Below, one piece after another: positions 1 to 64,000 of a stretch of DNA of 64,000 nt. Numbering within the stretch: position 1 is the stretch's first letter; each line of letters starts with the position of its first letter. Under the pieces are notes generated by a model. The model saw nothing but the letters and a program-made list of their open reading frames with translations. It was not told the origin of the DNA and searched no databases. The position numbers and the translations under genes were made by a program. The DNA lies in the NCBI GenBank assembly GCA_965224415.1, contig CBDCZB010000003.1, positions 380,807-444,806 on the forward strand, given 5' to 3'. Source of the stretch: Dehalococcoidia bacterium. GTDB lineage: Bacteria > Chloroflexota > Dehalococcoidia > Lucifugimonadales > JAGWBF01.

Positions 1-281
1 AACACGGTCCGCTCCGACACGTCCAGTGCGGTGGCCACCTGGGGGGCGGTCCAGCCCTCATCTATCTTGATCAGGATGCGGGCCCGGGTAATCGCCTGTG
101 CGGAACTCCTCCCAGCCCTGATCATCTTCCTGAGCCGTCCCTTTTCCTGTGTTGCCAGCCGGACTCCGTACTTCTCCTGCACCATGACCACCTCACATCC
201 CACAACCCTTCGTCTATCCCCAAGGTAGCATCCTGTCTGGGCTCACGTACTAACTGACAATGCCAGATTGGCCGAATACTA
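1..281 (-). mobile_element. IS630-family element, partial (5' end of orfA and terminal IR), same element as copies at 39.7-43.7 kb
   Basis: Sequence matches 40679-40958; ends ...GCCGAATACTAG at CTAG 279-282. Confidence 0.93.
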
Positions 282-893
282 GTGCAAAGGAGAAAAAGCC
301 GCCGGCTCCATGATTTTGCACTCGTTCCTGAGCAGCCATTCGTAGGTCAGCACAGGCCAGTGGGGGTCCCTCAACGACTGGCCTCTGAGGTACTCGCGCT
401 CCTCCAAGTCCTTGTAGGCCCAGAGGTGGTACCACTTGTTGAGGCGGCCCATTTCCGGGTACCAAGCAGCCACCAGGGGCGAGTACTGCTCCCGGTATTC
501 GATGGACTCGGACCACCGCTGGACCACGTGGGGGATGCCGCCAGGGATGTAGGAGTAGATGCGCATCTCGTAGATGTTCCCCAATTGCCGGTTTCCCAGG
601 GGCTTCATGAAGGGCGCCGGGGACATGACCTCCACCTGGACATTCAGGGTCAGGTCGTCGACCTGCGGGGGCCACCCGGGTTCCTGGGCGGCTTCCGTCC
701 GCACCCTGGCCCGGTGCGCCAGGTCCTCATAAGGCCAGACGTGTATCACCTGGTTCAGGGGGCCAATGACGGTGTGCCAGAAGGCCCCCAGCTTCGAGTG
801 CTTCTCACGGCTTGCCAGCTTCTCAGCGAACCGCTGCTCGTACTCGGACACCGCGCCGGGCCTCAGCGTCTCGGTCCTCATCTCATATATCAT
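279..893 (-). CDS. NIPSNAP family protein (two-domain)
   Basis: MIYEMRT..., GPLNQVIHVWPYEDL and repeated IYEMRIY..WYHLWAY motifs; ATG at 893. Confidence 0.9.
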   Translation of the reverse strand: MIYEMRTETLRPGAVSEYEQRFAEKLASREKHSKLGAFWHTVIGPLNQVIHVWPYEDLAHRARVRTEAAQEPGWPPQVDDLTLNVQVEVMSPAPFMKPLGNRQLGNIYEMRIYSYIPGGIPHVVQRWSESIEYREQYSPLVAAWYPEMGRLNKWYHLWAYKDLEEREYLRGQSLRDPHWPVLTYEWLLRNECKIMEPAAFSPLH

Positions 894-927
894 GGGTCGT
901 TCCCGTTGGGCGACCGTACGGTCGCCT

Positions 928-1542
928 CTACCGTATGGGCGAGAATGACGCCGGGTTGAGTATCTTGTTCTCCTGGCCAAGCCAGTACTGGCGGGTGGGA
1001 GGCGGCCACTTGGGGTCCGACAACGCCTCGGCGCGTACTCTGTCGCGCTCGGCCAGGCTAGGGTAAGCCCAGACATGGTACCAGCGGTTCAGCCCGCCTA
1101 TTTCAGTGTAGCCGGTGAACACGTTGGGCGAGTACTTTTCCCGGGCCGGAAGGGAGTCTTTCCAGGCCTCAATGACGTGGGGCAAAGCGCCCGGCTGGAA
1201 GGTGTAGATGCGTATTTCGAACACGGGGCCAATCTCCGCCGGCTCCAGGGCTTTGGCGAAGGGCGCGGGCTCGATGATTACGTTCTCCATGTTCAGGATC
1301 AGGTCCTGGGTCTTCGGGGGCCAGTTGGGGCTTTTGGCGGCCTCCGCCCGTATAGCGGCCCTGGCGTTCAGGTCTTCGTAGGGCCAGATGTGGACGACCT
1401 GGTTCAGCGGGCCGATGCTCGTGTGCCAGAAGGCCGCCATGGGGGACAGGTGGGTCCTGTGGGGCAGGGCCTCTTCCACCCGCCGTTCGAACTCTTCGAT
1501 GGAACCGGGCCTCATGTCGTAGGTGCGCAGCTCGTAAATCAT
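928..1542 (-). CDS. NIPSNAP family protein (tandem paralog)
   Basis: MIYELRTY, GPLNQVVHIWPYEDL; same 204-aa length as the neighbour. Confidence 0.92.
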   Translation of the reverse strand: MIYELRTYDMRPGSIEEFERRVEEALPHRTHLSPMAAFWHTSIGPLNQVVHIWPYEDLNARAAIRAEAAKSPNWPPKTQDLILNMENVIIEPAPFAKALEPAEIGPVFEIRIYTFQPGALPHVIEAWKDSLPAREKYSPNVFTGYTEIGGLNRWYHVWAYPSLAERDRVRAEALSDPKWPPPTRQYWLGQENKILNPASFSPIR

Positions 1543-1653
1543 GTAACCTCCAGATGTCTCGAAATGGCGCCGAAAGTAAAGAGGGTCAAGAGTCGTGTTA
1601 TTCTACTTCAGCCCACTAGAGGCGGCAACCGCCTGCGGCGGTCGGTCCATTCT

Positions 1654-1678
1654 CGTTCGCCCTGAGCGTGTCGAAGGG
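1654..1678. repeat. REP-like short intergenic element (CGTTCGCCCTGAGCGTGTCGAAGGG)
   Basis: Resembles the CCCTTCGACA..CTCAGGG type of dispersed repeat; single copy here. Confidence 0.45.
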
Positions 1679-1742
1679 CGGTTCTGTAGACGACCATTGG
1701 GACGAGACACAGTAAAGCTCTGGAAGACGATTGATGGACGGC

Positions 1743-2495
1743 ATGGGACGGCTGACGGGTAAGACGGCGCTTGTTACGGGAGGGGCCAGGGGAATGGGCG
1801 CCGCCCAAGCCCGGCTGCTGGCCAGTGAAGGCGCCGCGGTCGTCATCGGTGACATCCGGGACGATGAAGGCCTTGAGCAGGTCCGTTTGATCGAGAAGAG
1901 TGGGGGCCGCGCAACATATCGTCATCTCGATGTATCGGAGGAGTCCGACTGGGTTGAGGCCGTCGACAGCGCCGTGGAGATGATGGGCGGACTCCACATA
2001 CTGGTGAACAACGCGGGTATAGGCCAACGGCTTTCCATCGAGCAGACAAGCGAGGAACTTTGGGACCGGGTCATGGCCGTCAACGCCAGAGGCCCCTTCC
2101 TGGGCGTCAAGCATTCCATCCCCCACATGAGGAGGGCCGGCGGCGGCTCAGTCGTCAACATCTCCTCCATTGCCGCAATAGTCGCCGGAGGTACGTCAGC
2201 CGTCTACCACGCCTCCAAGGCGGCTGTCCGCCTGTTCACCAAGGCGGCGGCAGTGCAGCTTGCGCCCTACGGCATCAGGGTCAACTCCATTCACCCGGGA
2301 GATGTGATAACGCCTATGACGGCCGCTTACTTTGCAGACCCCGCCAACGTCGAAGACCGGATACGGAAGACTCCGCTGGGCCGTATAGGGACCCCGGAGG
2401 ACGTAGCCCAGGCTGTCCTCTTCCTGGCTTCCGACGAATCCTCATACATGACAGGCGCCGAGCTTGTCCTCGACGGAGGTCGCACGGCCCAGTAA
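1743..2495 (+). CDS. Short-chain dehydrogenase/reductase (3-alpha,20-beta-HSD/FabG-like)
   Basis: TGGARGMG, NNAG, YHASK motifs; alternative start 1731. Confidence 0.93.
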   Translation: MGRLTGKTALVTGGARGMGAAQARLLASEGAAVVIGDIRDDEGLEQVRLIEKSGGRATYRHLDVSEESDWVEAVDSAVEMMGGLHILVNNAGIGQRLSIEQTSEELWDRVMAVNARGPFLGVKHSIPHMRRAGGGSVVNISSIAAIVAGGTSAVYHASKAAVRLFTKAAAVQLAPYGIRVNSIHPGDVITPMTAAYFADPANVEDRIRKTPLGRIGTPEDVAQAVLFLASDESSYMTGAELVLDGGRTAQ

Positions 2496-2771
2496 ATGTG
2501 GGGTCGGGGCGCCGCTGGTGGATGTTTCTACGTAATGGCGGGTTTGTTCGGACGAATATATACTCTACGAGGCAACGCCCGTACCGGAACGACTCACTCT
2601 TATCAACTGACCTTTTGGACTAGCCGTGAACTCTACTATTCCGTCTGAGCGTGGGAATCTCATTCCCCTGAGCGAAGCTGCTCGCATCAGAGGTTACAGC
2701 GCCGGCCATGTGCGTTATCTGGTTGCGCGGGGCTTAGTGGCAGGATGGGGAATAGGGCTTTAGGCGCGAGC

Positions 2772-3557
2772 ATGAATCTCCAAATGGACCCGTCAGTCGG
2801 AGCAGGATACTCCAGCAATTCACAGATCTCTCGGCGAGTGAGTGAGGACTGGGCTGCCCATAATCTCTTCTGCCTGGCCTGTCCGTCAGCCCACGTACTC
2901 TCGGAATCCCCCAACCGGCCCGTTCTGGACTACAAGTGTCCGGAGTGCGACGCGGCATATCAACTGAAAAGCCAGCGCCACGCGTTTGGAACGTCGGTTA
3001 CAAATTCGGCCTATGGGAAGAAGATCAAGGCTATAGAGCAAGGGCGGGCGCCCCACTATGTGTTCTTGCGCTACACCGTACCAGCCTGGTATGTCACTGA
3101 TTTGTTCGTCGTTCCGGGCCATTTTTTCACCCGCGCTGTAATAGAAGAGAGGCCCCCATTGAAGAAAGGCGCACGGCGAGAAGGCTGGGTCGGATCGAAA
3201 ATCTTACTGAATGAATTACCGGCCGACGGCCAGGTTTCAGTGGTTGACTACGGGATTGCCCGTGACCCAGCCGATGTTAGGTCGGACTGGAGGAAGTTCG
3301 ACTTCCTGAGATTGGATTCCCGCGCACATGGTGGATGGGGCGCCGAAATCCTCTCATGTGTTCGCAGACTGTATGCAGCCACCGGAAATCAGGAGTTTAC
3401 GCTCCAGGACTTTTATGCCCAGTTTACGGACGAGTTGGCCCGACGCCACCCTGAGAACCATCACGTCGAACCCAAAATCCGGCAGCAACTCCAAGTGTTG
3501 AGGAAAGGCAATGTGCTGAAGTTCCTGGGCAAAGGGCGGTATCGGGTCATCGGCTAG
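2772..3557 (+). CDS. DpnI-like (Dam-replacing family) modification-dependent restriction endonuclease
   Basis: YSSNSQISRRVSEDW, two CxxC pairs, YQLKS, C-terminal winged helix KIRQQLQVLR..GRY. Confidence 0.88.
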   Translation: MNLQMDPSVGAGYSSNSQISRRVSEDWAAHNLFCLACPSAHVLSESPNRPVLDYKCPECDAAYQLKSQRHAFGTSVTNSAYGKKIKAIEQGRAPHYVFLRYTVPAWYVTDLFVVPGHFFTRAVIEERPPLKKGARREGWVGSKILLNELPADGQVSVVDYGIARDPADVRSDWRKFDFLRLDSRAHGGWGAEILSCVRRLYAATGNQEFTLQDFYAQFTDELARRHPENHHVEPKIRQQLQVLRKGNVLKFLGKGRYRVIG

Positions 3558-3654
3558 GTTGCGTGGCGACTGCTGTAAGCCAAACATTGACAAGTACACC
3601 GAATTCGATCAACGATCCCGATCTCAATTCAACAATGTTGGATCGGGAGGCCTG

Positions 3655-3897
3655 ATGAATCAATGGGAATCCGGGAGCTATGAGTGGAACGAGGAGCAGG
3701 TAGTCGAGGCGATTGTTGGATACTTGGGGAATGTGGAAGGGATACGCGGCGTTAATTTGGTTAGCCAGGGATTCGCTGCCATGTTTCAAGCGTTGGTCAG
3801 AATTTCATTCGTCAACGGGGAAGTGATACGACTGGGTGTTGGTTACGTGGAAGATGAAGAAGATCAGGAGGCATTCGACGACCGTTTTCCGCCGTAG
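3655..3897 (+). CDS. Small acidic hypothetical protein
   Basis: GGGAGG RBS before ATG 3655; no family recognised. Confidence 0.45.
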   Translation: MNQWESGSYEWNEEQVVEAIVGYLGNVEGIRGVNLVSQGFAAMFQALVRISFVNGEVIRLGVGYVEDEEDQEAFDDRFPP

Positions 3898-4010
3898 ACG
3901 CCGTTAGGCTTTAGACCGTTGGGGGAATCTGTCGCAATTAGTTGGTCGTTGACTTCCACAACCGCGGGTCGATAGGTCAAATTCAACGTAGAGAATGTAG
4001 GGGGTTCCAA

Positions 4011-5036
4011 ATGAAAGCCATTGTTTATGAGTCGGGCGGGGTAGAGACGCTGGGCATAAGCCAGGTACCGGATCCGGTGGCCGGGCCTGGGGAGGTCGTG
4101 GTGCGGGTGCGGGCGTGCGCCATGAACCACGCCGACGTTTGGGGCCACAAGTCCGAGGGGCCGCGTTTCGGAGGACCCAGAATCTTGGGACGGGACGTGG
4201 CCGGCGTAATCGAGGAGGTGGGGGAAGGCGTGGCCTGCTGGGCCAAGGGGGACCCCGTTGTGGTGGCGCCGGGCGTAAGCTGCAACGTCTGCTTCCACTG
4301 CCAGCACGGGCAACACTCCGACTGCCCCGAATACGGGATGCTGGGCGCCAAAGTCGACGGAGGCTACGCGGAGCTGATGAAGGTCTCGGCCATGAACCTT
4401 TACCCAAAGCCCGAGAATCTCAGCTATGAAGAGGCGGCGTCGATTCCCCTGGTGTTCATCACGGCCTGGCGGTGCCTGGTGGAAAAGGCCCGTGTCCAGC
4501 CTGGGGAGTGGGTGCTGGTGAACGCAGCCGGAAGCGGAGTAGGCATAGCCGCCATCCAGATAGCCCGGATGCTTGGCGCGCGTGTGGTGACTACGGCCAG
4601 CAGCCAGGAGAAGCGGGAAAGAGGACTCGAGCTTGGGGCCGCTGCCGCCGTGGACTACACACAGGAGGGGTGGCCTGACATGGTTGTCAGGGCCACCGGC
4701 GGAGGCGCCCACGTTGCGGTGGACAGTGTAGGCGGCCAGACCCTCATGGACACCTTCCGCGCCATGGCCTACGCCGGACGGGTTATCAACTGCGGATTCA
4801 CGGCAGGGACAGGCATGGAGTTCGACTGGGGCGAGTTCCGGGGCAAGCGGCTGTCCCTGCTTATGTCCTTCATGGGGAGCAATAGCTACCTGCACGACAT
4901 CATGCGGCTCGTCAAGGACGGTCGGCTCAAGCCGGTGGTCCACAAAGTCTTCCCCTTCAGCCAGGTCCAGGAAGCCCACAGCGCCATGCTGAACAGGGAG
5001 AATTTCGGGAAGATTGTCCTGACCTGGGAGGAGTGA
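4011..5036 (+). CDS. Zinc-binding alcohol dehydrogenase/quinone oxidoreductase (MDR)
   Basis: MKAIVY start, CNVCFHC..C structural Zn site, AAGSGVG, NFGKIVL. Confidence 0.92.
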   Translation: MKAIVYESGGVETLGISQVPDPVAGPGEVVVRVRACAMNHADVWGHKSEGPRFGGPRILGRDVAGVIEEVGEGVACWAKGDPVVVAPGVSCNVCFHCQHGQHSDCPEYGMLGAKVDGGYAELMKVSAMNLYPKPENLSYEEAASIPLVFITAWRCLVEKARVQPGEWVLVNAAGSGVGIAAIQIARMLGARVVTTASSQEKRERGLELGAAAAVDYTQEGWPDMVVRATGGGAHVAVDSVGGQTLMDTFRAMAYAGRVINCGFTAGTGMEFDWGEFRGKRLSLLMSFMGSNSYLHDIMRLVKDGRLKPVVHKVFPFSQVQEAHSAMLNRENFGKIVLTWEE

Positions 5037-5039
5037 ACG

Positions 5040-5193
5040 CTCCGACCCTGGGAGAGGGGTGAGGTGAGGGTTAGCACCCCGCTCTCGCCAGTTCGCAAGA
5101 ACCCTGGATTCCGGCCTGCGCCGGAATGACGGGACCGTGGGGGAAGGAGTAGTTGCTCCCCCTCTCCCCGCTGGGAGAGGGCCGGGGTGAGGG
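5040..5193. repeat. Cluster of REP-like palindromes (CCCTCTCCC..GGGAGAGGG..GGTGAGGG type, one partial and one full; GGATTCCGGCCTGCGCCGGAATGAC)
   Basis: Intergenic GC-rich hairpins of two recognisable dispersed-repeat types. Confidence 0.65.
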
Positions 5194-5240
5194 CACAGCC
5201 TACGTGGTACAATGTGTCCGACTATCTACCGGAGGGCGTC

Positions 5241-5936
5241 ATGGCCCAGGAATTCAAGGGCCGTTTCATAAAGTATTCCTTCTACAAGGCCGACCCCAGT
5301 TGGAAGCTGCTCCCCGATAATGAGCGTGACCGCGGGAAGCGGGAGTTCGCCGCCGTGGTGGACGAGTTCTCTTCGAGGATGGGCATAGCCAGCTACAGCT
5401 TGCTGGGGACCAGGGGCGACGTGGATTTCCTGCTCTGGAAGGTGAGCGAGTCCCTGGACCTGCTGGACAGTCTGGCTGTCCAATTGAACCGCACCGGACT
5501 GGGCAGGCGTCTCCAAATGCCCCATTCCTACCTGGCCATGACTAAGCGTTCCCCGTACATCGACAGCCACGCCCATGAAGGCCAGGACGGCTCAGGCGAG
5601 GGCTTCCGGGCCATCGGTCGGGACTACCTTTTCGTCTACCCCTTCGTAAAGACCCACGACTGGTACCAGCTTCCCAAAGACGAACGGCAGCGCATGATGA
5701 ACGAGCACTTCCAGGTGGGGCACAAGTACCCGTCGGTGAAGATAAGCACCTCGTATTCTTTCGGGTTCGACGACCAAGAGTTTGTGCTCGGTTTCGAGAC
5801 CGCCAATCCCGTCGATTTCCTGGACCTGGTGATGGAGCTGCGGGAGGCCGAGGCCAGGCCGTATACGGAGAGGGACACGCCCATATTCACCTGCATCCAC
5901 AAGCCCCTGAGGGAATGCCTAGACGGCCTGGGGTGA
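5241..5936 (+). CDS. Chlorite dismutase family protein, probably coproheme decarboxylase (HemQ/ChdC-like)
   Basis: YPFVKTHDWY, RQRMMNEH (proximal His), YSFGFDDQEF, YTERDTPIF. Confidence 0.85.
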   Translation: MAQEFKGRFIKYSFYKADPSWKLLPDNERDRGKREFAAVVDEFSSRMGIASYSLLGTRGDVDFLLWKVSESLDLLDSLAVQLNRTGLGRRLQMPHSYLAMTKRSPYIDSHAHEGQDGSGEGFRAIGRDYLFVYPFVKTHDWYQLPKDERQRMMNEHFQVGHKYPSVKISTSYSFGFDDQEFVLGFETANPVDFLDLVMELREAEARPYTERDTPIFTCIHKPLRECLDGLG

Positions 5937-6072
5937 CCGGCGCAGTCCCTGGAGAAAGCTGAACATGGCTCCGTCAGCCTGGGCAAAAAGCGTGGTAGCC
6001 CAGTCGAGCATCCCGATATTGTTGCCGTATAGTCAGTAGTGTAAGCTAGCTCAAATCCCACGGGAGGAATGA

Positions 6073-7254
6073 ATGGCTCTCAAAGTATATCCGGCCAGCC
6101 AGGAAGAGACGCTGGAAGCGTTGCTGGCGGTCGTCGAAGAGGTGCGCCCTGTCCTTGAGGCCCACGCTGAGGAAGGGGAAGTCATCAGCACTCTCCCTAA
6201 GGCTTCGGTGGAGGCCCTGTACGACGCTGGGCTGTTTGCCATAAAGCTGCCCAGGGTGTTGGGTGGAGCGGAAGCCGACCCCGTGGTCCAAATGGAGATA
6301 ATCGAGGCCATCACCCGGATAGAGCCGTCAGCGGGCTGGTGTGTAATGATCGGCAGCTCCAGCGCGGGGCAGCCGGGAGCATATCTTAACGACGAAGCCT
6401 TGGAGACAGTTTTCCCCGGAGGACGTCCTCCGCGCGTGGCCTCATCCCTGGCCCAGGGAGGCTCCGCCGAGCCTGTGGACGGCGGCTATCGGGTCACCGG
6501 GAAATGGTCCTTTGCCAGTGGCATCCGCCACTCCAACTGGGTGCGTGGCGGCGCCCTCGTGCCCGGTGCCGAAAGCGAGGAGGAACGCCATATAGTCTGC
6601 ATGATGCCCACGGAGCAGGTGAAGGTGCACGACAACTGGGACGTGATGGGGTTAAGAGGCACGGGAAGCTGCGACTTCTCCGTGAAAGACCTGTTCGTCC
6701 CGGAGATTTTCACCTGGGACGTGTGGAAGCCCACGATATACAGGGGCGGGGCCCTCTACCGGCTTGGCCGTCCTGGATTTGTGATTAACGAGCACTCCGC
6801 CTTTGCCCTGGGCTGCGCGCGCAAGGCGATGGACATTGTCATGGAAAAGGCGGCTGTAAGGCAGCGGGGCTACTACAGCCGGCCTCCTCTATCCGAACGG
6901 GGAGCCTTCCAGAGGGACCTGGGAGAGTGTGACCTGAAGCTGCGGGCCGCCAAGGCCCTGGCGAAAGAGGTCATGGACGAAGGCTGGCAAGTCTCGTGCC
7001 AGGGTGAGACTCCCGGGCCCGAGCTTCAGTCTGCCATGCGGGCCACGTCCAGCTACGTCACCCAGGTTTCAGTAGAGGTGACGGAGATGCTGTTCAGGTA
7101 CTCTGGAGGAGAGGCCATCTTCAACTCCAGCCAGCTTCAACGGTGCCTGCGGGACGTATACGCCGGAGGCCAGCACCTCATGGTCAGTGAACGGGCCGTG
7201 GAAAACCACGGGCGGTTCCTGCTGGGCCACCCCGACGCCAACCCCATGGGGTAG
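6073..7254 (+). CDS. Acyl-CoA-dehydrogenase-fold flavin-dependent hydroxylase (HsaA/IacA-like)
   Basis: WSFASG, DNWDVMGLRGTGS, LQRCLRDVYAGGQH. Confidence 0.88.
   Translation: MALKVYPASQEETLEALLAVVEEVRPVLEAHAEEGEVISTLPKASVEALYDAGLFAIKLPRVLGGAEADPVVQMEIIEAITRIEPSAGWCVMIGSSSAGQPGAYLNDEALETVFPGGRPPRVASSLAQGGSAEPVDGGYRVTGKWSFASGIRHSNWVRGGALVPGAESEEERHIVCMMPTEQVKVHDNWDVMGLRGTGSCDFSVKDLFVPEIFTWDVWKPTIYRGGALYRLGRPGFVINEHSAFALGCARKAMDIVMEKAAVRQRGYYSRPPLSERGAFQRDLGECDLKLRAAKALAKEVMDEGWQVSCQGETPGPELQSAMRATSSYVTQVSVEVTEMLFRYSGGEAIFNSSQLQRCLRDVYAGGQHLMVSERAVENHGRFLLGHPDANPMG
7175..7254 (+). repeat. 80-bp direct repeat copy 1 (3' end of hydroxylase gene)
   Basis: 77/80 identical to 10478-10557. Confidence 0.92.
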
Positions 7255-7298
7255 GGTGCATCCAACCCATCCTTCAACTCCTAACCGCGTAAAAAGCG

Positions 7299-7328
7299 AC
7301 AGCCCCCGGGCTAGCCGGGGGCTGTTTC
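7299..7328. terminator. GC hairpin ACAGCCCCCGG-GCTAG-CCGGGGGCTGT
   Basis: 11-bp perfect stem after the hydroxylase stop, short T run. Confidence 0.6.
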
Positions 7329-7592
7329 TACGGTTAACGTTCGCGGTTCACAATAGACACGTAAAACTCCTATACTCATGAACAGTAGAATCAAAGTGAG
7401 CATGTGGTCAGCGGTGATTCTCTGTGGGAGGGACCGTGGTCAGAGCCCTACACTGCCTTCCATGGCCGATTGGGCTCGTTGGACCTAGACAAGTTCGATT
7501 CCCGGCAGGCCCATCAACGAGCAATTCCACACCATTTGAGCTCCATCAGGGGCGTAGAGCCTTGACGCTATATTTCTTGTGGAGTATATGCA

Positions 7593-8927
7593 ATGAAATC
7601 ACTAGAACGATATGGCGAGGCAATAGCTGAATACGAGGGTGTAGCTGACATTACTTTCCCAGAGGAGTCTGGGACGGTGTATAAGGGCTACTTCGAAGCG
7701 AAGCAGTTGAGAACAGGGGGCATCGCTATCGGCTTTGTACCTCTCTTGGACGACAACGACTACCCAAGCGGTTCAACCACCCTTAATTTCTATAGTCCGG
7801 AATTCCATGGTCACGACTTGGATAATTGGGAACTGACGTCCAGTGGACAAACCTCGGCAGTCCCCCAAATGGGCTTTTTCGGCGCACCAAGAAGCGTTGC
7901 AGAACCTGCTCTGGTTTTCGGGTCGTCAGGTCTAAGGGCTCGACGCAAGGGGGATACGGAACCCGGCTACTTCAAGGCTCGGTTTCTGGTTTCGAACCTA
8001 ATCTGGCACCTCGGGCATAGCGTCCCCAACCACATCACTTTTGAGGCTGGCGCCTTGAAAGTCACGGTCACTCCAGTTGACGATTACTTGGAAACTGCAG
8101 CCAGTGTCACGGCTATACGAGGTATAGCTCCAACTGCAGTAGTTATGATCGAGAGTCCTGATCACCGCAGACGATCATTAGAAGAATATGTTGATTATAT
8201 GAATATCCTAATCTCTATATTCAGGCTCACGACCGGGAACAGAGTAGACTGGTACTTTGGTGAAGCCTTGGAAGTTCCGTCAGCACGAGTTGTGGAAAGG
8301 ATTCATAAGGACGCCGTAACTGGTCCCTTTTCCAAGACTATCAGGTTCAGTGCCAACATTCCACTTTTGGGAGGACTCATAAGTGCATTCTTCAGCGATG
8401 ACTGCAAACCGATAAAGCAAGATGACCTAAGGAAGTTGATTGATTACTTTGTCAATTGTTGTGATGAGACGTCCTACCTAGAAGCGCGAGGTCTTTTGGC
8501 CTCGACGCTCGCCGACTTGATCGTCTTGACCCATGCAGAGGTAATGGATTGTCAGAACGTCATGGAGGAGGAAGATTTCAATACTCAAGTCTTGCCCGCC
8601 TTGCAAGCGGCTATTGGGTGCATTGAAGTGCCGGGATTGTCGAATCAGCTTCGGAAACGCGCCTTACAGGAACTTAAAGGTGCTTATCGTCAAACTTTTC
8701 GCAACCGCCTTAAGCTTCTGGTCAAGAAGACGAACCTATCATTAAATCCCGAGGACCGCGGCCGGGCGGTGAATATAAGGAACGAATTAGTACACAAGGG
8801 GAAATTCCTCTCAGAGAACAGAAATGATTGGTACGGAGAATACAGTTTCATGATCTGGTTGGACTTTGTGACCCTTTGCAGACTTTCTGGCTACGATGGA
8901 GAACTGCCGCAATCAATTGTGGGTTAG
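7593..8927 (+). CDS. ApeA-like HEPN domain protein (putative anti-phage RNase)
   Basis: Lower-GC 444-aa ORF with C-terminal RNELVH (Rx4H) motif. Confidence 0.65.
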   Translation: MKSLERYGEAIAEYEGVADITFPEESGTVYKGYFEAKQLRTGGIAIGFVPLLDDNDYPSGSTTLNFYSPEFHGHDLDNWELTSSGQTSAVPQMGFFGAPRSVAEPALVFGSSGLRARRKGDTEPGYFKARFLVSNLIWHLGHSVPNHITFEAGALKVTVTPVDDYLETAASVTAIRGIAPTAVVMIESPDHRRRSLEEYVDYMNILISIFRLTTGNRVDWYFGEALEVPSARVVERIHKDAVTGPFSKTIRFSANIPLLGGLISAFFSDDCKPIKQDDLRKLIDYFVNCCDETSYLEARGLLASTLADLIVLTHAEVMDCQNVMEEEDFNTQVLPALQAAIGCIEVPGLSNQLRKRALQELKGAYRQTFRNRLKLLVKKTNLSLNPEDRGRAVNIRNELVHKGKFLSENRNDWYGEYSFMIWLDFVTLCRLSGYDGELPQSIVG

Positions 8928-9605
8928 TGCTATGAGTGCCGACAGATGTCTCGGAGAGGGGGCCAGGAGGGAGAAACCATGGAAGTGGGATGGGTGGGTC
9001 TCGGTGTTGGTTGGGGTTGGGGCAGTTGTGCAGCGGCACGGTGAAACGTCCTGTCGACCGATGTCAAGGAGTTGCGGTGCTCGTCGGGAATCCACGCCAG
9101 GTAGTCATCCAGACTGGCATCGACTCGCGTATGGACATTCCTCGGAATTGGACAGATCAGAGAGATCGTTCCGCACGGTTTCGCGGGTTGAAGCCAGAAG
9201 CCTCTTGACGATAAGCTTTACGAATACCTTACTGAACAGATTGCTAGGACGAACCTCGAAAGATGCCGAATCGAAGAATGTCCTCTGAGCTATAAATGGC
9301 TGGTAGGCAGGTGGACTCTCCTCGTGTTCGACTGACCGGCCGCTGCCGTCCCCGGCGGAGTTGAGGGCCTCCACCCCGGTGGATCGGAGGCTCCAAATGA
9401 ACTATCACGGGTTGGCTAACCAACTTCCGGTATCAAGGCCTCCCACCTGAAAGTTCGCAATTCAGTCTTGCCGGGCCCACTCACTCCCAACCAGGCCACT
9501 CGCTCGCTCTCGCTAGAAGGACGGATTCCAGGACATCAGCGAAGAGCAGTTGGGTCGCCGGCTAGGTCTCCCTCAGCCACACACCTTAGATTCAGCGGTT
9601 TCTTG

Positions 9606-10247
9606 CTAGTCTCCAAGCCGGAAAGGGGGATACCTGTCTGTGGTCAGCAGGGCCATGTAAGCCGCGACCCTGAATCCCCACCGGCCTACTCCAACCACAA
9701 AGTCGAACATCCCTCTGGGATACGTTCCGGCTATCAGTATCGCCAGCCAAGCGAGGACCGTAACTATTATTGCAATCACACCGAGAACAGCTAGCGCCAC
9801 GTAGTGAGGGATAGCCAACAGCCACTTTACGATAGGCAAGAACCTGTTCAGCTCCTCTTGAGCGTTAGGGTATGGGATGTTGAGGTGGACGGATTGCTCT
9901 TCGTCTGTGGAAGGATACTCATCTCGCAGCAGAAAAAGGAACGAGCCTACCCGAGCGCTGAATCTCTGAAGTTCCAGATTCCAGTCGAACCACCAGCGAG
10001 GGTACTTTTGCCTGAACAAAAGCATCAGCAGCGTGGCAGCCCACACAACGCCACCCGCAAACAGAGGGGAGATGATCTCATCGATTGTCAGGTTGCCACT
10101 CGAAGAATAGCCGCTCACAAGGTCGATAACCACGAGTATTGGGATGACAAGGATTATCCTGAAGAGTGCGCTCAGCCTGTTCCTAGCGCCGTCAGGATAG
10201 TCCACACTATATTGGACCGGATACGTATCGCCCTGACCGTTCTCCAT
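9606..10247 (-). CDS. DUF4389 membrane protein
   Basis: Duplicated ..YPRWWFDW..DEYP / YPRGMFDF..TDRYPPF modules. Confidence 0.85.
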   Translation of the reverse strand: MENGQGDTYPVQYSVDYPDGARNRLSALFRIILVIPILVVIDLVSGYSSSGNLTIDEIISPLFAGGVVWAATLLMLLFRQKYPRWWFDWNLELQRFSARVGSFLFLLRDEYPSTDEEQSVHLNIPYPNAQEELNRFLPIVKWLLAIPHYVALAVLGVIAIIVTVLAWLAILIAGTYPRGMFDFVVGVGRWGFRVAAYMALLTTDRYPPFRLGD

Positions 10248-10477
10248 CGCATTCCTCCGAGAGATTTCGGTATTGCCCGGAGACAGCCGTCAGTAAAACA
10301 CCGCATCGTGGCTGAGTCAAGGACGAACCAACACCCGGTATGGGACATTTTCATTTCTCTCTCCGGCAAACCACTAATGCCCAATGGTCAGTTTTCCCAT
10401 ATGGCCATTTTCATGTGTGCATAGCGCGCAGGTGGTCTCATCATGACCTGAAAGGCATTCGGGTCGGAAAGCGTTGG

Positions 10478-10557
10478 ACCTCATGGTCAGTGAACGGGCC
10501 GTTGAGAACCACGGGCGGTTCCTGCTGGGCCACCCCCACGCCAACCCCATGGGGTAG
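10478..10557 (+). repeat. 80-bp direct repeat copy 2 (orphan 3' end of hydroxylase gene)
   Basis: Matches 7175-7254 with 3 substitutions. Confidence 0.92.
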
Positions 10558-10592
10558 AACCGTCCACTGCAACGACGAGCGACCGCGTATAC

Positions 10593-10630
10593 AAGCCACG
10601 GCCCCCGACTAAATCGGGGGCCGTGGCTTG
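10593..10630. terminator. Hairpin terminator AAGCCACGGCCCCCGA-CTAAA-TCGGGGGCCGTGGCTT
   Basis: 16-bp perfect stem downstream of aconitase and of repeat copy 2. Confidence 0.75.
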
Positions 10631-10658
10631 TCTAAGACTATTCGCAGATTATTGGAGT

Positions 10659-12935
10659 TTAGCCCCCACGCAGCAAGTTCAGCGCCGCGCCAGCCTTGAA
10701 CCACTCGATTTGGGTGGGGTTCATTGTCTGGAGCAGGTTAAGGTCCTCGGTCGTGCCGTCAGCGTGGTGCAGCCGGGCCGTGACGGGCTTGCCGGGGGCC
10801 AGGTCCTTCAGACCGATCAGGCTGATGCGGTCGGCTTCCTGCACCTTGTCATAGTCGGCGGCGTCCTCGAAGGTGAGGGGCAGCAAACCCTGCTTCTTCA
10901 GGTTGGTCTCATGGATGCGGGCGAAGGTTCGGGTGATGATGGCCGCTGCGCCCAATAGCCTGGGAGACATGGCTGCGTGTTCTCGGCTGCTCCCCTCGCC
11001 GTAGTTGTAGTCTCCAACCGCCACCCAGCGTTTGCCCTGGGCCTTGTAGTGGCGGGCGATCTGGGGTATGGGCTGGCCGGTCTCTCCCGTAAGCTGGTTG
11101 AGGCCCTCTCCCGACTTGTCAGTGTAGGAGTTGGTGGCCCCGAGGAACATGTTGTCGCTCAAGTTGTCCAGGTGGCCGCGGAACCTGAGCCAAGGCCCGG
11201 CTGGGGAGATGTGGTCGGTGGTGCATTTCCCCTTGGCCTTCAACAGGACCTGCAGCTCCAGGAAGTCCTCCCCGTCCCAGGGCTCGAAGGGTTCCAGCGC
11301 CTGCAGACGGTTGCTGGCGGGGTCTACGTGCACCTCCACCGAGTCCCCGTCCTCTTCGGGTTCCACGTACACGTCTGTTGCTTGCACAAAGCCTCCGGCG
11401 GGAATCTCCGGGGCCGACTTGGGCGGCTCCAGCTTGAAGGTTTCGCCGGAAGGAGCGGTTACTTCATCGGTAAGGGGATTGAACGAGAGGCGGCCCGCCA
11501 GGGAGTAGGCGATGACTATCTCAGGGCTGGTTATGAAAGCGGCGGTGTCGGCCCGGCCGTCGTTCCGACGGGGGAAGTTGCGGTTGAAGGAGGTGACGAT
11601 GGTGTTGGGCTGGCCGTCGGCCACGTCGTCTCGCTTCCACTGGCCGATGCAGGGCCCGCAGGCGTTTGCCAGGACGGTTGCGCCGATGTCTCCCAGGGAC
11701 TGCATTTGGCCGTCTCGCTCGATGGTGGCCCGAATCTGTTCGGAACCCGGAGTCACGAGCAGGGGAATGTTCACCGAGAAACCTCTTGCCTTGGCCTGCT
11801 CGGCCACGTCGGCGGCCCTGGACATGTCCTCGTAGGACGAGTTGGTGCAGCTTCCAATAAGGCAGTCGGATATGTGGTCGACATACCCCTTTTCCTGCAC
11901 CTCTTTGGCCATTTGGGATATGGGCCGGGCGAGGTCCGGGGTGTGGGGTCCCACAACTTGGGGTTCCAGGCTGGACAGGTCTATCTCCACCACCCTGTGA
12001 TAGTAGCTCTCCGGGTCCTGCACCGCCTCGTCGTCGGCTGCCAGCAGGCTGCGGTTCGCCTCTGCCAGGTCGGCCAAAGCTCCCCGTTGGGTGGCCCTGA
12101 GATAGGTGGCCATGCGGCTGTCAAAGGGGAACACGGAGCAGGTTGCCCCTAATTCGGCTCCCATGTTGGTGATGGTGGCTTTGCCTGTGCAGCTTATGGA
12201 CTCGGCTCCTGGGCCGAAGTATTCGATGATGGCGTTGGTGCCCCCGGAGACCGTGAGGACTCCGGCCAGGTACAGGATGATGTCTTTAGGAGCCGTCCAT
12301 CCGCTCAACTCCCCGGTCAGGCGCACTCCGACGGAGGTGGGGTACTTCAGTTCCCAGGGAAGCCCAGCCATCACGTCGGCTCCGTCGGCTCCTCCCACTC
12401 CAATGGCCAGCATCCCCAGGCCGCCGGCGTTGGGGGTGTGGGAGTCGGTGCCTATCATTAACCCGCCCGGGAAGGCGTAGTTTTCGAGAACGACCTGGTG
12501 GATAATGCCTGCCCCAGGCTTCCAGAAACCCATTCCATACTTTCGGGCGGAGGACTCCAGGAAGTGGTAGACCTCGCTGTTCTCGTTGAGGGCGTCCTGG
12601 GTGTCCGCCCGGCCCTCGACACGCGCCTGGATCAAGTGGTCGCAATGTATCGTCGTGGGCACGGCGACCCTATTCCGTCCGGCCTGCATGAACTGGAGCA
12701 CCGCCATCTGGCCGGTCACGTCCTGGTGGGCCACACGGTCGGGCCGGAGCATGAGATAGCTGTCCCCCGCCGCCAATTCCTGGCTTTCGGGGTCGTCCAG
12801 GTGGCCGAGGAGAATCTTCTCGGCCAGATTGAGGGGCCTGCCCAGCTTCCGACGGGCCACGGCCAGGTTGGCTTCAACTGTCTTATATGCCGCTTCGACG
12901 AATTCGGGGGTGGAGTCTATAACGTTGGTTGTCAT
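10659..12935 (-). CDS. acnA: Aconitate hydratase (mitochondrial-like AcnA type)
   Basis: HCDHLI, GTDSHTPN, IGSCTNSS, ANACGPCIGQW, YGEGSSREHAA. Confidence 0.95.
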   Translation of the reverse strand: MTTNVIDSTPEFVEAAYKTVEANLAVARRKLGRPLNLAEKILLGHLDDPESQELAAGDSYLMLRPDRVAHQDVTGQMAVLQFMQAGRNRVAVPTTIHCDHLIQARVEGRADTQDALNENSEVYHFLESSARKYGMGFWKPGAGIIHQVVLENYAFPGGLMIGTDSHTPNAGGLGMLAIGVGGADGADVMAGLPWELKYPTSVGVRLTGELSGWTAPKDIILYLAGVLTVSGGTNAIIEYFGPGAESISCTGKATITNMGAELGATCSVFPFDSRMATYLRATQRGALADLAEANRSLLAADDEAVQDPESYYHRVVEIDLSSLEPQVVGPHTPDLARPISQMAKEVQEKGYVDHISDCLIGSCTNSSYEDMSRAADVAEQAKARGFSVNIPLLVTPGSEQIRATIERDGQMQSLGDIGATVLANACGPCIGQWKRDDVADGQPNTIVTSFNRNFPRRNDGRADTAAFITSPEIVIAYSLAGRLSFNPLTDEVTAPSGETFKLEPPKSAPEIPAGGFVQATDVYVEPEEDGDSVEVHVDPASNRLQALEPFEPWDGEDFLELQVLLKAKGKCTTDHISPAGPWLRFRGHLDNLSDNMFLGATNSYTDKSGEGLNQLTGETGQPIPQIARHYKAQGKRWVAVGDYNYGEGSSREHAAMSPRLLGAAAIITRTFARIHETNLKKQGLLPLTFEDAADYDKVQEADRISLIGLKDLAPGKPVTARLHHADGTTEDLNLLQTMNPTQIEWFKAGAALNLLRGG

Positions 12936-13000
12936 GCTTGGCCTCCGTCTATGGAATTGGATTTGGGAGTTGGCTTATTGCGCCGCCGGTCCCGTTATCA

Positions 13001-13441
13001 CTACAGTATCAGTCCATAGGTGCGTTTCTTGATGGCCAGGTTGACGAAGGTCTCGGTCCGGGTGATTCCTGATATGATGCCTATCTTCCCCCGGATGAAG
13101 TTGCCCAACTGCTCGGTGGACTCGACTCCCACCCAGGCGAATATGTCCCATGCCCCCGTGGTAATGGCGACGTAGTGGGCCTCGTCCAACGATGATATGG
13201 ACTCGGCCACTTCGTCGACCCGGCCCGGGGAAGTCTGCACTCCGATGAGGGCGGCAGTGGCATAGCCCATCTCCTCCAGGTTAGGCACCGCTATGACCTT
13301 GACCACCTCGTCTTCCATGAGGCGGCGCAGCCTTCGTCTCACCGTGCCCTCGCTGACGCCTACGTCCCGGGCTATCTTGGCGTTTGAGGCGCGTCCGTCA
13401 GCCTGAAGGAGGTTGATGATTCTGCCGTCCAGTTCATCCAT
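13001..13441 (-). CDS. Lrp/AsnC family transcriptional regulator
   Basis: MDELDGRIINLLQADGR..VSEGTVRRR HTH plus RAM domain. Confidence 0.93.
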   Translation of the reverse strand: MDELDGRIINLLQADGRASNAKIARDVGVSEGTVRRRLRRLMEDEVVKVIAVPNLEEMGYATAALIGVQTSPGRVDEVAESISSLDEAHYVAITTGAWDIFAWVGVESTEQLGNFIRGKIGIISGITRTETFVNLAIKKRTYGLIL

Positions 13442-13627
13442 AACCGTCGCTCCGGAATAGGGTATCGGGGAGATATGATAGAGTAGAGCAGTAATCAAGT
13501 CAATGGTTGACTATTTTCGGCGGCAACCGAGCGAAAACCATCGCTTTCATTCACGAATCAATTGTTCCTTGGCCTTGGCACGCCTTGCCGTCCGCCTAGG
13601 GTTCTAGTATATTTGAGGACTAAGAAT

Positions 13628-13719
13628 GGAGGGATCGCATAGTGGTCTAGTGCGGGCGCCTGCTAAGCGCTTAGCCTGAGAAATCGGGCTCATGGGTTCG
13701 AATCCCATTCCCTCCGCCA
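13628..13719 (+). tRNA. tRNA-Ser(GCT)
   Basis: GGAGGGA acceptor, anticodon loop CTGCTAA, long variable arm, GGTTCGAATCC, encoded CCA. Confidence 0.95.
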
Positions 13720-13760
13720 AGTCCAGGCCATTCTAGGCGCAAATCAGCCTACTGCATAGA

Positions 13761-13785
13761 ATCGGTTATCACTTACGGTATCACT
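13761..13785 (+). promoter_or_regulatory. Putative integrase arm-type binding repeats (attL side)
   Basis: ATCGGTTATCACTTACGGTATCACT, 23/25 identical to 47508-47532 next to integrase 2. Confidence 0.7.
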
Positions 13786-14074
13786 GTCGACGTTGATCGT
13801 CTGGGCTGCCCATGTGTATGGTGGTTGTGGGCGTCGGATTGCAGCCCCGACTCCCGCGTTTCTGAGAGAAGGCCCAGCGGTTAAGCATCCCCGCCGGGCC
13901 TTCTCTTTTGTCTCAGGCGTGGAAGGTTCTTACAGCCTAACATCAACCCTTCACAGAATCCACGGAGAGCGCATTTCAGGGGTACAGGTGGGTTTTCCCC
14001 GCGCCCGGTCAACGCCGGTCGGCTGCTGAGCCACGATCGGATTCTGAAACGGGTCTGCGTCCTGACCGGTTCGC

Positions 14075-14210
14075 ACCGCCGTGATGAACCTGCGGAGCAA
14101 GCTGGACGAGGACGCGGACAAGCCCACGCTCGCCTTCAAGGAGCCGCGCGTAGGATACCGGATGCCGAAGGGGGAGACGGAGGAAAGCGTGAGCGGCGTG
14201 GAAGGATAGG
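14075..14210 (+). pseudogene. C-terminal fragment of OmpR/KdpE-type winged-helix regulator
   Basis: Translates VMNLRSKLDEDADKPTLAFKEPRVGYRMP. Confidence 0.55.
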
Positions 14211-14225
14211 GCGAGCGCCGTTACC

Positions 14226-14770
14226 TGTAGGCCGTCAGCGAAAATGGGACAACAGAGGGGGTAGAAAAACCCGAGAGATTTGAGGTGGGGTCAGCTCCCT
14301 GTATGAGGTAGAGCGCTTCAGATAGAGGAGCCAAAGATGTCCCAGACAGAAACAGGTAAAACAGCGGCCGCCGATGAACGCACAGAGGCGGCCAGGTCCT
14401 TCGTCAGAACGGTTAAGGCTGCTACTCGGCGCAAGTACACCCCGGAAGAGAAGATTCGTATCGTGCTTGAGGGCTTCCGCCGCGAGATCACGGTGAGTGA
14501 TTTGTGCAGGCGGGAGGGCATCAAGCCTCACTCCCACTACTCGTGGACCAAGGAGTTTATGGAGGCAGGGAAGGAGAGGCTTACCCGCGACAGCGTGCGA
14601 GACGCCACTAGGCAGGAGGTCCATCAGCTCAAGCGGGAGAACGGGGAGCTAAAGCAGTTGGTCGCCGATCTGTCCCTTTAGGTATATCATCTCAAAAAAA
14701 CGTCCATACCAGTGCCTCAGGGCGCCGGCGGTATCAGCAGATGAGTGGCGCAGAGAAGGCGGAGGCGCGT
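14226..14770 (+). mobile_element. Truncated IS3-family element (orfA about 14338-14681 with premature stop, A7 slip site, orfB lost)
   Basis: RRKYTPEEKIRIVLEG..LCRREGI HTH; TG start; CTCAAAAAAACG. Confidence 0.8.
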
Positions 14771-14799
14771 ATGCCGAAGCCCAACGGCAAGGTGTACAG

Positions 14800-15098
14800 G
14801 TGATTGGTCCGTTGACTTGGCGGAAGGGGAAGAAACCTAGTCGGCGGTTGTGGGTCAAGGCAAGGCCAGCGGCCCTAGAACGTGCCGGGCGGCGGTGTCG
14901 GAATTGCGGGAAAGCGGGCCGTCTTGAGGGGGATAGCCCATGCACGAGGCTAAAACGCGCTGTGTGTACGCCCTAGACGCCTTGCAGACGTTGTGTGTTA
15001 GCTGTCATTGGGCTAAGACCGCGCGGGAGAACTCCGGCCCTGGCATGGGACGTTCGGCATGGCGGGCCGTCCCGGCTGAGCGCATGGTCGACGCCTAG
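14800..15098 (+). pseudogene. Phage-type HNH endonuclease, frameshifted
   Basis: Frame 1 ..RAGRRCRNCGKAGRLE; second frame LQTLCVSCHWAKTARE; the expected VDH segment is missing. Confidence 0.7.
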
Positions 15099-15174
15099 CG
15101 TCTATGCCTAGAGATGACATTCTCACGGCGGCGGCAGTGAGGTGGAATCGCCTTTACGTTGCGGGAGCGCCTAA

Positions 15175-15530
15175 ATGACACCGCTGGAGACCCTCGAAAA
15201 TCGTGCATCAGAGATACGCGCCAGCCTGTCCGAACTTGGCGGACTTGAGGACTTCACGGATGAGACGCGCGCCGAACTTGCCGCCTTGAGGCGGGAGCGC
15301 CAAGACAACGAATCCAAGCGGAACGCGCTCAGGACAGCTGGTGACGGGCCTACGCCGCCCGTAGAGACGCCCAACGACGGGGAAGGTGGAACACCACCCC
15401 GCCTGCGTCGATTGCTCCAACTGGGCAACATGGGCGCGATGGTGGACGGCGTCATCGACAAGCGTTCCAGCTGCGACGTGGCCAACGAGGAAATGCGCCA
15501 ACACTGCGGCTTGGCCCCCGGTGGCCCCCG
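15175..15530 (+). pseudogene. N-terminal fragment of probable HK97-type major capsid protein
   Basis: Coiled-coil delta-domain-like start (LENRASEIRASLSELGGL..), follows HNH, truncated by IS21 remnant. Confidence 0.5.
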
Positions 15531-15539
15531 GGCAGGTTC

Positions 15540-16265
15540 CCTGTCATGGCGGAGGCATGTTGGGCCACTGGGGCGGCACTGTTCAGGGAAAAGGTCCTCG
15601 CCAACTGGCCGGCATAAATGTCGGCGCCAATTGTTCAGGGAATTGCCCTGCTGACGGGCGGGTCAGCAGAAGACAGGCGGGAAGGTCCTGATGCTGCCTA
15701 TTCTTCGTGAGGCTCGTCTCGAGTTTGGGAGGCGGTTCCCTCTCTGCTGCGCCGGAGGCGGCAGCTGTCGCCGTTCATCTCCAGGATGTGGACGTGGTGG
15801 GTGAGGCGTTCCGACCCGAAGACCTGGGTCCGCTCGTCGAAGGGGAGGTTGGCGGTGACCAGGATGGAGCCCCGCTCGCAGCGCTGGCTGAAGACCTCGA
15901 AGAGCAGTTCCGCCCCGGTGGGGGACGAAGCCCAGCTCGTCGACGATGAGCAGGCTGAGGCGGGACAGCTGCCGCTGCAGGTTGAGCAGCCGTCTTTCAT
16001 CCCTGCCTGGCCTCCATCAGCTCGTGGACCAGGGCGGCGGCGGTGAATCCCACCGACATTCCCCGCTGGCAGGCGGCCAAGCCCAGCCCCAGGGCGACGT
16101 GGGTCTTGCCGGAGCCGCTGGCGCCGACGGCGATGACGTTCTCCCGCCTCTGGATGCATTCGCAGCGGGCCAGCTCCATCACCAGGGCCCTGTTCACCGA
16201 GGGGATGGCCATAAAGTCGAAGGCGTCCAGGCTCTTGGCAGCGGGGAAGCGGGCGCCGCGGCTCG
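15540..16265 (-). pseudogene. istB: IS21 IstB ATPase remnant with terminal repeats
   Basis: ARFPAAKSLDAFDF, GASGSGKTH, GAELLFEVFSQRCERGS, LTHHVHILEMNGDS; frameshifts and deletions. Confidence 0.85.
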
Positions 16266-16369
16266 CGTCGCGATGTTCCAACTCACTGCTGTTGCGGCCA
16301 GTGCATCCTCCGATGGTTTTGTCAGGGTCCTGCCGCATGTCTTCTGTGGTCCTCCTTCTCGCAGGAACA

Positions 16370-17106
16370 GGCCAAAGCTGCCGGAAGCGCTGGACGGACA
16401 AGTCGGCGCCGCCGCCGAAATGGTCTGACAGCTTCCTTCCCCCGTGGATGTCGCTGATCACACCCAGGGAGCCAACTGCCCAATCGGCGCTCAGTGCGAT
16501 GCGGTCAACGCTTCTACGTCCTTGGAAGACAAGCGCCGAGGAAGCGATTGTCGCGCCCGGCGGGAAGGCCCTCTGCAGCGACCGTTGAAGTTCAGGGCGT
16601 GCGCGGCTGTCCGGCCCGACAACCTGATTGAAATCCCCCATCACCATAAGACGCTTCGCGGAGGCTCGTGCGAGAACTTCGGTGAGACCGGCCAGATATT
16701 GTTCATGGTCTTCCCACTGCATCTTGCGTTCCAACTTGCGTCGGGCCTCAGTCCGTGACCTGAACCATGGAATGCAGACTCCGATGACTGCGGCCTCCCC
16801 CAGGGAGGTCTGTGTGACCCCGGACACGAACCGTCCGGGCGGCGTCGAATCGATTCCCAGGTCATTGACTTGCTCCCAAGGTTCTCTCGACCAGAGCATG
16901 ACCTTACGCCTGCCTTCTTTGATCGTGTATCCGTAGTCGGGCCGAGAACAGATGGCGTGCCCATCTTGAGACAGCGGCATGTTGTGGGTTTCGGTGAGGC
17001 AGACGACGTCGGGGGCATGTTGATTGATGCGACTTAGGATTTCATTGGTTCGCCGCGAGTTGGGCGCAGCCCACTCAACATTCCATGCAACCGCTCTCAG
17101 TGACAT
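16370..17106 (-). CDS. Endonuclease/exonuclease/phosphatase (EEP) family protein, reading through into the istB remnant
   Basis: WNVEW, DVVCLTE, MGDFNQ, LSDHFG; GGAG RBS before ATG 17106. Confidence 0.78.
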
Positions 17107-17264
17107 GGCTCCACCCTCTTCGCCTGCAATGCGGATCAACGAGTTGGACTCCCCGGAGGTCATCCGCAGGAGAGTCAGACAAAGCTTAGCAGACTTGCCG
17201 CTGCTGAGGAGCGGCTGCAGCGCCAGCGTGAACTTCAACGTGAAGGTTCTTGATTTTGTCCAGC

Positions 17265-18270
17265 CTTTAGGGGGCTTCCTTCCCCCCTTTAGAAAAACAC
17301 TCCCACTCTCTATATATAGATTCCGTCGCGTAAGCCCTTTTGAAAAAAGAATTATTTCCTGTCCACACTCTGGCGGACTCTCTCCAGCGTCCTCCCGCAA
17401 CCGCCGCAATGCAGGCGTCCTCATATGTGAGTTGATGACGCCGGCCCAGGCCCGCAGGATGCTTTTTAGGGCTGTCGGAGTCGACTTTAGGGGGGCTTCC
17501 TTTCCCCTTTAGAAAAACGGTCCCACTCTCTACATATAGATTCCGTCGCGTAAGCCCTTTTGAAAAAAGAATTATTTCCTGTCCAAACTCTGGCGGACTC
17601 TCTCCAGCGTCCTCCCACAACCGCCGCAATGCCGGCATGCTTATATGTGAGTTGATGACGCCGGCCCAGGCCCACAGGATGCTTTTTGCGGTCTGTCCCC
17701 GCGTGTACGCGGGTGCCGTTCCTGTGCTGCGCAATCCATGCCCAGTCCCGTTCCGAGTCCAGCAGCTCCACACTGATGGCCCAATGCCGTGCCTGGGGCG
17801 GAAACTCGCCTCTTGTTGTTGGGTCCTCGGCGTAAGTGCTCGCCCTGGCGCCCTTCCGGTCAAGACGCTCCTCCAGTTCACCGGCGCGGCGCAATTCACG
17901 ATGCATCTTGGGCCTATAGTCCCATAGGCAATTGCGCCTGAGGTCTCCAAGCCCTTCGTCGCCCTTGGAGCGCTCTGCTTCACTCGGCGTCAGGTCGGCC
18001 TCCCTCTCAAACTTGTCCTCTATAGGGCTGTCGGAGTCGCCTAAAGGGGGGCTTCCTTTCCCCCTTAGAAAAACACTCCCACTCTCTATAAATAGATTCC
18101 GTCGCGTAAGCCCTTTTTCGACTAACAAAATATTTCTGTCCACACTCTGGCGGACTCTCTCCAGCGTCCTCCCGCAACCGCCGCAATGCAGGCGTCCTCA
18201 TATGTGAGTTGATGAAGCCCGCCCAGGCCCGCAGGATGCTTTTTGCGGTCCACTCCCGCGTGTACGCGGG
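17265..18270. repeat. Three imperfect direct repeats of about 200-245 bp (17265-17467, 17468-17713, 18024-18270)
   Basis: Shared GGGGCTTCCTT..AGAAAAAC..AGATTCCGTCGCGTAAGCCC..CTCTGGCGGACTCTCTCCAGCG..CAGGATGCTTTTT. Confidence 0.92.
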
Positions 18271-18671
18271 AACCATGTTCGAGCGCTTATGGCGGCGCGC
18301 CGGGAACTCAGCATGTTTGAAGTTGTTGGAGCGGTGCGCCCGGTCCCACAGGGCGTGGCGCTTCCGCTTGGGATCGAAGGCGGAGCGTAGAGTTGCAGAC
18401 GGGGCCGTCAAAGAAGCCATCGACGATTATGCGCAGCCGACCGGCTGCTGCCTTGGTTCCGCGATCCGCCGACATGGAAGCGCTCCTCCAGGCCCCCGAA
18501 TCCCTGCGCCATGTCCCGCCCGAGTCGCCCCGCATCCGGACGACGGCCGCCCTCTCTCTGACAATGGATTCCAGCGCGACGGCCCTGTTTTACACTCGCA
18601 AAATCTTTGCGGTTGATCCCGTGCGTCTTGGACCGCGTCGCCAGGCCGCCGGCGCCTCGACGTGGAAATGC

Positions 18672-18756
18672 TGCAACAGGTGATAAGTATAAATTATCAC
18701 CTGTTGCATGCATGCCTGGCAGGCGTGCCACCTACCAACGATAAGTATAACTTATC
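18672..18756. promoter_or_regulatory. 15-bp perfect inverted repeat plus second copy of its core (operator/origin-like)
   Basis: TGCAACAGGTGATAA-N7-TTATCACCTGTTGCA; GATAAGTATAACTTATC at 18740. Confidence 0.6.
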
Positions 18757-19249
18757 ATGGGGTAACACATATTAAAACGTGATTTAAATAAGCTATAGTA
18801 ACGAATTAATGTTATCAGTCTTGACTCATCGCACTGAATGCTCTAACATATCTCTAACCGGCCAAACAAGCGACAGAACGAGCGTATGGCGTCTGAGGCC
18901 AACCGTCAGGTTCGAGGTCGAACACCCGCAAACGCCGCGAGGGCAGCGACTTGAAAAACGGCAGGAACCGAGGAAAACCGAAGAGCCCCGACGGGCATTT
19001 CTCAGACATGAGGGCGGCCGGGATCGACTTCAACCCCGGACCCGACGCCCCAGGAGCGGCTGCGCCGACTCCAAGCAGTCGCTCAGGCGGCGCAGGGGCG
19101 TCGAGCCCTGCGTGGGAGCCGTACGCTCGGAGGCTTGCGCATTCTCACGGGCGAGGGCGTTCAGACGACCCTCCGGGAGGACAAGCGCCGGATCCGGACC
19201 ACAGCGCCGGCGGCCCATTCTGCAGATCGGACCCAATGGATCAAGGAGC

Positions 19250-19441
19250 ATGAGAATGAACGACAGACTTCTGCGTCGTCAAGAGGTTGAGGAACTTACC
19301 GGATTGAGCCGCGCCTCGATCTACAGGTGGATGGACAGCGGGGAATTCCCTCGGTGCGTCAGGGTCGGCTCCAAGGCGGTCAGGTGGAAGGAAAGCGACA
19401 TCACCGCTTGGATACAGTCCTGGCCGCCGGCTGCGAGTTAG
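19250..19441 (+). CDS. AlpA family excisionase/regulator
   Basis: LLRRQEVEELTGLSRASIYRWM..FP..VRW; AAGGAG RBS. Confidence 0.9.
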   Translation: MRMNDRLLRRQEVEELTGLSRASIYRWMDSGEFPRCVRVGSKAVRWKESDITAWIQSWPPAAS

Positions 19442-19447
19442 CGCGGC

Positions 19448-20641
19448 TCATCCACTGACGGGTGCGAACCGCTTAGTTGTTATGGGGCGCGACCGGGGCG
19501 TGAGGTAGTCCGCCCACTGCTGCATGAGCTTGCGGCGGCGGTCGAACAGGTCGGAGCGTGCGTACGCTTGCTCGACGCTCCCGCCCAGCTGATGCGCCAG
19601 AGCCGCCTCCGGGATCGCCCAGGCCGCATCCGTCCGTTCCATGGCCCAGGTCCTGAAGGACGATCTGAACCCGTGCACCGTCGTCCGGTCCGCAAGGCCC
19701 GTGGAACGGAGCGTCTTCGTCAGGGTCATGTCGCTCAGCGTCCGGCCAGGTTTCAGCGGGGACGGGAAGCATAGCCCAGAACCGTCTTCAAGTTGACGCG
19801 CCAGCTTCAACACTTCCAGGGCCCGGTCGCTCAGGGGAACCCGGTGCTCCACCCCCGCCTTCATGCGTGAGGCGGGGATCGTCCATGTCGCGCGCTTAAG
19901 GTCGATCTCGCTCCACGCTGCCCCCCTGGCCTCTCCGGACCGCGCCGCCGTGAAAACCAGGAACGTCAGACAACGCTTCGCGGCAAGCGACGCCCGGGAC
20001 GCATCGACGGTCTTGAGAGCCGAGCCCGCCTCGTGGTGGGGAAGCGCCGGGAGATGCGCTTTGATCTTGGGCATCGGCGGCAAGGCCCCGTCTATGGCTT
20101 CCCCCGCCGGATTGGCCTCAATCAATTCATTCGCCATGGCCCACCTGAATATCGTGCGCATCCTTTGCCGCACGCGCCGGGCGGTCTCGGGGCGCGTCGT
20201 CCATATGGGCGTGAGGACCTTCAACACATCGGCGCGGCCTATCGCGTCGATGGGCTTGTCTCCGATCTTGGGGAAGGCGTGTCGTTCGAGGGTCTGAATC
20301 CACGCTAGAGTGTGGCGTCCGTTGCGCCAACGAGGTTTGTTGACTTCGTGGACGGCATGGGCGGCCTCGCTGAAAGTGGGCGTCGCGGTCCTGCGCTTGT
20401 CCGCCGTCGGGTCCCTGCCGTCGCCGATCGCCTCACGGTTGTCGGACGCACGCTTCCTCGCCTGGGCCAGCGACACAGCCGGATACCCGCCCAGGCCGAT
20501 GTCCCGCCGTCGGCCGTCGACGGTGATCCTCTGCACCCAGCTCTTGCCGCCCGTCTTGCTTATGAACAGGTGCAGGCCGTCGCCGTCCGAGTAGCGGCCA
20601 GGGTCCTTGAGCGCCTTCACCCTTGTCGCCGACAGCTTCAC
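19448..20641 (-). CDS. P4-like tyrosine integrase 1 (adjacent to tRNA-Ala)
   Basis: Arm-binding N-terminus YSDGDGLHL, RSGE, HGFRSSFR, LAH, AY; GAGGAGG before GTG 20641. Confidence 0.95.
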   Translation of the reverse strand: MKLSATRVKALKDPGRYSDGDGLHLFISKTGGKSWVQRITVDGRRRDIGLGGYPAVSLAQARKRASDNREAIGDGRDPTADKRRTATPTFSEAAHAVHEVNKPRWRNGRHTLAWIQTLERHAFPKIGDKPIDAIGRADVLKVLTPIWTTRPETARRVRQRMRTIFRWAMANELIEANPAGEAIDGALPPMPKIKAHLPALPHHEAGSALKTVDASRASLAAKRCLTFLVFTAARSGEARGAAWSEIDLKRATWTIPASRMKAGVEHRVPLSDRALEVLKLARQLEDGSGLCFPSPLKPGRTLSDMTLTKTLRSTGLADRTTVHGFRSSFRTWAMERTDAAWAIPEAALAHQLGGSVEQAYARSDLFDRRRKLMQQWADYLTPRSRPITTKRFAPVSG

Positions 20642-20834
20642 GTTGTGCCGCCTCCTCAATCTCTTACCACATAAATTACCACACATGAAGCGAGACAACA
20701 AGGGATTCCGGGAGATTGGAATGGAGAACGCAGGGGAGACGATTCCAGGGTTGGCGACGCCTGGTGCAGCTACGAATCGGAGCTTTGCTGAGACCTGAAG
20801 AGGCGGGCAGGGAATGGGCGAGAATTGATTGGTT

Positions 20835-20910
20835 TGGTGGAGCTGGGGGGACTCGAACCCCCTACCTCTTCAATGCCATTGAAGCGCTCTCCCTGATGAG
20901 CTACAGCCCC
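20835..20910 (-). tRNA. tRNA-Ala(GGC)
   Basis: GGGGCTG acceptor with G3-U70, anticodon loop ATGGCAT, GGTTCGAGTCC, CCA. Confidence 0.95.
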
Positions 20911-20968
20911 ACGGGGGTTTTACTATAGCAAAGGGCACGAAGCCCCGCAACGCTGGCCGGGACCTTTA

Positions 20969-22231
20969 TCAAGGTGTGATGACGTCGAAACCGGTGTACG
21001 GCCTCAGAGCTTCGGGGATCACTATAGAGCCGTCGGCCTGCTGGCAGTTCTCCATGATGGAGATGACAACCCTCGGCAACGCCAGCCCCGAACCGTTGAG
21101 AGTATGGACGAAAGCCGGTCTGCTTCCTTCTTCCGGCCTGTATCTGAGACCTGTCCGCCGCGCCTGGAAGTCCGTGCAGTTGGAGCAGGAACTCACCTCC
21201 AGCCACTCGCCGCAGCCCGGAGCCCACATCTCCAGGTCGTAGGACTTGGCCGAGGCAAAACCCAGCTCTCCCGCGCACAACCGGAGCACACGGTAGGGCA
21301 ACCCCAGCCGACGGCAAACATCCTCGGCGTCTCCCAACATCCTTTGAAGCTCATTCTCAGAGGAATCCGGCTCCACCAGCTTGTACATCTCGACCTTGTC
21401 GAACTGGTGCACCCGCTTGATCCCTCGGGTGTCTCTCCCCGCTGCCGCTTTCTCCCGGCGGAAACAGGGAGTGTAGGCCGTATAGTTAAGGGGAAGCTCC
21501 TCCGCCTTGAGGACTTCTCCCTTGTGGATGCTGGTGAGCGGCACCTCGGCCGTCGGGACCAACCACAGATCGTCTTCAACGTCCCGGTAGAGGTTGTCAC
21601 CGAACTTGGGCAGGTTTCCGGAGCCTTCCATGATCTCGCGCTTCACTACAGCCGGGAGCAAGACCTCCGTGTACCCGTGCTCGGTCGTGTGGAGGTCCAG
21701 CATCCAGTTAATCAAGGCCCGCTCAAGCCGGGCGCCCTGACCCTTGAGCAGGAAGAAGCGGGAACCCGCCAGCTTCACTCCCCGCTGGAAATCGATTATT
21801 CCCAGCCGCTCTCCCAGGTCCCAATGAGGCAAAGGCTCAAAGTCGAACGTGGGAATCTCGCCCACTGTGTGCACCACCACGTTGTCTTCTTCACCCAAAC
21901 CATCGGGCACATCGTCCAGCGGGAGATTCGGCAGCTCCAAGAGCAGGTCTCTTATCTCCGAGTCCATCTGGTCGACTTCCTGCTCCGACGCCTTGATGTC
22001 ATCCCCCACTTGCCGCATCTCGGCGATCAGCTCCGGCGGACGCTCCTTCATAGAGGAGATTTGACGGCTGGTCTCGTTGCGGCGGGCCCGGAGCTCGTCC
22101 CCTGTCTGAATCAGCTTGCGTCGGCGGGAGTCAAGGTCAAGGAGCTTTTCGATGGGCGGGTCTTCACCTTTACGGACCAGAGCTTGAGCGACAACTTCCG
22201 GTTGGTTTCTGATGAGTTCTATAGAGAGCAT
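20969..22231 (-). CDS. serS: Serine--tRNA ligase
   Basis: PTAEVP, FRREK, RVHQFDKVE, EVSSCSNC, HTLNGSGLA. Confidence 0.98.
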   Translation of the reverse strand: MLSIELIRNQPEVVAQALVRKGEDPPIEKLLDLDSRRRKLIQTGDELRARRNETSRQISSMKERPPELIAEMRQVGDDIKASEQEVDQMDSEIRDLLLELPNLPLDDVPDGLGEEDNVVVHTVGEIPTFDFEPLPHWDLGERLGIIDFQRGVKLAGSRFFLLKGQGARLERALINWMLDLHTTEHGYTEVLLPAVVKREIMEGSGNLPKFGDNLYRDVEDDLWLVPTAEVPLTSIHKGEVLKAEELPLNYTAYTPCFRREKAAAGRDTRGIKRVHQFDKVEMYKLVEPDSSENELQRMLGDAEDVCRRLGLPYRVLRLCAGELGFASAKSYDLEMWAPGCGEWLEVSSCSNCTDFQARRTGLRYRPEEGSRPAFVHTLNGSGLALPRVVISIMENCQQADGSIVIPEALRPYTGFDVITP

Positions 22232-22234
22232 GGG

Positions 22235-23731
22235 CTATTTCTTTGACCTCATCTGAGGGAACAACAGCGCGTCTCTGAGCGTGTTCTGTCCCGTCAGGAG
22301 CATGACTAGGCGGTCTATTCCAATGCCCAGACCGCCCGTGGGAGGCATCCCATGTTCCAGGGCCTCCAGGTAGTCCATGTCCGTGCGGTCGGCTTCCTCT
22401 TCCTGGAACTGTTCCCTGAGTTGTTCCTGTTCGGCAAACCTCTCGGCCTGCTCATGGGGGTCGTTCAACTCGCTGTAGGCGTTGGCCAGCTCCATGCCTC
22501 CGGCAAACCCCTCGAACCTCTCCACCAACGCAGGCTCGTCCCGTTTCTCCTTGGCTAAGGGCGACATCACTTTGGGATAGTCCATGACAAAAACGGGCTG
22601 GATAAGGGTAGGCTCCACGGTGGAAGAGAATATCTTGTCATACACCTTGAAGGGCGGCACGTTGCGCAGATCTATACCCATGCCTCCGGCGGTGGCGGCC
22701 AACTCCTCGATAGGCTTATAGCCCCGGATGTAGGGGTCTATGTCAAGCCCGGAACTGCTCTTGATTGCGTCGCAGAACTTCACTCTCCGCCACGGCGGCG
22801 TAAAGTCGATTTCCATGTCCCGGTACACCGTCTTCGGCGACCCCAGAGCGTCGGAGGCCACCTCAAAGACCATCTCCTCCACCATGTTCATAACGTCGCC
22901 ATAGTCGGCGTAAGCCTCGTAGCTTTCCAGCAGCGTGAACTCCGGGTTGTGGTCCTGGTCCATGCCCTCGTTGCGGAAGACCCGGCCTATCTCGTACACC
23001 TTGTCGAACCCTCCTACGATGAGCCTCTTGAGGTAGAGTTCGGTGGCTATACGGAGGTACAAGTCCTCGTCCAGGACATGGTGATGTGTCACAAAGGGCC
23101 TGGCGAGGGCTCCCGCCGGTATGGGCACCAGCACTGGCGTTTCCACTTCTATAAATCCTCTGGCGTCCAGGAACGACCTGATCCCGTTGATTATTTTGTT
23201 GCGTTGTATGAAGACCGTCTTGATCTCCGGGTTGGCGATGAGGTCCAGATGCCGTTGGCGGTAGCGCACCTCCACGTCCCTGAGGCCGTGCCACTTTTCA
23301 GGAAGAGGGCGCATGGACTTAGAAAGGACCTTCATCTCCCTGACTTCGACGGTCACCTCTCCGGTGCGAGTGCGGAACAGGGGACCGCTGACGCCTAGGA
23401 AGTCGCCAATGTCCAGGTCTCTGACCAGCGGGAATTCATCCGCCAGCACGTCCCTACGGAAATGGGCTTGGATTTTGCCTGAAGAGTCCCGCAGGTCCAG
23501 GAATGCAGCTTTGCCCATGATTCGCATGGACATGATGCGACCGGCCACTGAAACAGTCTGGTCCGAATGGCCGTCTGCAGACTCCGACTCGTGGTCAATG
23601 AAAAGGGATATGGCTTGTTCAGCCGTGCAAGTCCGGCGGTAACGCGCCGGATAGGGGTCTATTCCCTTGTCTCGGAGTTGGTCGAGCTTGTCCTGGCGGC
23701 TTCTGAGGAGCTCTTCTCCACGCTCGGGCAT
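22235..23731 (-). CDS. lysS: Lysine--tRNA ligase (class II)
   Basis: LPEKWHGL, YLRIATELYLKRL, FRNEG..HNPEF, GMPPTGGLGIGIDRL. Confidence 0.98.
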   Translation of the reverse strand: MPERGEELLRSRQDKLDQLRDKGIDPYPARYRRTCTAEQAISLFIDHESESADGHSDQTVSVAGRIMSMRIMGKAAFLDLRDSSGKIQAHFRRDVLADEFPLVRDLDIGDFLGVSGPLFRTRTGEVTVEVREMKVLSKSMRPLPEKWHGLRDVEVRYRQRHLDLIANPEIKTVFIQRNKIINGIRSFLDARGFIEVETPVLVPIPAGALARPFVTHHHVLDEDLYLRIATELYLKRLIVGGFDKVYEIGRVFRNEGMDQDHNPEFTLLESYEAYADYGDVMNMVEEMVFEVASDALGSPKTVYRDMEIDFTPPWRRVKFCDAIKSSSGLDIDPYIRGYKPIEELAATAGGMGIDLRNVPPFKVYDKIFSSTVEPTLIQPVFVMDYPKVMSPLAKEKRDEPALVERFEGFAGGMELANAYSELNDPHEQAERFAEQEQLREQFQEEEADRTDMDYLEALEHGMPPTGGLGIGIDRLVMLLTGQNTLRDALLFPQMRSKK

Positions 23732-23735
23732 CAGG

Positions 23736-24203
23736 CTACCGGATTTCCAGTATCTCCAGGTTTGTCGTACCGGCCGGGGCCGTCACGCTGGCAATGTCTC
23801 CTATGTGCTTCCCCAACAGCGCCTTTCCGGTGGGAGATACGTTGGATATCTTGCCTTCCGCCGGGTCGGCTTCGGTGCTCCCCACGATGGTGTAGCGGAC
23901 TTTCTTTCCCGTGGCGGTTTTTACAGTCACGCGCGATCCGATATCGACAGTGTCCGAAACTCCCGACTTTTCAGTGATGATGGCGGCGTTAGCCAAGGCG
24001 TTCCCAACCATCAGGATGCGCCCCTCGATAAACGCCTGCTCGTTTTTCGCTTCTTCATACTCGGCGTTGTCGACAGTGCCGCCGATTTCCTTGGCCTTAT
24101 ATATCCGCTCCGCGACCGCCTGCCTGCGTGCGGTGGAAAGCTCTTCATATTCAGCTTTCAGCTTAACCAAACCCTCTTTCGTCAAGTAAGTCGGCTCGGC
24201 CAT
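23736..24203 (-). CDS. greA: Transcription elongation factor GreA
   Basis: LTKEGL, DNAEYEEAK, ISNVSPTGKALLG. Confidence 0.97.
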   Translation of the reverse strand: MAEPTYLTKEGLVKLKAEYEELSTARRQAVAERIYKAKEIGGTVDNAEYEEAKNEQAFIEGRILMVGNALANAAIITEKSGVSDTVDIGSRVTVKTATGKKVRYTIVGSTEADPAEGKISNVSPTGKALLGKHIGDIASVTAPAGTTNLEILEIR

Positions 24204-24484
24204 CGTGCCTCCTCCGCTCCAAAAAGAGAAAAAGACTGCAGGCCTCCTATGAAAAAGGAAGCCCCAGTCAGCAATGGAAGTCTACATGAAAACGCCGCTG
24301 TTTGTAAAGCTCCTGGGCGATCGTGCCAGGTGAGACTCTCCTCGTTTGAAGGATTGCATCAGTCCCTATTCCACGCCTCAGTCTGTCCATGGCTTGTTGC
24401 CTTTGACGTGGAAACGTTTACTATGTTACTCAAGAATTGACGATACTTGACCCAAATCCGTGACCCGCATTTGGAGTGTGTGAC

Positions 24485-25093
24485 ATGAGCGTCAGGAGCT
24501 ATTCGGCATTGCGGGACGTTTATAAGCCACCTGCTCCGCGTGCTGCGCAGAAGGTGTTGGACCACCTGGATGTTCACTGCCGGAACTTCATAGCCCTCTC
24601 GCCTCTTTGCGTTCTGAGTTCCACCAATGCCAAGGGGCAAGCTGACGCCTCTCCACGGGGCGACCCGCCCGGATTTGTGAAGGTCTTGGATAACAAGACT
24701 TTGCTGCTTCCCGACCGCCCTGGGAACAACCAGGTGGACTCGCTTCAGAACATCGTGGAGAACCCGGGCGTGGGCTTGCTCTTCTTCGTGCCGGGGATGA
24801 ACGAGACCCTGCGTGTGAAGGGGAAGGCGGAGATAGTGACCGACGACGATGAACTGGAGTCGATGACGGTGAAGGGCCGACCTCCGGTGTCCGGATTGCG
24901 GATCACCGTAGCGGAAGCGTTCCTCCACTGCGGTCGGGCCCTGATACGCTCACGCGTCTGGGACCCCGATGTCCAGATAGTGCGTTCAGACTACCCCACC
25001 TACGGGCAAGCGCTGGCTGACCAGATAGCAGGAGCCGACGCCAAGGAGATTGACGACTCCGAGGACGAGGCCAACAGGGAGCGGCTCTACTAA
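24485..25093 (+). CDS. Pyridoxamine-5'-phosphate oxidase-like FMN-binding protein (MSMEG_1061 family)
   Basis: DASPRGDPPGF, PDRPGNN, FLHCGRALIRS. Confidence 0.9.
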   Translation: MSVRSYSALRDVYKPPAPRAAQKVLDHLDVHCRNFIALSPLCVLSSTNAKGQADASPRGDPPGFVKVLDNKTLLLPDRPGNNQVDSLQNIVENPGVGLLFFVPGMNETLRVKGKAEIVTDDDELESMTVKGRPPVSGLRITVAEAFLHCGRALIRSRVWDPDVQIVRSDYPTYGQALADQIAGADAKEIDDSEDEANRERLY

Positions 25094-25118
25094 CGCGGCC
25101 TATATCAACGTGGAGCCG

Positions 25119-26939
25119 CTAACGGCGCCACTCGGCGATGTTCCACAGTTCGCTGTCCCAGGCGTTCATGCGGACACCCTGCAAGGTGTTGGCGTACGCT
25201 GAAACGAGGCCCCGCAGCGCCAGGGGAATCTCGTAGTAGTTCTGCACGTAGATGTCGTTGAGTCGTTTCACCAAGACGTCCCGCTCCGGCGCGATTCGCT
25301 TCTGAGCAAGCTGGGTTAGCAGCCCGTCATAGGTTTCGTTGCATGCTCGGGCGTTGTTCCCGTCGGCCCAGTTGTTCTCCCGCGTCTGGATATGCTCGCA
25401 GCCTCTGCTGGCCAGGTGCTGCTGCGGGTCAATGTCGGGGCCGGTTGTGTACATCTGTACGTCGGCGAAGAACCTGCGGTAGGTCGTCCCCTTGTCGACG
25501 ACGGGGTCGCCGCCGAAAAATACGCTGGCATCGTGCTGCACCAGCTCGGCATCGATGCCTATCTCGCTCCACCAGTCTCGAATAAGGGTCTGCGTGTCCT
25601 GCCGAATGGCGTTCACTGTGGTCTGATACGTTATCCGCAGGGGGACACCGTTGTATTCGCGTACGCCGTCTCCGTCAGAGTCCAGGACTCCGTTGCTGTC
25701 CAACAGCGCCTTGGCGCCTTCGATGTCTTGGGTTAGACACCCGTCGTTAGCGGTGGAGGCGTACCTTTGAGGGGCCATGATCAGATTGCATGCGGGCTTT
25801 CCCGCGAAGCCGTATAGGTCCTCTGCGATTCGGGTGCGGTCGATGGCCATGGACATGGCCTGGGTAATGGGCGTGAACGTCAGGAAAGGGTGGGGGTTCT
25901 GGCCGTCCAGGTATTCGGAGCGGTCGTCGCCTAGGTCTGGGTCGGGGTTGGTCTGATTGACGACAATGCGTTCGACGTCACCGGCAAAGGCGGAAACCAC
26001 TTTGCCCATGCCCCCCGCTTCCATCTCGGCCAGCGTTTCCGGATCGATTTGCAAGTTCCAGGCATAGTCCGCTTCACCGGTTTCCAGCACGGCCTGCGCT
26101 GCCGACTGAGCGTCGCCCCCTCCGACGATAACAACACGGTCGAAATATGGAGCCTCGCCCCGGTAGAACGGGTTGCGCTCATAGACGGCTTGGTCGTTGG
26201 GTGTGAACTCGACGATTCGATAGGGGCCGGAGCCCAGAGGAGCCCTGTTCTGTGCGTCACAGGTCCTTGCCGCGGCCCCAACGCAGTCGGCGAACTGCGC
26301 CTTACTGATAACAGGCGTGCTGGCGCTCACGAAAGCATTGTATGGGTAGGGAGCCGGAGCATCGAACCTTATTTCGATTGTCAGATCGTCAAGTGCCTCA
26401 ACGGATATAATGCCCGAAAAAGCGTCCTTGCCGGAGCATCCGGTCGCCTCATCCGTGCAGTACCGCCAGGTGAAGACTGCGTCGTGGGCCGTAAGGGCGC
26501 TGCCGTCTGACCACTTGAGGCCCTCTCGCAGCTTCCATGTGATGGACATCAGGTCTTCTGCAACTCCTCCGTTTTCAACGGTCGGGATTTCTACGGCCAG
26601 CCTTGGCGTGAGCTCGCCGTCGGGGTCGTAGCTGGCCAGGGGTTCGAGAGTGACGGCGGCGGCGTCCCGGTCCTTGTAACCGTCCGCCAAGTATGGGCTG
26701 GGCAATGAGGGGGCTTGCCAGTAGCGGATGGTCAATACTTTCTCTTCGGGCGCGACCTCCGTCGGCGTAGGGGCGCTGGTGGGAATCGGTGTGTTGGTCG
26801 GAAGGTCGGTGGCAGTGGGCGTCGGGTCACCGCCGCATGACGAGATCAGAGCGGCTGACAGCAGACCTGACAGCCCAACCCATGTTGTCCTCTGAATCCA
26901 CTCTCTCAGTACACTCACTCCGCGTAAAGTGAACACCAA
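25119..26939 (-). CDS. Peptide ABC transporter substrate-binding lipoprotein (family 5)
   Basis: Lipobox LISSC, PT-rich linker, LKWSDG, GSGPY; no permease adjacent. Confidence 0.9.
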   Translation of the reverse strand: MVFTLRGVSVLREWIQRTTWVGLSGLLSAALISSCGGDPTPTATDLPTNTPIPTSAPTPTEVAPEEKVLTIRYWQAPSLPSPYLADGYKDRDAAAVTLEPLASYDPDGELTPRLAVEIPTVENGGVAEDLMSITWKLREGLKWSDGSALTAHDAVFTWRYCTDEATGCSGKDAFSGIISVEALDDLTIEIRFDAPAPYPYNAFVSASTPVISKAQFADCVGAAARTCDAQNRAPLGSGPYRIVEFTPNDQAVYERNPFYRGEAPYFDRVVIVGGGDAQSAAQAVLETGEADYAWNLQIDPETLAEMEAGGMGKVVSAFAGDVERIVVNQTNPDPDLGDDRSEYLDGQNPHPFLTFTPITQAMSMAIDRTRIAEDLYGFAGKPACNLIMAPQRYASTANDGCLTQDIEGAKALLDSNGVLDSDGDGVREYNGVPLRITYQTTVNAIRQDTQTLIRDWWSEIGIDAELVQHDASVFFGGDPVVDKGTTYRRFFADVQMYTTGPDIDPQQHLASRGCEHIQTRENNWADGNNARACNETYDGLLTQLAQKRIAPERDVLVKRLNDIYVQNYYEIPLALRGLVSAYANTLQGVRMNAWDSELWNIAEWRR

Positions 26940-26976
26940 GCGATCCTAAAGACGTCTAAGTCGAGTGCGTCCGCGG

Positions 26977-28155
26977 CTACCACTTAGTGGACTCCTCCGC
27001 GTATACGTGGTCGGGCAACGTGTAGCGGATTCCGTCCTCATCGTACGCCGCAGTCGCGAGCAAGCCGCTAAATCTGTTGAAGTTGTTCTTCTGGAGACGG
27101 CCCGCAAACAGCCTACCCAGGAGGTGCTCGTAACGGTGTTGCAGTTTGAACCAGACGACAGCTCCAAAACCGGAAAGGGGCGGGTACATCAGTGACCGGG
27201 CAGTCTCATTACCGATAAGTCCGCGGGAAAGGCGGTACACGTACTGAGCTAAGCTGCGGCGGCCCTTTGGGTCAGTCACCCCGGCAATCAACGGCGCCGA
27301 GTTGACCAAAGCGTGGGCCATCACGACCGATTCAATTTCGGAACTGGGCTCGCACATGAGAGCGACGTCATACAATTTCAGGGCATCTTCCCCGTCATGG
27401 AACAGGATAGTCTCGGGAATGCCCATCAAGTAACCGGAGTAGCGCCAAACGGCCATGAAGCTCGCGTACTCTTCGTCATTGTAATCAGCGCCCAGGGTTT
27501 TCATGTGTTTCAATAGCCTTGCCGAAAAAGCGGAAATAGCGTAACCCAAATGGGCCGCGCTAATCGGCGCGCCCCAAGCTTCTGCATCCCAATCTTCCGT
27601 ATCGTTTAAGAGTTGTCGGACTATTCTGATGCGGACTGAAAGTTTCCAGCCCTCTCCATACCTGTACAGGCCTCCAGGAAGAAATATCTCCATCATATGA
27701 CGGTTATTCTGTCCCAAACGCCTGACGCCCTGGTCACGCAACTTCCCGGTGATGATGAAGGACTTTGCTATATTCGTTGTAAAGCCTTCTATCAGAACTC
27801 CTGCGACGAATGCCGCCAGGACCAGATATGAGTTCCTGTGAAACATGCGGACAGCCGGGGCGAACGCTGCATAGTCGAGCCATTCCGGAGTAGTTTCCGC
27901 GTCCTTGAAGAATTCTCGCAGCGACTCCGGCGCGTCCCGCAGAGCCTCCTCGCCTTCTTCTTCCATAGCCGCTCGAATGAGTCGTTCTTGCTCTTCTGTA
28001 CTAAGCTCTGCGAGGTCTGCCGTCATCGCTTCGCCCAGTGGGTCTCCAATGAGTGTGTGTGCGACGTAATTGAACGCTATTTCAGGCGCAACAGCACGGG
28101 CCTTTTCATAACCCGGCTTGTAGTCAGTCGGTATGTTCTCGGTCAGTATGCTCAT
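26977..28155 (-). CDS. MpaB/DUF2236 (Lcp-like) oxygenase family protein, haem-ligand motif apparently deleted
   Basis: GDPLGE, RRLGQN, GWKLSVRIRIVR, WGAPISAAH, WRYSGYLMG. Confidence 0.8.
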   Translation of the reverse strand: MSILTENIPTDYKPGYEKARAVAPEIAFNYVAHTLIGDPLGEAMTADLAELSTEEQERLIRAAMEEEGEEALRDAPESLREFFKDAETTPEWLDYAAFAPAVRMFHRNSYLVLAAFVAGVLIEGFTTNIAKSFIITGKLRDQGVRRLGQNNRHMMEIFLPGGLYRYGEGWKLSVRIRIVRQLLNDTEDWDAEAWGAPISAAHLGYAISAFSARLLKHMKTLGADYNDEEYASFMAVWRYSGYLMGIPETILFHDGEDALKLYDVALMCEPSSEIESVVMAHALVNSAPLIAGVTDPKGRRSLAQYVYRLSRGLIGNETARSLMYPPLSGFGAVVWFKLQHRYEHLLGRLFAGRLQKNNFNRFSGLLATAAYDEDGIRYTLPDHVYAEESTKW

Positions 28156-28196
28156 GGCTCCTCCCGTGTCGACCCCATTATCTACCTATATTTGCT

Positions 28197-30533
28197 TCAT
28201 TCCTCCTCCGGTTCCACCCTCAGGTCGGGAAGCCAATTCAACCAAGACGGCAGGTACCAGTTTCGCCTGCCCAGCACTTCCATGCTGGCGGGCACCAGGA
28301 CCGAGCGAACCAGCGTGGCGTCGAGCAAGACGGCCACTGCCAGCCCGAATCCGACTTGCTGGTTGATGATGGTGTCGCCTGAGGCGAAAGCGCCGAACAC
28401 TGCGACCATTATGAGGGCCGCCCCGGTGATAATCCCAGCGGTCGACCGCAGCCCGTAGGCCACCGCCTCGGCGTTGTTCCCGGTCTGGTCATAGCGTTCC
28501 CGGATGCGGCTCAGAAGGAACACGTGGTAGTCCATGGACAGCCCGAAGAGAATAGAGAACAGGAACAGGGGTATCCAGACGTCTATGACTTCGGCTTGTT
28601 GAAACCCCAGGAGGTCCGCTGCCACCCCTTTCTGGAACACCAGGACTATCAACCCATACGCCGTTCCGACGGAGAGAAGGTTCATGATGACGGCTTTGAT
28701 GGGTATGACTATAGACCTGAAGACCAGCATCAATATCAGGAAGCTGCATCCAAGCACGAATGCGAACACAATCGGCGTATACACCCGCACTATGGAAAAT
28801 GTGTCCGCGGCCTCCGCGGTCACACCTCCGACCAGGACTTCCGCGTCGACCCCGTCGAAAGCGTCAGGGACGTACCTGTCTCGGATCGTGGACACCACGT
28901 CCACCGTATCCCGGCTGCGGGACTCTCCTGGGATAAATACCGTTAGGTTGGCTAAGTCCCCGGAGTCGTTGACGTCTGGGATGGGGAAGACCTGCACTCC
29001 CGGGTGGGCTGCCAGGGAAGCTTGCAGCTTTCCTATCCACTCCTGTACGCCGGGGCTGTCGATGTCTCCATCTATGACGATGTCGGTGGGGTAGACCAGC
29101 CCAAAGGAGAACTCCTCTTCAATGACGAAGAAGGCTTCCCTCGTTTGAGCGCCTTCCGGGAACACATCGACCCCGTTAAGCCCGGTGTTGATTCCTGGCC
29201 ACTGGAAGTAGAAGAGGGTGACGGCTATCATGGGCGCCCCGACCGCGATGATGCTGATGACGGGGTAACGCATGACGATTCTGGTTACCAACTCCCAGAA
29301 CCCCTGCCCGGAGCCGTCGCTGGACCGGGAGGGTTGGGTCGCTTTCCTTCCGAAGAAGGGGACCGGCAATCGATTCAACCTGTCGCCGTGAACCGCAAGG
29401 TTGGCCGGCAGGAAGGTGAAGGTGGCCGCCAAGGCGACCAGCACAACCAGTATCGCCCCGAGGCCAAGGGACTGGAAGAAGGAGAAGGGCACTATCAGCA
29501 TCCCACAGAGGGCGATGATCACCGTCACTCCGCTGAACAGCACCGTGCGGCCCGCTGTCGCGCCTGCGCGTTCTATAGCCTCGTACTTGTCCAGGCCGCG
29601 CGCCATTTCGTCCCTGAATCGGGAGATGATGAGTATGGAATAGTCTATGCCCACCGCTAGGCCAATCATGATGATCATCAGCGTGACGAAGAAGACCAGG
29701 TCCAGGACCTGGCCAATTAACGCCGTTATGCCAAGGGCGACTATGATGGCGACGAGGGACAAGCCTATAGGCATGAGCACGGCGACGAGGGTCCCGAAGA
29801 GCACAACGAGGATGACGAGGGCAATCGGGATGCCTATCCTCTCTCCCTGGCGCAGGTCATTTTCCGCCAGCTCGTTTTGCTCGTGGGAGATGCTGGCGTC
29901 CCCTACCGTGAGCACACGGAAACCGTCTGCGCCATTCGCTTTCTCTACGACCTCCACGACATGCTGGACGTTTTTCACTGCGTCTTCGTAGTCGCCGGTC
30001 ATGATGAAAGGCATAATCGTAGTCTTGTGGTCGGCGGACACGAGGTTCTCGTCCTGGGGACTAGACAGGTAGTAGTTCGGCACAGGGGTTACGATGTCGT
30101 CTCCCAGAGAAGCTATCTCGTGGTGGACCGCTTCGACTTTCGCTCGGAACTCCGGGTCATCCACGGCCAGGGACTCCGACTGGACGATGACTATTTCGGT
30201 TAACGGAGTGGTGCGACCGCCTTTTTCTTCCAGCAGACGTTCTGAGCGGGAGGACTCTGCGCCTCCGCTGAGCTTGAGCTCGGTGGTGGTGGCCGGCTTG
30301 AGGATGTCGGTTAATTGGGGGCCGGGCCCCAGTTCGCTGTCAACAGCGAACCCGCCGGCGATGATTCCCACTATGGCCCAAACGGCGAGAACCGTTTTCG
30401 GCCTTCGGGCGCATACACGGGCCAGGAATTCGGTGGATAGGAACTTCAACGCTGGACCTTTATCCTCGGTGGCCCTCCGAGCGGAGGCCTCATATTTTGA
30501 GCTCTTATAGGAATTGCTGCCTTCTTCAAGCAA
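28197..30533 (-). CDS. MMPL family transporter
   Basis: GLAVGIDYS, FGLSMDYHVFLLSRIRE, DATLVRSVLVPA; true start may be downstream. Confidence 0.95.
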   Translation of the reverse strand: MLEEGSNSYKSSKYEASARRATEDKGPALKFLSTEFLARVCARRPKTVLAVWAIVGIIAGGFAVDSELGPGPQLTDILKPATTTELKLSGGAESSRSERLLEEKGGRTTPLTEIVIVQSESLAVDDPEFRAKVEAVHHEIASLGDDIVTPVPNYYLSSPQDENLVSADHKTTIMPFIMTGDYEDAVKNVQHVVEVVEKANGADGFRVLTVGDASISHEQNELAENDLRQGERIGIPIALVILVVLFGTLVAVLMPIGLSLVAIIVALGITALIGQVLDLVFFVTLMIIMIGLAVGIDYSILIISRFRDEMARGLDKYEAIERAGATAGRTVLFSGVTVIIALCGMLIVPFSFFQSLGLGAILVVLVALAATFTFLPANLAVHGDRLNRLPVPFFGRKATQPSRSSDGSGQGFWELVTRIVMRYPVISIIAVGAPMIAVTLFYFQWPGINTGLNGVDVFPEGAQTREAFFVIEEEFSFGLVYPTDIVIDGDIDSPGVQEWIGKLQASLAAHPGVQVFPIPDVNDSGDLANLTVFIPGESRSRDTVDVVSTIRDRYVPDAFDGVDAEVLVGGVTAEAADTFSIVRVYTPIVFAFVLGCSFLILMLVFRSIVIPIKAVIMNLLSVGTAYGLIVLVFQKGVAADLLGFQQAEVIDVWIPLFLFSILFGLSMDYHVFLLSRIRERYDQTGNNAEAVAYGLRSTAGIITGAALIMVAVFGAFASGDTIINQQVGFGLAVAVLLDATLVRSVLVPASMEVLGRRNWYLPSWLNWLPDLRVEPEEE

Positions 30534-31199
30534 CCGTTCCTAACTATATTGGCGGGATAACCGCCGTTCAAGACATAGCAGCACGAGCTAGGCGTGATGC
30601 TGACAGGGGATGTGGCGACGTACAGGTCTTGGGAGTGAAGAATGGTGTTTCGCCGTGGTGGGCCTAAGGGTACTGTAGACAGTACAACCTTTGAGTTGTG
30701 GCTGGACCTGTAAGCTTCCAAAGTCGGCGCACCAAGCCTCATAGGATAATCGTAGCAGCTGGCGGCAACACCACGTCTATGCGATCACTTCTATGTCTCA
30801 AGAAGTCGACAAACATATACAGCACAGTCTTGGCGGGCAGCATCGCAAGAAGCGTCAACGGGGGGTCCGGGAAACCTTGGCAACGGGTCTCGGGGTCGTT
30901 CCGGTAATGGGTCGCTTTGCGGGGGTGGTTGCAGGCTCCACTGGGGTTTCAGGCGCCGTCTACACTATGGGAGCAGATGTGGGGCCGCTCACACAAGCTC
31001 CTATTCCGGCCGGCAAGAATGGTAGCCATAGTCAGTGCGCGATTTTCAATTCATACCTTTTCGGAGCCCTCTGGTTGGTTCCGTTTGATTTCAGACGTTA
31101 CGCTTACTCTATTGCTGCTCACCTGCCGTATATCGCCTACTGATTGCGCATATCTCATCATAGTAACAGTATATAAAGGGACTTATATACTTGCAACCA

Positions 31200-31457
31200 C
31201 TAATCGCCTGCTCGGAATACCAGAGTCGCGGCTTCCAAGTCCACGTTAGAGGTTTTCCAACCTGCCAAGGTCCAAGCTGTTGATGCTCGTCTGGATTGGC
31301 GTAGGTTAGACCACCACAATGGCCAAGTACGTGCAGAAAGCGGGAGAGCCGCTCCTATCACCGTCTCTATGTCTTCGAATGAGGCGCACCAAGACGTTTG
31401 CCCTTCTTGTCGCCTCTTGACTAGATAGTCGTACAACGGCCTGTATTTACCTGTCAT
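31200..31457 (-). CDS. Small conserved protein (DUF7662-like)
   Basis: KYRPLYDYL..SFEDIE.VIG..LP.SA..WWSN..AW..AGW. Confidence 0.65.
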   Translation of the reverse strand: MTGKYRPLYDYLVKRRQEGQTSWCASFEDIETVIGAALPLSARTWPLWWSNLRQSRRASTAWTLAGWKTSNVDLEAATLVFRAGD

Positions 31458-31467
31458 GCGTTCTCGC

Positions 31468-32179
31468 CTAAAGGCGTTCTTTCTTCAAGTACAACCTGCA
31501 TATCAGGTTAGGTGGAATCCTAAACTTGGCCCCATGATTCCGTAGCCCAACGCTCCCAGGCTTGGCCTCTCTGCAATCAAAGTCCACGGCAATCGAGCCG
31601 CGCAAGACTTCATATACAAAGTCCGCCAGATGGAACGTCTCGAAAGCGTCTGCCTGAATGAACCGCACGGATTGCCCCTTGCGTTCGCCTTTCACCAAGA
31701 GCAACCGCCTGAGCTTCGCCCCAGCTGCCGTTATCAATTCCTCGTGCGACCGGTAAGGCACAGGGCCGTTCCCCTTTAGCCTACGCACCACCAGTTGCCC
31801 TCCACTGTCCTCGACCTTGAAACGGTCTGAGCGTCCTTTGATGGTATGCCGGAAACTCAGACGGCCCTGCTTGTCCTTCCAGCCGTACTTCCGCACCATG
31901 TATCGCATGATTGCATCAGGGCCGTCAGGTTCCTTGTGAAACAGCGTTACAAGGCCAGTTCTGTCCGTGTGCCACTTCAACTCCCAACCAACGGCGTCGG
32001 GAATGTCCATGCCCCCGGCGGTCAGCCCCAGCAGGTCTTCCAGGAACACCCCAGGGCCGCCGGAGCCGCCATAGTGGGAGTCAACGGGCATATCACATGC
32101 CAGCCTTGGTGAGAATTACGCCTCTGACACGCTCAAAGAGTTCCCCTTTTGTGCGGGGCGGGCCTGATGGGAGAGTCAC
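31468..32179 (-). pseudogene. MvaI/BcnI-family restriction endonuclease, frameshifted near the N-terminus
   Basis: GGPGVFLEDLLGL..PDAVGWELK..TLFHKEP..RNHGAKFRI; upstream part in another frame. Confidence 0.75.
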
Positions 32180-32735
32180 TGTATCAGCCTCCGTACGGCG
32201 GCTATACTTTCACGGGCCACCTTGCAGTAGTCCTCGGAGTTTTCAAGCCCTATCCAGTCTCTACGGGCCGTTTCAGCCGCTATAGCTGTACTCTCTGAAC
32301 CCATGAACGGGTCAAGCACGATACGGGCTGTGGTGGCCTCTATGCACCTCTGGGCCAACTCTACCGGGAACGGCGCCGGATGGGGATTGTCCCCTTCTTG
32401 GGGAATGTGCCACACGTCCCCTTGCGAGTTCGCCTGGGGAGCCAACACAAAATCAGGCTTGGCTATGAGGTAGATAACCTCATACGTGGGAAGGAAGTAT
32501 CCCTTGTTGAAGTTGATCCCCCTTTCCGTTGCCAAATGATTATCTGGCGGACAGGGAAGCGAGCAACTATGTCGGCTCGGTCCTGGAGTGAGCCGCCCTG
32601 GACGCGCCACTTGTGGTTGTAGAAGATTGCCCCATCTTCCCGAAGGACCCGCATCATGGCGGTCAGACAATTCCGTTGCCATTCCACATATTCGTCGTGG
32701 GGCATGGCATCATCGTGGTCGGAGTAGCTGGAGGC
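32176..32735 (-). pseudogene. N4/N6 DNA methyltransferase, 5'-truncated and frameshifted
   Basis: HPAPFPVEL, VLDPFMGS, FPVRQIIIW split over two frames; no TSPPY region. Confidence 0.85.
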
Positions 32736-32801
32736 CCGTCCGGCGCCGGCGGCTGAGAATATTGTAGAATGCGGTGGATACATGGATATAAGGAGATTAG
32801 G

Positions 32802-33320
32802 ATGCCAAGAGCAGCTCTATCCTTGGGAGGCGCCGCAGGACAGGCGGCAGTCAATGGCCAGTGGAAATTCGCCCGGGGGTACGTGCCAGGGCAACTCAAC
32901 GAAGGCCTGTTGGAACAGGCGGAAGGCAGCCCGGCCCGACTGGTGGACTACGATGATTCCGGGTGGGAGGTATGCACCGACCTGGGACAGCGTATGTCCC
33001 ACGGGTTCAGTTTCATGTGGTACCGCATCAACGTCACCCTGCCCGAAACGGTGGAAGGGCACCCGGTCAATGGTGTGCGAGTGCAGTTTGAGACCTGCAT
33101 CGATGACTATGGGGAGGTTTGGGTGGACGGCGAATGCAACCGGGACCGGGGAGTCATCCAGGGTTTCAACGTGCCCCAAAGGGTACTGGTCACTGACAAT
33201 GCAGTTCCCGGCCGACAGCACACCATCGCTCTATTGGCGGTCAACGGTCCCTTGGGCTCCCCCGGCGGCACCGTTTTCGTGCGTTATGCCACCCTGGCTT
33301 TCGAGTGGACCGGGGCATAA
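32802..33320 (+). CDS. Stand-alone galactose-binding/GH2 sugar-binding-like domain protein
   Basis: YDDSGWE, WYRINVTLP, IDDYGEVWVDG; AAGGAG RBS. Confidence 0.7.
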   Translation: MPRAALSLGGAAGQAAVNGQWKFARGYVPGQLNEGLLEQAEGSPARLVDYDDSGWEVCTDLGQRMSHGFSFMWYRINVTLPETVEGHPVNGVRVQFETCIDDYGEVWVDGECNRDRGVIQGFNVPQRVLVTDNAVPGRQHTIALLAVNGPLGSPGGTVFVRYATLAFEWTGA

Positions 33321-33679
33321 CGGCAGCGGTCAAAACCAAGCGTTTTCACCCGCCAACCCCTGGCTTGGCACATGCTTCAAGAGGCCGCGACGCCCTAGTC
33401 GCAGAGTCGGCCGCAGGTCTACTCTCCGACTAGGGGATGTGCAGGCTCAACCTATCAATAGGCGAAGACGCCACAACAGGGTCCTGAGGGAGCTCACCAG
33501 ACCTCCCGTCTTCCCCTCTGTCCCACTTTTGCGGGTTGCCGGCACGTTAAAATCTAGACCGCACCGTCTGCCGTCTATTGTAGGCAATGTGTCGTCTCTA
33601 CCGACGTTGCTATGTAACTGTTCGGTCCCCGTGAGAAATGAATAGTCGCCCAAGTCCTCCAGATGAGCAATGACGAAGT

Positions 33680-33714
33680 CCCTTCCCCTTGTGGGGGAAG
33701 GTTAGGATGGGGGC
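33680..33714. repeat. REP-like palindrome CCCTTCCCC..GGGGAAGGTTAGGATGGGG
   Basis: Same architecture as the element at 5160-5193. Confidence 0.55.
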
Positions 33715-34462
33715 GTCCCCCTACTCTGAACAGTTACGCTGCTATTTCTTCATATAGTTCCTCGTTTGCGCCGTGTGATGATTCATATCCCGGAGTCCTA
33801 CCATTGATTTCAATATAGGCACGCTTGGCAACATATGTCCGACAATCCGTTAGCGGCCGAACGTGGTAAAGATCCAATCCAATCCCCGATTGGAGATGCA
33901 AGTTGCTTCGGGTTTTTGACGTACTGCTTGCTCTTGATGGTCGAACACCTGCCGTCTAAAAATGGCGGCGCGCTCGTCTTGGACACGGGTTGATACTGTG
34001 GGAGACGATGCCGTAATCGTCTGCCCGGAGCAGGGATGCTATACGTGGATTGGTACGATGGTCCGGTTGCATTGGCAGCTATGGAAATCGCCTATTCCCA
34101 AGGTGCATCTGTTTTCCTCAAACATAGAGTCACAATACGATAATAGTCCTATGCTGCGGGATTTGCTCCGATATGCCAGCCCATGGACGGACCAGGAGCT
34201 TTGGGAGACCCGGTTGATATTGCCCGCTCGTCGATCGGTCAGGGTGTGGGTGCCGCATTGGTGACTTTGGGAGCGGACGGCTGCTCTTGTGAACCGGATG
34301 CGCCTAACTTTTCTTCACCCAAAAAGCACAATAGCGCATCGGTTTGGGGTCGCTGAAATACAGCAATCCCCCTAAGTCATCGCCCCAACCGCCTCTACGA
34401 GCGCGCAGCCGGAGTCCTTCAATATTTTCAACAAGATATCCTCGTCGTACAGTTGAAACGAT

Positions 34463-34887
34463 TGAGGTGGACGCGGCTTTTCGGACAACTGTTTAAGTGA
34501 AAGTTCTGCTCCAAAACTAATGACCGGGGTGGGTGTCGAAGAAGAGAGGAGCGGGACGTGTCAAAAGACCGGAGAAAGCACAGCGCATCATTCAAGGCGA
34601 AGGCGGCCCTGTAAGCGATCAAGGGCGAGGAAACGGTGGCCCAATTGGCCGCCCGGCACGAAGTCCATCCCGGTCAAATCCGGATGTGGGGAAAGACCCT
34701 GCTGGAAGGAGCGGCCGGTGTCTTCGGCGGAGACCGCGACAAACGCCAAAAGGCCGATGAGGCCCTTGTTGCCCCGCTCTACCAGCAAATCGGCCGACTC
34801 GAAGTGGAACGGGATTTCTTGTGCGAGAGAGGGCCAGCCCATAAGCCGGAAGTGGCGTCGGGAGGTGGTGGGCCGGAGTGTACCGAA
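34463..34887 (+). mobile_element. Degenerate IS3-family left end and orfA, truncated by IS1182
   Basis: TGAGGTGGAC IR; orfA homologous to 38895-39179 with an internal TAA. Confidence 0.8.
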
Positions 34888-36543
34888 CTGAGCCTGTCTC
34901 AGAAGGGGATTTGTAGACAGGTTCACTCTGACACGAGGGTCAGATCCAGGCGATGAAATGGTGAGGGGTCGCCGTCAATTGCCTCAGTTCACGAGACAGG
35001 ACAAGGCTTCGGACCGTGAAACGGATTGCTCAAGGCTCGGGAGGAGCTCCACTCCCACCACAGGGTGCGCAGGTTGAAAGCGGTGGCCAACATGATCCAC
35101 TCGGCCGCCACGTTGGTGAGGCCGCGCAGCAGGAACCTCCGTGCGCCCTGTTGCTCCTTGATGATGCCGAAGACCGGCTCGCACAGATGCTTTCTCAGCC
35201 GGTAAGCCTCTTTGGCGACGGAGGTAGACATCCAGGCACGATGACGGCGCAGCGCTGCGTCGTGCGGCCCTATGGCCAGGCTTCGCCCGATCTCCCTGGC
35301 CTTGGTACAGGCTCTGAAGGCCGGGCATGCCTGACAGACGGCGCCGGAAGCCCGGTACAGTCGCAACGGGACTCCGTTCGCATGCTGTATGCGGACGAAC
35401 TTGAGCGTCTGTCCCTGCGGACACGTAAAGCTGTCGCTGTGCTCGTCATAGGTGAATTGGTCCTTGTGATACGGGTCTTTGAGGAACCGTTGCCGTGCCT
35501 CTGACACCACCACCTGCTGGCCTCGACGGTCACACTCCGCCAGGTGACTGGCGGAGAAGTATCCGGCGTCGGCCAACGTCATCTGCGACTTCGTCCCGGT
35601 CGTCTCTTCGGACTGCTCCACCATCGGCGCCAACAGGGAGTTGTCATTGGCCTGATCCACCACGTCCACGGCGGTGACCAACATGCCGGAAGTCCCCTCT
35701 TCTGTCTTTGTGGCCGAGACCATAGCCTGGGCGTTGTAGCCAGCCACGATGCCCTGCCGTCCCTTCATCAGCCGGGCCTCCGGGTCGGTCAGGTTGATGC
35801 GCTTGTGGCGCTTTTGACTCCCAAGGTCGGCCATCGCCTGCTTCACCTGCTCTCTCAAGACCTCCTTGTCGGCCAACTTCTCAGGCAGATTGACGGCAGA
35901 GGCATCCTCTCCCGCTTCGTTCTGTGCCTCGAGATCGGCTATCGTTCTCTCCAACCGATCCAACAGCCCTCTCAGTCCCTCAGCATCGTAGCTCCTGTTC
36001 ACTGAGGCGTTGGCGACCACCTTCGTACCATCCACCGCCTGGACCGCCAGATCCACCAACTCCTTGGCCACCGCCGTGCGCACCGTCCGCTCGAACAGCT
36101 TCCTCATAGCCTGTCGATGCCCTTTGTAGAACCTCCACAGGGTGTTGTGGTCCGGATGCTGCCACCCGGTCAGCCACAGGTACGGTATCTGATCCCGGCA
36201 GGCCGCCTCCAGCTTCCGGCACGAGCGCACACCGGTCATGAAGCCGTACAGCCACACACTCAACAGTGCACGGGGGTGGTCCGCCGGCGCTCCCAGCACG
36301 TCACCGTCTATGTCTACGCCAAGTTCAGCCCAGCCACCTCGATCCAGAGCACCGACAAACTCGCCTACGAACCGTGCGGGATGATTCAATGGCAGCAGTT
36401 CGTCAAGTGTCGGCGGCAGCATCCACATCTGCTCTCGGCCCATATCTCGAAGCGGCATATCGGCATCTCCCCAACTGATGTCGCTTCGAATGTACACCCG
36501 ACGACATACCCGTTGCCAGATCAGACTTCTGAGACAGGCTCAG
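34888..36543 (-). mobile_element. IS1182-family insertion sequence
   Basis: Perfect inverted repeat CTGAGCCTGTCTCAGAAG / CTTCTGAGACAGGCTCAG. Confidence 0.9.
34989..36458 (-). CDS. IS1182-family transposase
   Basis: SCRKLE, PDHNTLWRF, VDGTK, TDPEAR, GYNAQ, LADAGY, EPVFG. Confidence 0.93.
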   Translation of the reverse strand: MPLRDMGREQMWMLPPTLDELLPLNHPARFVGEFVGALDRGGWAELGVDIDGDVLGAPADHPRALLSVWLYGFMTGVRSCRKLEAACRDQIPYLWLTGWQHPDHNTLWRFYKGHRQAMRKLFERTVRTAVAKELVDLAVQAVDGTKVVANASVNRSYDAEGLRGLLDRLERTIADLEAQNEAGEDASAVNLPEKLADKEVLREQVKQAMADLGSQKRHKRINLTDPEARLMKGRQGIVAGYNAQAMVSATKTEEGTSGMLVTAVDVVDQANDNSLLAPMVEQSEETTGTKSQMTLADAGYFSASHLAECDRRGQQVVVSEARQRFLKDPYHKDQFTYDEHSDSFTCPQGQTLKFVRIQHANGVPLRLYRASGAVCQACPAFRACTKAREIGRSLAIGPHDAALRRHRAWMSTSVAKEAYRLRKHLCEPVFGIIKEQQGARRFLLRGLTNVAAEWIMLATAFNLRTLWWEWSSSRALSNPFHGPKPCPVS

Positions 36544-36569
36544 CTGCGAACTTTGTATCTTTGGCTATA

Positions 36570-37694
<1,125 letters not shown>

Positions 37695-37998
37695 CTTTCA
37701 AGACGGTTGCTTTTCGCTGGGAAGTTCCCCTATAACGGACAAGATGGGAGATTTGGGAGGGACACGCAAGTCTCCCAACCTTAAGGGTTTGAAGCTACTG
37801 CTTTCCAGTCATAGGCTTCGGTTCAGGTCCGCTCCAGTGCACGAGAAGGCAACACCAATTATCGATGCAACGCCCCTGCTAAGACAAGAAGCGCCGCAAC
37901 GGTCCATACGGTATTTCCCTGAAAACGGAAGCCTACAAGTTAGGTGGACCCGGTCAGTTGGACAGGATATAGGTGGAATTAAGCGAGAGTCCCGCTGC

Positions 37999-38898
37999 TC
38001 ATGCCAATGATACCAACACCCGTTCCGGTGGATCTCCCGTCACCTTTGAACTATCCCCCGTGGCATTCCTGGCATCGTGGAACACCTCGGCCGGGGTCCG
38101 GTAGCCCAAGGCCTGATGGGGCCTCTGGTCGTTGTAGAAACGGAGGTAGGCGCCCAGTTCCCTCCTGGCTTCACTAGCGTTGGCGTAGGCTTTCAGGTAC
38201 ACCTCCTCGTACTTCACCGTGCGCCACAGCCGCTCCACGAAGATGTTGTCGGCGTAGCGCCCCTTCCCGTCCATGCTGATCTTGACCCCATGGTCCTGCA
38301 GCGCCTGGGTGAATTCCAGGCTGGTGAATTGACTCCCCTGGTCGGTGTTGAAGACCTCCGGCTGGCCTTGCCCCAGCGCCTCCTTCAAGGCGTCGACGCA
38401 GAAGTCGGCCTCCAAGGTGTTGGACAATCGCCAAGCCACCACGCACCGGCTGTGCCAGTCCATGATGGCCACTAAGTAGAGGAATCCCCGGGCCATGGGC
38501 AGGTAGGTGATGTCGGCGGCCCACGCCTGGTTGGGCCGGGTAACCCTGGCGTTCCTCAATAGGTAGGGATAGACTCGATGCTCCGGCGCCGGCCGGCTGG
38601 CGCGTGGACTCCGGTAGATGGCCCGCAGCCCCATGATGCGCATCAGCCGCCGCACCCGCTTCCGGCTCACGCACCTGCCCTCCCGGGCCAGCCAGACCTT
38701 CATGCGCCTCGACCCGTAGAAGGGTGTATCCAGGCACTGCCTGTCCATGGCTTGCATCAAGGCCAGGTTCTCGCCGGAGGCTTCCCTGGGTCGATAATAC
38801 AGGCTGGAACGGGCCACTCCCAGCAGGGCGCACTGCCGCGCTGTCGACAACGATGTGCGCTCCCGATCCACCATCCCTCGCCGCTGGGCCAGGCTCAT
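37999..38898 (-). CDS. IS3 transposase OrfB (DDE)
   Basis: WAADITY, NTDQGSQF, DNIFVERLWRTVKYE. Confidence 0.93.
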   Translation of the reverse strand: MSLAQRRGMVDRERTSLSTARQCALLGVARSSLYYRPREASGENLALMQAMDRQCLDTPFYGSRRMKVWLAREGRCVSRKRVRRLMRIMGLRAIYRSPRASRPAPEHRVYPYLLRNARVTRPNQAWAADITYLPMARGFLYLVAIMDWHSRCVVAWRLSNTLEADFCVDALKEALGQGQPEVFNTDQGSQFTSLEFTQALQDHGVKISMDGKGRYADNIFVERLWRTVKYEEVYLKAYANASEARRELGAYLRFYNDQRPHQALGYRTPAEVFHDARNATGDSSKVTGDPPERVLVSLA

Positions 38899-39179
38899 GG
38901 ACCGGACCTCTCCGACAAGAAATCCCGCTCCACCTTCAGCTGTCCGATTTCCTGGTACAGCCGGGCGATCAGGGCGGCATCGCTACTGGCCTTCTGCTCT
39001 TGCCCGTTGCTGAACACGCCGGCGGCACCCGAGGTGAGCGCTTTCTTCCAAGCCTGAATCTGGCTGGGGTGGACCTGGCGCCTGGCCGCCAGTTGGGCCA
39101 CCGTGTCCTCCCCCTTCACCGCCTCCAGGGCCACCTTGTCCTTGAGAGCCGGGTTGTGCTTTCTCCGTTGTTTCGACAT
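38895..39179 (-). CDS. IS3 transposase OrfA
   Basis: KVALEAVKG..QVHPSQI HTH; ATGA overlap with orfB. Confidence 0.9.
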   Translation of the reverse strand: MSKQRRKHNPALKDKVALEAVKGEDTVAQLAARRQVHPSQIQAWKKALTSGAAGVFSNGQEQKASSDAALIARLYQEIGQLKVERDFLSERSGP

Positions 39180-39733
39180 TTCCCACTCCTCTTTGACAGC
39201 AACCGCTGCCCTCAGTTTAGGAGCAGGACTCTCGCTTAGCTGCCTGTCCAGTTTCCTGGGTCCACCTCACGGGGCACCCACGACGTAACGCACCCCACCA
39301 TCCTGTAGGGGGCTTCGCCCTCGTCTCCCGACCTTCCGACCCAGCCTTAGGACCACTCGCTCCCATGCAACTCCGACGTGGCCGGACTCTGGCCCCACAG
39401 CCCGACGTTCCGCCTTGTACTTTTACAACTTCGCCGGAACCAGCCCATTCATAAATTGCTCGCAGAAACGGCTCCGACTTCACTCCTTCTGCCCCTGTTT
39501 CAGGTTCAAAACGGCCCCAGACTTGTATTTCTACAACTGCCGCAAATCCCTGTACACGGGTACGACACCCAATTCGGCCTCCGAAGCCACTCCGGACGGC
39601 CTCAGACGGGGACTCGACACCCCCGGATAATTGCTTGATGCAATGTAGTTGCCTCGGCCCACGCCACGGCTCCCGCTGGGAGCTTTGGCTCCAAATCTGT
39701 GGAACCAGACCTTTCACCAAGCCTTGAACGCCC

Positions 39734-40958
39734 TAGTACTGAACCAAATCAGGATTGGCAGGGATAGAGGCGATGGAGTTTGCGTCTGGCGTCTTGGGCA
39801 GTGAACCGCCAGTTAATGGTAGCTCCTATCGCGTTCCGCTCTGACACGCAGGCGCTGACGGCTCTTTCCAGGCTGTCCTCATCTCCGTTGCGTCCGCGCA
39901 GGCAGGCCCGGGCCAGCACGCTGAACTCGATCTCCGCCATATTCAGCCAGCTTCCGTGCTTGGGAGTGTGGTGCAACTCCAGCCGCTTGGCGATGCGCCG
40001 GGCCTCGGCCGCCGGGAAAGTCTCGTAAAGCGAGGCCATCCGATGCGTGTTCAGATTGTCGAGAACCAGCCGAATCACCGGGACATCGGGGTAGGCCTCA
40101 TCCACCAGCCACCGCATCTGCTGAGCGAAGTCCTGCATGGTGCGTTGCCGGGTTATCGCCACGTGGCGCCAGCCCCGGCGAGGCTCACAGGTGAGGAACA
40201 GGTTGCGCGTCCCTCCCCGCTGGTATTCGTAGTCCTCACGCCTCGGCCTCCCAGGCTTTGCCGGCAGCGGTTCCCTCACGTCGGCCAGCAACTGGGTGGA
40301 GGTCTCGTCAAAGCAGACCACCGGCCTCTGCGGATCGTAGGGCTCGGCGTAGAGATCCAGCACGTCCTCCATGGCCGCCACGAACTCTCCACCTACCTTG
40401 GGGATGCACCATTGTTTCTTGAGCCACGGCTTGAGCGTGTTTTTTTAGCCGCAGGCGGACCGTCTCGGGAGATAAAGACTCCACCAATCCCAACTCCACC
40501 ACCTTGCCCGCCAGGGCCCGCATGGTCCAGTGGTCATGACCGTCGGGCACCGGGCTGCAGGCCAAGGCTATCAGGTGGGCCTCCACCCTTTCATCCACCT
40601 TTCTGGGCCGGTTGACCTGGTTATGGTGCCTCAGCACCTCGTCCAGTCCTTCCTCGGCATACCGCCGCTTGGTGCGGAACACGGTCCGCTCCGACACGTC
40701 CAGTGCGGTGGCCACCTGGGGGGCGGTCCAGCCCTCATCTATCTTGATCAGGATGCGGGCCCGGGTAATCGCCTGTGCGGAACTCCTCCCAGCCCTGATC
40801 ATCTTCCTGAGCCGTCCCTTTTCCTGTGTTGCCAGCCGGACTCCGTACTTCTCCTGCACCATGACCACCTCACATCCCACAACCCTTCGTCTATCCCCAA
40901 GGTAGCATCCTGTCTGGGCTCACGTACTAACTGACAATGCCAGATTGGCCGAATACTA
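39734..40958 (-). mobile_element. IS630-family element (orfA about 40880, orfB to 39749; A7 slip tract)
   Basis: CTAG/TA flanks; DDE motifs CFDET, LDNL, NMAEIE. Confidence 0.93.
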
Positions 40959-41245
40959 GCGCCAAATCGCTCACTCCAATGTAGCTTCGAACGTGGCAGC
41001 GACTACTCCCTGCGAAGCTGGCCTTGTTTAGTATCGAGGACCTCAATGCGGCCAGAACCGGCCTTTCCCTCCAAGTGATCACAGCAACCGGCTGATGAGT
41101 TCCGAAATGACTTCGATTCCATTGCTGAATGGCCCAGGATGTCCGTTTCTGCCCGAAGTCTCGATTCCCTGTACACCCCTTGACGGCGGTTGGTGCCCAA
41201 TCCGATGGGCCAACCTGGGCCACCGTCCCCGCCGCCGAATCCCCC

Positions 41246-42471
41246 TAGTACTGAACCAAATCAGGATTGGCATGGATAGAGGCGATGGAGTTTGCGTCTG
41301 GCGTCTTGGGCAGTGAACCGCCAGTTAATGGTAGCTCCTATCGCGTTCCGCTCTGACACGCAGGCGCTGACGGCTCTTTCCAGGCTGTCCTCATCTCCGT
41401 TGCGTCCGCGCAGGCAGGCCCGGGCCAGCACGCTGAACTCGATCTCCGCCATATTCAGCCAGCTTCCGTGCTTGGGAGTGTGGTGCAACTCCAGCCGCTT
41501 GGCGATGCGCCGGGCCTCGGCCGCCGGGAAAGTCTCGTAAAGCGAGGCCATCCGATGCGTGTTCAGATTGTCGAGAACCAGCCGAATCACCGGGACATCG
41601 GGGTAGGCCTCATCCACCAGCCACCGCATCTGCTGAGCGAAGTCCTGCATGGTGCGTTGCCGGGTTATCGCCACGTGGCGCCAGCCCCGGCGAGGCTCAC
41701 AGGTGAGGAACAGGTTGCGCGTCCCTCCCCGCTGGTATTCGTAGTCCTCACGCCTCGGCCTCCCAGGCTTTGCCGGCAGCGGTTCCCTCACGTCGGCCAG
41801 CAACTGGGTGGAGGTCTCGTCAAAGCAGACCACCGGCCTCTGCGGATCGTAGGGCTCGGCGTAGAGATCCAGCACGTCCTCCATGGCCGCCACGAACTCT
41901 CCACCTACCTTGGGGATGCACCATTGTTTCTTGAGCCACGGCTTGAGCGTGTTTTTTTTAGCCGCAGGCGGACCGTCTCGGGAGATAAAGACTCCACCAA
42001 TCCCAACTCCACCACCTTGCCCGCCAGGGCCCGCATGGTCCAGTGGTCATGACCGTCGGGCACCGGGCTGCAGGCCAAGGCTATCAGGTGGGCCTCCACC
42101 CTTTCATCCACCTTTCTGGGCCGGTTGACCTGGTTATGGTGCCTCAGCACCTCGTCCAGTCCTTCCTCGGCATACCGCCGCTTGGTGCGGAACACGGTCC
42201 GCTCCGACACGTCCAGTGCGGTGGCCACCTGGGGGGCGGTCCAGCCCTCATCTATCTTGATCAGGATGCGGGCCCGGGTAATCGCCTGTGCGGAACTCCT
42301 CCCAGCCCTGATCATCTTCCTGAGCCGTCCCTTTTCCTGTGTTGCCAGCCGGACTCCGTACTTCTCCTGCACCATGACCACCTCACATCCCACAACCCTT
42401 CGTCTATCCCCAAGGTAGCATCCTGTCTGGGCTCACGTACTAACTGACAATGCCAGATTGGCCGAATACTA
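41246..42471 (-). mobile_element. IS630-family element (A8 slip tract)
   Basis: Near-identical copy; ORFs 41905-42393 and 41261-41893. Confidence 0.93.
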
Positions 42472-43695
42472 GTACTGAACCAAATCAGGATTGGCAGGGA
42501 TAGAGGCGATGGAGTTTGCGTCTGGCGTCTTGGGCAGTGAACCGCCAGTTAATGGTAGCTCCTATCGCGTTCCGCTCTGACACGCAGGCGCTGACGGCTC
42601 TTTCCAGGCTGTCCTCATCTCCGTTGCGTCCGCGCAGGCAGGCCCGGGCCAGCACGCTGAACTCGATCTCCGCCATATTCAGCCAGCTTCCGTGCTTGGG
42701 AGTGTGGTGCAACTCCAGCCGCTTGGCGATGCGCCGGGCCTCGGCCGCCGGGAAAGTCTCGTAAAGCGAGGCCATCCGATGCGTGTTCAGATTGTCGAGA
42801 ACCAGCCGAATCACCGGGACATCGGGGTAGGCCTCATCCACCAGCCACCGCATCTGCTGAGCGAAGTCCTGCATGGTGCGTTGCCGGGTTATCGCCACGT
42901 GGCGCCAGCCCCGGCGAGGCTCACAGGTGAGGAACAGGTTGCGCGTCCCTCCCCGCTGGTATTCGTAGTCCTCACGCCTCGGCCTCCCAGGCTTTGCCGG
43001 CAGCGGTTCCCTCACGTCGGCCAGCAACTGGGTGGAGGTCTCGTCAAAGCAGACCACCGGCCTCTGCGGATCGTAGGGCTCGGCGTAGAGATCCAGCACG
43101 TCCTCCATGGCCGCCACGAACTCTCCACCTACCTTGGGGATGCACCATTGTTTCTTGAGCCACGGCTTGAGCGTGTTTTTTTTAGCCGCAGGCGGACCGT
43201 CTCGGGAGATAAAGACTCCACCAATCCCAACTCCACCACCTTGCCCGCCAGGGCCCGCATGGTCCAGTGGTCATGACCGTCGGGCACCGGGCTGCAGGCC
43301 AAGGCTATCAGGTGGGCCTCCACCCTTTCATCCACCTTTCTGGGCCGGTTGACCTGGTTATGGTGCCTCAGCACCTCGTCCAGTCCTTCCTCGGCATACC
43401 GCCGCTTGGTGCGGAACACGGTCCGCTCCGACACGTCCAGTGCGGTGGCCACCTGGGGGGCGGTCCAGCCCTCATCTATCTTGATCAGGATGCGGGCCCG
43501 GGTAATCGCCTGTGCGGAACTCCTCCCAGCCCTGATCATCTTCCTGAGCCGTCCCTTTTCCTGTGTTGCCAGCCGGACTCCGTACTTCTCCTGCACCATG
43601 ACCACCTCACATCCCACAACCCTTCGTCTATCCCCAAGGTAGCATCCTGTCTGGGCTCACGTACTAACTGACAATGCCAGATTGGCCGAATACTA
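42470..43695 (-). mobile_element. IS630-family element, head-to-tail with the previous copy
   Basis: Junction GAATACTAGTACTGAAC shares one TA; ORFs 43129-43617 and 42485-43117. Confidence 0.93.
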
Positions 43696-43701
43696 GGGCC
43701 G

Positions 43702-45342
43702 TGTTGTTGTTCTACGATTATGTCAGTAGCTAACTGGTCAGCGAAAATGTCATCCCATGGAAGGAGTGACATTGACGCAGAAGGAGCAGACGAGACTTCA
43801 GGTGCTCAACAGCGTTCTGGCAGATCAGGTGGCGGTATGTCAGGCGGCCGAGGTCCTGGAAGTGAGCGAACGTCACATGAGGCGTATTCTGGCGGCCTAT
43901 AGGCTATAGGAAGGAGGGTGCCGCCGCACTCGCCCACGGGAATCGTGGCCGCCGACCGGCCAACACCACGACGGAGACCAAGATGACTTACGTGGTGCAG
44001 CTGGCCCGCACTCGCTACGCTGGAACGAACCATACGCATCTGACCGAGTTGTTGATGGAACGGGAGGGCATCGACCTGAGCCGCTCTACGGTACGCCGCA
44101 TCCTGGTCAGCGCCGGTATGGACAGCCCCCGCCGCCGTCGGCCGCCCAGACACCGTGTCCGGCGCAAACGCATGGCCCAAGAAGGGATGCTGGTGCAGAT
44201 AGATGGGAGCCACCATCCGTGGCTGGGGGAGCAAGGACCCCGGTTCGCCCTGCTGTTGGCCGTGGACGACGCCACCGGCACGGTGCCTGACGCTCGGTTC
44301 AGTCAGGAGGAGGACACCCGCGGCTACTTTCTTCTCATGGAGGGGTTGATCCGGCGATGCGGAATGCCGCTGGCCGTCTACAGCGACCGCCGCCCGGTCT
44401 TCAAATTCACCGGCGATATCGACCGTTACCCGGCAGGCCCGACTCAGTTCGCCCGGGCGATGGAGGAGCTTGGGATCCGGCAGATCTTCGCCAGATCACC
44501 CCAGGCAAAGGGCAGGGTGGAGCGTGCTGCCGCCACCTTCCAGGACTGCGATGATGAATCCCGGGGCGCCTGGCTGGAGCCGCCACCATCCCTGAGGCAA
44601 ACGAGGTCCTGAATAGCTTCCTGCCACGATTCAATAAGAGAAGTGTGGGGTTCCGGCAGAGGACTCAAGCGTTGCTTACCGCCCTATGGAGTCATCGGTG
44701 TCCCTGGATCAGATACTCTGCTTCAAGCGCCGCGGCAAGGTGGCCAGGGACAACACCGTCAAGCACAACTGGCGTACCTTGCAGCTGCTGCCTGGTAAGG
44801 AGCGGCCTAGCTACGCCGGAGCGCAGCTGGAGGTCCATGAGCGTCTGGACGGTCAGCTCCTTGTGCAGTACCAGGGACGCACGATCCCTACACAGGAGGC
44901 GCCGCCGCGCCCTGGAATTCTCCGTGCCTCCAATGGTCCTCTCCGATATGGCCCCGGCCTTGACCGTAGAGTCAACAGGGTGGGCAACCACCCCAAGGAG
45001 AGCCTGGCATCCCTCGGCGTCATTGAGGCCGACAGTGCCACATTGAACGGCGACGGCAAAGTTCGCAAGCCTCCGGCATCGCCACGCAGGAAACCCACGC
45101 CGCGACAGAGGGTTCGGTGGAAGGCCGTGCAGCAGGCTAAGCTTCGGGGCCTCTCCATTCGGGCAATCGCCAGGGAGTTGGGCATCCACAGGAACATGGT
45201 CCGCAAGTACGCCAAAGCCAAGAGCCCGCCTATGATGCGCACCAAGGTCAGGTCCCGCGTATCACAGTCCGATGGTATGACAGTGGCCTAGATGGACATT
45301 TTCCCTGACCACTCAGGCGGACATAATCGCTGGACATCGACA
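43702..45342 (+). mobile_element. ISNCY/IS481-like element with pseudogenised transposase
   Basis: Imperfect IRs (CGATTATGTC../..GACATAATCG); QIDGSHH, VYSDR, SPQAKGRVER; frameshifts including the CTATAGG duplication near 43900. Confidence 0.82.
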
Positions 45343-45406
45343 ATCCATAGGCTCAACTTCCAACCTATGGATGGCCGCGGCCGGTCCAGTTTGCGACCGC
45401 CGAATG

Positions 45407-45990
45407 TCAGCGACTACCCGCCCGCACGGTCCACTTTACCGCCGCCTTTGACACCTGCCCAGCCCGATACGCCACTTGGCGGAACAAAGCCTTTGCCGTT
45501 GGGTCTCCGCACGTCACTTTCAGGGATAGACTCTCACGCTTGGCCAAGGACAACGGGGGATATTGCCAAATTCCATTTAGGTCGGTATCATTCAATCGGA
45601 TTTTCCGTATCTAAAACCCGTCTTTGAGTGTATGAAAACCCGTCATTGACCGTAGGATTCTCGGTGGTTTCGGAGTCCATGTCATCGTCGGTTTCCGTAT
45701 CTGAAACCCGACTTTGACTTTCAAGGTCCAGGTCAAATCTGAGGGCGTATTAGTTGGGGCCGTGATGCCGGGGCATAGCCTCAATCAGCCCTTCATCCCG
45801 AAACCGCTTCAACGCTTTAACGACGGTATCCCGCGTTACCCCAACTTCCTTGGCGAGCGATTCCTGTTTGCTGTCCTTGCCCCATAACCTGCCCGTTCCC
45901 GCTCGGAAAGCCAGATAGCGCAACACTGCCTTTTGTGTGGACTTATGCCGTAGGACCTTAGGATGCGTTCTGCGCCCACTGTCTACGTTC
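45407..45990 (-). pseudogene. HTH replication-initiator-like gene with internal iteron-like repeats, interrupted by stops
   Basis: QESLAKEVGVTRDTVVKALKRFRDEGLI winged HTH; (TTTCC)GTAT..AAACCCG..TTGA repeats at 45601-45720. Confidence 0.55.
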
Positions 45991-46012
45991 ATTCCTGGGC
46001 CGCACGGGGCCG

Positions 46013-46207
46013 TCACTCTGAGGCCCCGGAGCGAGCATCGCGTAAATCAATGTAGGCCAGAATGTCCGCAACCCTGAAACGGACGGCTTGCGGCCCTACC
46101 TGTATGGCCTTGGGGAATTCAGGGTCACGACGCCAACGGGATAAGGTGCTCCTGGTGATGCCCAAAAGTTCGGCTGTTTCAGCCGGAGTAACAAGGACTT
46201 TCTCCAT
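46013..46207 (-). CDS. AlpA-like excisionase
   Basis: TPAETAELLGITRSTLSRWRRDPEFPKAIQVG..VRF. Confidence 0.85.
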   Translation of the reverse strand: MEKVLVTPAETAELLGITRSTLSRWRRDPEFPKAIQVGPQAVRFRVADILAYIDLRDARSGASE

Positions 46208-46342
46208 CGCACACACTCCCGCCACAGGTTAGTCGATAGGTCCCAGCTGGCGCGGGTGGTCGGGCCCTCTGGCTCGGATGGGTATGTCCTCCCCAACTAC
46301 CATATCAGCCGTTTCTGTCCCATGTCAACCCAACATATGTCA

Positions 46343-47509
46343 CTATGTGTTCAGGTAGTCGCTCCAAGCTTGCATCAGGCCCACACGGGCGTCAAACAAG
46401 CTAGAGCGGAAGTAGGCGGCTTCAACCTGATTCTTGACGGCGTGGGCAAGGGCAGCTTCCGCCGTCTCGCGGCTGGCCCCCGATTCAGCCGCCCAATCCC
46501 TGAAACTCGATCGGAACCCGTGGGGTACGCAGTCTATCGAATTCTCCCTGAGAAGCTTTGACAAGGTATTGTCCGACAACTCACGGCCCCTAGAGGCTGG
46601 GAACACAAGGCCCCTATCGTCTGACAGGTCCTTGGCCTGTGCCAGCACGTTCAAGGCCCCGCTCGATAGGGGTACGCGATGCTCGACACCGGATTTCATG
46701 CGGTCGGCTGGCACAGTCCAGGTTGACGATTCCAGGTCAATCTCTGACCACCTAGCCCCGCGCACTTCCCCTGACCGGCTGGCGGTCAAGGCTATGAATT
46801 CCAGGGCATACACAGACGCCCGATACGCTCCGGTTGACCGGATCCGCTCCAAGGCCGCGGCAACCTCAGAGTAGGGCAAGGCCCGTTGATGTTCCCGCTT
46901 GTGTCCGTTCTTGGGGAGGGCGGCCCCAAGGGCGTCGCCAGCCGGATTGTCTTGACGATGGCCTTGGGCAACCGCCCACTTCATAACGGCGCCTATCCGT
47001 TGCCGGACTCTACGGGCAGTCTCCCGCTTATCGTTCCATATCGGAGTAAGGACCGCCAGCACGTCCGCCGTTGTGATCCGGTCAACCCGCTTGCCGCCCA
47101 GCTTCCCAAGGGCGTAATCTCTCATGCTGGCCCGCCATTGGGCCTCAGACTTCCCCGAATCCCGCCAGCTGGCAGCGTGAATCGCCAAGACGGATTCCAG
47201 GGCCTCAGAGAACGTCGGGGCCTTGGCTTCTCTGTGATTTATGTCTTGGCCTTGGGAGACGGCCCTACGATTCGCCAGGGCAGCCGCCCTAGCTTCGTCC
47301 AGGGTTACGATGGGGTAGGCCCCTAAGCCGATGTTGACAGGTCCTTGGCCTGAAACGATAATCCGTTGTGACCATGTTTTTGACCATCCCCCGCCAGCCC
47401 GTTCCTTCACCAACAAGGACAGCCCGAATCCCCCACGCCCATCGCCATACCGTCCAGGATGGGCAACCCGCTCGGCAAAAGACTTGGAAAGCTTGCTCGG
47501 ACGGTCCAT
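46343..47509 (-). CDS. P4-like tyrosine integrase 2
   Basis: GRYGDG, RSGE, HGFRSSFRDW, LAH, AYFR; catalytic residues intact. Confidence 0.95.
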   Translation of the reverse strand: MDRPSKLSKSFAERVAHPGRYGDGRGGFGLSLLVKERAGGGWSKTWSQRIIVSGQGPVNIGLGAYPIVTLDEARAAALANRRAVSQGQDINHREAKAPTFSEALESVLAIHAASWRDSGKSEAQWRASMRDYALGKLGGKRVDRITTADVLAVLTPIWNDKRETARRVRQRIGAVMKWAVAQGHRQDNPAGDALGAALPKNGHKREHQRALPYSEVAAALERIRSTGAYRASVYALEFIALTASRSGEVRGARWSEIDLESSTWTVPADRMKSGVEHRVPLSSGALNVLAQAKDLSDDRGLVFPASRGRELSDNTLSKLLRENSIDCVPHGFRSSFRDWAAESGASRETAEAALAHAVKNQVEAAYFRSSLFDARVGLMQAWSDYLNT

Positions 47510-47680
47510 CGGTTATCACTTCCGGTATTACTTACTTGCATAATACACCATGTAACAGGGTGTTACAAGATGGTTCACAGGACACTTCCAGGCTGTAGTT
47601 GGCTAGCTAGGAAAGATTGCATGGTAAAGACACTTCTCAAAGGGAGATAGTACGGGCTGATTGCGGTGATTCCTCCGCCA
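47508..47680 (+). other. Putative attR: arm repeats 47508-47532 and tRNA-Ser 3' core (ATT)CCTCCGCCA 47669-47680
   Basis: Arm 23/25 identical to 13761-13785; 9-bp exact match to 13711-13719. Confidence 0.6.
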
Positions 47681-47689
47681 CCATACGAT
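47661..47689 (+). promoter_or_regulatory. Candidate sigma70 promoter for miaB
   Basis: TTGCGG-N17-TACGAT; spacer contains the att core. Confidence 0.4.
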
Positions 47690-47707
47690 TCATTAGCTCG
47701 TCGCATT

Positions 47708-48982
47708 ATGAACAGCTATTATATTTGGACGATCGGCTGCCAGATGAACGTGGCGGATTCGGAGCGCCTCAGCAGCGCTCTGGAGCAGTTGGGGTTGGTG
47801 GAAACTGACAGGCCCGGCGACGCTGACGTGTTGGTACTGAACTCCTGCGTGGTGCGCCAGAGCGCCGAGGACAAGGTCATCAGCCACCTGGGGTTCGTCA
47901 AGCAGGCGAAAGTGAAACGCCCCGATAGTGTCCTGGCCCTCATGGGGTGCATGGTGGGATCAGACGCTTCACCTCTTCGAAAGCGTTTCCCCTACGTAGA
48001 CGCTTTCCTGAAACCCCAGGAATACGGCCCGCTGCTTGACATCGTGGGTCAAAGAATGGGGTTGGACTGGGAAGGCTGCGTTGGGACTCTGACGCCTCCC
48101 CGACCGTCGGTCAGCGCTCATGTGCCCATCATCCACGGGTGCGACCTGATGTGTACATTCTGCATCATCCCCTACCGAAGGGGAAGGCAGACTAGCCGTA
48201 CCGTGGATGACGTTGTTCACGAGGTCGAGCTTCTGGCGAGCCGGGGTGTTAAAGAGGTCACCCTTCTGGGCCAGACGGTGGATGCCTACGGGCACGACCT
48301 GGACGAGGATGTGGATCTGGCCGACCTGCTCCGGGCCGTCGACGACGTCGATGGGCTGCAGCGGATCCGTTTCCTAACCTCCCATCCGATGTTCATGAGC
48401 GACCGGATTCTCGACGCAGTTGCCGGCCTAAAGAAGGTCTGCGAGCACATCAATCTTCCCGTGCAATCGGCCGATGACGAGGTGTTGGCCAACATGCGCC
48501 GACGCTACACCCTGGACGAATACAGACGACTGGTCGACCGTATTCGCCAAAGGATGCCGCACGTCGCGCTGTCCACCGATGTGATAGTCGGGTTTCCGGG
48601 AGAGACCAGGGAACAGTACGAAAGGACCCTCGACTTGCTTGAGGAGGTGGAGTTCGAGAAGGTGCACTCCGCCGCCTATTCTCCCAGGCCAGGAACGATA
48701 GCCTGGCGCAAGATGTCCGACGACGTGCCTGCTGAGGAAAAGCAGTTCCGCCTCAAAAACCTGACGGAGTTGCAGGAACGCATCGCTTCACGCCGAAACT
48801 CCCGCCTCCAGGGGGAAACCGTGGAGGTCCTTGCAGAGATCCGGAAGAAGGGAAAGTTGCAGGGGAGGACGCGAAGCGATAAGCTGGTGTTTTGGGAAGG
48901 GGACGACTCGCAGATTGGCGAGTTGGTCAACGTCGAAGTGGCCAAGACCAGCCCTTGGTCTCTCCAGGGGAACGCGGTTTAA
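47708..48982 (+). CDS. miaB: tRNA-2-methylthio-N6-dimethylallyladenosine synthase
   Basis: TIGCQMN..DSE, NSCVVR, CDLMCTFC radical SAM, TRAM domain. Confidence 0.95.
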   Translation: MNSYYIWTIGCQMNVADSERLSSALEQLGLVETDRPGDADVLVLNSCVVRQSAEDKVISHLGFVKQAKVKRPDSVLALMGCMVGSDASPLRKRFPYVDAFLKPQEYGPLLDIVGQRMGLDWEGCVGTLTPPRPSVSAHVPIIHGCDLMCTFCIIPYRRGRQTSRTVDDVVHEVELLASRGVKEVTLLGQTVDAYGHDLDEDVDLADLLRAVDDVDGLQRIRFLTSHPMFMSDRILDAVAGLKKVCEHINLPVQSADDEVLANMRRRYTLDEYRRLVDRIRQRMPHVALSTDVIVGFPGETREQYERTLDLLEEVEFEKVHSAAYSPRPGTIAWRKMSDDVPAEEKQFRLKNLTELQERIASRRNSRLQGETVEVLAEIRKKGKLQGRTRSDKLVFWEGDDSQIGELVNVEVAKTSPWSLQGNAV

Positions 48983-49002
48983 CGCTGAAAGCAGGTGAAC
49001 GC

Positions 49003-50211
49003 GTGACAACCAAGGCCAAGCAGCCGGTGATTCCCATTACTGAGATAGAGCACTCCGCCTTCTGCCGCACGGAAGACGAGCTTCCCGCCAAGTCCCTGGC
49101 TGAAGAAATCAAGGTCAACATCCGTTGGCAGAAGATTCCCACCGAGTACCTCCACCTCTCGCCCGAAGAGTTGGACGAGCGAATCAGAGCAGTCCGGGCC
49201 CAGCTCGGCGAGCGGGTGACCATACTGGGCCACCACTACCAGCGGGAAGAGGTCATCAAGTACGCCGATTTCCAGGGAGACTCCTTCAAGCTCTCCCAGA
49301 ACGCCGCCTCCAAGTCCGAGGCCGACTACATAATCTTCTGCGGTGTCCACTTCATGGCCGAGACCGCCAGCGTCCTCTCCGCAGACCATCAGAAGGTTAT
49401 CCTGCCCAACATCACCGCCGGATGTTCTATGGCCGACATGGCTCCCCTGGACGACGTGCTGGACGCCTGGGACGACCTTCAGGACGTGGTGGGAGACCAG
49501 GGCGGCATACTTCCCGTTGCCTACATGAACACCATCGCTGGCCTCAAGGCGCTGTGCGGCCGCCACGACGGGATCATTTGCACCTCCTCTAACGCCGCTG
49601 CAGCCCTGGAATGGGCCTACGAACGCTCGGGCAGGGTATTCTTCCTGCCCGACCAGCACCTGGGACGCAACACCGGGATAAAGCTGGGCATAGACCCCAA
49701 CGAAATGGTCGTCTGGAACCCATACAAACCCCTGGGAGGCAACACGAAAGAGCAGCTCCAAAATGCCAAGATGGTGCTGTGGCAGGGCCACTGCTCCGTA
49801 CATACTCGTTTCACGGTCAAGCAGATAGAGGGCGCACGGGCGCGCTTCCCCGACGTAAACGTCATAGTCCACCCCGAATGCATAATGGAGGTGGTCCAGG
49901 CCGCCGACATGGACGGCTCAACCGAGGTGATTCGCAAGACTATAAACGAAGCTCCAGCGGGCTCCGTGTGGGGAGTCGGTACTGAGATAAGTCTCGTGAA
50001 CAGGTTGGCCAAGCAGAACCCGGACAAGACCATATTCTGCCTGGACCCGGTGGTGTGTCCCTGCTCCACGATGTACCGGATACACCCCGCCTATGTCTAC
50101 TGGGTGTTGGAAGGTCTTCTCCACGGCGTGGTCGTCAACGAGGTGTCTGTGGACGAAGAGACCCGACGCTTGTCCCGCATAGCACTGGAGCGCATGTTGG
50201 CAGTGGTGTAA
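49003..50211 (+). CDS. nadA: Quinolinate synthase
   Basis: GHHYQ, CGVHFMAE, GCSMADMA, CTSSNA, HPEC, CSTM. Confidence 0.96.
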   Translation: MTTKAKQPVIPITEIEHSAFCRTEDELPAKSLAEEIKVNIRWQKIPTEYLHLSPEELDERIRAVRAQLGERVTILGHHYQREEVIKYADFQGDSFKLSQNAASKSEADYIIFCGVHFMAETASVLSADHQKVILPNITAGCSMADMAPLDDVLDAWDDLQDVVGDQGGILPVAYMNTIAGLKALCGRHDGIICTSSNAAAALEWAYERSGRVFFLPDQHLGRNTGIKLGIDPNEMVVWNPYKPLGGNTKEQLQNAKMVLWQGHCSVHTRFTVKQIEGARARFPDVNVIVHPECIMEVVQAADMDGSTEVIRKTINEAPAGSVWGVGTEISLVNRLAKQNPDKTIFCLDPVVCPCSTMYRIHPAYVYWVLEGLLHGVVVNEVSVDEETRRLSRIALERMLAVV

Positions 50212-50226
50212 GGGCCAGCGGGTTCT

Positions 50227-51081
50227 ATGATTCACCTGCTTCCCGAGGTGCAGCAGCTAATTGAGATGGCCCTTGCCGAGGACCAGGTGGCCAACGACCC
50301 CACTACGGACTCCCTGGTCCCCCATGACCTTCAAGCCAGGGGCGTCATCCGCGCCAAGGCCGAGGGCGTCCTGGCCGGTGTCGACGTGGCCCTCTCCGTA
50401 TTCAAGCGCGTCGACCAACAGCTTGACACCACTGCATGGCTGGCGGACGGGTCTTCCGTCTCATCCGGCAACAACCTGGCCTTCGTGGACGGCCAGGCGG
50501 CGTCGATTCTCAAAGCCGAGCGGACGGCCATCAATTTCCTCCAGCGAATGAGCGGCATAGCGACGGAAGCCGCCCGCTACGTCAAGTTGGCGGAAGGGAC
50601 CCGAGCCCGCATCGTGGACACTCGCAAGACGGTCCCCGGATTCAGGCTGCTGGATAAATACTCAGTGCGCATGGGAGGGGCGGGCAACCACCGGATGAAC
50701 CTGGCCGACGGCATTCTGGTCAAAGACAACCACCTTGAAGCCATGCGCCATCAAGGTTTTGGAATCGACGGCATAGTCCGCAAGGCCCTGGATCAAGCCC
50801 CTCACAACCTCAAGGTTGAAATCGAAGTGGAGGACCTGACCGAGCTACAACAGGCTCTGGATGCCGGCGCCCACATCATATTGCTGGACAACATGCCGCC
50901 GGAGGAGATGAGGCAGGCCGTGGGCATAGTGGCGGGGCGGGCCGTGTTGGAAGCGTCGGGCGGCGTCAACCTCGATACCGTACGGGCCGTAGCGGAAACG
51001 GGAGTGGACCTAATTTCCGTAGGCAGCCTGACTCACTCGGTCAAAGCCTTGGACATCAGCTTGGACCTGGAATTCGCCTAG
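50227..51081 (+). CDS. nadC: Nicotinate-nucleotide diphosphorylase (carboxylating)
   Basis: DTRKT, KDNH, EIEV, LLDN, EASGG, ISVGSLTHS. Confidence 0.97.
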   Translation: MIHLLPEVQQLIEMALAEDQVANDPTTDSLVPHDLQARGVIRAKAEGVLAGVDVALSVFKRVDQQLDTTAWLADGSSVSSGNNLAFVDGQAASILKAERTAINFLQRMSGIATEAARYVKLAEGTRARIVDTRKTVPGFRLLDKYSVRMGGAGNHRMNLADGILVKDNHLEAMRHQGFGIDGIVRKALDQAPHNLKVEIEVEDLTELQQALDAGAHIILLDNMPPEEMRQAVGIVAGRAVLEASGGVNLDTVRAVAETGVDLISVGSLTHSVKALDISLDLEFA

Positions 51082-51542
51082 GCGCGTCGCGGGCGGTTCC
51101 GGTCCGTCGAGTCCAGCATGATGGTGACCGGCCCGTCGTTCACCAGCTCCACCTGCATATATTCACCGAACCTCCCGGTCTCAACCTTCAATCCACGCCC
51201 CTTGAACATCTCCACAACCTTCTCATAGAGAACCTCCGCAGCATCAGGGGAAGCGGCATCGGTGAAGTCGGGGCGCCTGCCCTTGCGGGTGTCGGCGTAG
51301 AGGGTGAATTGGCTCACGACTAGGAATTCTGCCCCCACGTCTAGAGCGGATTTGTTGAAACGACTTTCGTCGTCAGCGAATATTCGAAGGTTGACGGTCT
51401 TTTCCACCAGATAGGCTGCGTCTTCTTGGGTGTCGTCTTTGGAGACTCCCAGAAGGACCAGAAGACCGGGGCCGGTCTTGGCCGTCTCGTTTCCGTCGAT
51501 GGATACGGAAGCGCCGGAGACGCGCTGGAGCAGGGCCCTCAA
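51078..51542 (-). CDS. dtd: D-aminoacyl-tRNA deacylase
   Basis: QRV, LRIF, SQFTL, NDGPVT. Confidence 0.96.
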   Translation of the reverse strand: MRALLQRVSGASVSIDGNETAKTGPGLLVLLGVSKDDTQEDAAYLVEKTVNLRIFADDESRFNKSALDVGAEFLVVSQFTLYADTRKGRRPDFTDAASPDAAEVLYEKVVEMFKGRGLKVETGRFGEYMQVELVNDGPVTIMLDSTDRNRPRRA

Positions 51543-51551
51543 GCCAGCCCC

Positions 51552-51869
51552 CTAGTGGGAGGGGCTCGCCGTTTCTTCTTTGCTTTCGGTGGCGGTGGCG
51601 GACTTGGATGACTTGGAGGAAGAAGTTGACTCCTTTTCCTCCTTCTCCTCCTTGGCTTCATCCTTGGAGCTGGAGGCCCCGCTGTGGCCCGTCTTCTTGT
51701 AGTCGGTGGTGTAGAACCCTGAACCCTTGTATATGATGGGGACCACCTGGAACTTGCGCCTGGCTTGACCTGCACACAAGGGACAGTCGGCCCGAGGCTC
51801 GGAGTCAAAACTTTGTCTCATCTCGAACACGTGCTCGCAACTGCTGCACTGGTAATCGTACCTGGGCAA
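51552..51869 (-). CDS. FmdB family zinc-ribbon protein
   Basis: MPRYDYQCSSC..CPLC..KGSGFYTTDY. Confidence 0.9.
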   Translation of the reverse strand: MPRYDYQCSSCEHVFEMRQSFDSEPRADCPLCAGQARRKFQVVPIIYKGSGFYTTDYKKTGHSGASSSKDEAKEEKEEKESTSSSKSSKSATATESKEETASPSH

Positions 51870-52070
51870 ACCGGCCCTCCTGAGTCGTCGTTGGCTTCAA
51901 AAGCAGCCCGAAGGAGACTGCGAATCGGAATCTAATCTATCATCGGGCTGTTTCCGATGTCAATCGAAACACGGCTGTTCGATGAGCGGATGGAACGTTC
52001 GCCAATGCCAAACAATTATTGGCAGCGACCGATAGATGACCACTGCGGGCCTTGCGTGGCATGATAGACG

Positions 52071-53234
52071 GTGAAGTTTGGTCTGGGGGTGAAGGCGCCC
52101 GTGGTTCCACGATTCTTTAGGGCCGCAGTTATGGCCGCGCTTTGCTTGTCCCTCGCCGCGTGCGGGGGAGCTGCCAGTCCGACGTTGATCCCCACACCTG
52201 AGCCTACGTCCACGCCGGTTCCGACTGCGACTCCAACGCCTCCGTCTGCACCCGTCCCAACCGCCGAGTCGGTCCCATACGTGCGGTTGCCCCAGGACGA
52301 GGGGGCGCACCTGACTCCTGTGGAGTGGTGGTATTTCAACGGACATCTCACCACCGAGAGCGGGGGGGACTACAGCTACCACTTCGTGACATTCCAGTTG
52401 GTCTTGCCGGATGGCCCGACGGTAAGGATTGCACAACTAAGCTGGGCGGACCATTCCCAGGGAGTCCACCTGATCGCTGAGCTGCCCGAGGCGGTCCAGG
52501 CTGAAGCGACCTCTGGGGAATTCGACGGCAGCGTGTCCTCATGGAAGATGACGGGGGATGGTGAGGACTACTCGCTAGCGTTCCAGGTCGGTGAGTATGA
52601 CGTAGAGATGCGGGCGACCTCCCGTAAACCGGCTGCGCTCCACGACGGCAACGGGTACGTCGACTTGGGAGTCGCCGGCAAGACCTACTACTATTCCCGC
52701 ACGAACTTGGAGACCACCGGTTCTCTCATAATAGACGGAAAGTCCCGGGAGCTTTCCGGAACGTCTTGGATGGACCACCAGTGGGGCGACTTCACCACCG
52801 CCGAGATAGGTTGGGACTGGCTGAGCCTATTCTTGGACGACGGGTCGGAACTTACGGTGTCAGTAGTCTGGGAACGCGACGGACGGAAGCACATCGAGAC
52901 CGGCGGCACCTATGTCCCACCGGACTCCGGCGCCGTGCATCTGAGTGGAGATGACATAACGCTCAACCCCAAGGGGTCGTGGACGAGTGAGGCCACCGGC
53001 GGCGAGTATCCCATGGGATGGGACCTGAGAGTCGAATCGTTGGGTCTGGATGTTGCGCTTACTCCTCTTATGGAAGATTCCGAGTTTATAGCCATAGGCT
53101 TCCTACCGGTGCACTATTGGGAAGGAGGGGTGGATGTAGAGGGAGTTAAGGGTGGCTCTCCGATCATGGGCAAAGGGTTCGTTGAGATGACGGGCTACGC
53201 ACCCTTGAGGACGGAATCGCCGCCAGCACCCTGA
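52071..53234 (+). CDS. AttH/lipocalin-like (carotenoid hydratase-like) lipoprotein
   Basis: LAAC lipobox, EWWYFNG, YYYS, WMDHQW, GWDW, YWEG, GFVEMTGY. Confidence 0.88.
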   Translation: MKFGLGVKAPVVPRFFRAAVMAALCLSLAACGGAASPTLIPTPEPTSTPVPTATPTPPSAPVPTAESVPYVRLPQDEGAHLTPVEWWYFNGHLTTESGGDYSYHFVTFQLVLPDGPTVRIAQLSWADHSQGVHLIAELPEAVQAEATSGEFDGSVSSWKMTGDGEDYSLAFQVGEYDVEMRATSRKPAALHDGNGYVDLGVAGKTYYYSRTNLETTGSLIIDGKSRELSGTSWMDHQWGDFTTAEIGWDWLSLFLDDGSELTVSVVWERDGRKHIETGGTYVPPDSGAVHLSGDDITLNPKGSWTSEATGGEYPMGWDLRVESLGLDVALTPLMEDSEFIAIGFLPVHYWEGGVDVEGVKGGSPIMGKGFVEMTGYAPLRTESPPAP

Positions 53235-53284
53235 TAGAGAGGGTTGGGATACAGGAAGATGAACGGGGAAATCACGGAGGGGCC

Positions 53285-54271
53285 ATGAATGGTGCCGGAA
53301 TGGTGATATACCACGGCATCGGCGGCGGCGCTGACCTCCGGGAATACGGGCGTATAGCAGATGACCTGGCCTACGACTCCTTGTGGGTCACCGAGCGTTA
53401 CCTCCATGAAGAGACGGCGTCCATGCTAGGTTATCTGGCCGCGGCCACTTCCAGGGTCAAGCTGGGCGTCGGAGTGGTCAACCCCTTCACGCGACATCCC
53501 GCCCTGTTGGCGATGATGGCGGCCACCCTGGACCGCATCAGCGGCGGCCGGTTCGTCCTGGGCATGGGACGAAGCGACAGTTTCATCATCGAGGAGCGGC
53601 TGGGCATCTCCTATTCCCGGTCACGGACAAGGCTGGAAGAGGCCCTAACAATCGTCCGGGAGTTTCTGGAAAAAGGTTCAGCTTCCTATCAAGGCAGGAT
53701 ATTCAACCAACCCGAGGTCAGCCTGGAGATGAGGCCCGTGCAAGAGAAGCTGCCCATCTATATGGCGGCCATTGGCCCCAGAGCGCTGAAGACAGCGGGC
53801 GCCTTGGCCGACGGTGTGCTGCTGAACGCCTACGTCTCTCCCGGGTACGTGAAGCACGCTGTGGAAATCGTCAGAGCAGCCTCTCAGGAAGCTGGCCGTG
53901 ACCCGAACTCGGTGCGCATCGCCTGCATGTTGGTGATGCGCATGACGCCCCGCCCGGAGGAAGTCCGGTCCGGACTCAGGCAAAGGTTGGTGCGTCTGTA
54001 TGCCGAGGCCCATGTGGGGGAGATTCTCCTGGAGACAGCGGGATTCGACCCGCAAACGGCCTCGCGGCTGCGCGTCCTGTATGAAGAGGGCGACATGAAA
54101 GGTGCAGTGGGGCTCGTCACCGACGAGATGGTGAACTCATGCTACGTTATAGGCCCTCCGGAGCAATGCAGGGAACGGGTGGAGGAGTACGTGAGAGCCG
54201 GCGTGGACGAACCGTTGCTGCTTCCCCGGTTGGAGGACTACCGGAACGTGGCTGAAGCTATGGCCCGGTAA
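53285..54271 (+). CDS. LLM-class flavin/F420-dependent oxidoreductase
   Basis: RHPALLAM..TLD.ISGGRFVLGMG, GALADGV. Confidence 0.92.
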   Translation: MNGAGMVIYHGIGGGADLREYGRIADDLAYDSLWVTERYLHEETASMLGYLAAATSRVKLGVGVVNPFTRHPALLAMMAATLDRISGGRFVLGMGRSDSFIIEERLGISYSRSRTRLEEALTIVREFLEKGSASYQGRIFNQPEVSLEMRPVQEKLPIYMAAIGPRALKTAGALADGVLLNAYVSPGYVKHAVEIVRAASQEAGRDPNSVRIACMLVMRMTPRPEEVRSGLRQRLVRLYAEAHVGEILLETAGFDPQTASRLRVLYEEGDMKGAVGLVTDEMVNSCYVIGPPEQCRERVEEYVRAGVDEPLLLPRLEDYRNVAEAMAR

Positions 54272-54277
54272 GTCTGA

Positions 54278-54805
54278 TCACTTCTGACGCCGGGCAAGAA
54301 GCAACCGGACCTGGCCCCGCGCTTCTATTTCCGCCCAGTCCGGGACAGGACCGCTTTCCAGCAGTCCTATTCTTACAACAACCTCGGACAGAAGATTTGC
54401 CGTGTCGATGCCCATGAATGAGGGTGTGAAAGGCTCCAGTCCCGTCCGGGCATCCCTCAGTTTTGACAGCGCGCCTCTACGGTTATGCCGCTCCATGTGC
54501 AGCAAGCCCACGGCGGACTTCAACAAGGCTTGGTAGAAGAGCCGGATGGGGTATCCCTCATGGAGCCATATCTCTTCCAGGGTCTCGTGGCAGCGCCAGT
54601 ACTGGCCTTGGTTGAACTGCTGGACCGCGGTCTGAAGAGCGGCGGGCGGAACGAGGGGGCCTTGTAGGAAAGCGTTTACGCCCCGGTCATGGATGAGGTC
54701 CAGCCACTGACGGTCAAGCGCGGGGCGTTCGCCCTTGGCGGGCGTTGGCGGAGGCTTTTCAAACGGCATTAGAGCATTTTGCTGGGACAGTGGGTCCAGG
54801 TCCAC
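54278..54805 (-). CDS. DUF309 domain protein
   Basis: FNQGQYWRCHETLEEIW..FYQALL..VGLLH. Confidence 0.88.
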   Translation of the reverse strand: MDLDPLSQQNALMPFEKPPPTPAKGERPALDRQWLDLIHDRGVNAFLQGPLVPPAALQTAVQQFNQGQYWRCHETLEEIWLHEGYPIRLFYQALLKSAVGLLHMERHNRRGALSKLRDARTGLEPFTPSFMGIDTANLLSEVVVRIGLLESGPVPDWAEIEARGQVRLLLARRQK

Positions 54806-54860
54806 AGCCGGACATCTTGCCCGGCCATTGAGTCTCCTGAGAGTATAGCTGTCCCAGGTC

Positions 54861-55448
54861 TTATTGAGGAGAGTTCAGGGAGCCGGTCGATGCACTCACG
54901 TCCGGCGCTCCTAGACTCTGGTGGTAGTCGCCTATGGCGATGGCATTCCATTCATGGGTGGACTTGCCCGTGCCGACCATGCCCCACCGGGTCATGACGG
55001 TGTAAGCCAGTTCCTCTTTACCTGCGTTGGCCCTCCCCAACATGGCGATGCGAACATCCTTAAGGGGATATATGAACAGGCGTATGTCGTGTTCCTTGGA
55101 CCACTCGTGCAGGACCTTGCCTAAGGCCTCGACGCTCTCCTTCCTTTGAGGCAAATGCAACAGAGACTGGCGACCGCAAGCCGCCTCCGTGGGGCGCCAG
55201 AGTTCGGCCATCCGTTCCAGCTCTTTCTTGATGTTTTCTAATCGTTCCGGCAGCTTTGTGTGCTTGGAGCCGCATTTGGGATCCATCGCGCCGGTGTTCA
55301 CGATGCTCCAGGCACACCCCTCTTGCCCTTGCAGCCGTTTAGGGTACCGGCCTTCGCTAAGCGCTCCCAACTTGGAGTTGTTCTCGGTTGAGAAGAGGGC
55401 CCAGCCCAACTCCCTTACCGACAAGTCTATCGCCAACAGGTTAGCCAC
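54861..55448 (-). CDS. RuvC-like (RNase H fold) protein with degenerate active site
   Basis: LAIDL..GWA, ERL..I, G.ANAGKEE, EWNAIAIG. Confidence 0.7.
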   Translation of the reverse strand: MANLLAIDLSVRELGWALFSTENNSKLGALSEGRYPKRLQGQEGCAWSIVNTGAMDPKCGSKHTKLPERLENIKKELERMAELWRPTEAACGRQSLLHLPQRKESVEALGKVLHEWSKEHDIRLFIYPLKDVRIAMLGRANAGKEELAYTVMTRWGMVGTGKSTHEWNAIAIGDYHQSLGAPDVSASTGSLNSPQ

Positions 55449-55507
55449 GCGTCGTGCCTTTCTTCATTGGGCATTGGGTCGGATGCGTGAGAATTCCCCG
55501 CACTCCT

Positions 55508-55735
55508 TTAGGAATTATACGTCGCCGATGCCAATCTAGACGCATCGGACGACGCTTTTGTTCCGCGTCTTTTCCTGGAAGTCTCTGGCGCGTTCGCCCA
55601 GACAGTTTCTTGGAGGACCGCAAAGTCGAAAGGATTGTTGAGCCAGTAGTTCCTGGCACATTGAAGGCATCTCCAGTGGTCCTCTTCCTTGTATAGGTCA
55701 CCGCTGCACCTGGTGCATCCCCTGAGTCTGAACAT
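55508..55735 (-). CDS. Small zinc-ribbon protein with basic tail
   Basis: CTRCSGDL..CLQC; GGAGG RBS. Confidence 0.7.
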   Translation of the reverse strand: MFRLRGCTRCSGDLYKEEDHWRCLQCARNYWLNNPFDFAVLQETVWANAPETSRKRRGTKASSDASRLASATYNS

Positions 55736-56040
55736 CGTATCAGCCTCCGCTATTTGCTGGTGTTGACTCTTAGCACACCTTAACAATCGAATATTAATAA
55801 TTTGTTTAGGAATGCTAGGATTTTGCTGGATCTTCTCGGGAACTGGCCCCGGAAGGATATTTCGGGCTAAGGCGTTGAGAATATCAGCACATTTGTACTA
55901 GGGTCAACGGAGCGGCGTCACCCCCCTTGCGGCTGGCTCATTGCGAACCGTTCTCAGGGGAGTTATCATGCAGGCAAGTGAATCAAGGGTCCGGAAACGA
56001 CCGGGCAGTCGCCAATCTGGGGCAGGCTCAGGAGGCCTCC

Positions 56041-56967
56041 ATGAGCATACGTGTAGGGTACATGCCGGGCGGCTATCCCGCCGGTGAAGAGGGAAAAAGC
56101 CATCTCAAGCGCCTGGTGGAGGTGGGAGACGAGTATGGCTATGACTCGATATGGCTCTCCGACAGGGTGGTCGGAGAGAGGTTCAGCCCCGAGCCTATGA
56201 TTGCCATGGCCATGGTCGCCGGATATTCGCCGACGCTGAAGTTCGGCACCAGCGTACTGCAACTCCCCATACGGAGCCCCGTGGTGTTGGCCAAGGAGAT
56301 GGCCACGCTGGACTACCTTTCCGACGGGCGCTTTCTGCCCGCGATTGGGCTAGGCCAGGAAGACCCCCGGGAGTACGAGGCCTGTGGCGTGTCCAAGGCA
56401 GACCGGGGCAAGCGCACCGACGAGGCTATGGAGGTCATGCGCCGTCTCTGGCACGAGGACAACGTGACCCACGAGGGACAGTTCTACACCCTCCATGACG
56501 TAACTGTCACCCCCAAACCCGTGCAGGAACCTTCCCTGCCGGTCTGGGTCGGGGGTCGGAGCAAGGCGGCCCAGAGACGGGTCGGACGAGTCGGGGACGG
56601 ATGGCTGGTGTCCTTTGCCACCCCCGACGAGGTCGCCCAGGGCATCGAGGTGGTGTTTGAGACGGCCGGAGAAAATGGACGGTCGGTGGATGAGGACCAC
56701 GTGGGGGCCCTGATAGGCTTCTACATAGCGTCCACCAAAGAAGAAGCCGAGCAGCGCTCCGAGGGCTATCTGACCCGCCTCCGCGACGACGCCCACTTCA
56801 CCGAATACACGGCCCTCGGGCCGCCAGACGAGGTCCGGGGCTTGGTGAAGCAGTACCTGAACGCAGGAGCTTCCAAGTTCGTCATGAGGCCCACCTGCTC
56901 GCCGGAAGAGACCTTGGAGCAGCTCGAACTCTTCGGCAAAGAGGTCCTCCCCGACTTCCACGGCTAG
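56041..56967 (+). CDS. LLM-class flavin/F420-dependent oxidoreductase
   Basis: YDSIWLSDR, PVVLAKEMATLDYLSDGR, PVWVGG. Confidence 0.92.
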   Translation: MSIRVGYMPGGYPAGEEGKSHLKRLVEVGDEYGYDSIWLSDRVVGERFSPEPMIAMAMVAGYSPTLKFGTSVLQLPIRSPVVLAKEMATLDYLSDGRFLPAIGLGQEDPREYEACGVSKADRGKRTDEAMEVMRRLWHEDNVTHEGQFYTLHDVTVTPKPVQEPSLPVWVGGRSKAAQRRVGRVGDGWLVSFATPDEVAQGIEVVFETAGENGRSVDEDHVGALIGFYIASTKEEAEQRSEGYLTRLRDDAHFTEYTALGPPDEVRGLVKQYLNAGASKFVMRPTCSPEETLEQLELFGKEVLPDFHG

Positions 56968-57448
56968 GCTTTTTCGGCGAACAAAACCGGAAGCCGCCTA
57001 AAGCGAACCCTTTCACCCATAAGCGGAGATGGAAAGGGCAAGTCATAGCGGTATTCGGCGGTGGAAGAGACGTGGGGTGACGATGGTTTTTGCTCGATGC
57101 GTGGATGTCTCGATATACCGACTCCATAACCTAGTCGTCCTCGTACCACGGTGTAATCAGCATGGTCGGATTCGACCAGCGGCCAGTGATACCGAGCTTG
57201 GCTTATTGAGGCTGGTCGAAGGGAGATAGAAGGCCACATGACTACACGACCGTTGCTGTCCTGTCCGTGCTGTGGGCCGTGATAGACTCTACAGTGAGTC
57301 CTCTCCGGGATGAAGTCAGACGCTTGCGGACTGACATAGACCACCTACACAGCGACACCCTACAAGGATTCGAGAACGCCTCTACTGAGTTGCGGTCTAT
57401 ACTTGGTGAGCATGAGCACACAGAGAGTGGGATTAAGGTGCCCTTACG

Positions 57449-57961
57449 ATGATAATGGCTGACCCCAACAAGGTCAGGATTAGTCGGGAGATTCTGTCAG
57501 ACGGGCCTGGCTACAAAGCCTACCCTCAGCATCGCTCCTTCAGGAACGGCGAAGAGACAACCAAACGACACATGGGTAAGTACGTTGAGGGGATGTACAT
57601 CCCAACCTCTCCAGAGTGGGAACCACCTGACTACCTTATGGGCAAGCAGTGGCGCATCGTCAACGAAGCTGGTAACACAGTAGGACTGAAAGCGTACGTC
57701 CCCCCACTAGCGAGACGGCATCTATACACTGATGAAGTCATCAAGCGACATGAAGAGCGAAGAGAGGAAAGGCGTCGTGAGTTCGACCGTGACTCTCATT
57801 TCGAGGTGTTCCTCAAAGGGTCTCGTCATACTGTACTCTTTCGTTGGCCCTTCTGGAGACGACGACCTAGTCGAAGTGCCTTACTCGTGCGTGAGGTCTC
57901 GTTGAAGGAGAGACTACTTTGGAGGCTGAGACGCTTCTGTGGCTTCGATGTGCACGAGTAG
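57449..57961 (+). CDS. Hypothetical protein (lower GC)
   Basis: 170-aa ORF overlapping upstream small ORF 57267-57452; no motif recognised. Confidence 0.4.
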   Translation: MIMADPNKVRISREILSDGPGYKAYPQHRSFRNGEETTKRHMGKYVEGMYIPTSPEWEPPDYLMGKQWRIVNEAGNTVGLKAYVPPLARRHLYTDEVIKRHEERREERRREFDRDSHFEVFLKGSRHTVLFRWPFWRRRPSRSALLVREVSLKERLLWRLRRFCGFDVHE

Positions 57962-58642
57962 AGGATAAGCCTAAGTGTGAGTATATCAATTCGGGGTCTT
58001 AGAGAGGATGTCCTTCGACCGCCATAGAGGGACAGCGGTTCTGTTGGGTTCATCGGATTCAAGGACCGGAGACCGAACGAATCCGCAAGCTAAATGAAGC
58101 AAACACCAAAGCGTGTACATGGGGTTGTCTGATTTTGCTTGTGGTCGTAATTGTGTTCGTAGTTGCGGTCATCATTGCGAGCACAGTCTCAGTCGTTGGG
58201 CAACCGATCACGAGGCTGCCTTGATTGAAGGTATGGTGTGTCATTGAAGATGGATATACATCCTTTCCGAATGATTTATCAGAAACATATCAGTCGATGA
58301 ACATTTATGCAACTTAGGTATCATTCTGCAGCTAGGTTAGACACCACGATTAAGATGCCACGCGTTAGGTTTGGCGCCATTCCTCCAACGATTGAATATT
58401 CGTAGGTCGACGCAAAGACCCCGGGCCAGTACCCTTCATGTGAAATGCCCGGCTTTCGTGAACCTCTCCAGCTGAGCAATGAAGTCAAGAGGCAGCCAGG
58501 ACGGAACGCATTTGTCCTTCTAATACGTTGTATGTAGAGAGAAGCGTCAAAGACTTGCTTGTCTCTCGGAAGGCGTCGGGTTCTCGTGTCCGCATGAATT
58601 GACACCCACACAGCTGCGTATATATACTCAATGCATATACTC

Positions 58643-58950
58643 AAAGGCTGAGAAGAGGAATAGTAGGTTTTCAAGCGGGGCTACAGAGAGTCGGGTGAGA
58701 TGAGAGCCGGCGCCGGCGCGAAAACTGAATGGATCTCTGAGCCGCAGGGCGAAACCTCCCCGGACACGAGCGGGGAACAGTAGCCCGAGCCGGGTGGAGC
58801 CCGTTACAGGTCCGCGGCACGGAGGGCGGCGCATCCCTCCCCGCCGGTTGAGATGCCCCAAGCGGCCGCGCATGACAGGTCAAGCCGCAGGGCAATAAGG
58901 GTGGCGCCACGGGAACGTCCCGTCCCTTGAGGACTGGGCGTTTTTTTATT
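58643..58950 (+). promoter_or_regulatory. Trp T-box riboswitch with terminator
   Basis: Stem I AGTA/AGAGAG motifs, specifier TGG 58730-32, T-box AAGGGTGGCGCCACG, hairpin plus T7. Confidence 0.9.
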
Positions 58951-59003
58951 TGCCCCGTCATCCTTTTGTGGATGGGACATATTGGAGGGAAACAAGGAGC
59001 GGA

Positions 59004-60023
59004 ATGACCAACGGAAAAAGACGGATACTCACGGGAATGCGTCCCACCGGAAAACTCCACCTGGGGCACTACGCGGGTGCCCTAGAGAACTGGGTACGGC
59101 TGCAGCACGAGTACGAATGCTACTTTCTAATCGCCGACTACCAGGCGCTGGGAGACCACATCCGAGACATCGCCGGAATCCGCCGGTCGGTGATAGACGT
59201 GGCAATGGACTGGCTGTCCGTAGGGCTGGACCCTGAGGAGAACGCTTTCGTGGTCCAGAGCTATGTGCCTGAGCACGCAGAGTTGACTATGTACATGGCC
59301 ATGCTCACGTCCCTGGGCCGGCTCCAGCGCAATCCCACTCTGAAGAATGAGATGGCTCAGTTGGCCGACGAAAAGACCGAGGTGACCCTGGGGTTCTTCA
59401 ACTACCCAGTGAGCCAGGTGGCCGACATACTTCTGCCTAAGGGAGAGCTGGTCCCCGTGGGAGAGGACCAGGCGCCCCACATCGAGTTCGCAAGAGAGCT
59501 GGCCCGCAAGTTCAACCGGACTTACGGGCCAGTATTTCCTGAACCCCGCGCCATGGTGGGCAGGGTGCCCAGGCTGGTGGGAGTGGACGGACAGGCCAAG
59601 ATGAGTAAGAGCCTGGACAACGCCATCTACCTGTCCGACGACTCCAAGACCGTCGAGAACAAAATTAAGCGCATGATCACCGACGTGACGGGCAAGAATC
59701 CTCGCCTCAAGGCTACCGACCCCGGCGTGGTTGAGTATAATCCGGTGTTCCTGTACCACGACGCCTTCAACCCCGACACCCAAGAGGTGGATGACTTGAA
59801 GGACCGCTACGGGAAGGGAACGGTCAGCGACGCCGAAGTAAAGCAGACGCTAGTCAAAGCCCTAAAGGACCTACTGGACCCCATCCGCGAAAGGCGCGCC
59901 CACTACGAGGCCAACGTCGGCGAGGTCTACGAGGCCATAGACTCCGGGACCAAGCGCGCCAAGGTCATTGCCCAACAAACGATGCAGGAAGTCCGGGAGG
60001 CCATGCAGGTCATATACACGTGA
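59004..60023 (+). CDS. trpS: Tryptophan--tRNA ligase
   Basis: TGMRPTG.LHLGH (HIGH), VPVGEDQ, KMSKS. Confidence 0.97.
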   Translation: MTNGKRRILTGMRPTGKLHLGHYAGALENWVRLQHEYECYFLIADYQALGDHIRDIAGIRRSVIDVAMDWLSVGLDPEENAFVVQSYVPEHAELTMYMAMLTSLGRLQRNPTLKNEMAQLADEKTEVTLGFFNYPVSQVADILLPKGELVPVGEDQAPHIEFARELARKFNRTYGPVFPEPRAMVGRVPRLVGVDGQAKMSKSLDNAIYLSDDSKTVENKIKRMITDVTGKNPRLKATDPGVVEYNPVFLYHDAFNPDTQEVDDLKDRYGKGTVSDAEVKQTLVKALKDLLDPIRERRAHYEANVGEVYEAIDSGTKRAKVIAQQTMQEVREAMQVIYT

Positions 60024-60075
60024 CCTTGCGGCCTACAGGCTCCACGGGAGAGATCCAAGAAAGTATGGACAAGCC

Positions 60076-61523
60076 ATGTATAGACCGACTCTAGACGAAG
60101 TAAAGGCCATGGCGGGCCAGGGCAACCTGGTCCCCATATACCGGGAAATCGAGGCGGACCTGGAGACTCCGGTCTCCGCCTATTTGAAGGTGGCCCGTTC
60201 TCCCTACTCCTTCCTGTTGGAAAGCGTGGAGGGAGGGGAGAAGCTGGCCCGTTACAGTTTCATAGGCACGGACCCCTACAAGATTCTCAAGACAGGCAGA
60301 GGCACACCCGAGGGCGCCGTGGACCCTCTGATACCCATCAAAGCGGAGATGGACAAGCATAAGCTTATCCCGACGCCGGACCTGCCCAGGTTCCACGGCG
60401 GGGGCGTGGGATACCTGGCTTACGACGTGGTGAGGTATTTCGAGCCGAGGCTTAAAGAACCGCCCCAGGACACCCTGGGACTCCCTGAATCCATCTTCAT
60501 GTTCAACGACACTCTTCTGGTCTTCGACCATCTGGCCCACACGATTAAGGTGGTCAGCCACGTCTTTCTAGAAGGAGACGTGGAAGCAGCGTACAAGGAA
60601 GCTGTAGCCAAGATAGAACGCATGGTGGACCGGCTCACGACGCCCTTGGAATTCCCACGTTCGCTGAAAGTTGACCCGGCTGCGGCAGGCCGCCCCGTGG
60701 AATCCAGCTTCACCCAGGCGGAGTATGAGGCGGCTGTGGAGGAGGCAGTGGAATACACCCACGCCGGGGACGTCATACAGGTGGTCCCGTCCCAACGGCT
60801 GCGGCGCAAGACCGACGCCATCCTTTCCAGATATACAGAGCGCTGCGTTCCATCAATCCGTCGCCATACATGTATTATCTGGAACTGGGCGACATACATA
60901 TCGTGGGCGCTTCCATAGAGACCCTGGTCCGGGCTGAAGACGGAGTCATAGTCACTCACCCCATAGCGGGCACTCGTCCCAGAGGGAGCACTCCCGCCGA
61001 GGACGCTGCGCTGGAGGAGGAACTAAAGACCAGCGAGAAGCAACGGGCCGAGCACATAATGCTGGTGGACCTGGCCCGTAACGACGTGGGCCGTGTCAGC
61101 ATTCCAGGTTCGGTGCACGTTCCCGACCTGATGTACGTCGAGAAGTACTCCAGGGTCATGCATCTGGTGTCTCACGTGGAGGGACGGCTGAAGCCTGAGC
61201 TTAACGCTTACGACGCCCTGCGTGCGTGTTTCCCGGCGGGGACTCTGTCTGGCGCCCCCAAGATAAGGGCTATGGAGATCATCAGCGAGCTGGAGGGCGA
61301 CAAGAGAGGCCCCTACGGCGGCGCGGTGGGCTACTTCAGCTTCTCGGGCAACGTGGACACCGCCATCGTCCTAAGGACGGCGGTTATAAAGGACGGCGTG
61401 GCGTATGTGCAGGCTGGGGGAGGAGTTGTGTCCGACTCCACCCCCACCGACGAATACGAAGAGACCCTCCACAAGGCGGGCGCCCTCCTCCGCGCCATCG
61501 ACAAGGCCGAGGGCCTGGCGTAG
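60076..61523 (+). CDS. trpE: Anthranilate synthase component I, single-base frameshift near 60818
   Basis: [24 protein letters not shown] then other frame [24 protein letters not shown]. Confidence 0.92.
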
Positions 61524-61604
61524 GGGATCCGGTCGGGCGCTAATTGTGCTTTGGTCGAAGTAGACTGGATTCAGCGTGTGGTAGACTAGCCGTCATGGGA
61601 AGCT

Positions 61605-61802
61605 ATGAAGACTAAATACTTCCGAGACACGGACACACTCTACATCGAGCTTTGCTCCGCCGAGGTGGACGAGACGCGAGACTTGTACGAAAACACCCTT
61701 CTCGATCTAGACAGTGATGGCCGACTCTGCGCCATAACCATTGAGCGCGCCAGCGACCGTATGGCTATTCCGTCGTTCTCTTACGAGCAAATCCCGGCCT
61801 AG
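61605..61802 (+). CDS. DUF2283 domain protein
   Basis: YFRDTDTLYI..LLDLDSDGRL.AITIE.AS. Confidence 0.8.
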   Translation: MKTKYFRDTDTLYIELCSAEVDETRDLYENTLLDLDSDGRLCAITIERASDRMAIPSFSYEQIPA

Positions 61803-61846
61803 GCCACCCATTGTCTGGACGTGAGACTTCCCGAGAGCTATGCCAG

Positions 61847-62179
61847 ATGCTGAATTTAACCCCCGAAGAACAGGCTTGGGTGGATGAATATAGCCGTGAG
61901 CTTCGGGAACGGTTCCCGGATAATATAGAAGGCGTCGTTGTATTTGGTTCTAAGGCCCGAGGCGATGACCGTCCTGACAGTGACGTGGATCTGTTGGTGG
62001 TCCTCCGGGAAGGAGACCGGCAAATTAAGAAGGAAGCCCGGCTTCTAGGCCATCGGCTCTCGGCTGCGTGGGACGCAGTGCCGTCAATCCTCGTTTACAC
62101 CGATTCGGAATGGCAAGAGAGGGCAAAATACGGTTCACCATTTTATCGAGCTGTGATGCGTGACGGAGTGCACGTTTAG
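61847..62179 (+). CDS. Minimal nucleotidyltransferase (MNT) antitoxin
   Basis: FGSKARGDDRPDSDVDLLVV. Confidence 0.9.
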   Translation: MLNLTPEEQAWVDEYSRELRERFPDNIEGVVVFGSKARGDDRPDSDVDLLVVLREGDRQIKKEARLLGHRLSAAWDAVPSILVYTDSEWQERAKYGSPFYRAVMRDGVHV

Positions 62180-62586
62180 TGAATCCAGCGGTTGCCGGAG
62201 AGTGGAAACGCGCCAGAGAAAGTTTAGGAGCCGCACGGTCGTGCCATCGAGACGGATACCATGCGGACTCGGTCGCACGAGCCTATTGTGCAACTCTACA
62301 CGCTGCCAAGGCTGCGTTAGAGCTTCAAGGCGTATCGGCGGAAAGACACACCGACGTGCGACGTATGTTTAGATTATATCTAGTCAAGGCTGGGTTGGTT
62401 GAAGAACAATGGTTGGATGTTATCGCCGTGGGATCGGATGAACGGATGCATTCGGATTACGACGTGATGGCAGTTTTCGATGACCAAGATTCCTTCGAAG
62501 CATGTCAACGGAGCGAGGCGTTTCTAAACCGCATTCGGTTGCTGCTCGGTGGGGCCGTTGCACAGGAGGGATTGGAAGGCGGGTAA
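62179..62586 (+). CDS. HEPN domain protein (MNT partner)
   Basis: RAYCATLHAAKAAL..H..V, R..SDY; start overlaps MNT stop. Confidence 0.85.
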   Translation: MNPAVAGEWKRARESLGAARSCHRDGYHADSVARAYCATLHAAKAALELQGVSAERHTDVRRMFRLYLVKAGLVEEQWLDVIAVGSDERMHSDYDVMAVFDDQDSFEACQRSEAFLNRIRLLLGGAVAQEGLEGG

Positions 62587-62670
62587 TTTCTGGAGGGTTT
62601 CCTAGAATTGACGTAGACGGTTCGAACGTACAAATTCAATGATTCCAGAATTATAAAAAGGAGGGACAAT

Positions 62671-63117
62671 ATGCTGAAGTCGTTTTATCATACGGGGTTT
62701 GTAGTCAAGAGCTTGGAAGAGTCGGTCAAGTTCTACACCGAGATCATGGGTCTGAACCTGAAGCGGGAACCCTTTGAGGCCACCGGAGAGTCCACTGAGC
62801 AGGTGACGGGACTGAAGGGCGTCACCATGAAAGTGGCCTTCGTAGACCTGATGAACGGCCATCACCTTGAGCTTATCGAATACGTATATCCCCCCGGTAC
62901 GGAGGCCCACACCAACATAAACGACCTTGGCGCCGCTCATATAGCCTTCTACGTAGACCGGGCCGAAGAGCTCTATGAGTCGGCCAGCGCCAAGGGTGTG
63001 AAGTTCGTCAATTCTCCGGCGTACCGTTACAACGACCAGGGCGAGATCATCCGAAAAACCTTCTACGCCAGAGACCCCGACGGGAACTGGATGGAGTTCA
63101 TAGAGGCCTTGGAGTAG
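62671..63117 (+). CDS. VOC/glyoxalase family protein
   Basis: HTGFVV, LELIEY, HIAF, RDPDGNWMEF. Confidence 0.9.
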   Translation: MLKSFYHTGFVVKSLEESVKFYTEIMGLNLKREPFEATGESTEQVTGLKGVTMKVAFVDLMNGHHLELIEYVYPPGTEAHTNINDLGAAHIAFYVDRAEELYESASAKGVKFVNSPAYRYNDQGEIIRKTFYARDPDGNWMEFIEALE

Positions 63118-63121
63118 GCAC

Positions 63122-63700
63122 TTGATTCTGCTCATAGACAATTACGACAGCTTCACCTACAACCTCTACCAATATCTGTGCGAGCTGGGCGCTGAGGTTT
63201 CGGTAAGACGCAACGACGAGTTGACTCCTGAGGATGTAGAATCCATCGAGCCAAAGGGCATCGTCGTGTCCCCGGGACCGTGCACTCCCAGAGAGGCCGG
63301 AGTGTCCAACGACGTGATACTGCGCTGGGGTCCCACCATACCAACGTTGGGCGTGTGCCTGGGGCACCAGTGCATCGGCAGCGCGTTCGGGGGCGTCGTG
63401 GACCGTGCCGGGGAAATCATGCACGGCAAGACTTCCATGGTCCACCACGACGGCAAGGGCGTCTTCAAGGGACTCCCGGACCCCTTTGAGGCCATACGCT
63501 ACCACTCCCTAGCCGTCTACAAAGAAGACTTGCCCGACTCGCTGGAGGTCACAGCTTGGACCGACAACGGGATTATCATGGGCCTGCGCCACAAGGAGCA
63601 TCCGATAGAGGGGATTCAATTCCACCCGGAGTCCATCATGACTCCCGTGGGCAAGGACCTCCTCCAGAACTATCTTGACCAGGTGTATCGCAACAGCTAA
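63122..63700 (+). CDS. trpG: Anthranilate synthase/aminodeoxychorismate synthase component II
   Basis: IDNYDSFTYNL, SPGP, GVCLGHQ, RYHSL, QFHPES. Confidence 0.95.
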   Translation: MILLIDNYDSFTYNLYQYLCELGAEVSVRRNDELTPEDVESIEPKGIVVSPGPCTPREAGVSNDVILRWGPTIPTLGVCLGHQCIGSAFGGVVDRAGEIMHGKTSMVHHDGKGVFKGLPDPFEAIRYHSLAVYKEDLPDSLEVTAWTDNGIIMGLRHKEHPIEGIQFHPESIMTPVGKDLLQNYLDQVYRNS

Positions 63701-63739
63701 GACAGCTCTCCAAGCCGGCGAAACAGCAGGAGGTAATTG

Positions 63740-64000
63740 ATGACAACTCCGTCCAGCGAAGGTCCTATGGGTGTGTGGCGTCCCCCGTCATCGCGGGAGA
63801 TGCGGGAAAACCGGGTCAAGCGGGTGTTGAGGGAGGGGAAGTGCGCCGTCTGCATTTACGGTGTTCCCACCGCTGACATGGCCGAGGTGATGGGCAACCT
63901 GGGCTACGACGCCATCTGGATTGAGATGGAACATGCGCCTCCCACACTGACCCTCAGGGACGTGGCGGAGATTTCCCGTGCCTGCGACCTATGGGGCATG
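63740..64000 (+). CDS. HpcH/HpaI aldolase/citrate lyase family, 5' part (runs off window)
   Basis: GGAGG RBS; MRENRVKRVLREG..GYDAIWIEMEH. Confidence 0.8.
   Translation, partial: MTTPSSEGPMGVWRPPSSREMRENRVKRVLREGKCAVCIYGVPTADMAEVMGNLGYDAIWIEMEHAPPTLTLRDVAEISRACDLWGM

Follow-up and report, generated by a model that had tools for sequence, protein, structure and literature searches.

The window analysed here, a stretch of 64,000 nt from a Dehalococcoidia bacterium, raises the question of how serS, lysS, greA and a tRNA-Ala gene came to lie between what look like the two attachment sites of a single integrase. A previous sequence-only reading had proposed that these sites are a matching attL/attR pair about 34 kb apart, and had left three explanations side by side: an island locked in by captured core genes, an element carrying extra copies of serS, lysS and greA, or two independent insertions whose surviving ends now form a recombinable pair. 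We have asked whether the pair is genuine, which integrase it belongs to and how the enclosed genes may have arrived there.

Results

An insertion between tRNA-Ser and miaB

The two ends are defined by the following features, the arm-type sites being predictions.

13628-13719, + strand: tRNA-Ser(GCT), into which the element integrated, with one copy in the assembly (ARAGORN)
13711-13719, + strand: attL core CCTCCGCCA, the last 9 nt of tRNA-Ser; alignments to congeners end at 13719
13761-13785, + strand: P' arm, tandem pair of arm-type sites GGTTATCAC / GGTATCAC within the 25-bp motif ATCGGTTATCACTTACGGTATCACT, 41 nt past tRNA-Ser
47508-47532, + strand: P arm, tandem arm-type pair, a 23/25 copy of ATCGGTTATCACTTACGGTATCACT, abutting the integrase-2 start codon (47509)
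47568-47540, - strand: promoter-like site upstream of integrase 2, with the P arm downstream of it
47672-47680, + strand: attR core CCTCCGCCA, a direct repeat of the tRNA-Ser 3' end
47708-48982, + strand: miaB, whose true ATG lies 28 nt past the attR core

The sequence-only reading had asked whether tRNA-Ser is followed directly by miaB in relatives. It is in all four same-genus genomes, an outcome in favour of that reading, and their alignments to the window break at 13719 and restart at 47672, so that 13720-47680 is a precise insertion flanked by attL and attR. The restart point fixes the attR core exactly, with a 9-bp overlap with the end at 13719, and these 9 bp are the whole direct repeat of the 3' end of the tRNA gene, which the insertion left intact. 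Taken alone the CCTCCGCCA 9-mer is unremarkable, with four matches in the window, a count also reached in 3 of 100 shuffles; the sole other copy inside 13720-47680 is on the opposite strand and lacks arm words. The attB, attL and attR strings align as B-O-B', B-O-P' and P-O-B', respectively, and attR consists of the P arm-site pair, a spacer of 139 nt and the 9-bp core. In a wider comparison, tRNA-Ser(GCT) is located immediately upstream of miaB in 24 of 29 miaB loci from relatives, and four of the five loci without this intact adjacency present a partial tRNA-Ser 3' end just before miaB. The tRNA-Ser/miaB junction is an insertion hotspot.

The 25-bp motif behaves differently from the 9-mer. 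With up to 3 mismatches it is found twice in the window and in none of 100 shuffles, and with up to 6 mismatches the same two copies are the only ones in the whole 3.18 Mb assembly, so it is not common genome-wide, as the earlier reading had feared it might be, but confined to the two ends of the element. Furthermore, GTGATA occurs between -70 and +5 of the start codon in 34 of 100 relatives of integrase 2 compared with 31 of 3740 windows of background. In the closest relatives the sequence before the start is GTGATAAC-N4-GTGATA, and GTGATAAC words also adjoin the tRNA gene in two relatives (L066 and L093). Because dyads of the GTGATA type precede the start codon in the closer relatives, the motif is predicted to be a pair of arm-type sites, present on both arms. 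All the coordinates given in the sequence-only reading for tRNAs, motif copies, 9-mer and tandem repeats were correct, and the attL/attR pair of integrase 2 at tRNA-Ser is genuine, bracketing 34 kb that contain serS, lysS, greA and tRNA-Ala.

Integrase 2 and its family

Two genes next to the attR end were considered here.

46343-47509, - strand: integrase 2 (388 aa), with arm-binding, central and catalytic domains (Pfam)
45750-46016, - strand: 88-aa winged-helix protein, encoded downstream of integrase 2; it does not resemble AlpA/Xis, and the islands of relatives do not conserve it

Integrase 2 is full-length, its relatives matching residues 1-388, and Pfam recognizes the arm-type DNA-binding domain (PF13356, E=1.3e-8), the central domain (PF22022, E=1.3e-24) and the catalytic domain (PF00589, E=5.7e-17). 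In a PDB sequence search the central domain alone was matched (2khv, E=1.2e-13), the catalytic domain finding no match. R245, K272, H330, R333, H356 and Y366 do not vary among the 31 aligned members of the family, integrase 2 among them, and we take these columns to be the catalytic R-K-H-x-x-R-H-Y signature of tyrosine recombinases. Integrase 2 differs from the other 30 at three otherwise invariant columns (I90, G135 and V376), while other members show 3-5 such departures. A search for a closer copy reached at most 65% identity among genome contigs, 57% inside the family and, among metagenome contigs, 63% (65% over partial-length matches). As integrase 2 is unique in its genome and has no relative above 57% in the genomes of its family, it must have been acquired.

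Integrases of this family are encoded at the end of their islands that is farther from the tRNA. We collected 160 loci of relatives, of which 131 have at least 420 nt upstream; in 8 of these 131, an opposite-strand tRNA gene lies downstream within the available flank. All eight, which are the testable ones, carry an exact repeat of 14-15 nt of the tRNA 3' end 155-192 nt upstream of the integrase start, and in the window the attR core is 163-171 nt upstream of the gene. Their islands measure 6.6-10.7 kb and target tRNA-Ser (6), tRNA-SeC (1) or tRNA-Arg (1). With respect to an excisionase, no AlpA or Xis family was found among the ORFs at 43.8-46.0 kb (Pfam, PHROGs).

The hotspot allows another explanation of the ends, a tandem array of separate integrase-2-type insertions of which nothing would remain but the attL at one outer end and, at the other, attR with its integrase. 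The partial tRNA-Ser 3' ends in four of the five non-adjacent relatives and the 2/25 positions at which the motif copies differ would suit such an array, but an internal core-plus-arm site is absent, the motif is as unique in the genome as integrase 2 itself, and the core genes inside would be left unexplained. We regard this origin of the ends as highly improbable.

The remnant of a second integrase

A second integrase gene, integrase 1, lies within the insertion beside tRNA-Ala.

19250-19441, + strand: alpA (excisionase/regulator type; PF05930 in Pfam, PHROGs excisionase families), convergent with integrase 1
19448-20641, - strand: integrase 1, P4-like, 50% identical to integrase 2 (Pfam)
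20664-20683, + strand: integrase-1 arm-type pair, TTACCACA twice (words at 20664 and 20676), 150 nt from tRNA-Ala
20835-20910, - strand: tRNA-Ala(GGC), single copy, target of integrase 1 (ARAGORN)

The GTG start of integrase 1 at 20641 is deduced from an upstream GAGGAGG. The tandem TTACCACA repeats that the earlier reading had noticed near tRNA-Ala are real. Its proposal that AlpA is the partner of integrase 2 is not supported, as alpA abuts integrase 1, lies 27 kb from integrase 2 and has been co-duplicated with its neighbour on another contig of the same genome, C5 (19118-20911, which contains alpA and integrase 1, is 97% identical to C5:431284-433083). Two independent insertions, as initially considered, are disfavoured: both ends bear arm words of the integrase-2 type, and integrase 1 uses TTACCACA words.

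A distal tRNA-Ala repeat was not found within 13000-20800 at up to 6 mismatches in 24 nt; a second TTACCACA pair is absent from the window, and the distal end was not found at the end of contig C4 either. The C5 paralogue keeps both the tRNA-Ala repeat and the second TTACCACA pair, a comparison that marks integrase 1 as a remnant. We considered, and rejected, an orphan arm at C2:127326-127534 as its partner; this arm is only 86% like the C5 arm and maps in congeners away from the block described below.

A core block inside the element

Next to integrase 1 begins a block of conserved genes.

20969-22231, - strand: serS, sole copy found in the assembly (Pfam, own-genome search)
22235-23731, - strand: lysS (class II), sole copy found (Pfam, own-genome search)
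23736-24203, - strand: greA, with one 42%-identical paralogue on C4
24476-30533: rest of the conserved core block, with PNPOx-like (+), family-5 solute-binding protein (-), MpaB/Lcp-like (-) and MMPL transporter (-) genes

Homology with congeners spans 20832-30705, and the block from tRNA-Ala to MMPL sits elsewhere in their genomes. In two of them (G001 and G003) it adjoins a segment with homology to C4:1089-1095 kb of the present genome (G000). The identity of the block to congeners is 92.3-92.7% for G001, 89.5-93.3% for G003 and 83.8% for G002, and that of the flanks is 91.5-94.0%, 90.5-94.1% and 85.4-91.0%, respectively, with 90.4-95.7% over a wider flank in G001. Judged by its sequence, the block is orthologous to the only block of the congeners, at the background identity of the flanks, and its location elsewhere in them at such identity indicates that core genes were moved into the element, where they are now found. 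This orthology and the single copies of serS, lysS and tRNA-Ala(GGC) speak against an element carrying extra serS, lysS and greA. The suggested count of gene copies gave one each for serS and lysS in the assembly and, for greA, a paralogue on C4 besides; these counts rest on an assembly that is 92.65% complete in 5 contigs, and a second serS or lysS could be present in unassembled DNA.

The block could alternatively have been taken up by the element in a closely related strain and moved as a 34-kb unit to tRNA-Ser, the native block being later lost as redundant, in which case essential genes would have been replaced by an island-borne copy. The apparently intact attL, attR and integrase 2 would agree with such a transfer, as would the fact that the ancestral neighbour of the block on C4 now stands, without the block, 9.5 kb from a contig end, and that, in other samples, DNA at the left of the island falls below the depth of the flanks, a pattern expected of an element that is gained and lost. 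But the equal divergence of block and flanks from congeners would require a donor of nearly the same species, capture within that donor demands the same rearrangement anyway, and no conjugation, packaging or replication genes are left in the 34 kb. We consider arrival from another strain unlikely.

Interior DNA and support for the arrangement

The rest of the interior is largely made of insertion sequences (IS) and their debris.

14226-14768, + strand: IS3-family element, truncated (orfA part); copies on C3 and C4 are 93% identical to it
15997-17424, - strand: ORF with an endonuclease/exonuclease/phosphatase domain fused to a fragment of IstB, the IS21 helper (Pfam; PHROGs)
17265-18270, no strand assigned: repeat of about 200 bp in three copies, at this locus only
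31468-32783, - strand: MvaI/BcnI-like restriction endonuclease gene and N4/N6 methyltransferase gene in two split frames
34463-39270, no strand assigned: nest of IS (IS3-like remnant, IS1182-like, IS110, IS3)
39731-40959, 41243-42472 and 42469-43696, - strand: three IS630-like copies of a 52-copy family
43702-45342, + strand: transposase remnant, 70-74% similar to C3:22458-25298

The IS1182-like element has perfect inverted ends of 18 nt at 34888/36543, and the genome as a whole is IS-ridden, with 52 near-identical IS630 copies besides several other IS within the 34 kb. No flanking IS pair, target duplication or pseudo-att site was found at the border of the moved segment. A 19-nt similarity between 17260 and 39298 was considered as a recombination site and discarded, since the similarity lacks significance and the 200-bp repeat occurs at a single locus. 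No genes for structure, packaging, replication or conjugation were detected among the window ORFs searched (45 + 9 by Pfam, 11 by PHROGs), the nearest such match being a weak replication-initiator-like winged helix (E=1.7e-6). As for cargo shared with the islands of relatives, tblastn of 12 window ORFs against 80 genome-collection loci gave integrase-overlapping frames and IstB-like fragments only.

The arrangement was compared with reads over 12.5-32.4 kb by means of short assembled contigs, stretches for which no bridging contig is listed being uninformative. A contig from another study crosses attL (13691-14255), independent contigs cross the end of the IS3 fragment at 14768, and contigs of three studies cross the right end of the block (30705). 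The coverage check proposed in the earlier reading, run for this range, gave an even depth of 17-27 in the best-matching run. The DNA at the left of the island (13720-17100) reaches about 30-50% of flank depth in three other samples, where the block is at full depth; the arrangement may be polymorphic, contig depth being a weak measure that gives a hint only. No loose end of the attB type at 13719 was present among the matches listed for 12.5-32.4 kb. Some joints with short sides of 22-26 nt were also seen (13718 to 21385, and about 17260-17264 to 20834/5), at depths of 96, 34 and 5, and are uninterpretable.

These data bear on the possibility of a chimeric contig joined through repeats, whose att sites would enclose the block in no real molecule. 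Two of the five contigs begin in IS630, three IS630 copies stand in tandem at 39.7-43.7 kb, the read comparison stops at 32.4 kb, short of this tandem, so that a misjoin within 32.4-47.7 kb is possible, and the other samples hint at more than one arrangement. Against this, 13720-39730 holds no repeat that is both above 97% identity and longer than 1.8 kb, contigs cross attL, 14768 and the right end of the block at even depth in the best run, and the assembler placed about 50 other IS630 copies within contigs. Moreover, even a wrong join at IS630 would leave attL contiguous with integrase 1, tRNA-Ala and serS, and we think an artefact very unlikely.

The element might also still be mobile, with integrase 2, perhaps helped by AlpA or by the 88-aa winged-helix protein, excising a 34-kb circle; the essential genes would then be a hostage that kills circle-less cells, or would travel between strains. 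The full-length gene with its catalytic signature, the retention of both arm pairs and of the 9-bp core, the promoter-like site and the uneven island-left depth are all compatible with mobility. However, searches beside integrase 2 found no excisionase, AlpA goes with integrase 1, the comparison over 12.5-32.4 kb revealed no junction from an excised form, and the interior is IS debris; the reduced depth affects the DNA itself and not just a junction, which suits element-free strains better than excision. Continued mobility of this kind is decidedly improbable. There is, by our estimate, only a slim chance that integrase 2 is still active and that the sole serS, lysS and tRNA-Ala(GGC) are carried on a 34-kb circle that can be excised; the partial island depth in other samples would then reflect continuing turnover.

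Discussion

We consider it probable that an integrase-2 island inserted at tRNA-Ser, that the core block was moved in later and that the whole is now locked in the chromosome. A small island with the P4-like tyrosine integrase 2 inserted site-specifically into the 3' end of tRNA-Ser(GCT), just upstream of miaB, in the lineage of this genome and after its split from the sampled congeners. The congener alignments establish the insertion that left attL and attR, which consist of the tRNA 3' core plus the P' pair and of the P pair, spacer and core, respectively. Later, a chromosomal segment comprising the integrase-1/AlpA remnant, tRNA-Ala(GGC) and serS-lysS-greA-PNPOx-SBP-MpaB-MMPL would have moved into the element. 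Because the genome is so rich in IS, with its near-identical IS630 copies, we suggest that the segment arrived by recombination among them, and the original cargo of the element has mostly given way to IS debris. As attL and attR enclose the sole serS, lysS and tRNA-Ala(GGC), a cell that excised the island and then lost the circle should die, and the island would be effectively locked, with integrase 2 probably silent or free of further selection. An island locked in by captured core genes is therefore the best fit among the three explanations first offered; the att pair stands, and the role given to AlpA is unsupported.

The borders of an island defined by att sites are normally taken to divide accessory from core DNA, and here they enclose sole-copy essential genes. 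Because a clean island with an apparently intact integrase encloses them, automated callers would label serS, lysS and the tRNA as mobile cargo. The locus also offers a natural test of the fate of an integrase once excision is lethal, whether silenced, decayed or kept, and it illustrates the speed at which core genes can end up in mobile DNA when a genome is rich in IS. Finally, the comparison documents the integrase-2 family, its tRNA-distal geometry and a conserved arm-site dyad across several phyla. Mechanistically the case is ordinary, and what is unusual is its configuration; in the parts of papers returned by a full-text literature search, we found none describing an att-bounded island around sole-copy aminoacyl-tRNA synthetase genes.

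Islands of the P4 / CP4-57 type integrate into tRNA genes and carry a P4-like integrase and AlpA. The element shares with them the three-domain integrase (PF13356, PF22022, PF00589), the insertion at a tRNA 3' end with the tRNA rebuilt by a direct repeat, and tandem arm-type sites predicted on both arms. A close match to this type is integrase 1 at tRNA-Ala, together with its AlpA, whereas integrase 2 is tRNA-distal, has an arm pair abutting its start codon and no AlpA/Xis found beside it, and the interior contains core genes in sole copy in place of accessory cargo. The islands of the integrase-2 family compared here (L066, L067, L093, L131, L133, L178/L181 and L243, from metagenome-assembled genomes) have the same core-repeat geometry, an opposite-strand tRNA at the far end and dyads of the GTGATA type. 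Their cargo is of the defence type (DprA/SLOG, helicase, PD-(D/E)XK, AbiU2-like) or of the satellite type (AlpA, AAA_25, capsid, portal, terminase). The unit in the window differs from them in its size (34 kb versus 6.6-10.7 kb), in its direct repeat (9 bp versus 14-15), in sharing no cargo and in holding host core genes. Chromids are plasmids made indispensable by acquired core genes, and the likeness lies in the relocation of essential genes onto mobile DNA, whose loss then becomes impossible; in contrast, the element described here is integrated and non-replicative, and the relocation took place within one chromosome region. Grounded or domesticated prophages and islands are, in the available portion of the source, mobile elements stripped of their own functions and fixed in the chromosome (PMC6379469). 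In our element, by contrast, both att sites and the integrase look intact, and it is the essential content that would fix it.

Borders of the 34-kb element

The window (G000:C3:380807-444806) belongs to a 3.18-Mb source assembly, G000, of 5 contigs (92.65% complete), and its gene map was based on Pfam and PHROGs for ORFs and on ARAGORN for tRNAs.

Features of the window
upstream of 13628: aconitase, AsnC-type regulator
13628-13719, + strand: tRNA-Ser(GCT), from ARAGORN
14226-14768: truncated IS3-family element
15997-17424: endonuclease/exonuclease/phosphatase ORF and IstB fragment, fused
17265-18270: three 200-bp local repeats
19250-19441: alpA
19448-20641: integrase 1
20835-20910, - strand: tRNA-Ala(GGC), from ARAGORN
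20969-30533: serS, lysS, greA, PNPOx-like, family-5 solute-binding protein, MpaB-like, MMPL transporter
31468-32783: MvaI/BcnI-like endonuclease and methyltransferase, the latter in two frames
34463-39270: IS3-like remnant, IS1182-like, IS110 and IS3 elements
39731-43696: three IS630 copies
43702-45342: transposase remnant
45750-46016: winged-helix protein, 88 aa
46343-47509, - strand: integrase 2
47708 onward: miaB, nadA, nadC

The 34 kb between tRNA-Ser and miaB (13720-47680) are bracketed by a true attL/attR pair. In the four same-genus genomes (congeners), the alignment of the DNA upstream of miaB spans aconitase, asnC and tRNA-Ser, ends at 13719 and restarts at 47672, the left and right alignments overlapping by 9 bp in each case. 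Across the junctions, the order is tRNA-core-miaB leader in these four empty sites, tRNA-core-island at the left junction of the window and island-core-miaB leader at the right one. The central claim of the sequence-only reading, that matching att sites enclose this DNA, thus holds, with both junctions flush with the empty sites of all four congeners. Its coordinates were also right: the 25-nt motif is found at 13761-13785, 41 nt past the end of tRNA-Ser, a second copy (23/25) at 47508-47532 lies directly against the integrase-2 start codon, and CCTCCGCCA at 47672-47680 repeats the final 9 nt of tRNA-Ser. Chance does not explain the motif pair, because none of 100 window shuffles contained a match at three or fewer mismatches and the whole assembly has only two copies, the two ends, even when up to six mismatches are allowed; the concern that the motif might be common genome-wide can therefore be set aside. 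No similarity between the two motif-bearing regions was found beyond the motif itself.

It had also been asked whether tRNA-Ser is directly followed by miaB in relatives, and this is the case in the four congeners and, for tRNA-Ser(GCT), in 24 of the 29 relatives' miaB loci. A partial tRNA-Ser 3' end lies just before miaB in four of the five exceptions (L018, L021, L025 and L032, from G012, G018, G010 and G026, respectively), which points to this site being a recurrent integration hotspot used by other elements; no integrase-2 relative was present within 1.5 kb of any of the five. Tandem TGTGGGAA words precede the partial tRNA end in L018 and L021. The miaB ATG (47708) is 28 nt past the att core and the same leader directly follows tRNA-Ser in relatives, so the insertion has separated miaB from its former upstream DNA. 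Transcription of miaB would now have to start within the P arm of the island.

Coverage had been proposed as a further check and was examined over 12.5-32.4 kb with short assembled contigs of public runs. The best-matching run (0 differences from the window) has an even depth of 17-27 throughout, with one contig that crosses the end of the IS3 fragment (14768) and one of 4.3 kb that crosses the right end of the core-gene block; this end, at 30705, is also crossed by contigs of two other studies, and attL by one contig of a further study (13691-14255). Three other samples have flank depths of 25, 13 and 22 and block depths of 22-29, 6-10 and 16-22, and in them the left part of the island (13720-17100) is at only 9-15, 2-15 and 6-10. 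This hints that the left part of the element is carried by only part of those three populations, contig depth being a weak measure.

Integrase 2 and its family

Integrase 2 (388 aa) has the domain set of P4-like integrases, arm-binding, central and catalytic (Pfam). All residues that do not vary across the 31 aligned family members are kept, among them R245, K272, H330, R333, H356 and Y366, and integrase 2 deviates from the other members at three otherwise invariant columns, a number within their own range. Its relatives (46-65% identity) come from metagenome-assembled genomes of many phyla, and the assemblies of the 160 loci collected (L062-L141 and L164-L243) are labelled Gammaproteobacteria, Alphaproteobacteria, Acidobacteriota, Gemmatimonadota, Dehalococcoidia and others. 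A tRNA adjoining the integrase start was found in none of 80 genome-collection loci. At least 420 nt upstream were available in 131 of the 160 loci, and eight of these have an opposite-strand tRNA downstream within the flank. In all eight testable loci, two of which may be one element assembled twice, an exact repeat of the 3' 14-15 nt of the tRNA lies 155-192 nt ahead of the integrase start, so integrases of this family lie at the tRNA-distal end of islands of 6.6-10.7 kb, mostly at tRNA-Ser. The core of the window, 163-171 nt upstream of integrase 2, matches this geometry. The cargo of the four islands that were mapped is of one of two types, defence or capsid/portal/terminase satellite.

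The closest relatives have a GTGATAAC-N4-GTGATA dyad 10-25 nt ahead of the start codon, and at 34 of 100 loci GTGATA falls within -70..+5 of the start, compared with 31 of 3740 background windows. GTGATAAC words are also present within the tRNA-proximal arm of two family loci (L066 and L093). The 25-nt motif would thus consist of two arm-type sites of this integrase family. Sub-clades of the family have their own dyad words ahead of the start codon. The window dyad may double as an operator, because a promoter-like site (47568-47540, - strand) is just upstream of it. Neither Pfam nor PHROGs revealed an excisionase-type protein in the vicinity of integrase 2.

The integrase 1 and alpA module

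The sequence-only reading had made AlpA the partner of integrase 2, and this part was not upheld. Integrase 1, 50% identical to integrase 2, adjoins the tRNA-Ala 3' end, with two TTACCACA arm words 150 nt from this tRNA. The stretch with alpA, integrase 1 and the tRNA end (19118-20911) is 97% identical to C5:431284-433083, at tRNA-Ala(CGC) on another contig, so alpA is duplicated together with integrase 1 and belongs to that module and not to integrase 2. The C5 island (L151; 8.8 kb, C5:424170-433082) is complete: the tRNA end recurs as a 15-nt direct repeat, and each arm has a TTACCACA pair, the second one 8.8 kb away. Neither a partner repeat nor a second TTACCACA pair was found for the window copy, which is a separate, incomplete module, unable to excise by itself because it has no partner site. 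An orphan arm of the integrase-1 type is present at C2:127326-127534.

Contigs of two runs join ∼17260-17264 to the exact tRNA-Ala 3' end (20834-20835), omitting 3.57 kb with the repeats, alpA and integrase 1. These joins, with sides of only 22-26 nt and inconsistent depths, may represent a variant without the module or repeat noise. Two other runs show a depth step near 17.1-17.5 kb.

Origin of the enclosed core genes

Counting the enclosed genes in the genome, as had been suggested, gave one copy each of serS and lysS, the remaining matches being different synthetases (23-40% identity), and for greA one paralogue at 42% identity. Both tRNA-Ala(GGC) and tRNA-Ser(GCT) occur once among 51 tRNA genes. 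The stretch 20832-30705 is kept as a block in three congeners (G001, G002 and G003) but at another place, 92 kb downstream of miaB in G001 and 655 kb away in G003. In G001 and G003, the neighbour beyond tRNA-Ala corresponds by homology to G000 C4:1089-1095 kb; in G001, 45 kb of IS-rich DNA and a truncated copy of integrase 1 separate the two. In G000, the C4 segment is 9.5 kb from a contig end, with ordinary genes and IS3 fragments after it and no copy of the block beside it. Because the identity of the block to the congeners equals that of the flanks, the block is vertically inherited DNA that was relocated, and its core genes are native and, in the assembly, sole copies.

At 31468-32783, the MvaI/BcnI-like restriction endonuclease gene appears intact, and the adjoining N4/N6 methyltransferase is broken into two frames that overlap (positions 16-96 and 93-220 of the Pfam profile); indels of 1-2 nt are present at 32062 and 32111 in other samples.

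Discussion

How the block entered the element is an inferred step. The element would have inserted before the block entered it, because its two junctions coincide exactly with the empty site of the congeners. No internal att site of a tandem array was found within the element. The assembly contains 52 full-length IS630 copies at ≥99% identity in 3.18 Mb, which looks like a recent IS burst, and whole or fragmentary IS elements from several more families are present in the 34 kb. Contigs C1 and C5 start with a copy of the 1228-bp IS630-like element. The surroundings of the block differ between congeners in every genome examined. The simplest route would be recombination among IS copies, via two inversions or via excision and re-insertion of a segment; no diagnostic flanking repeats of a moved segment were found.

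A 3.8-kb stretch (G001 C1:1110757-1114541 and G000 C3:15048-18832), which truncates the integrase-1 homologue in G001, is 98.5% identical against a species background of ∼92%, suggesting a recent exchange of a mobile segment. G000 has no fewer than five diverged copies of a ∼10-kb region, spread over C2, C3, C4 and C5 (e.g., C5:576274-586782 and C4:34031-43202); they share 73-85% identity with a G003 segment, and two of the copies are located at contig ends.

The history of this region is most likely one of ordinary rearrangement in an IS-rich genome, as a probable result of which the island can no longer be lost. As a tRNA-integrating integrase island the element itself is ordinary, and the architecture of its family is clear and conserved; it is its content that is unusual.
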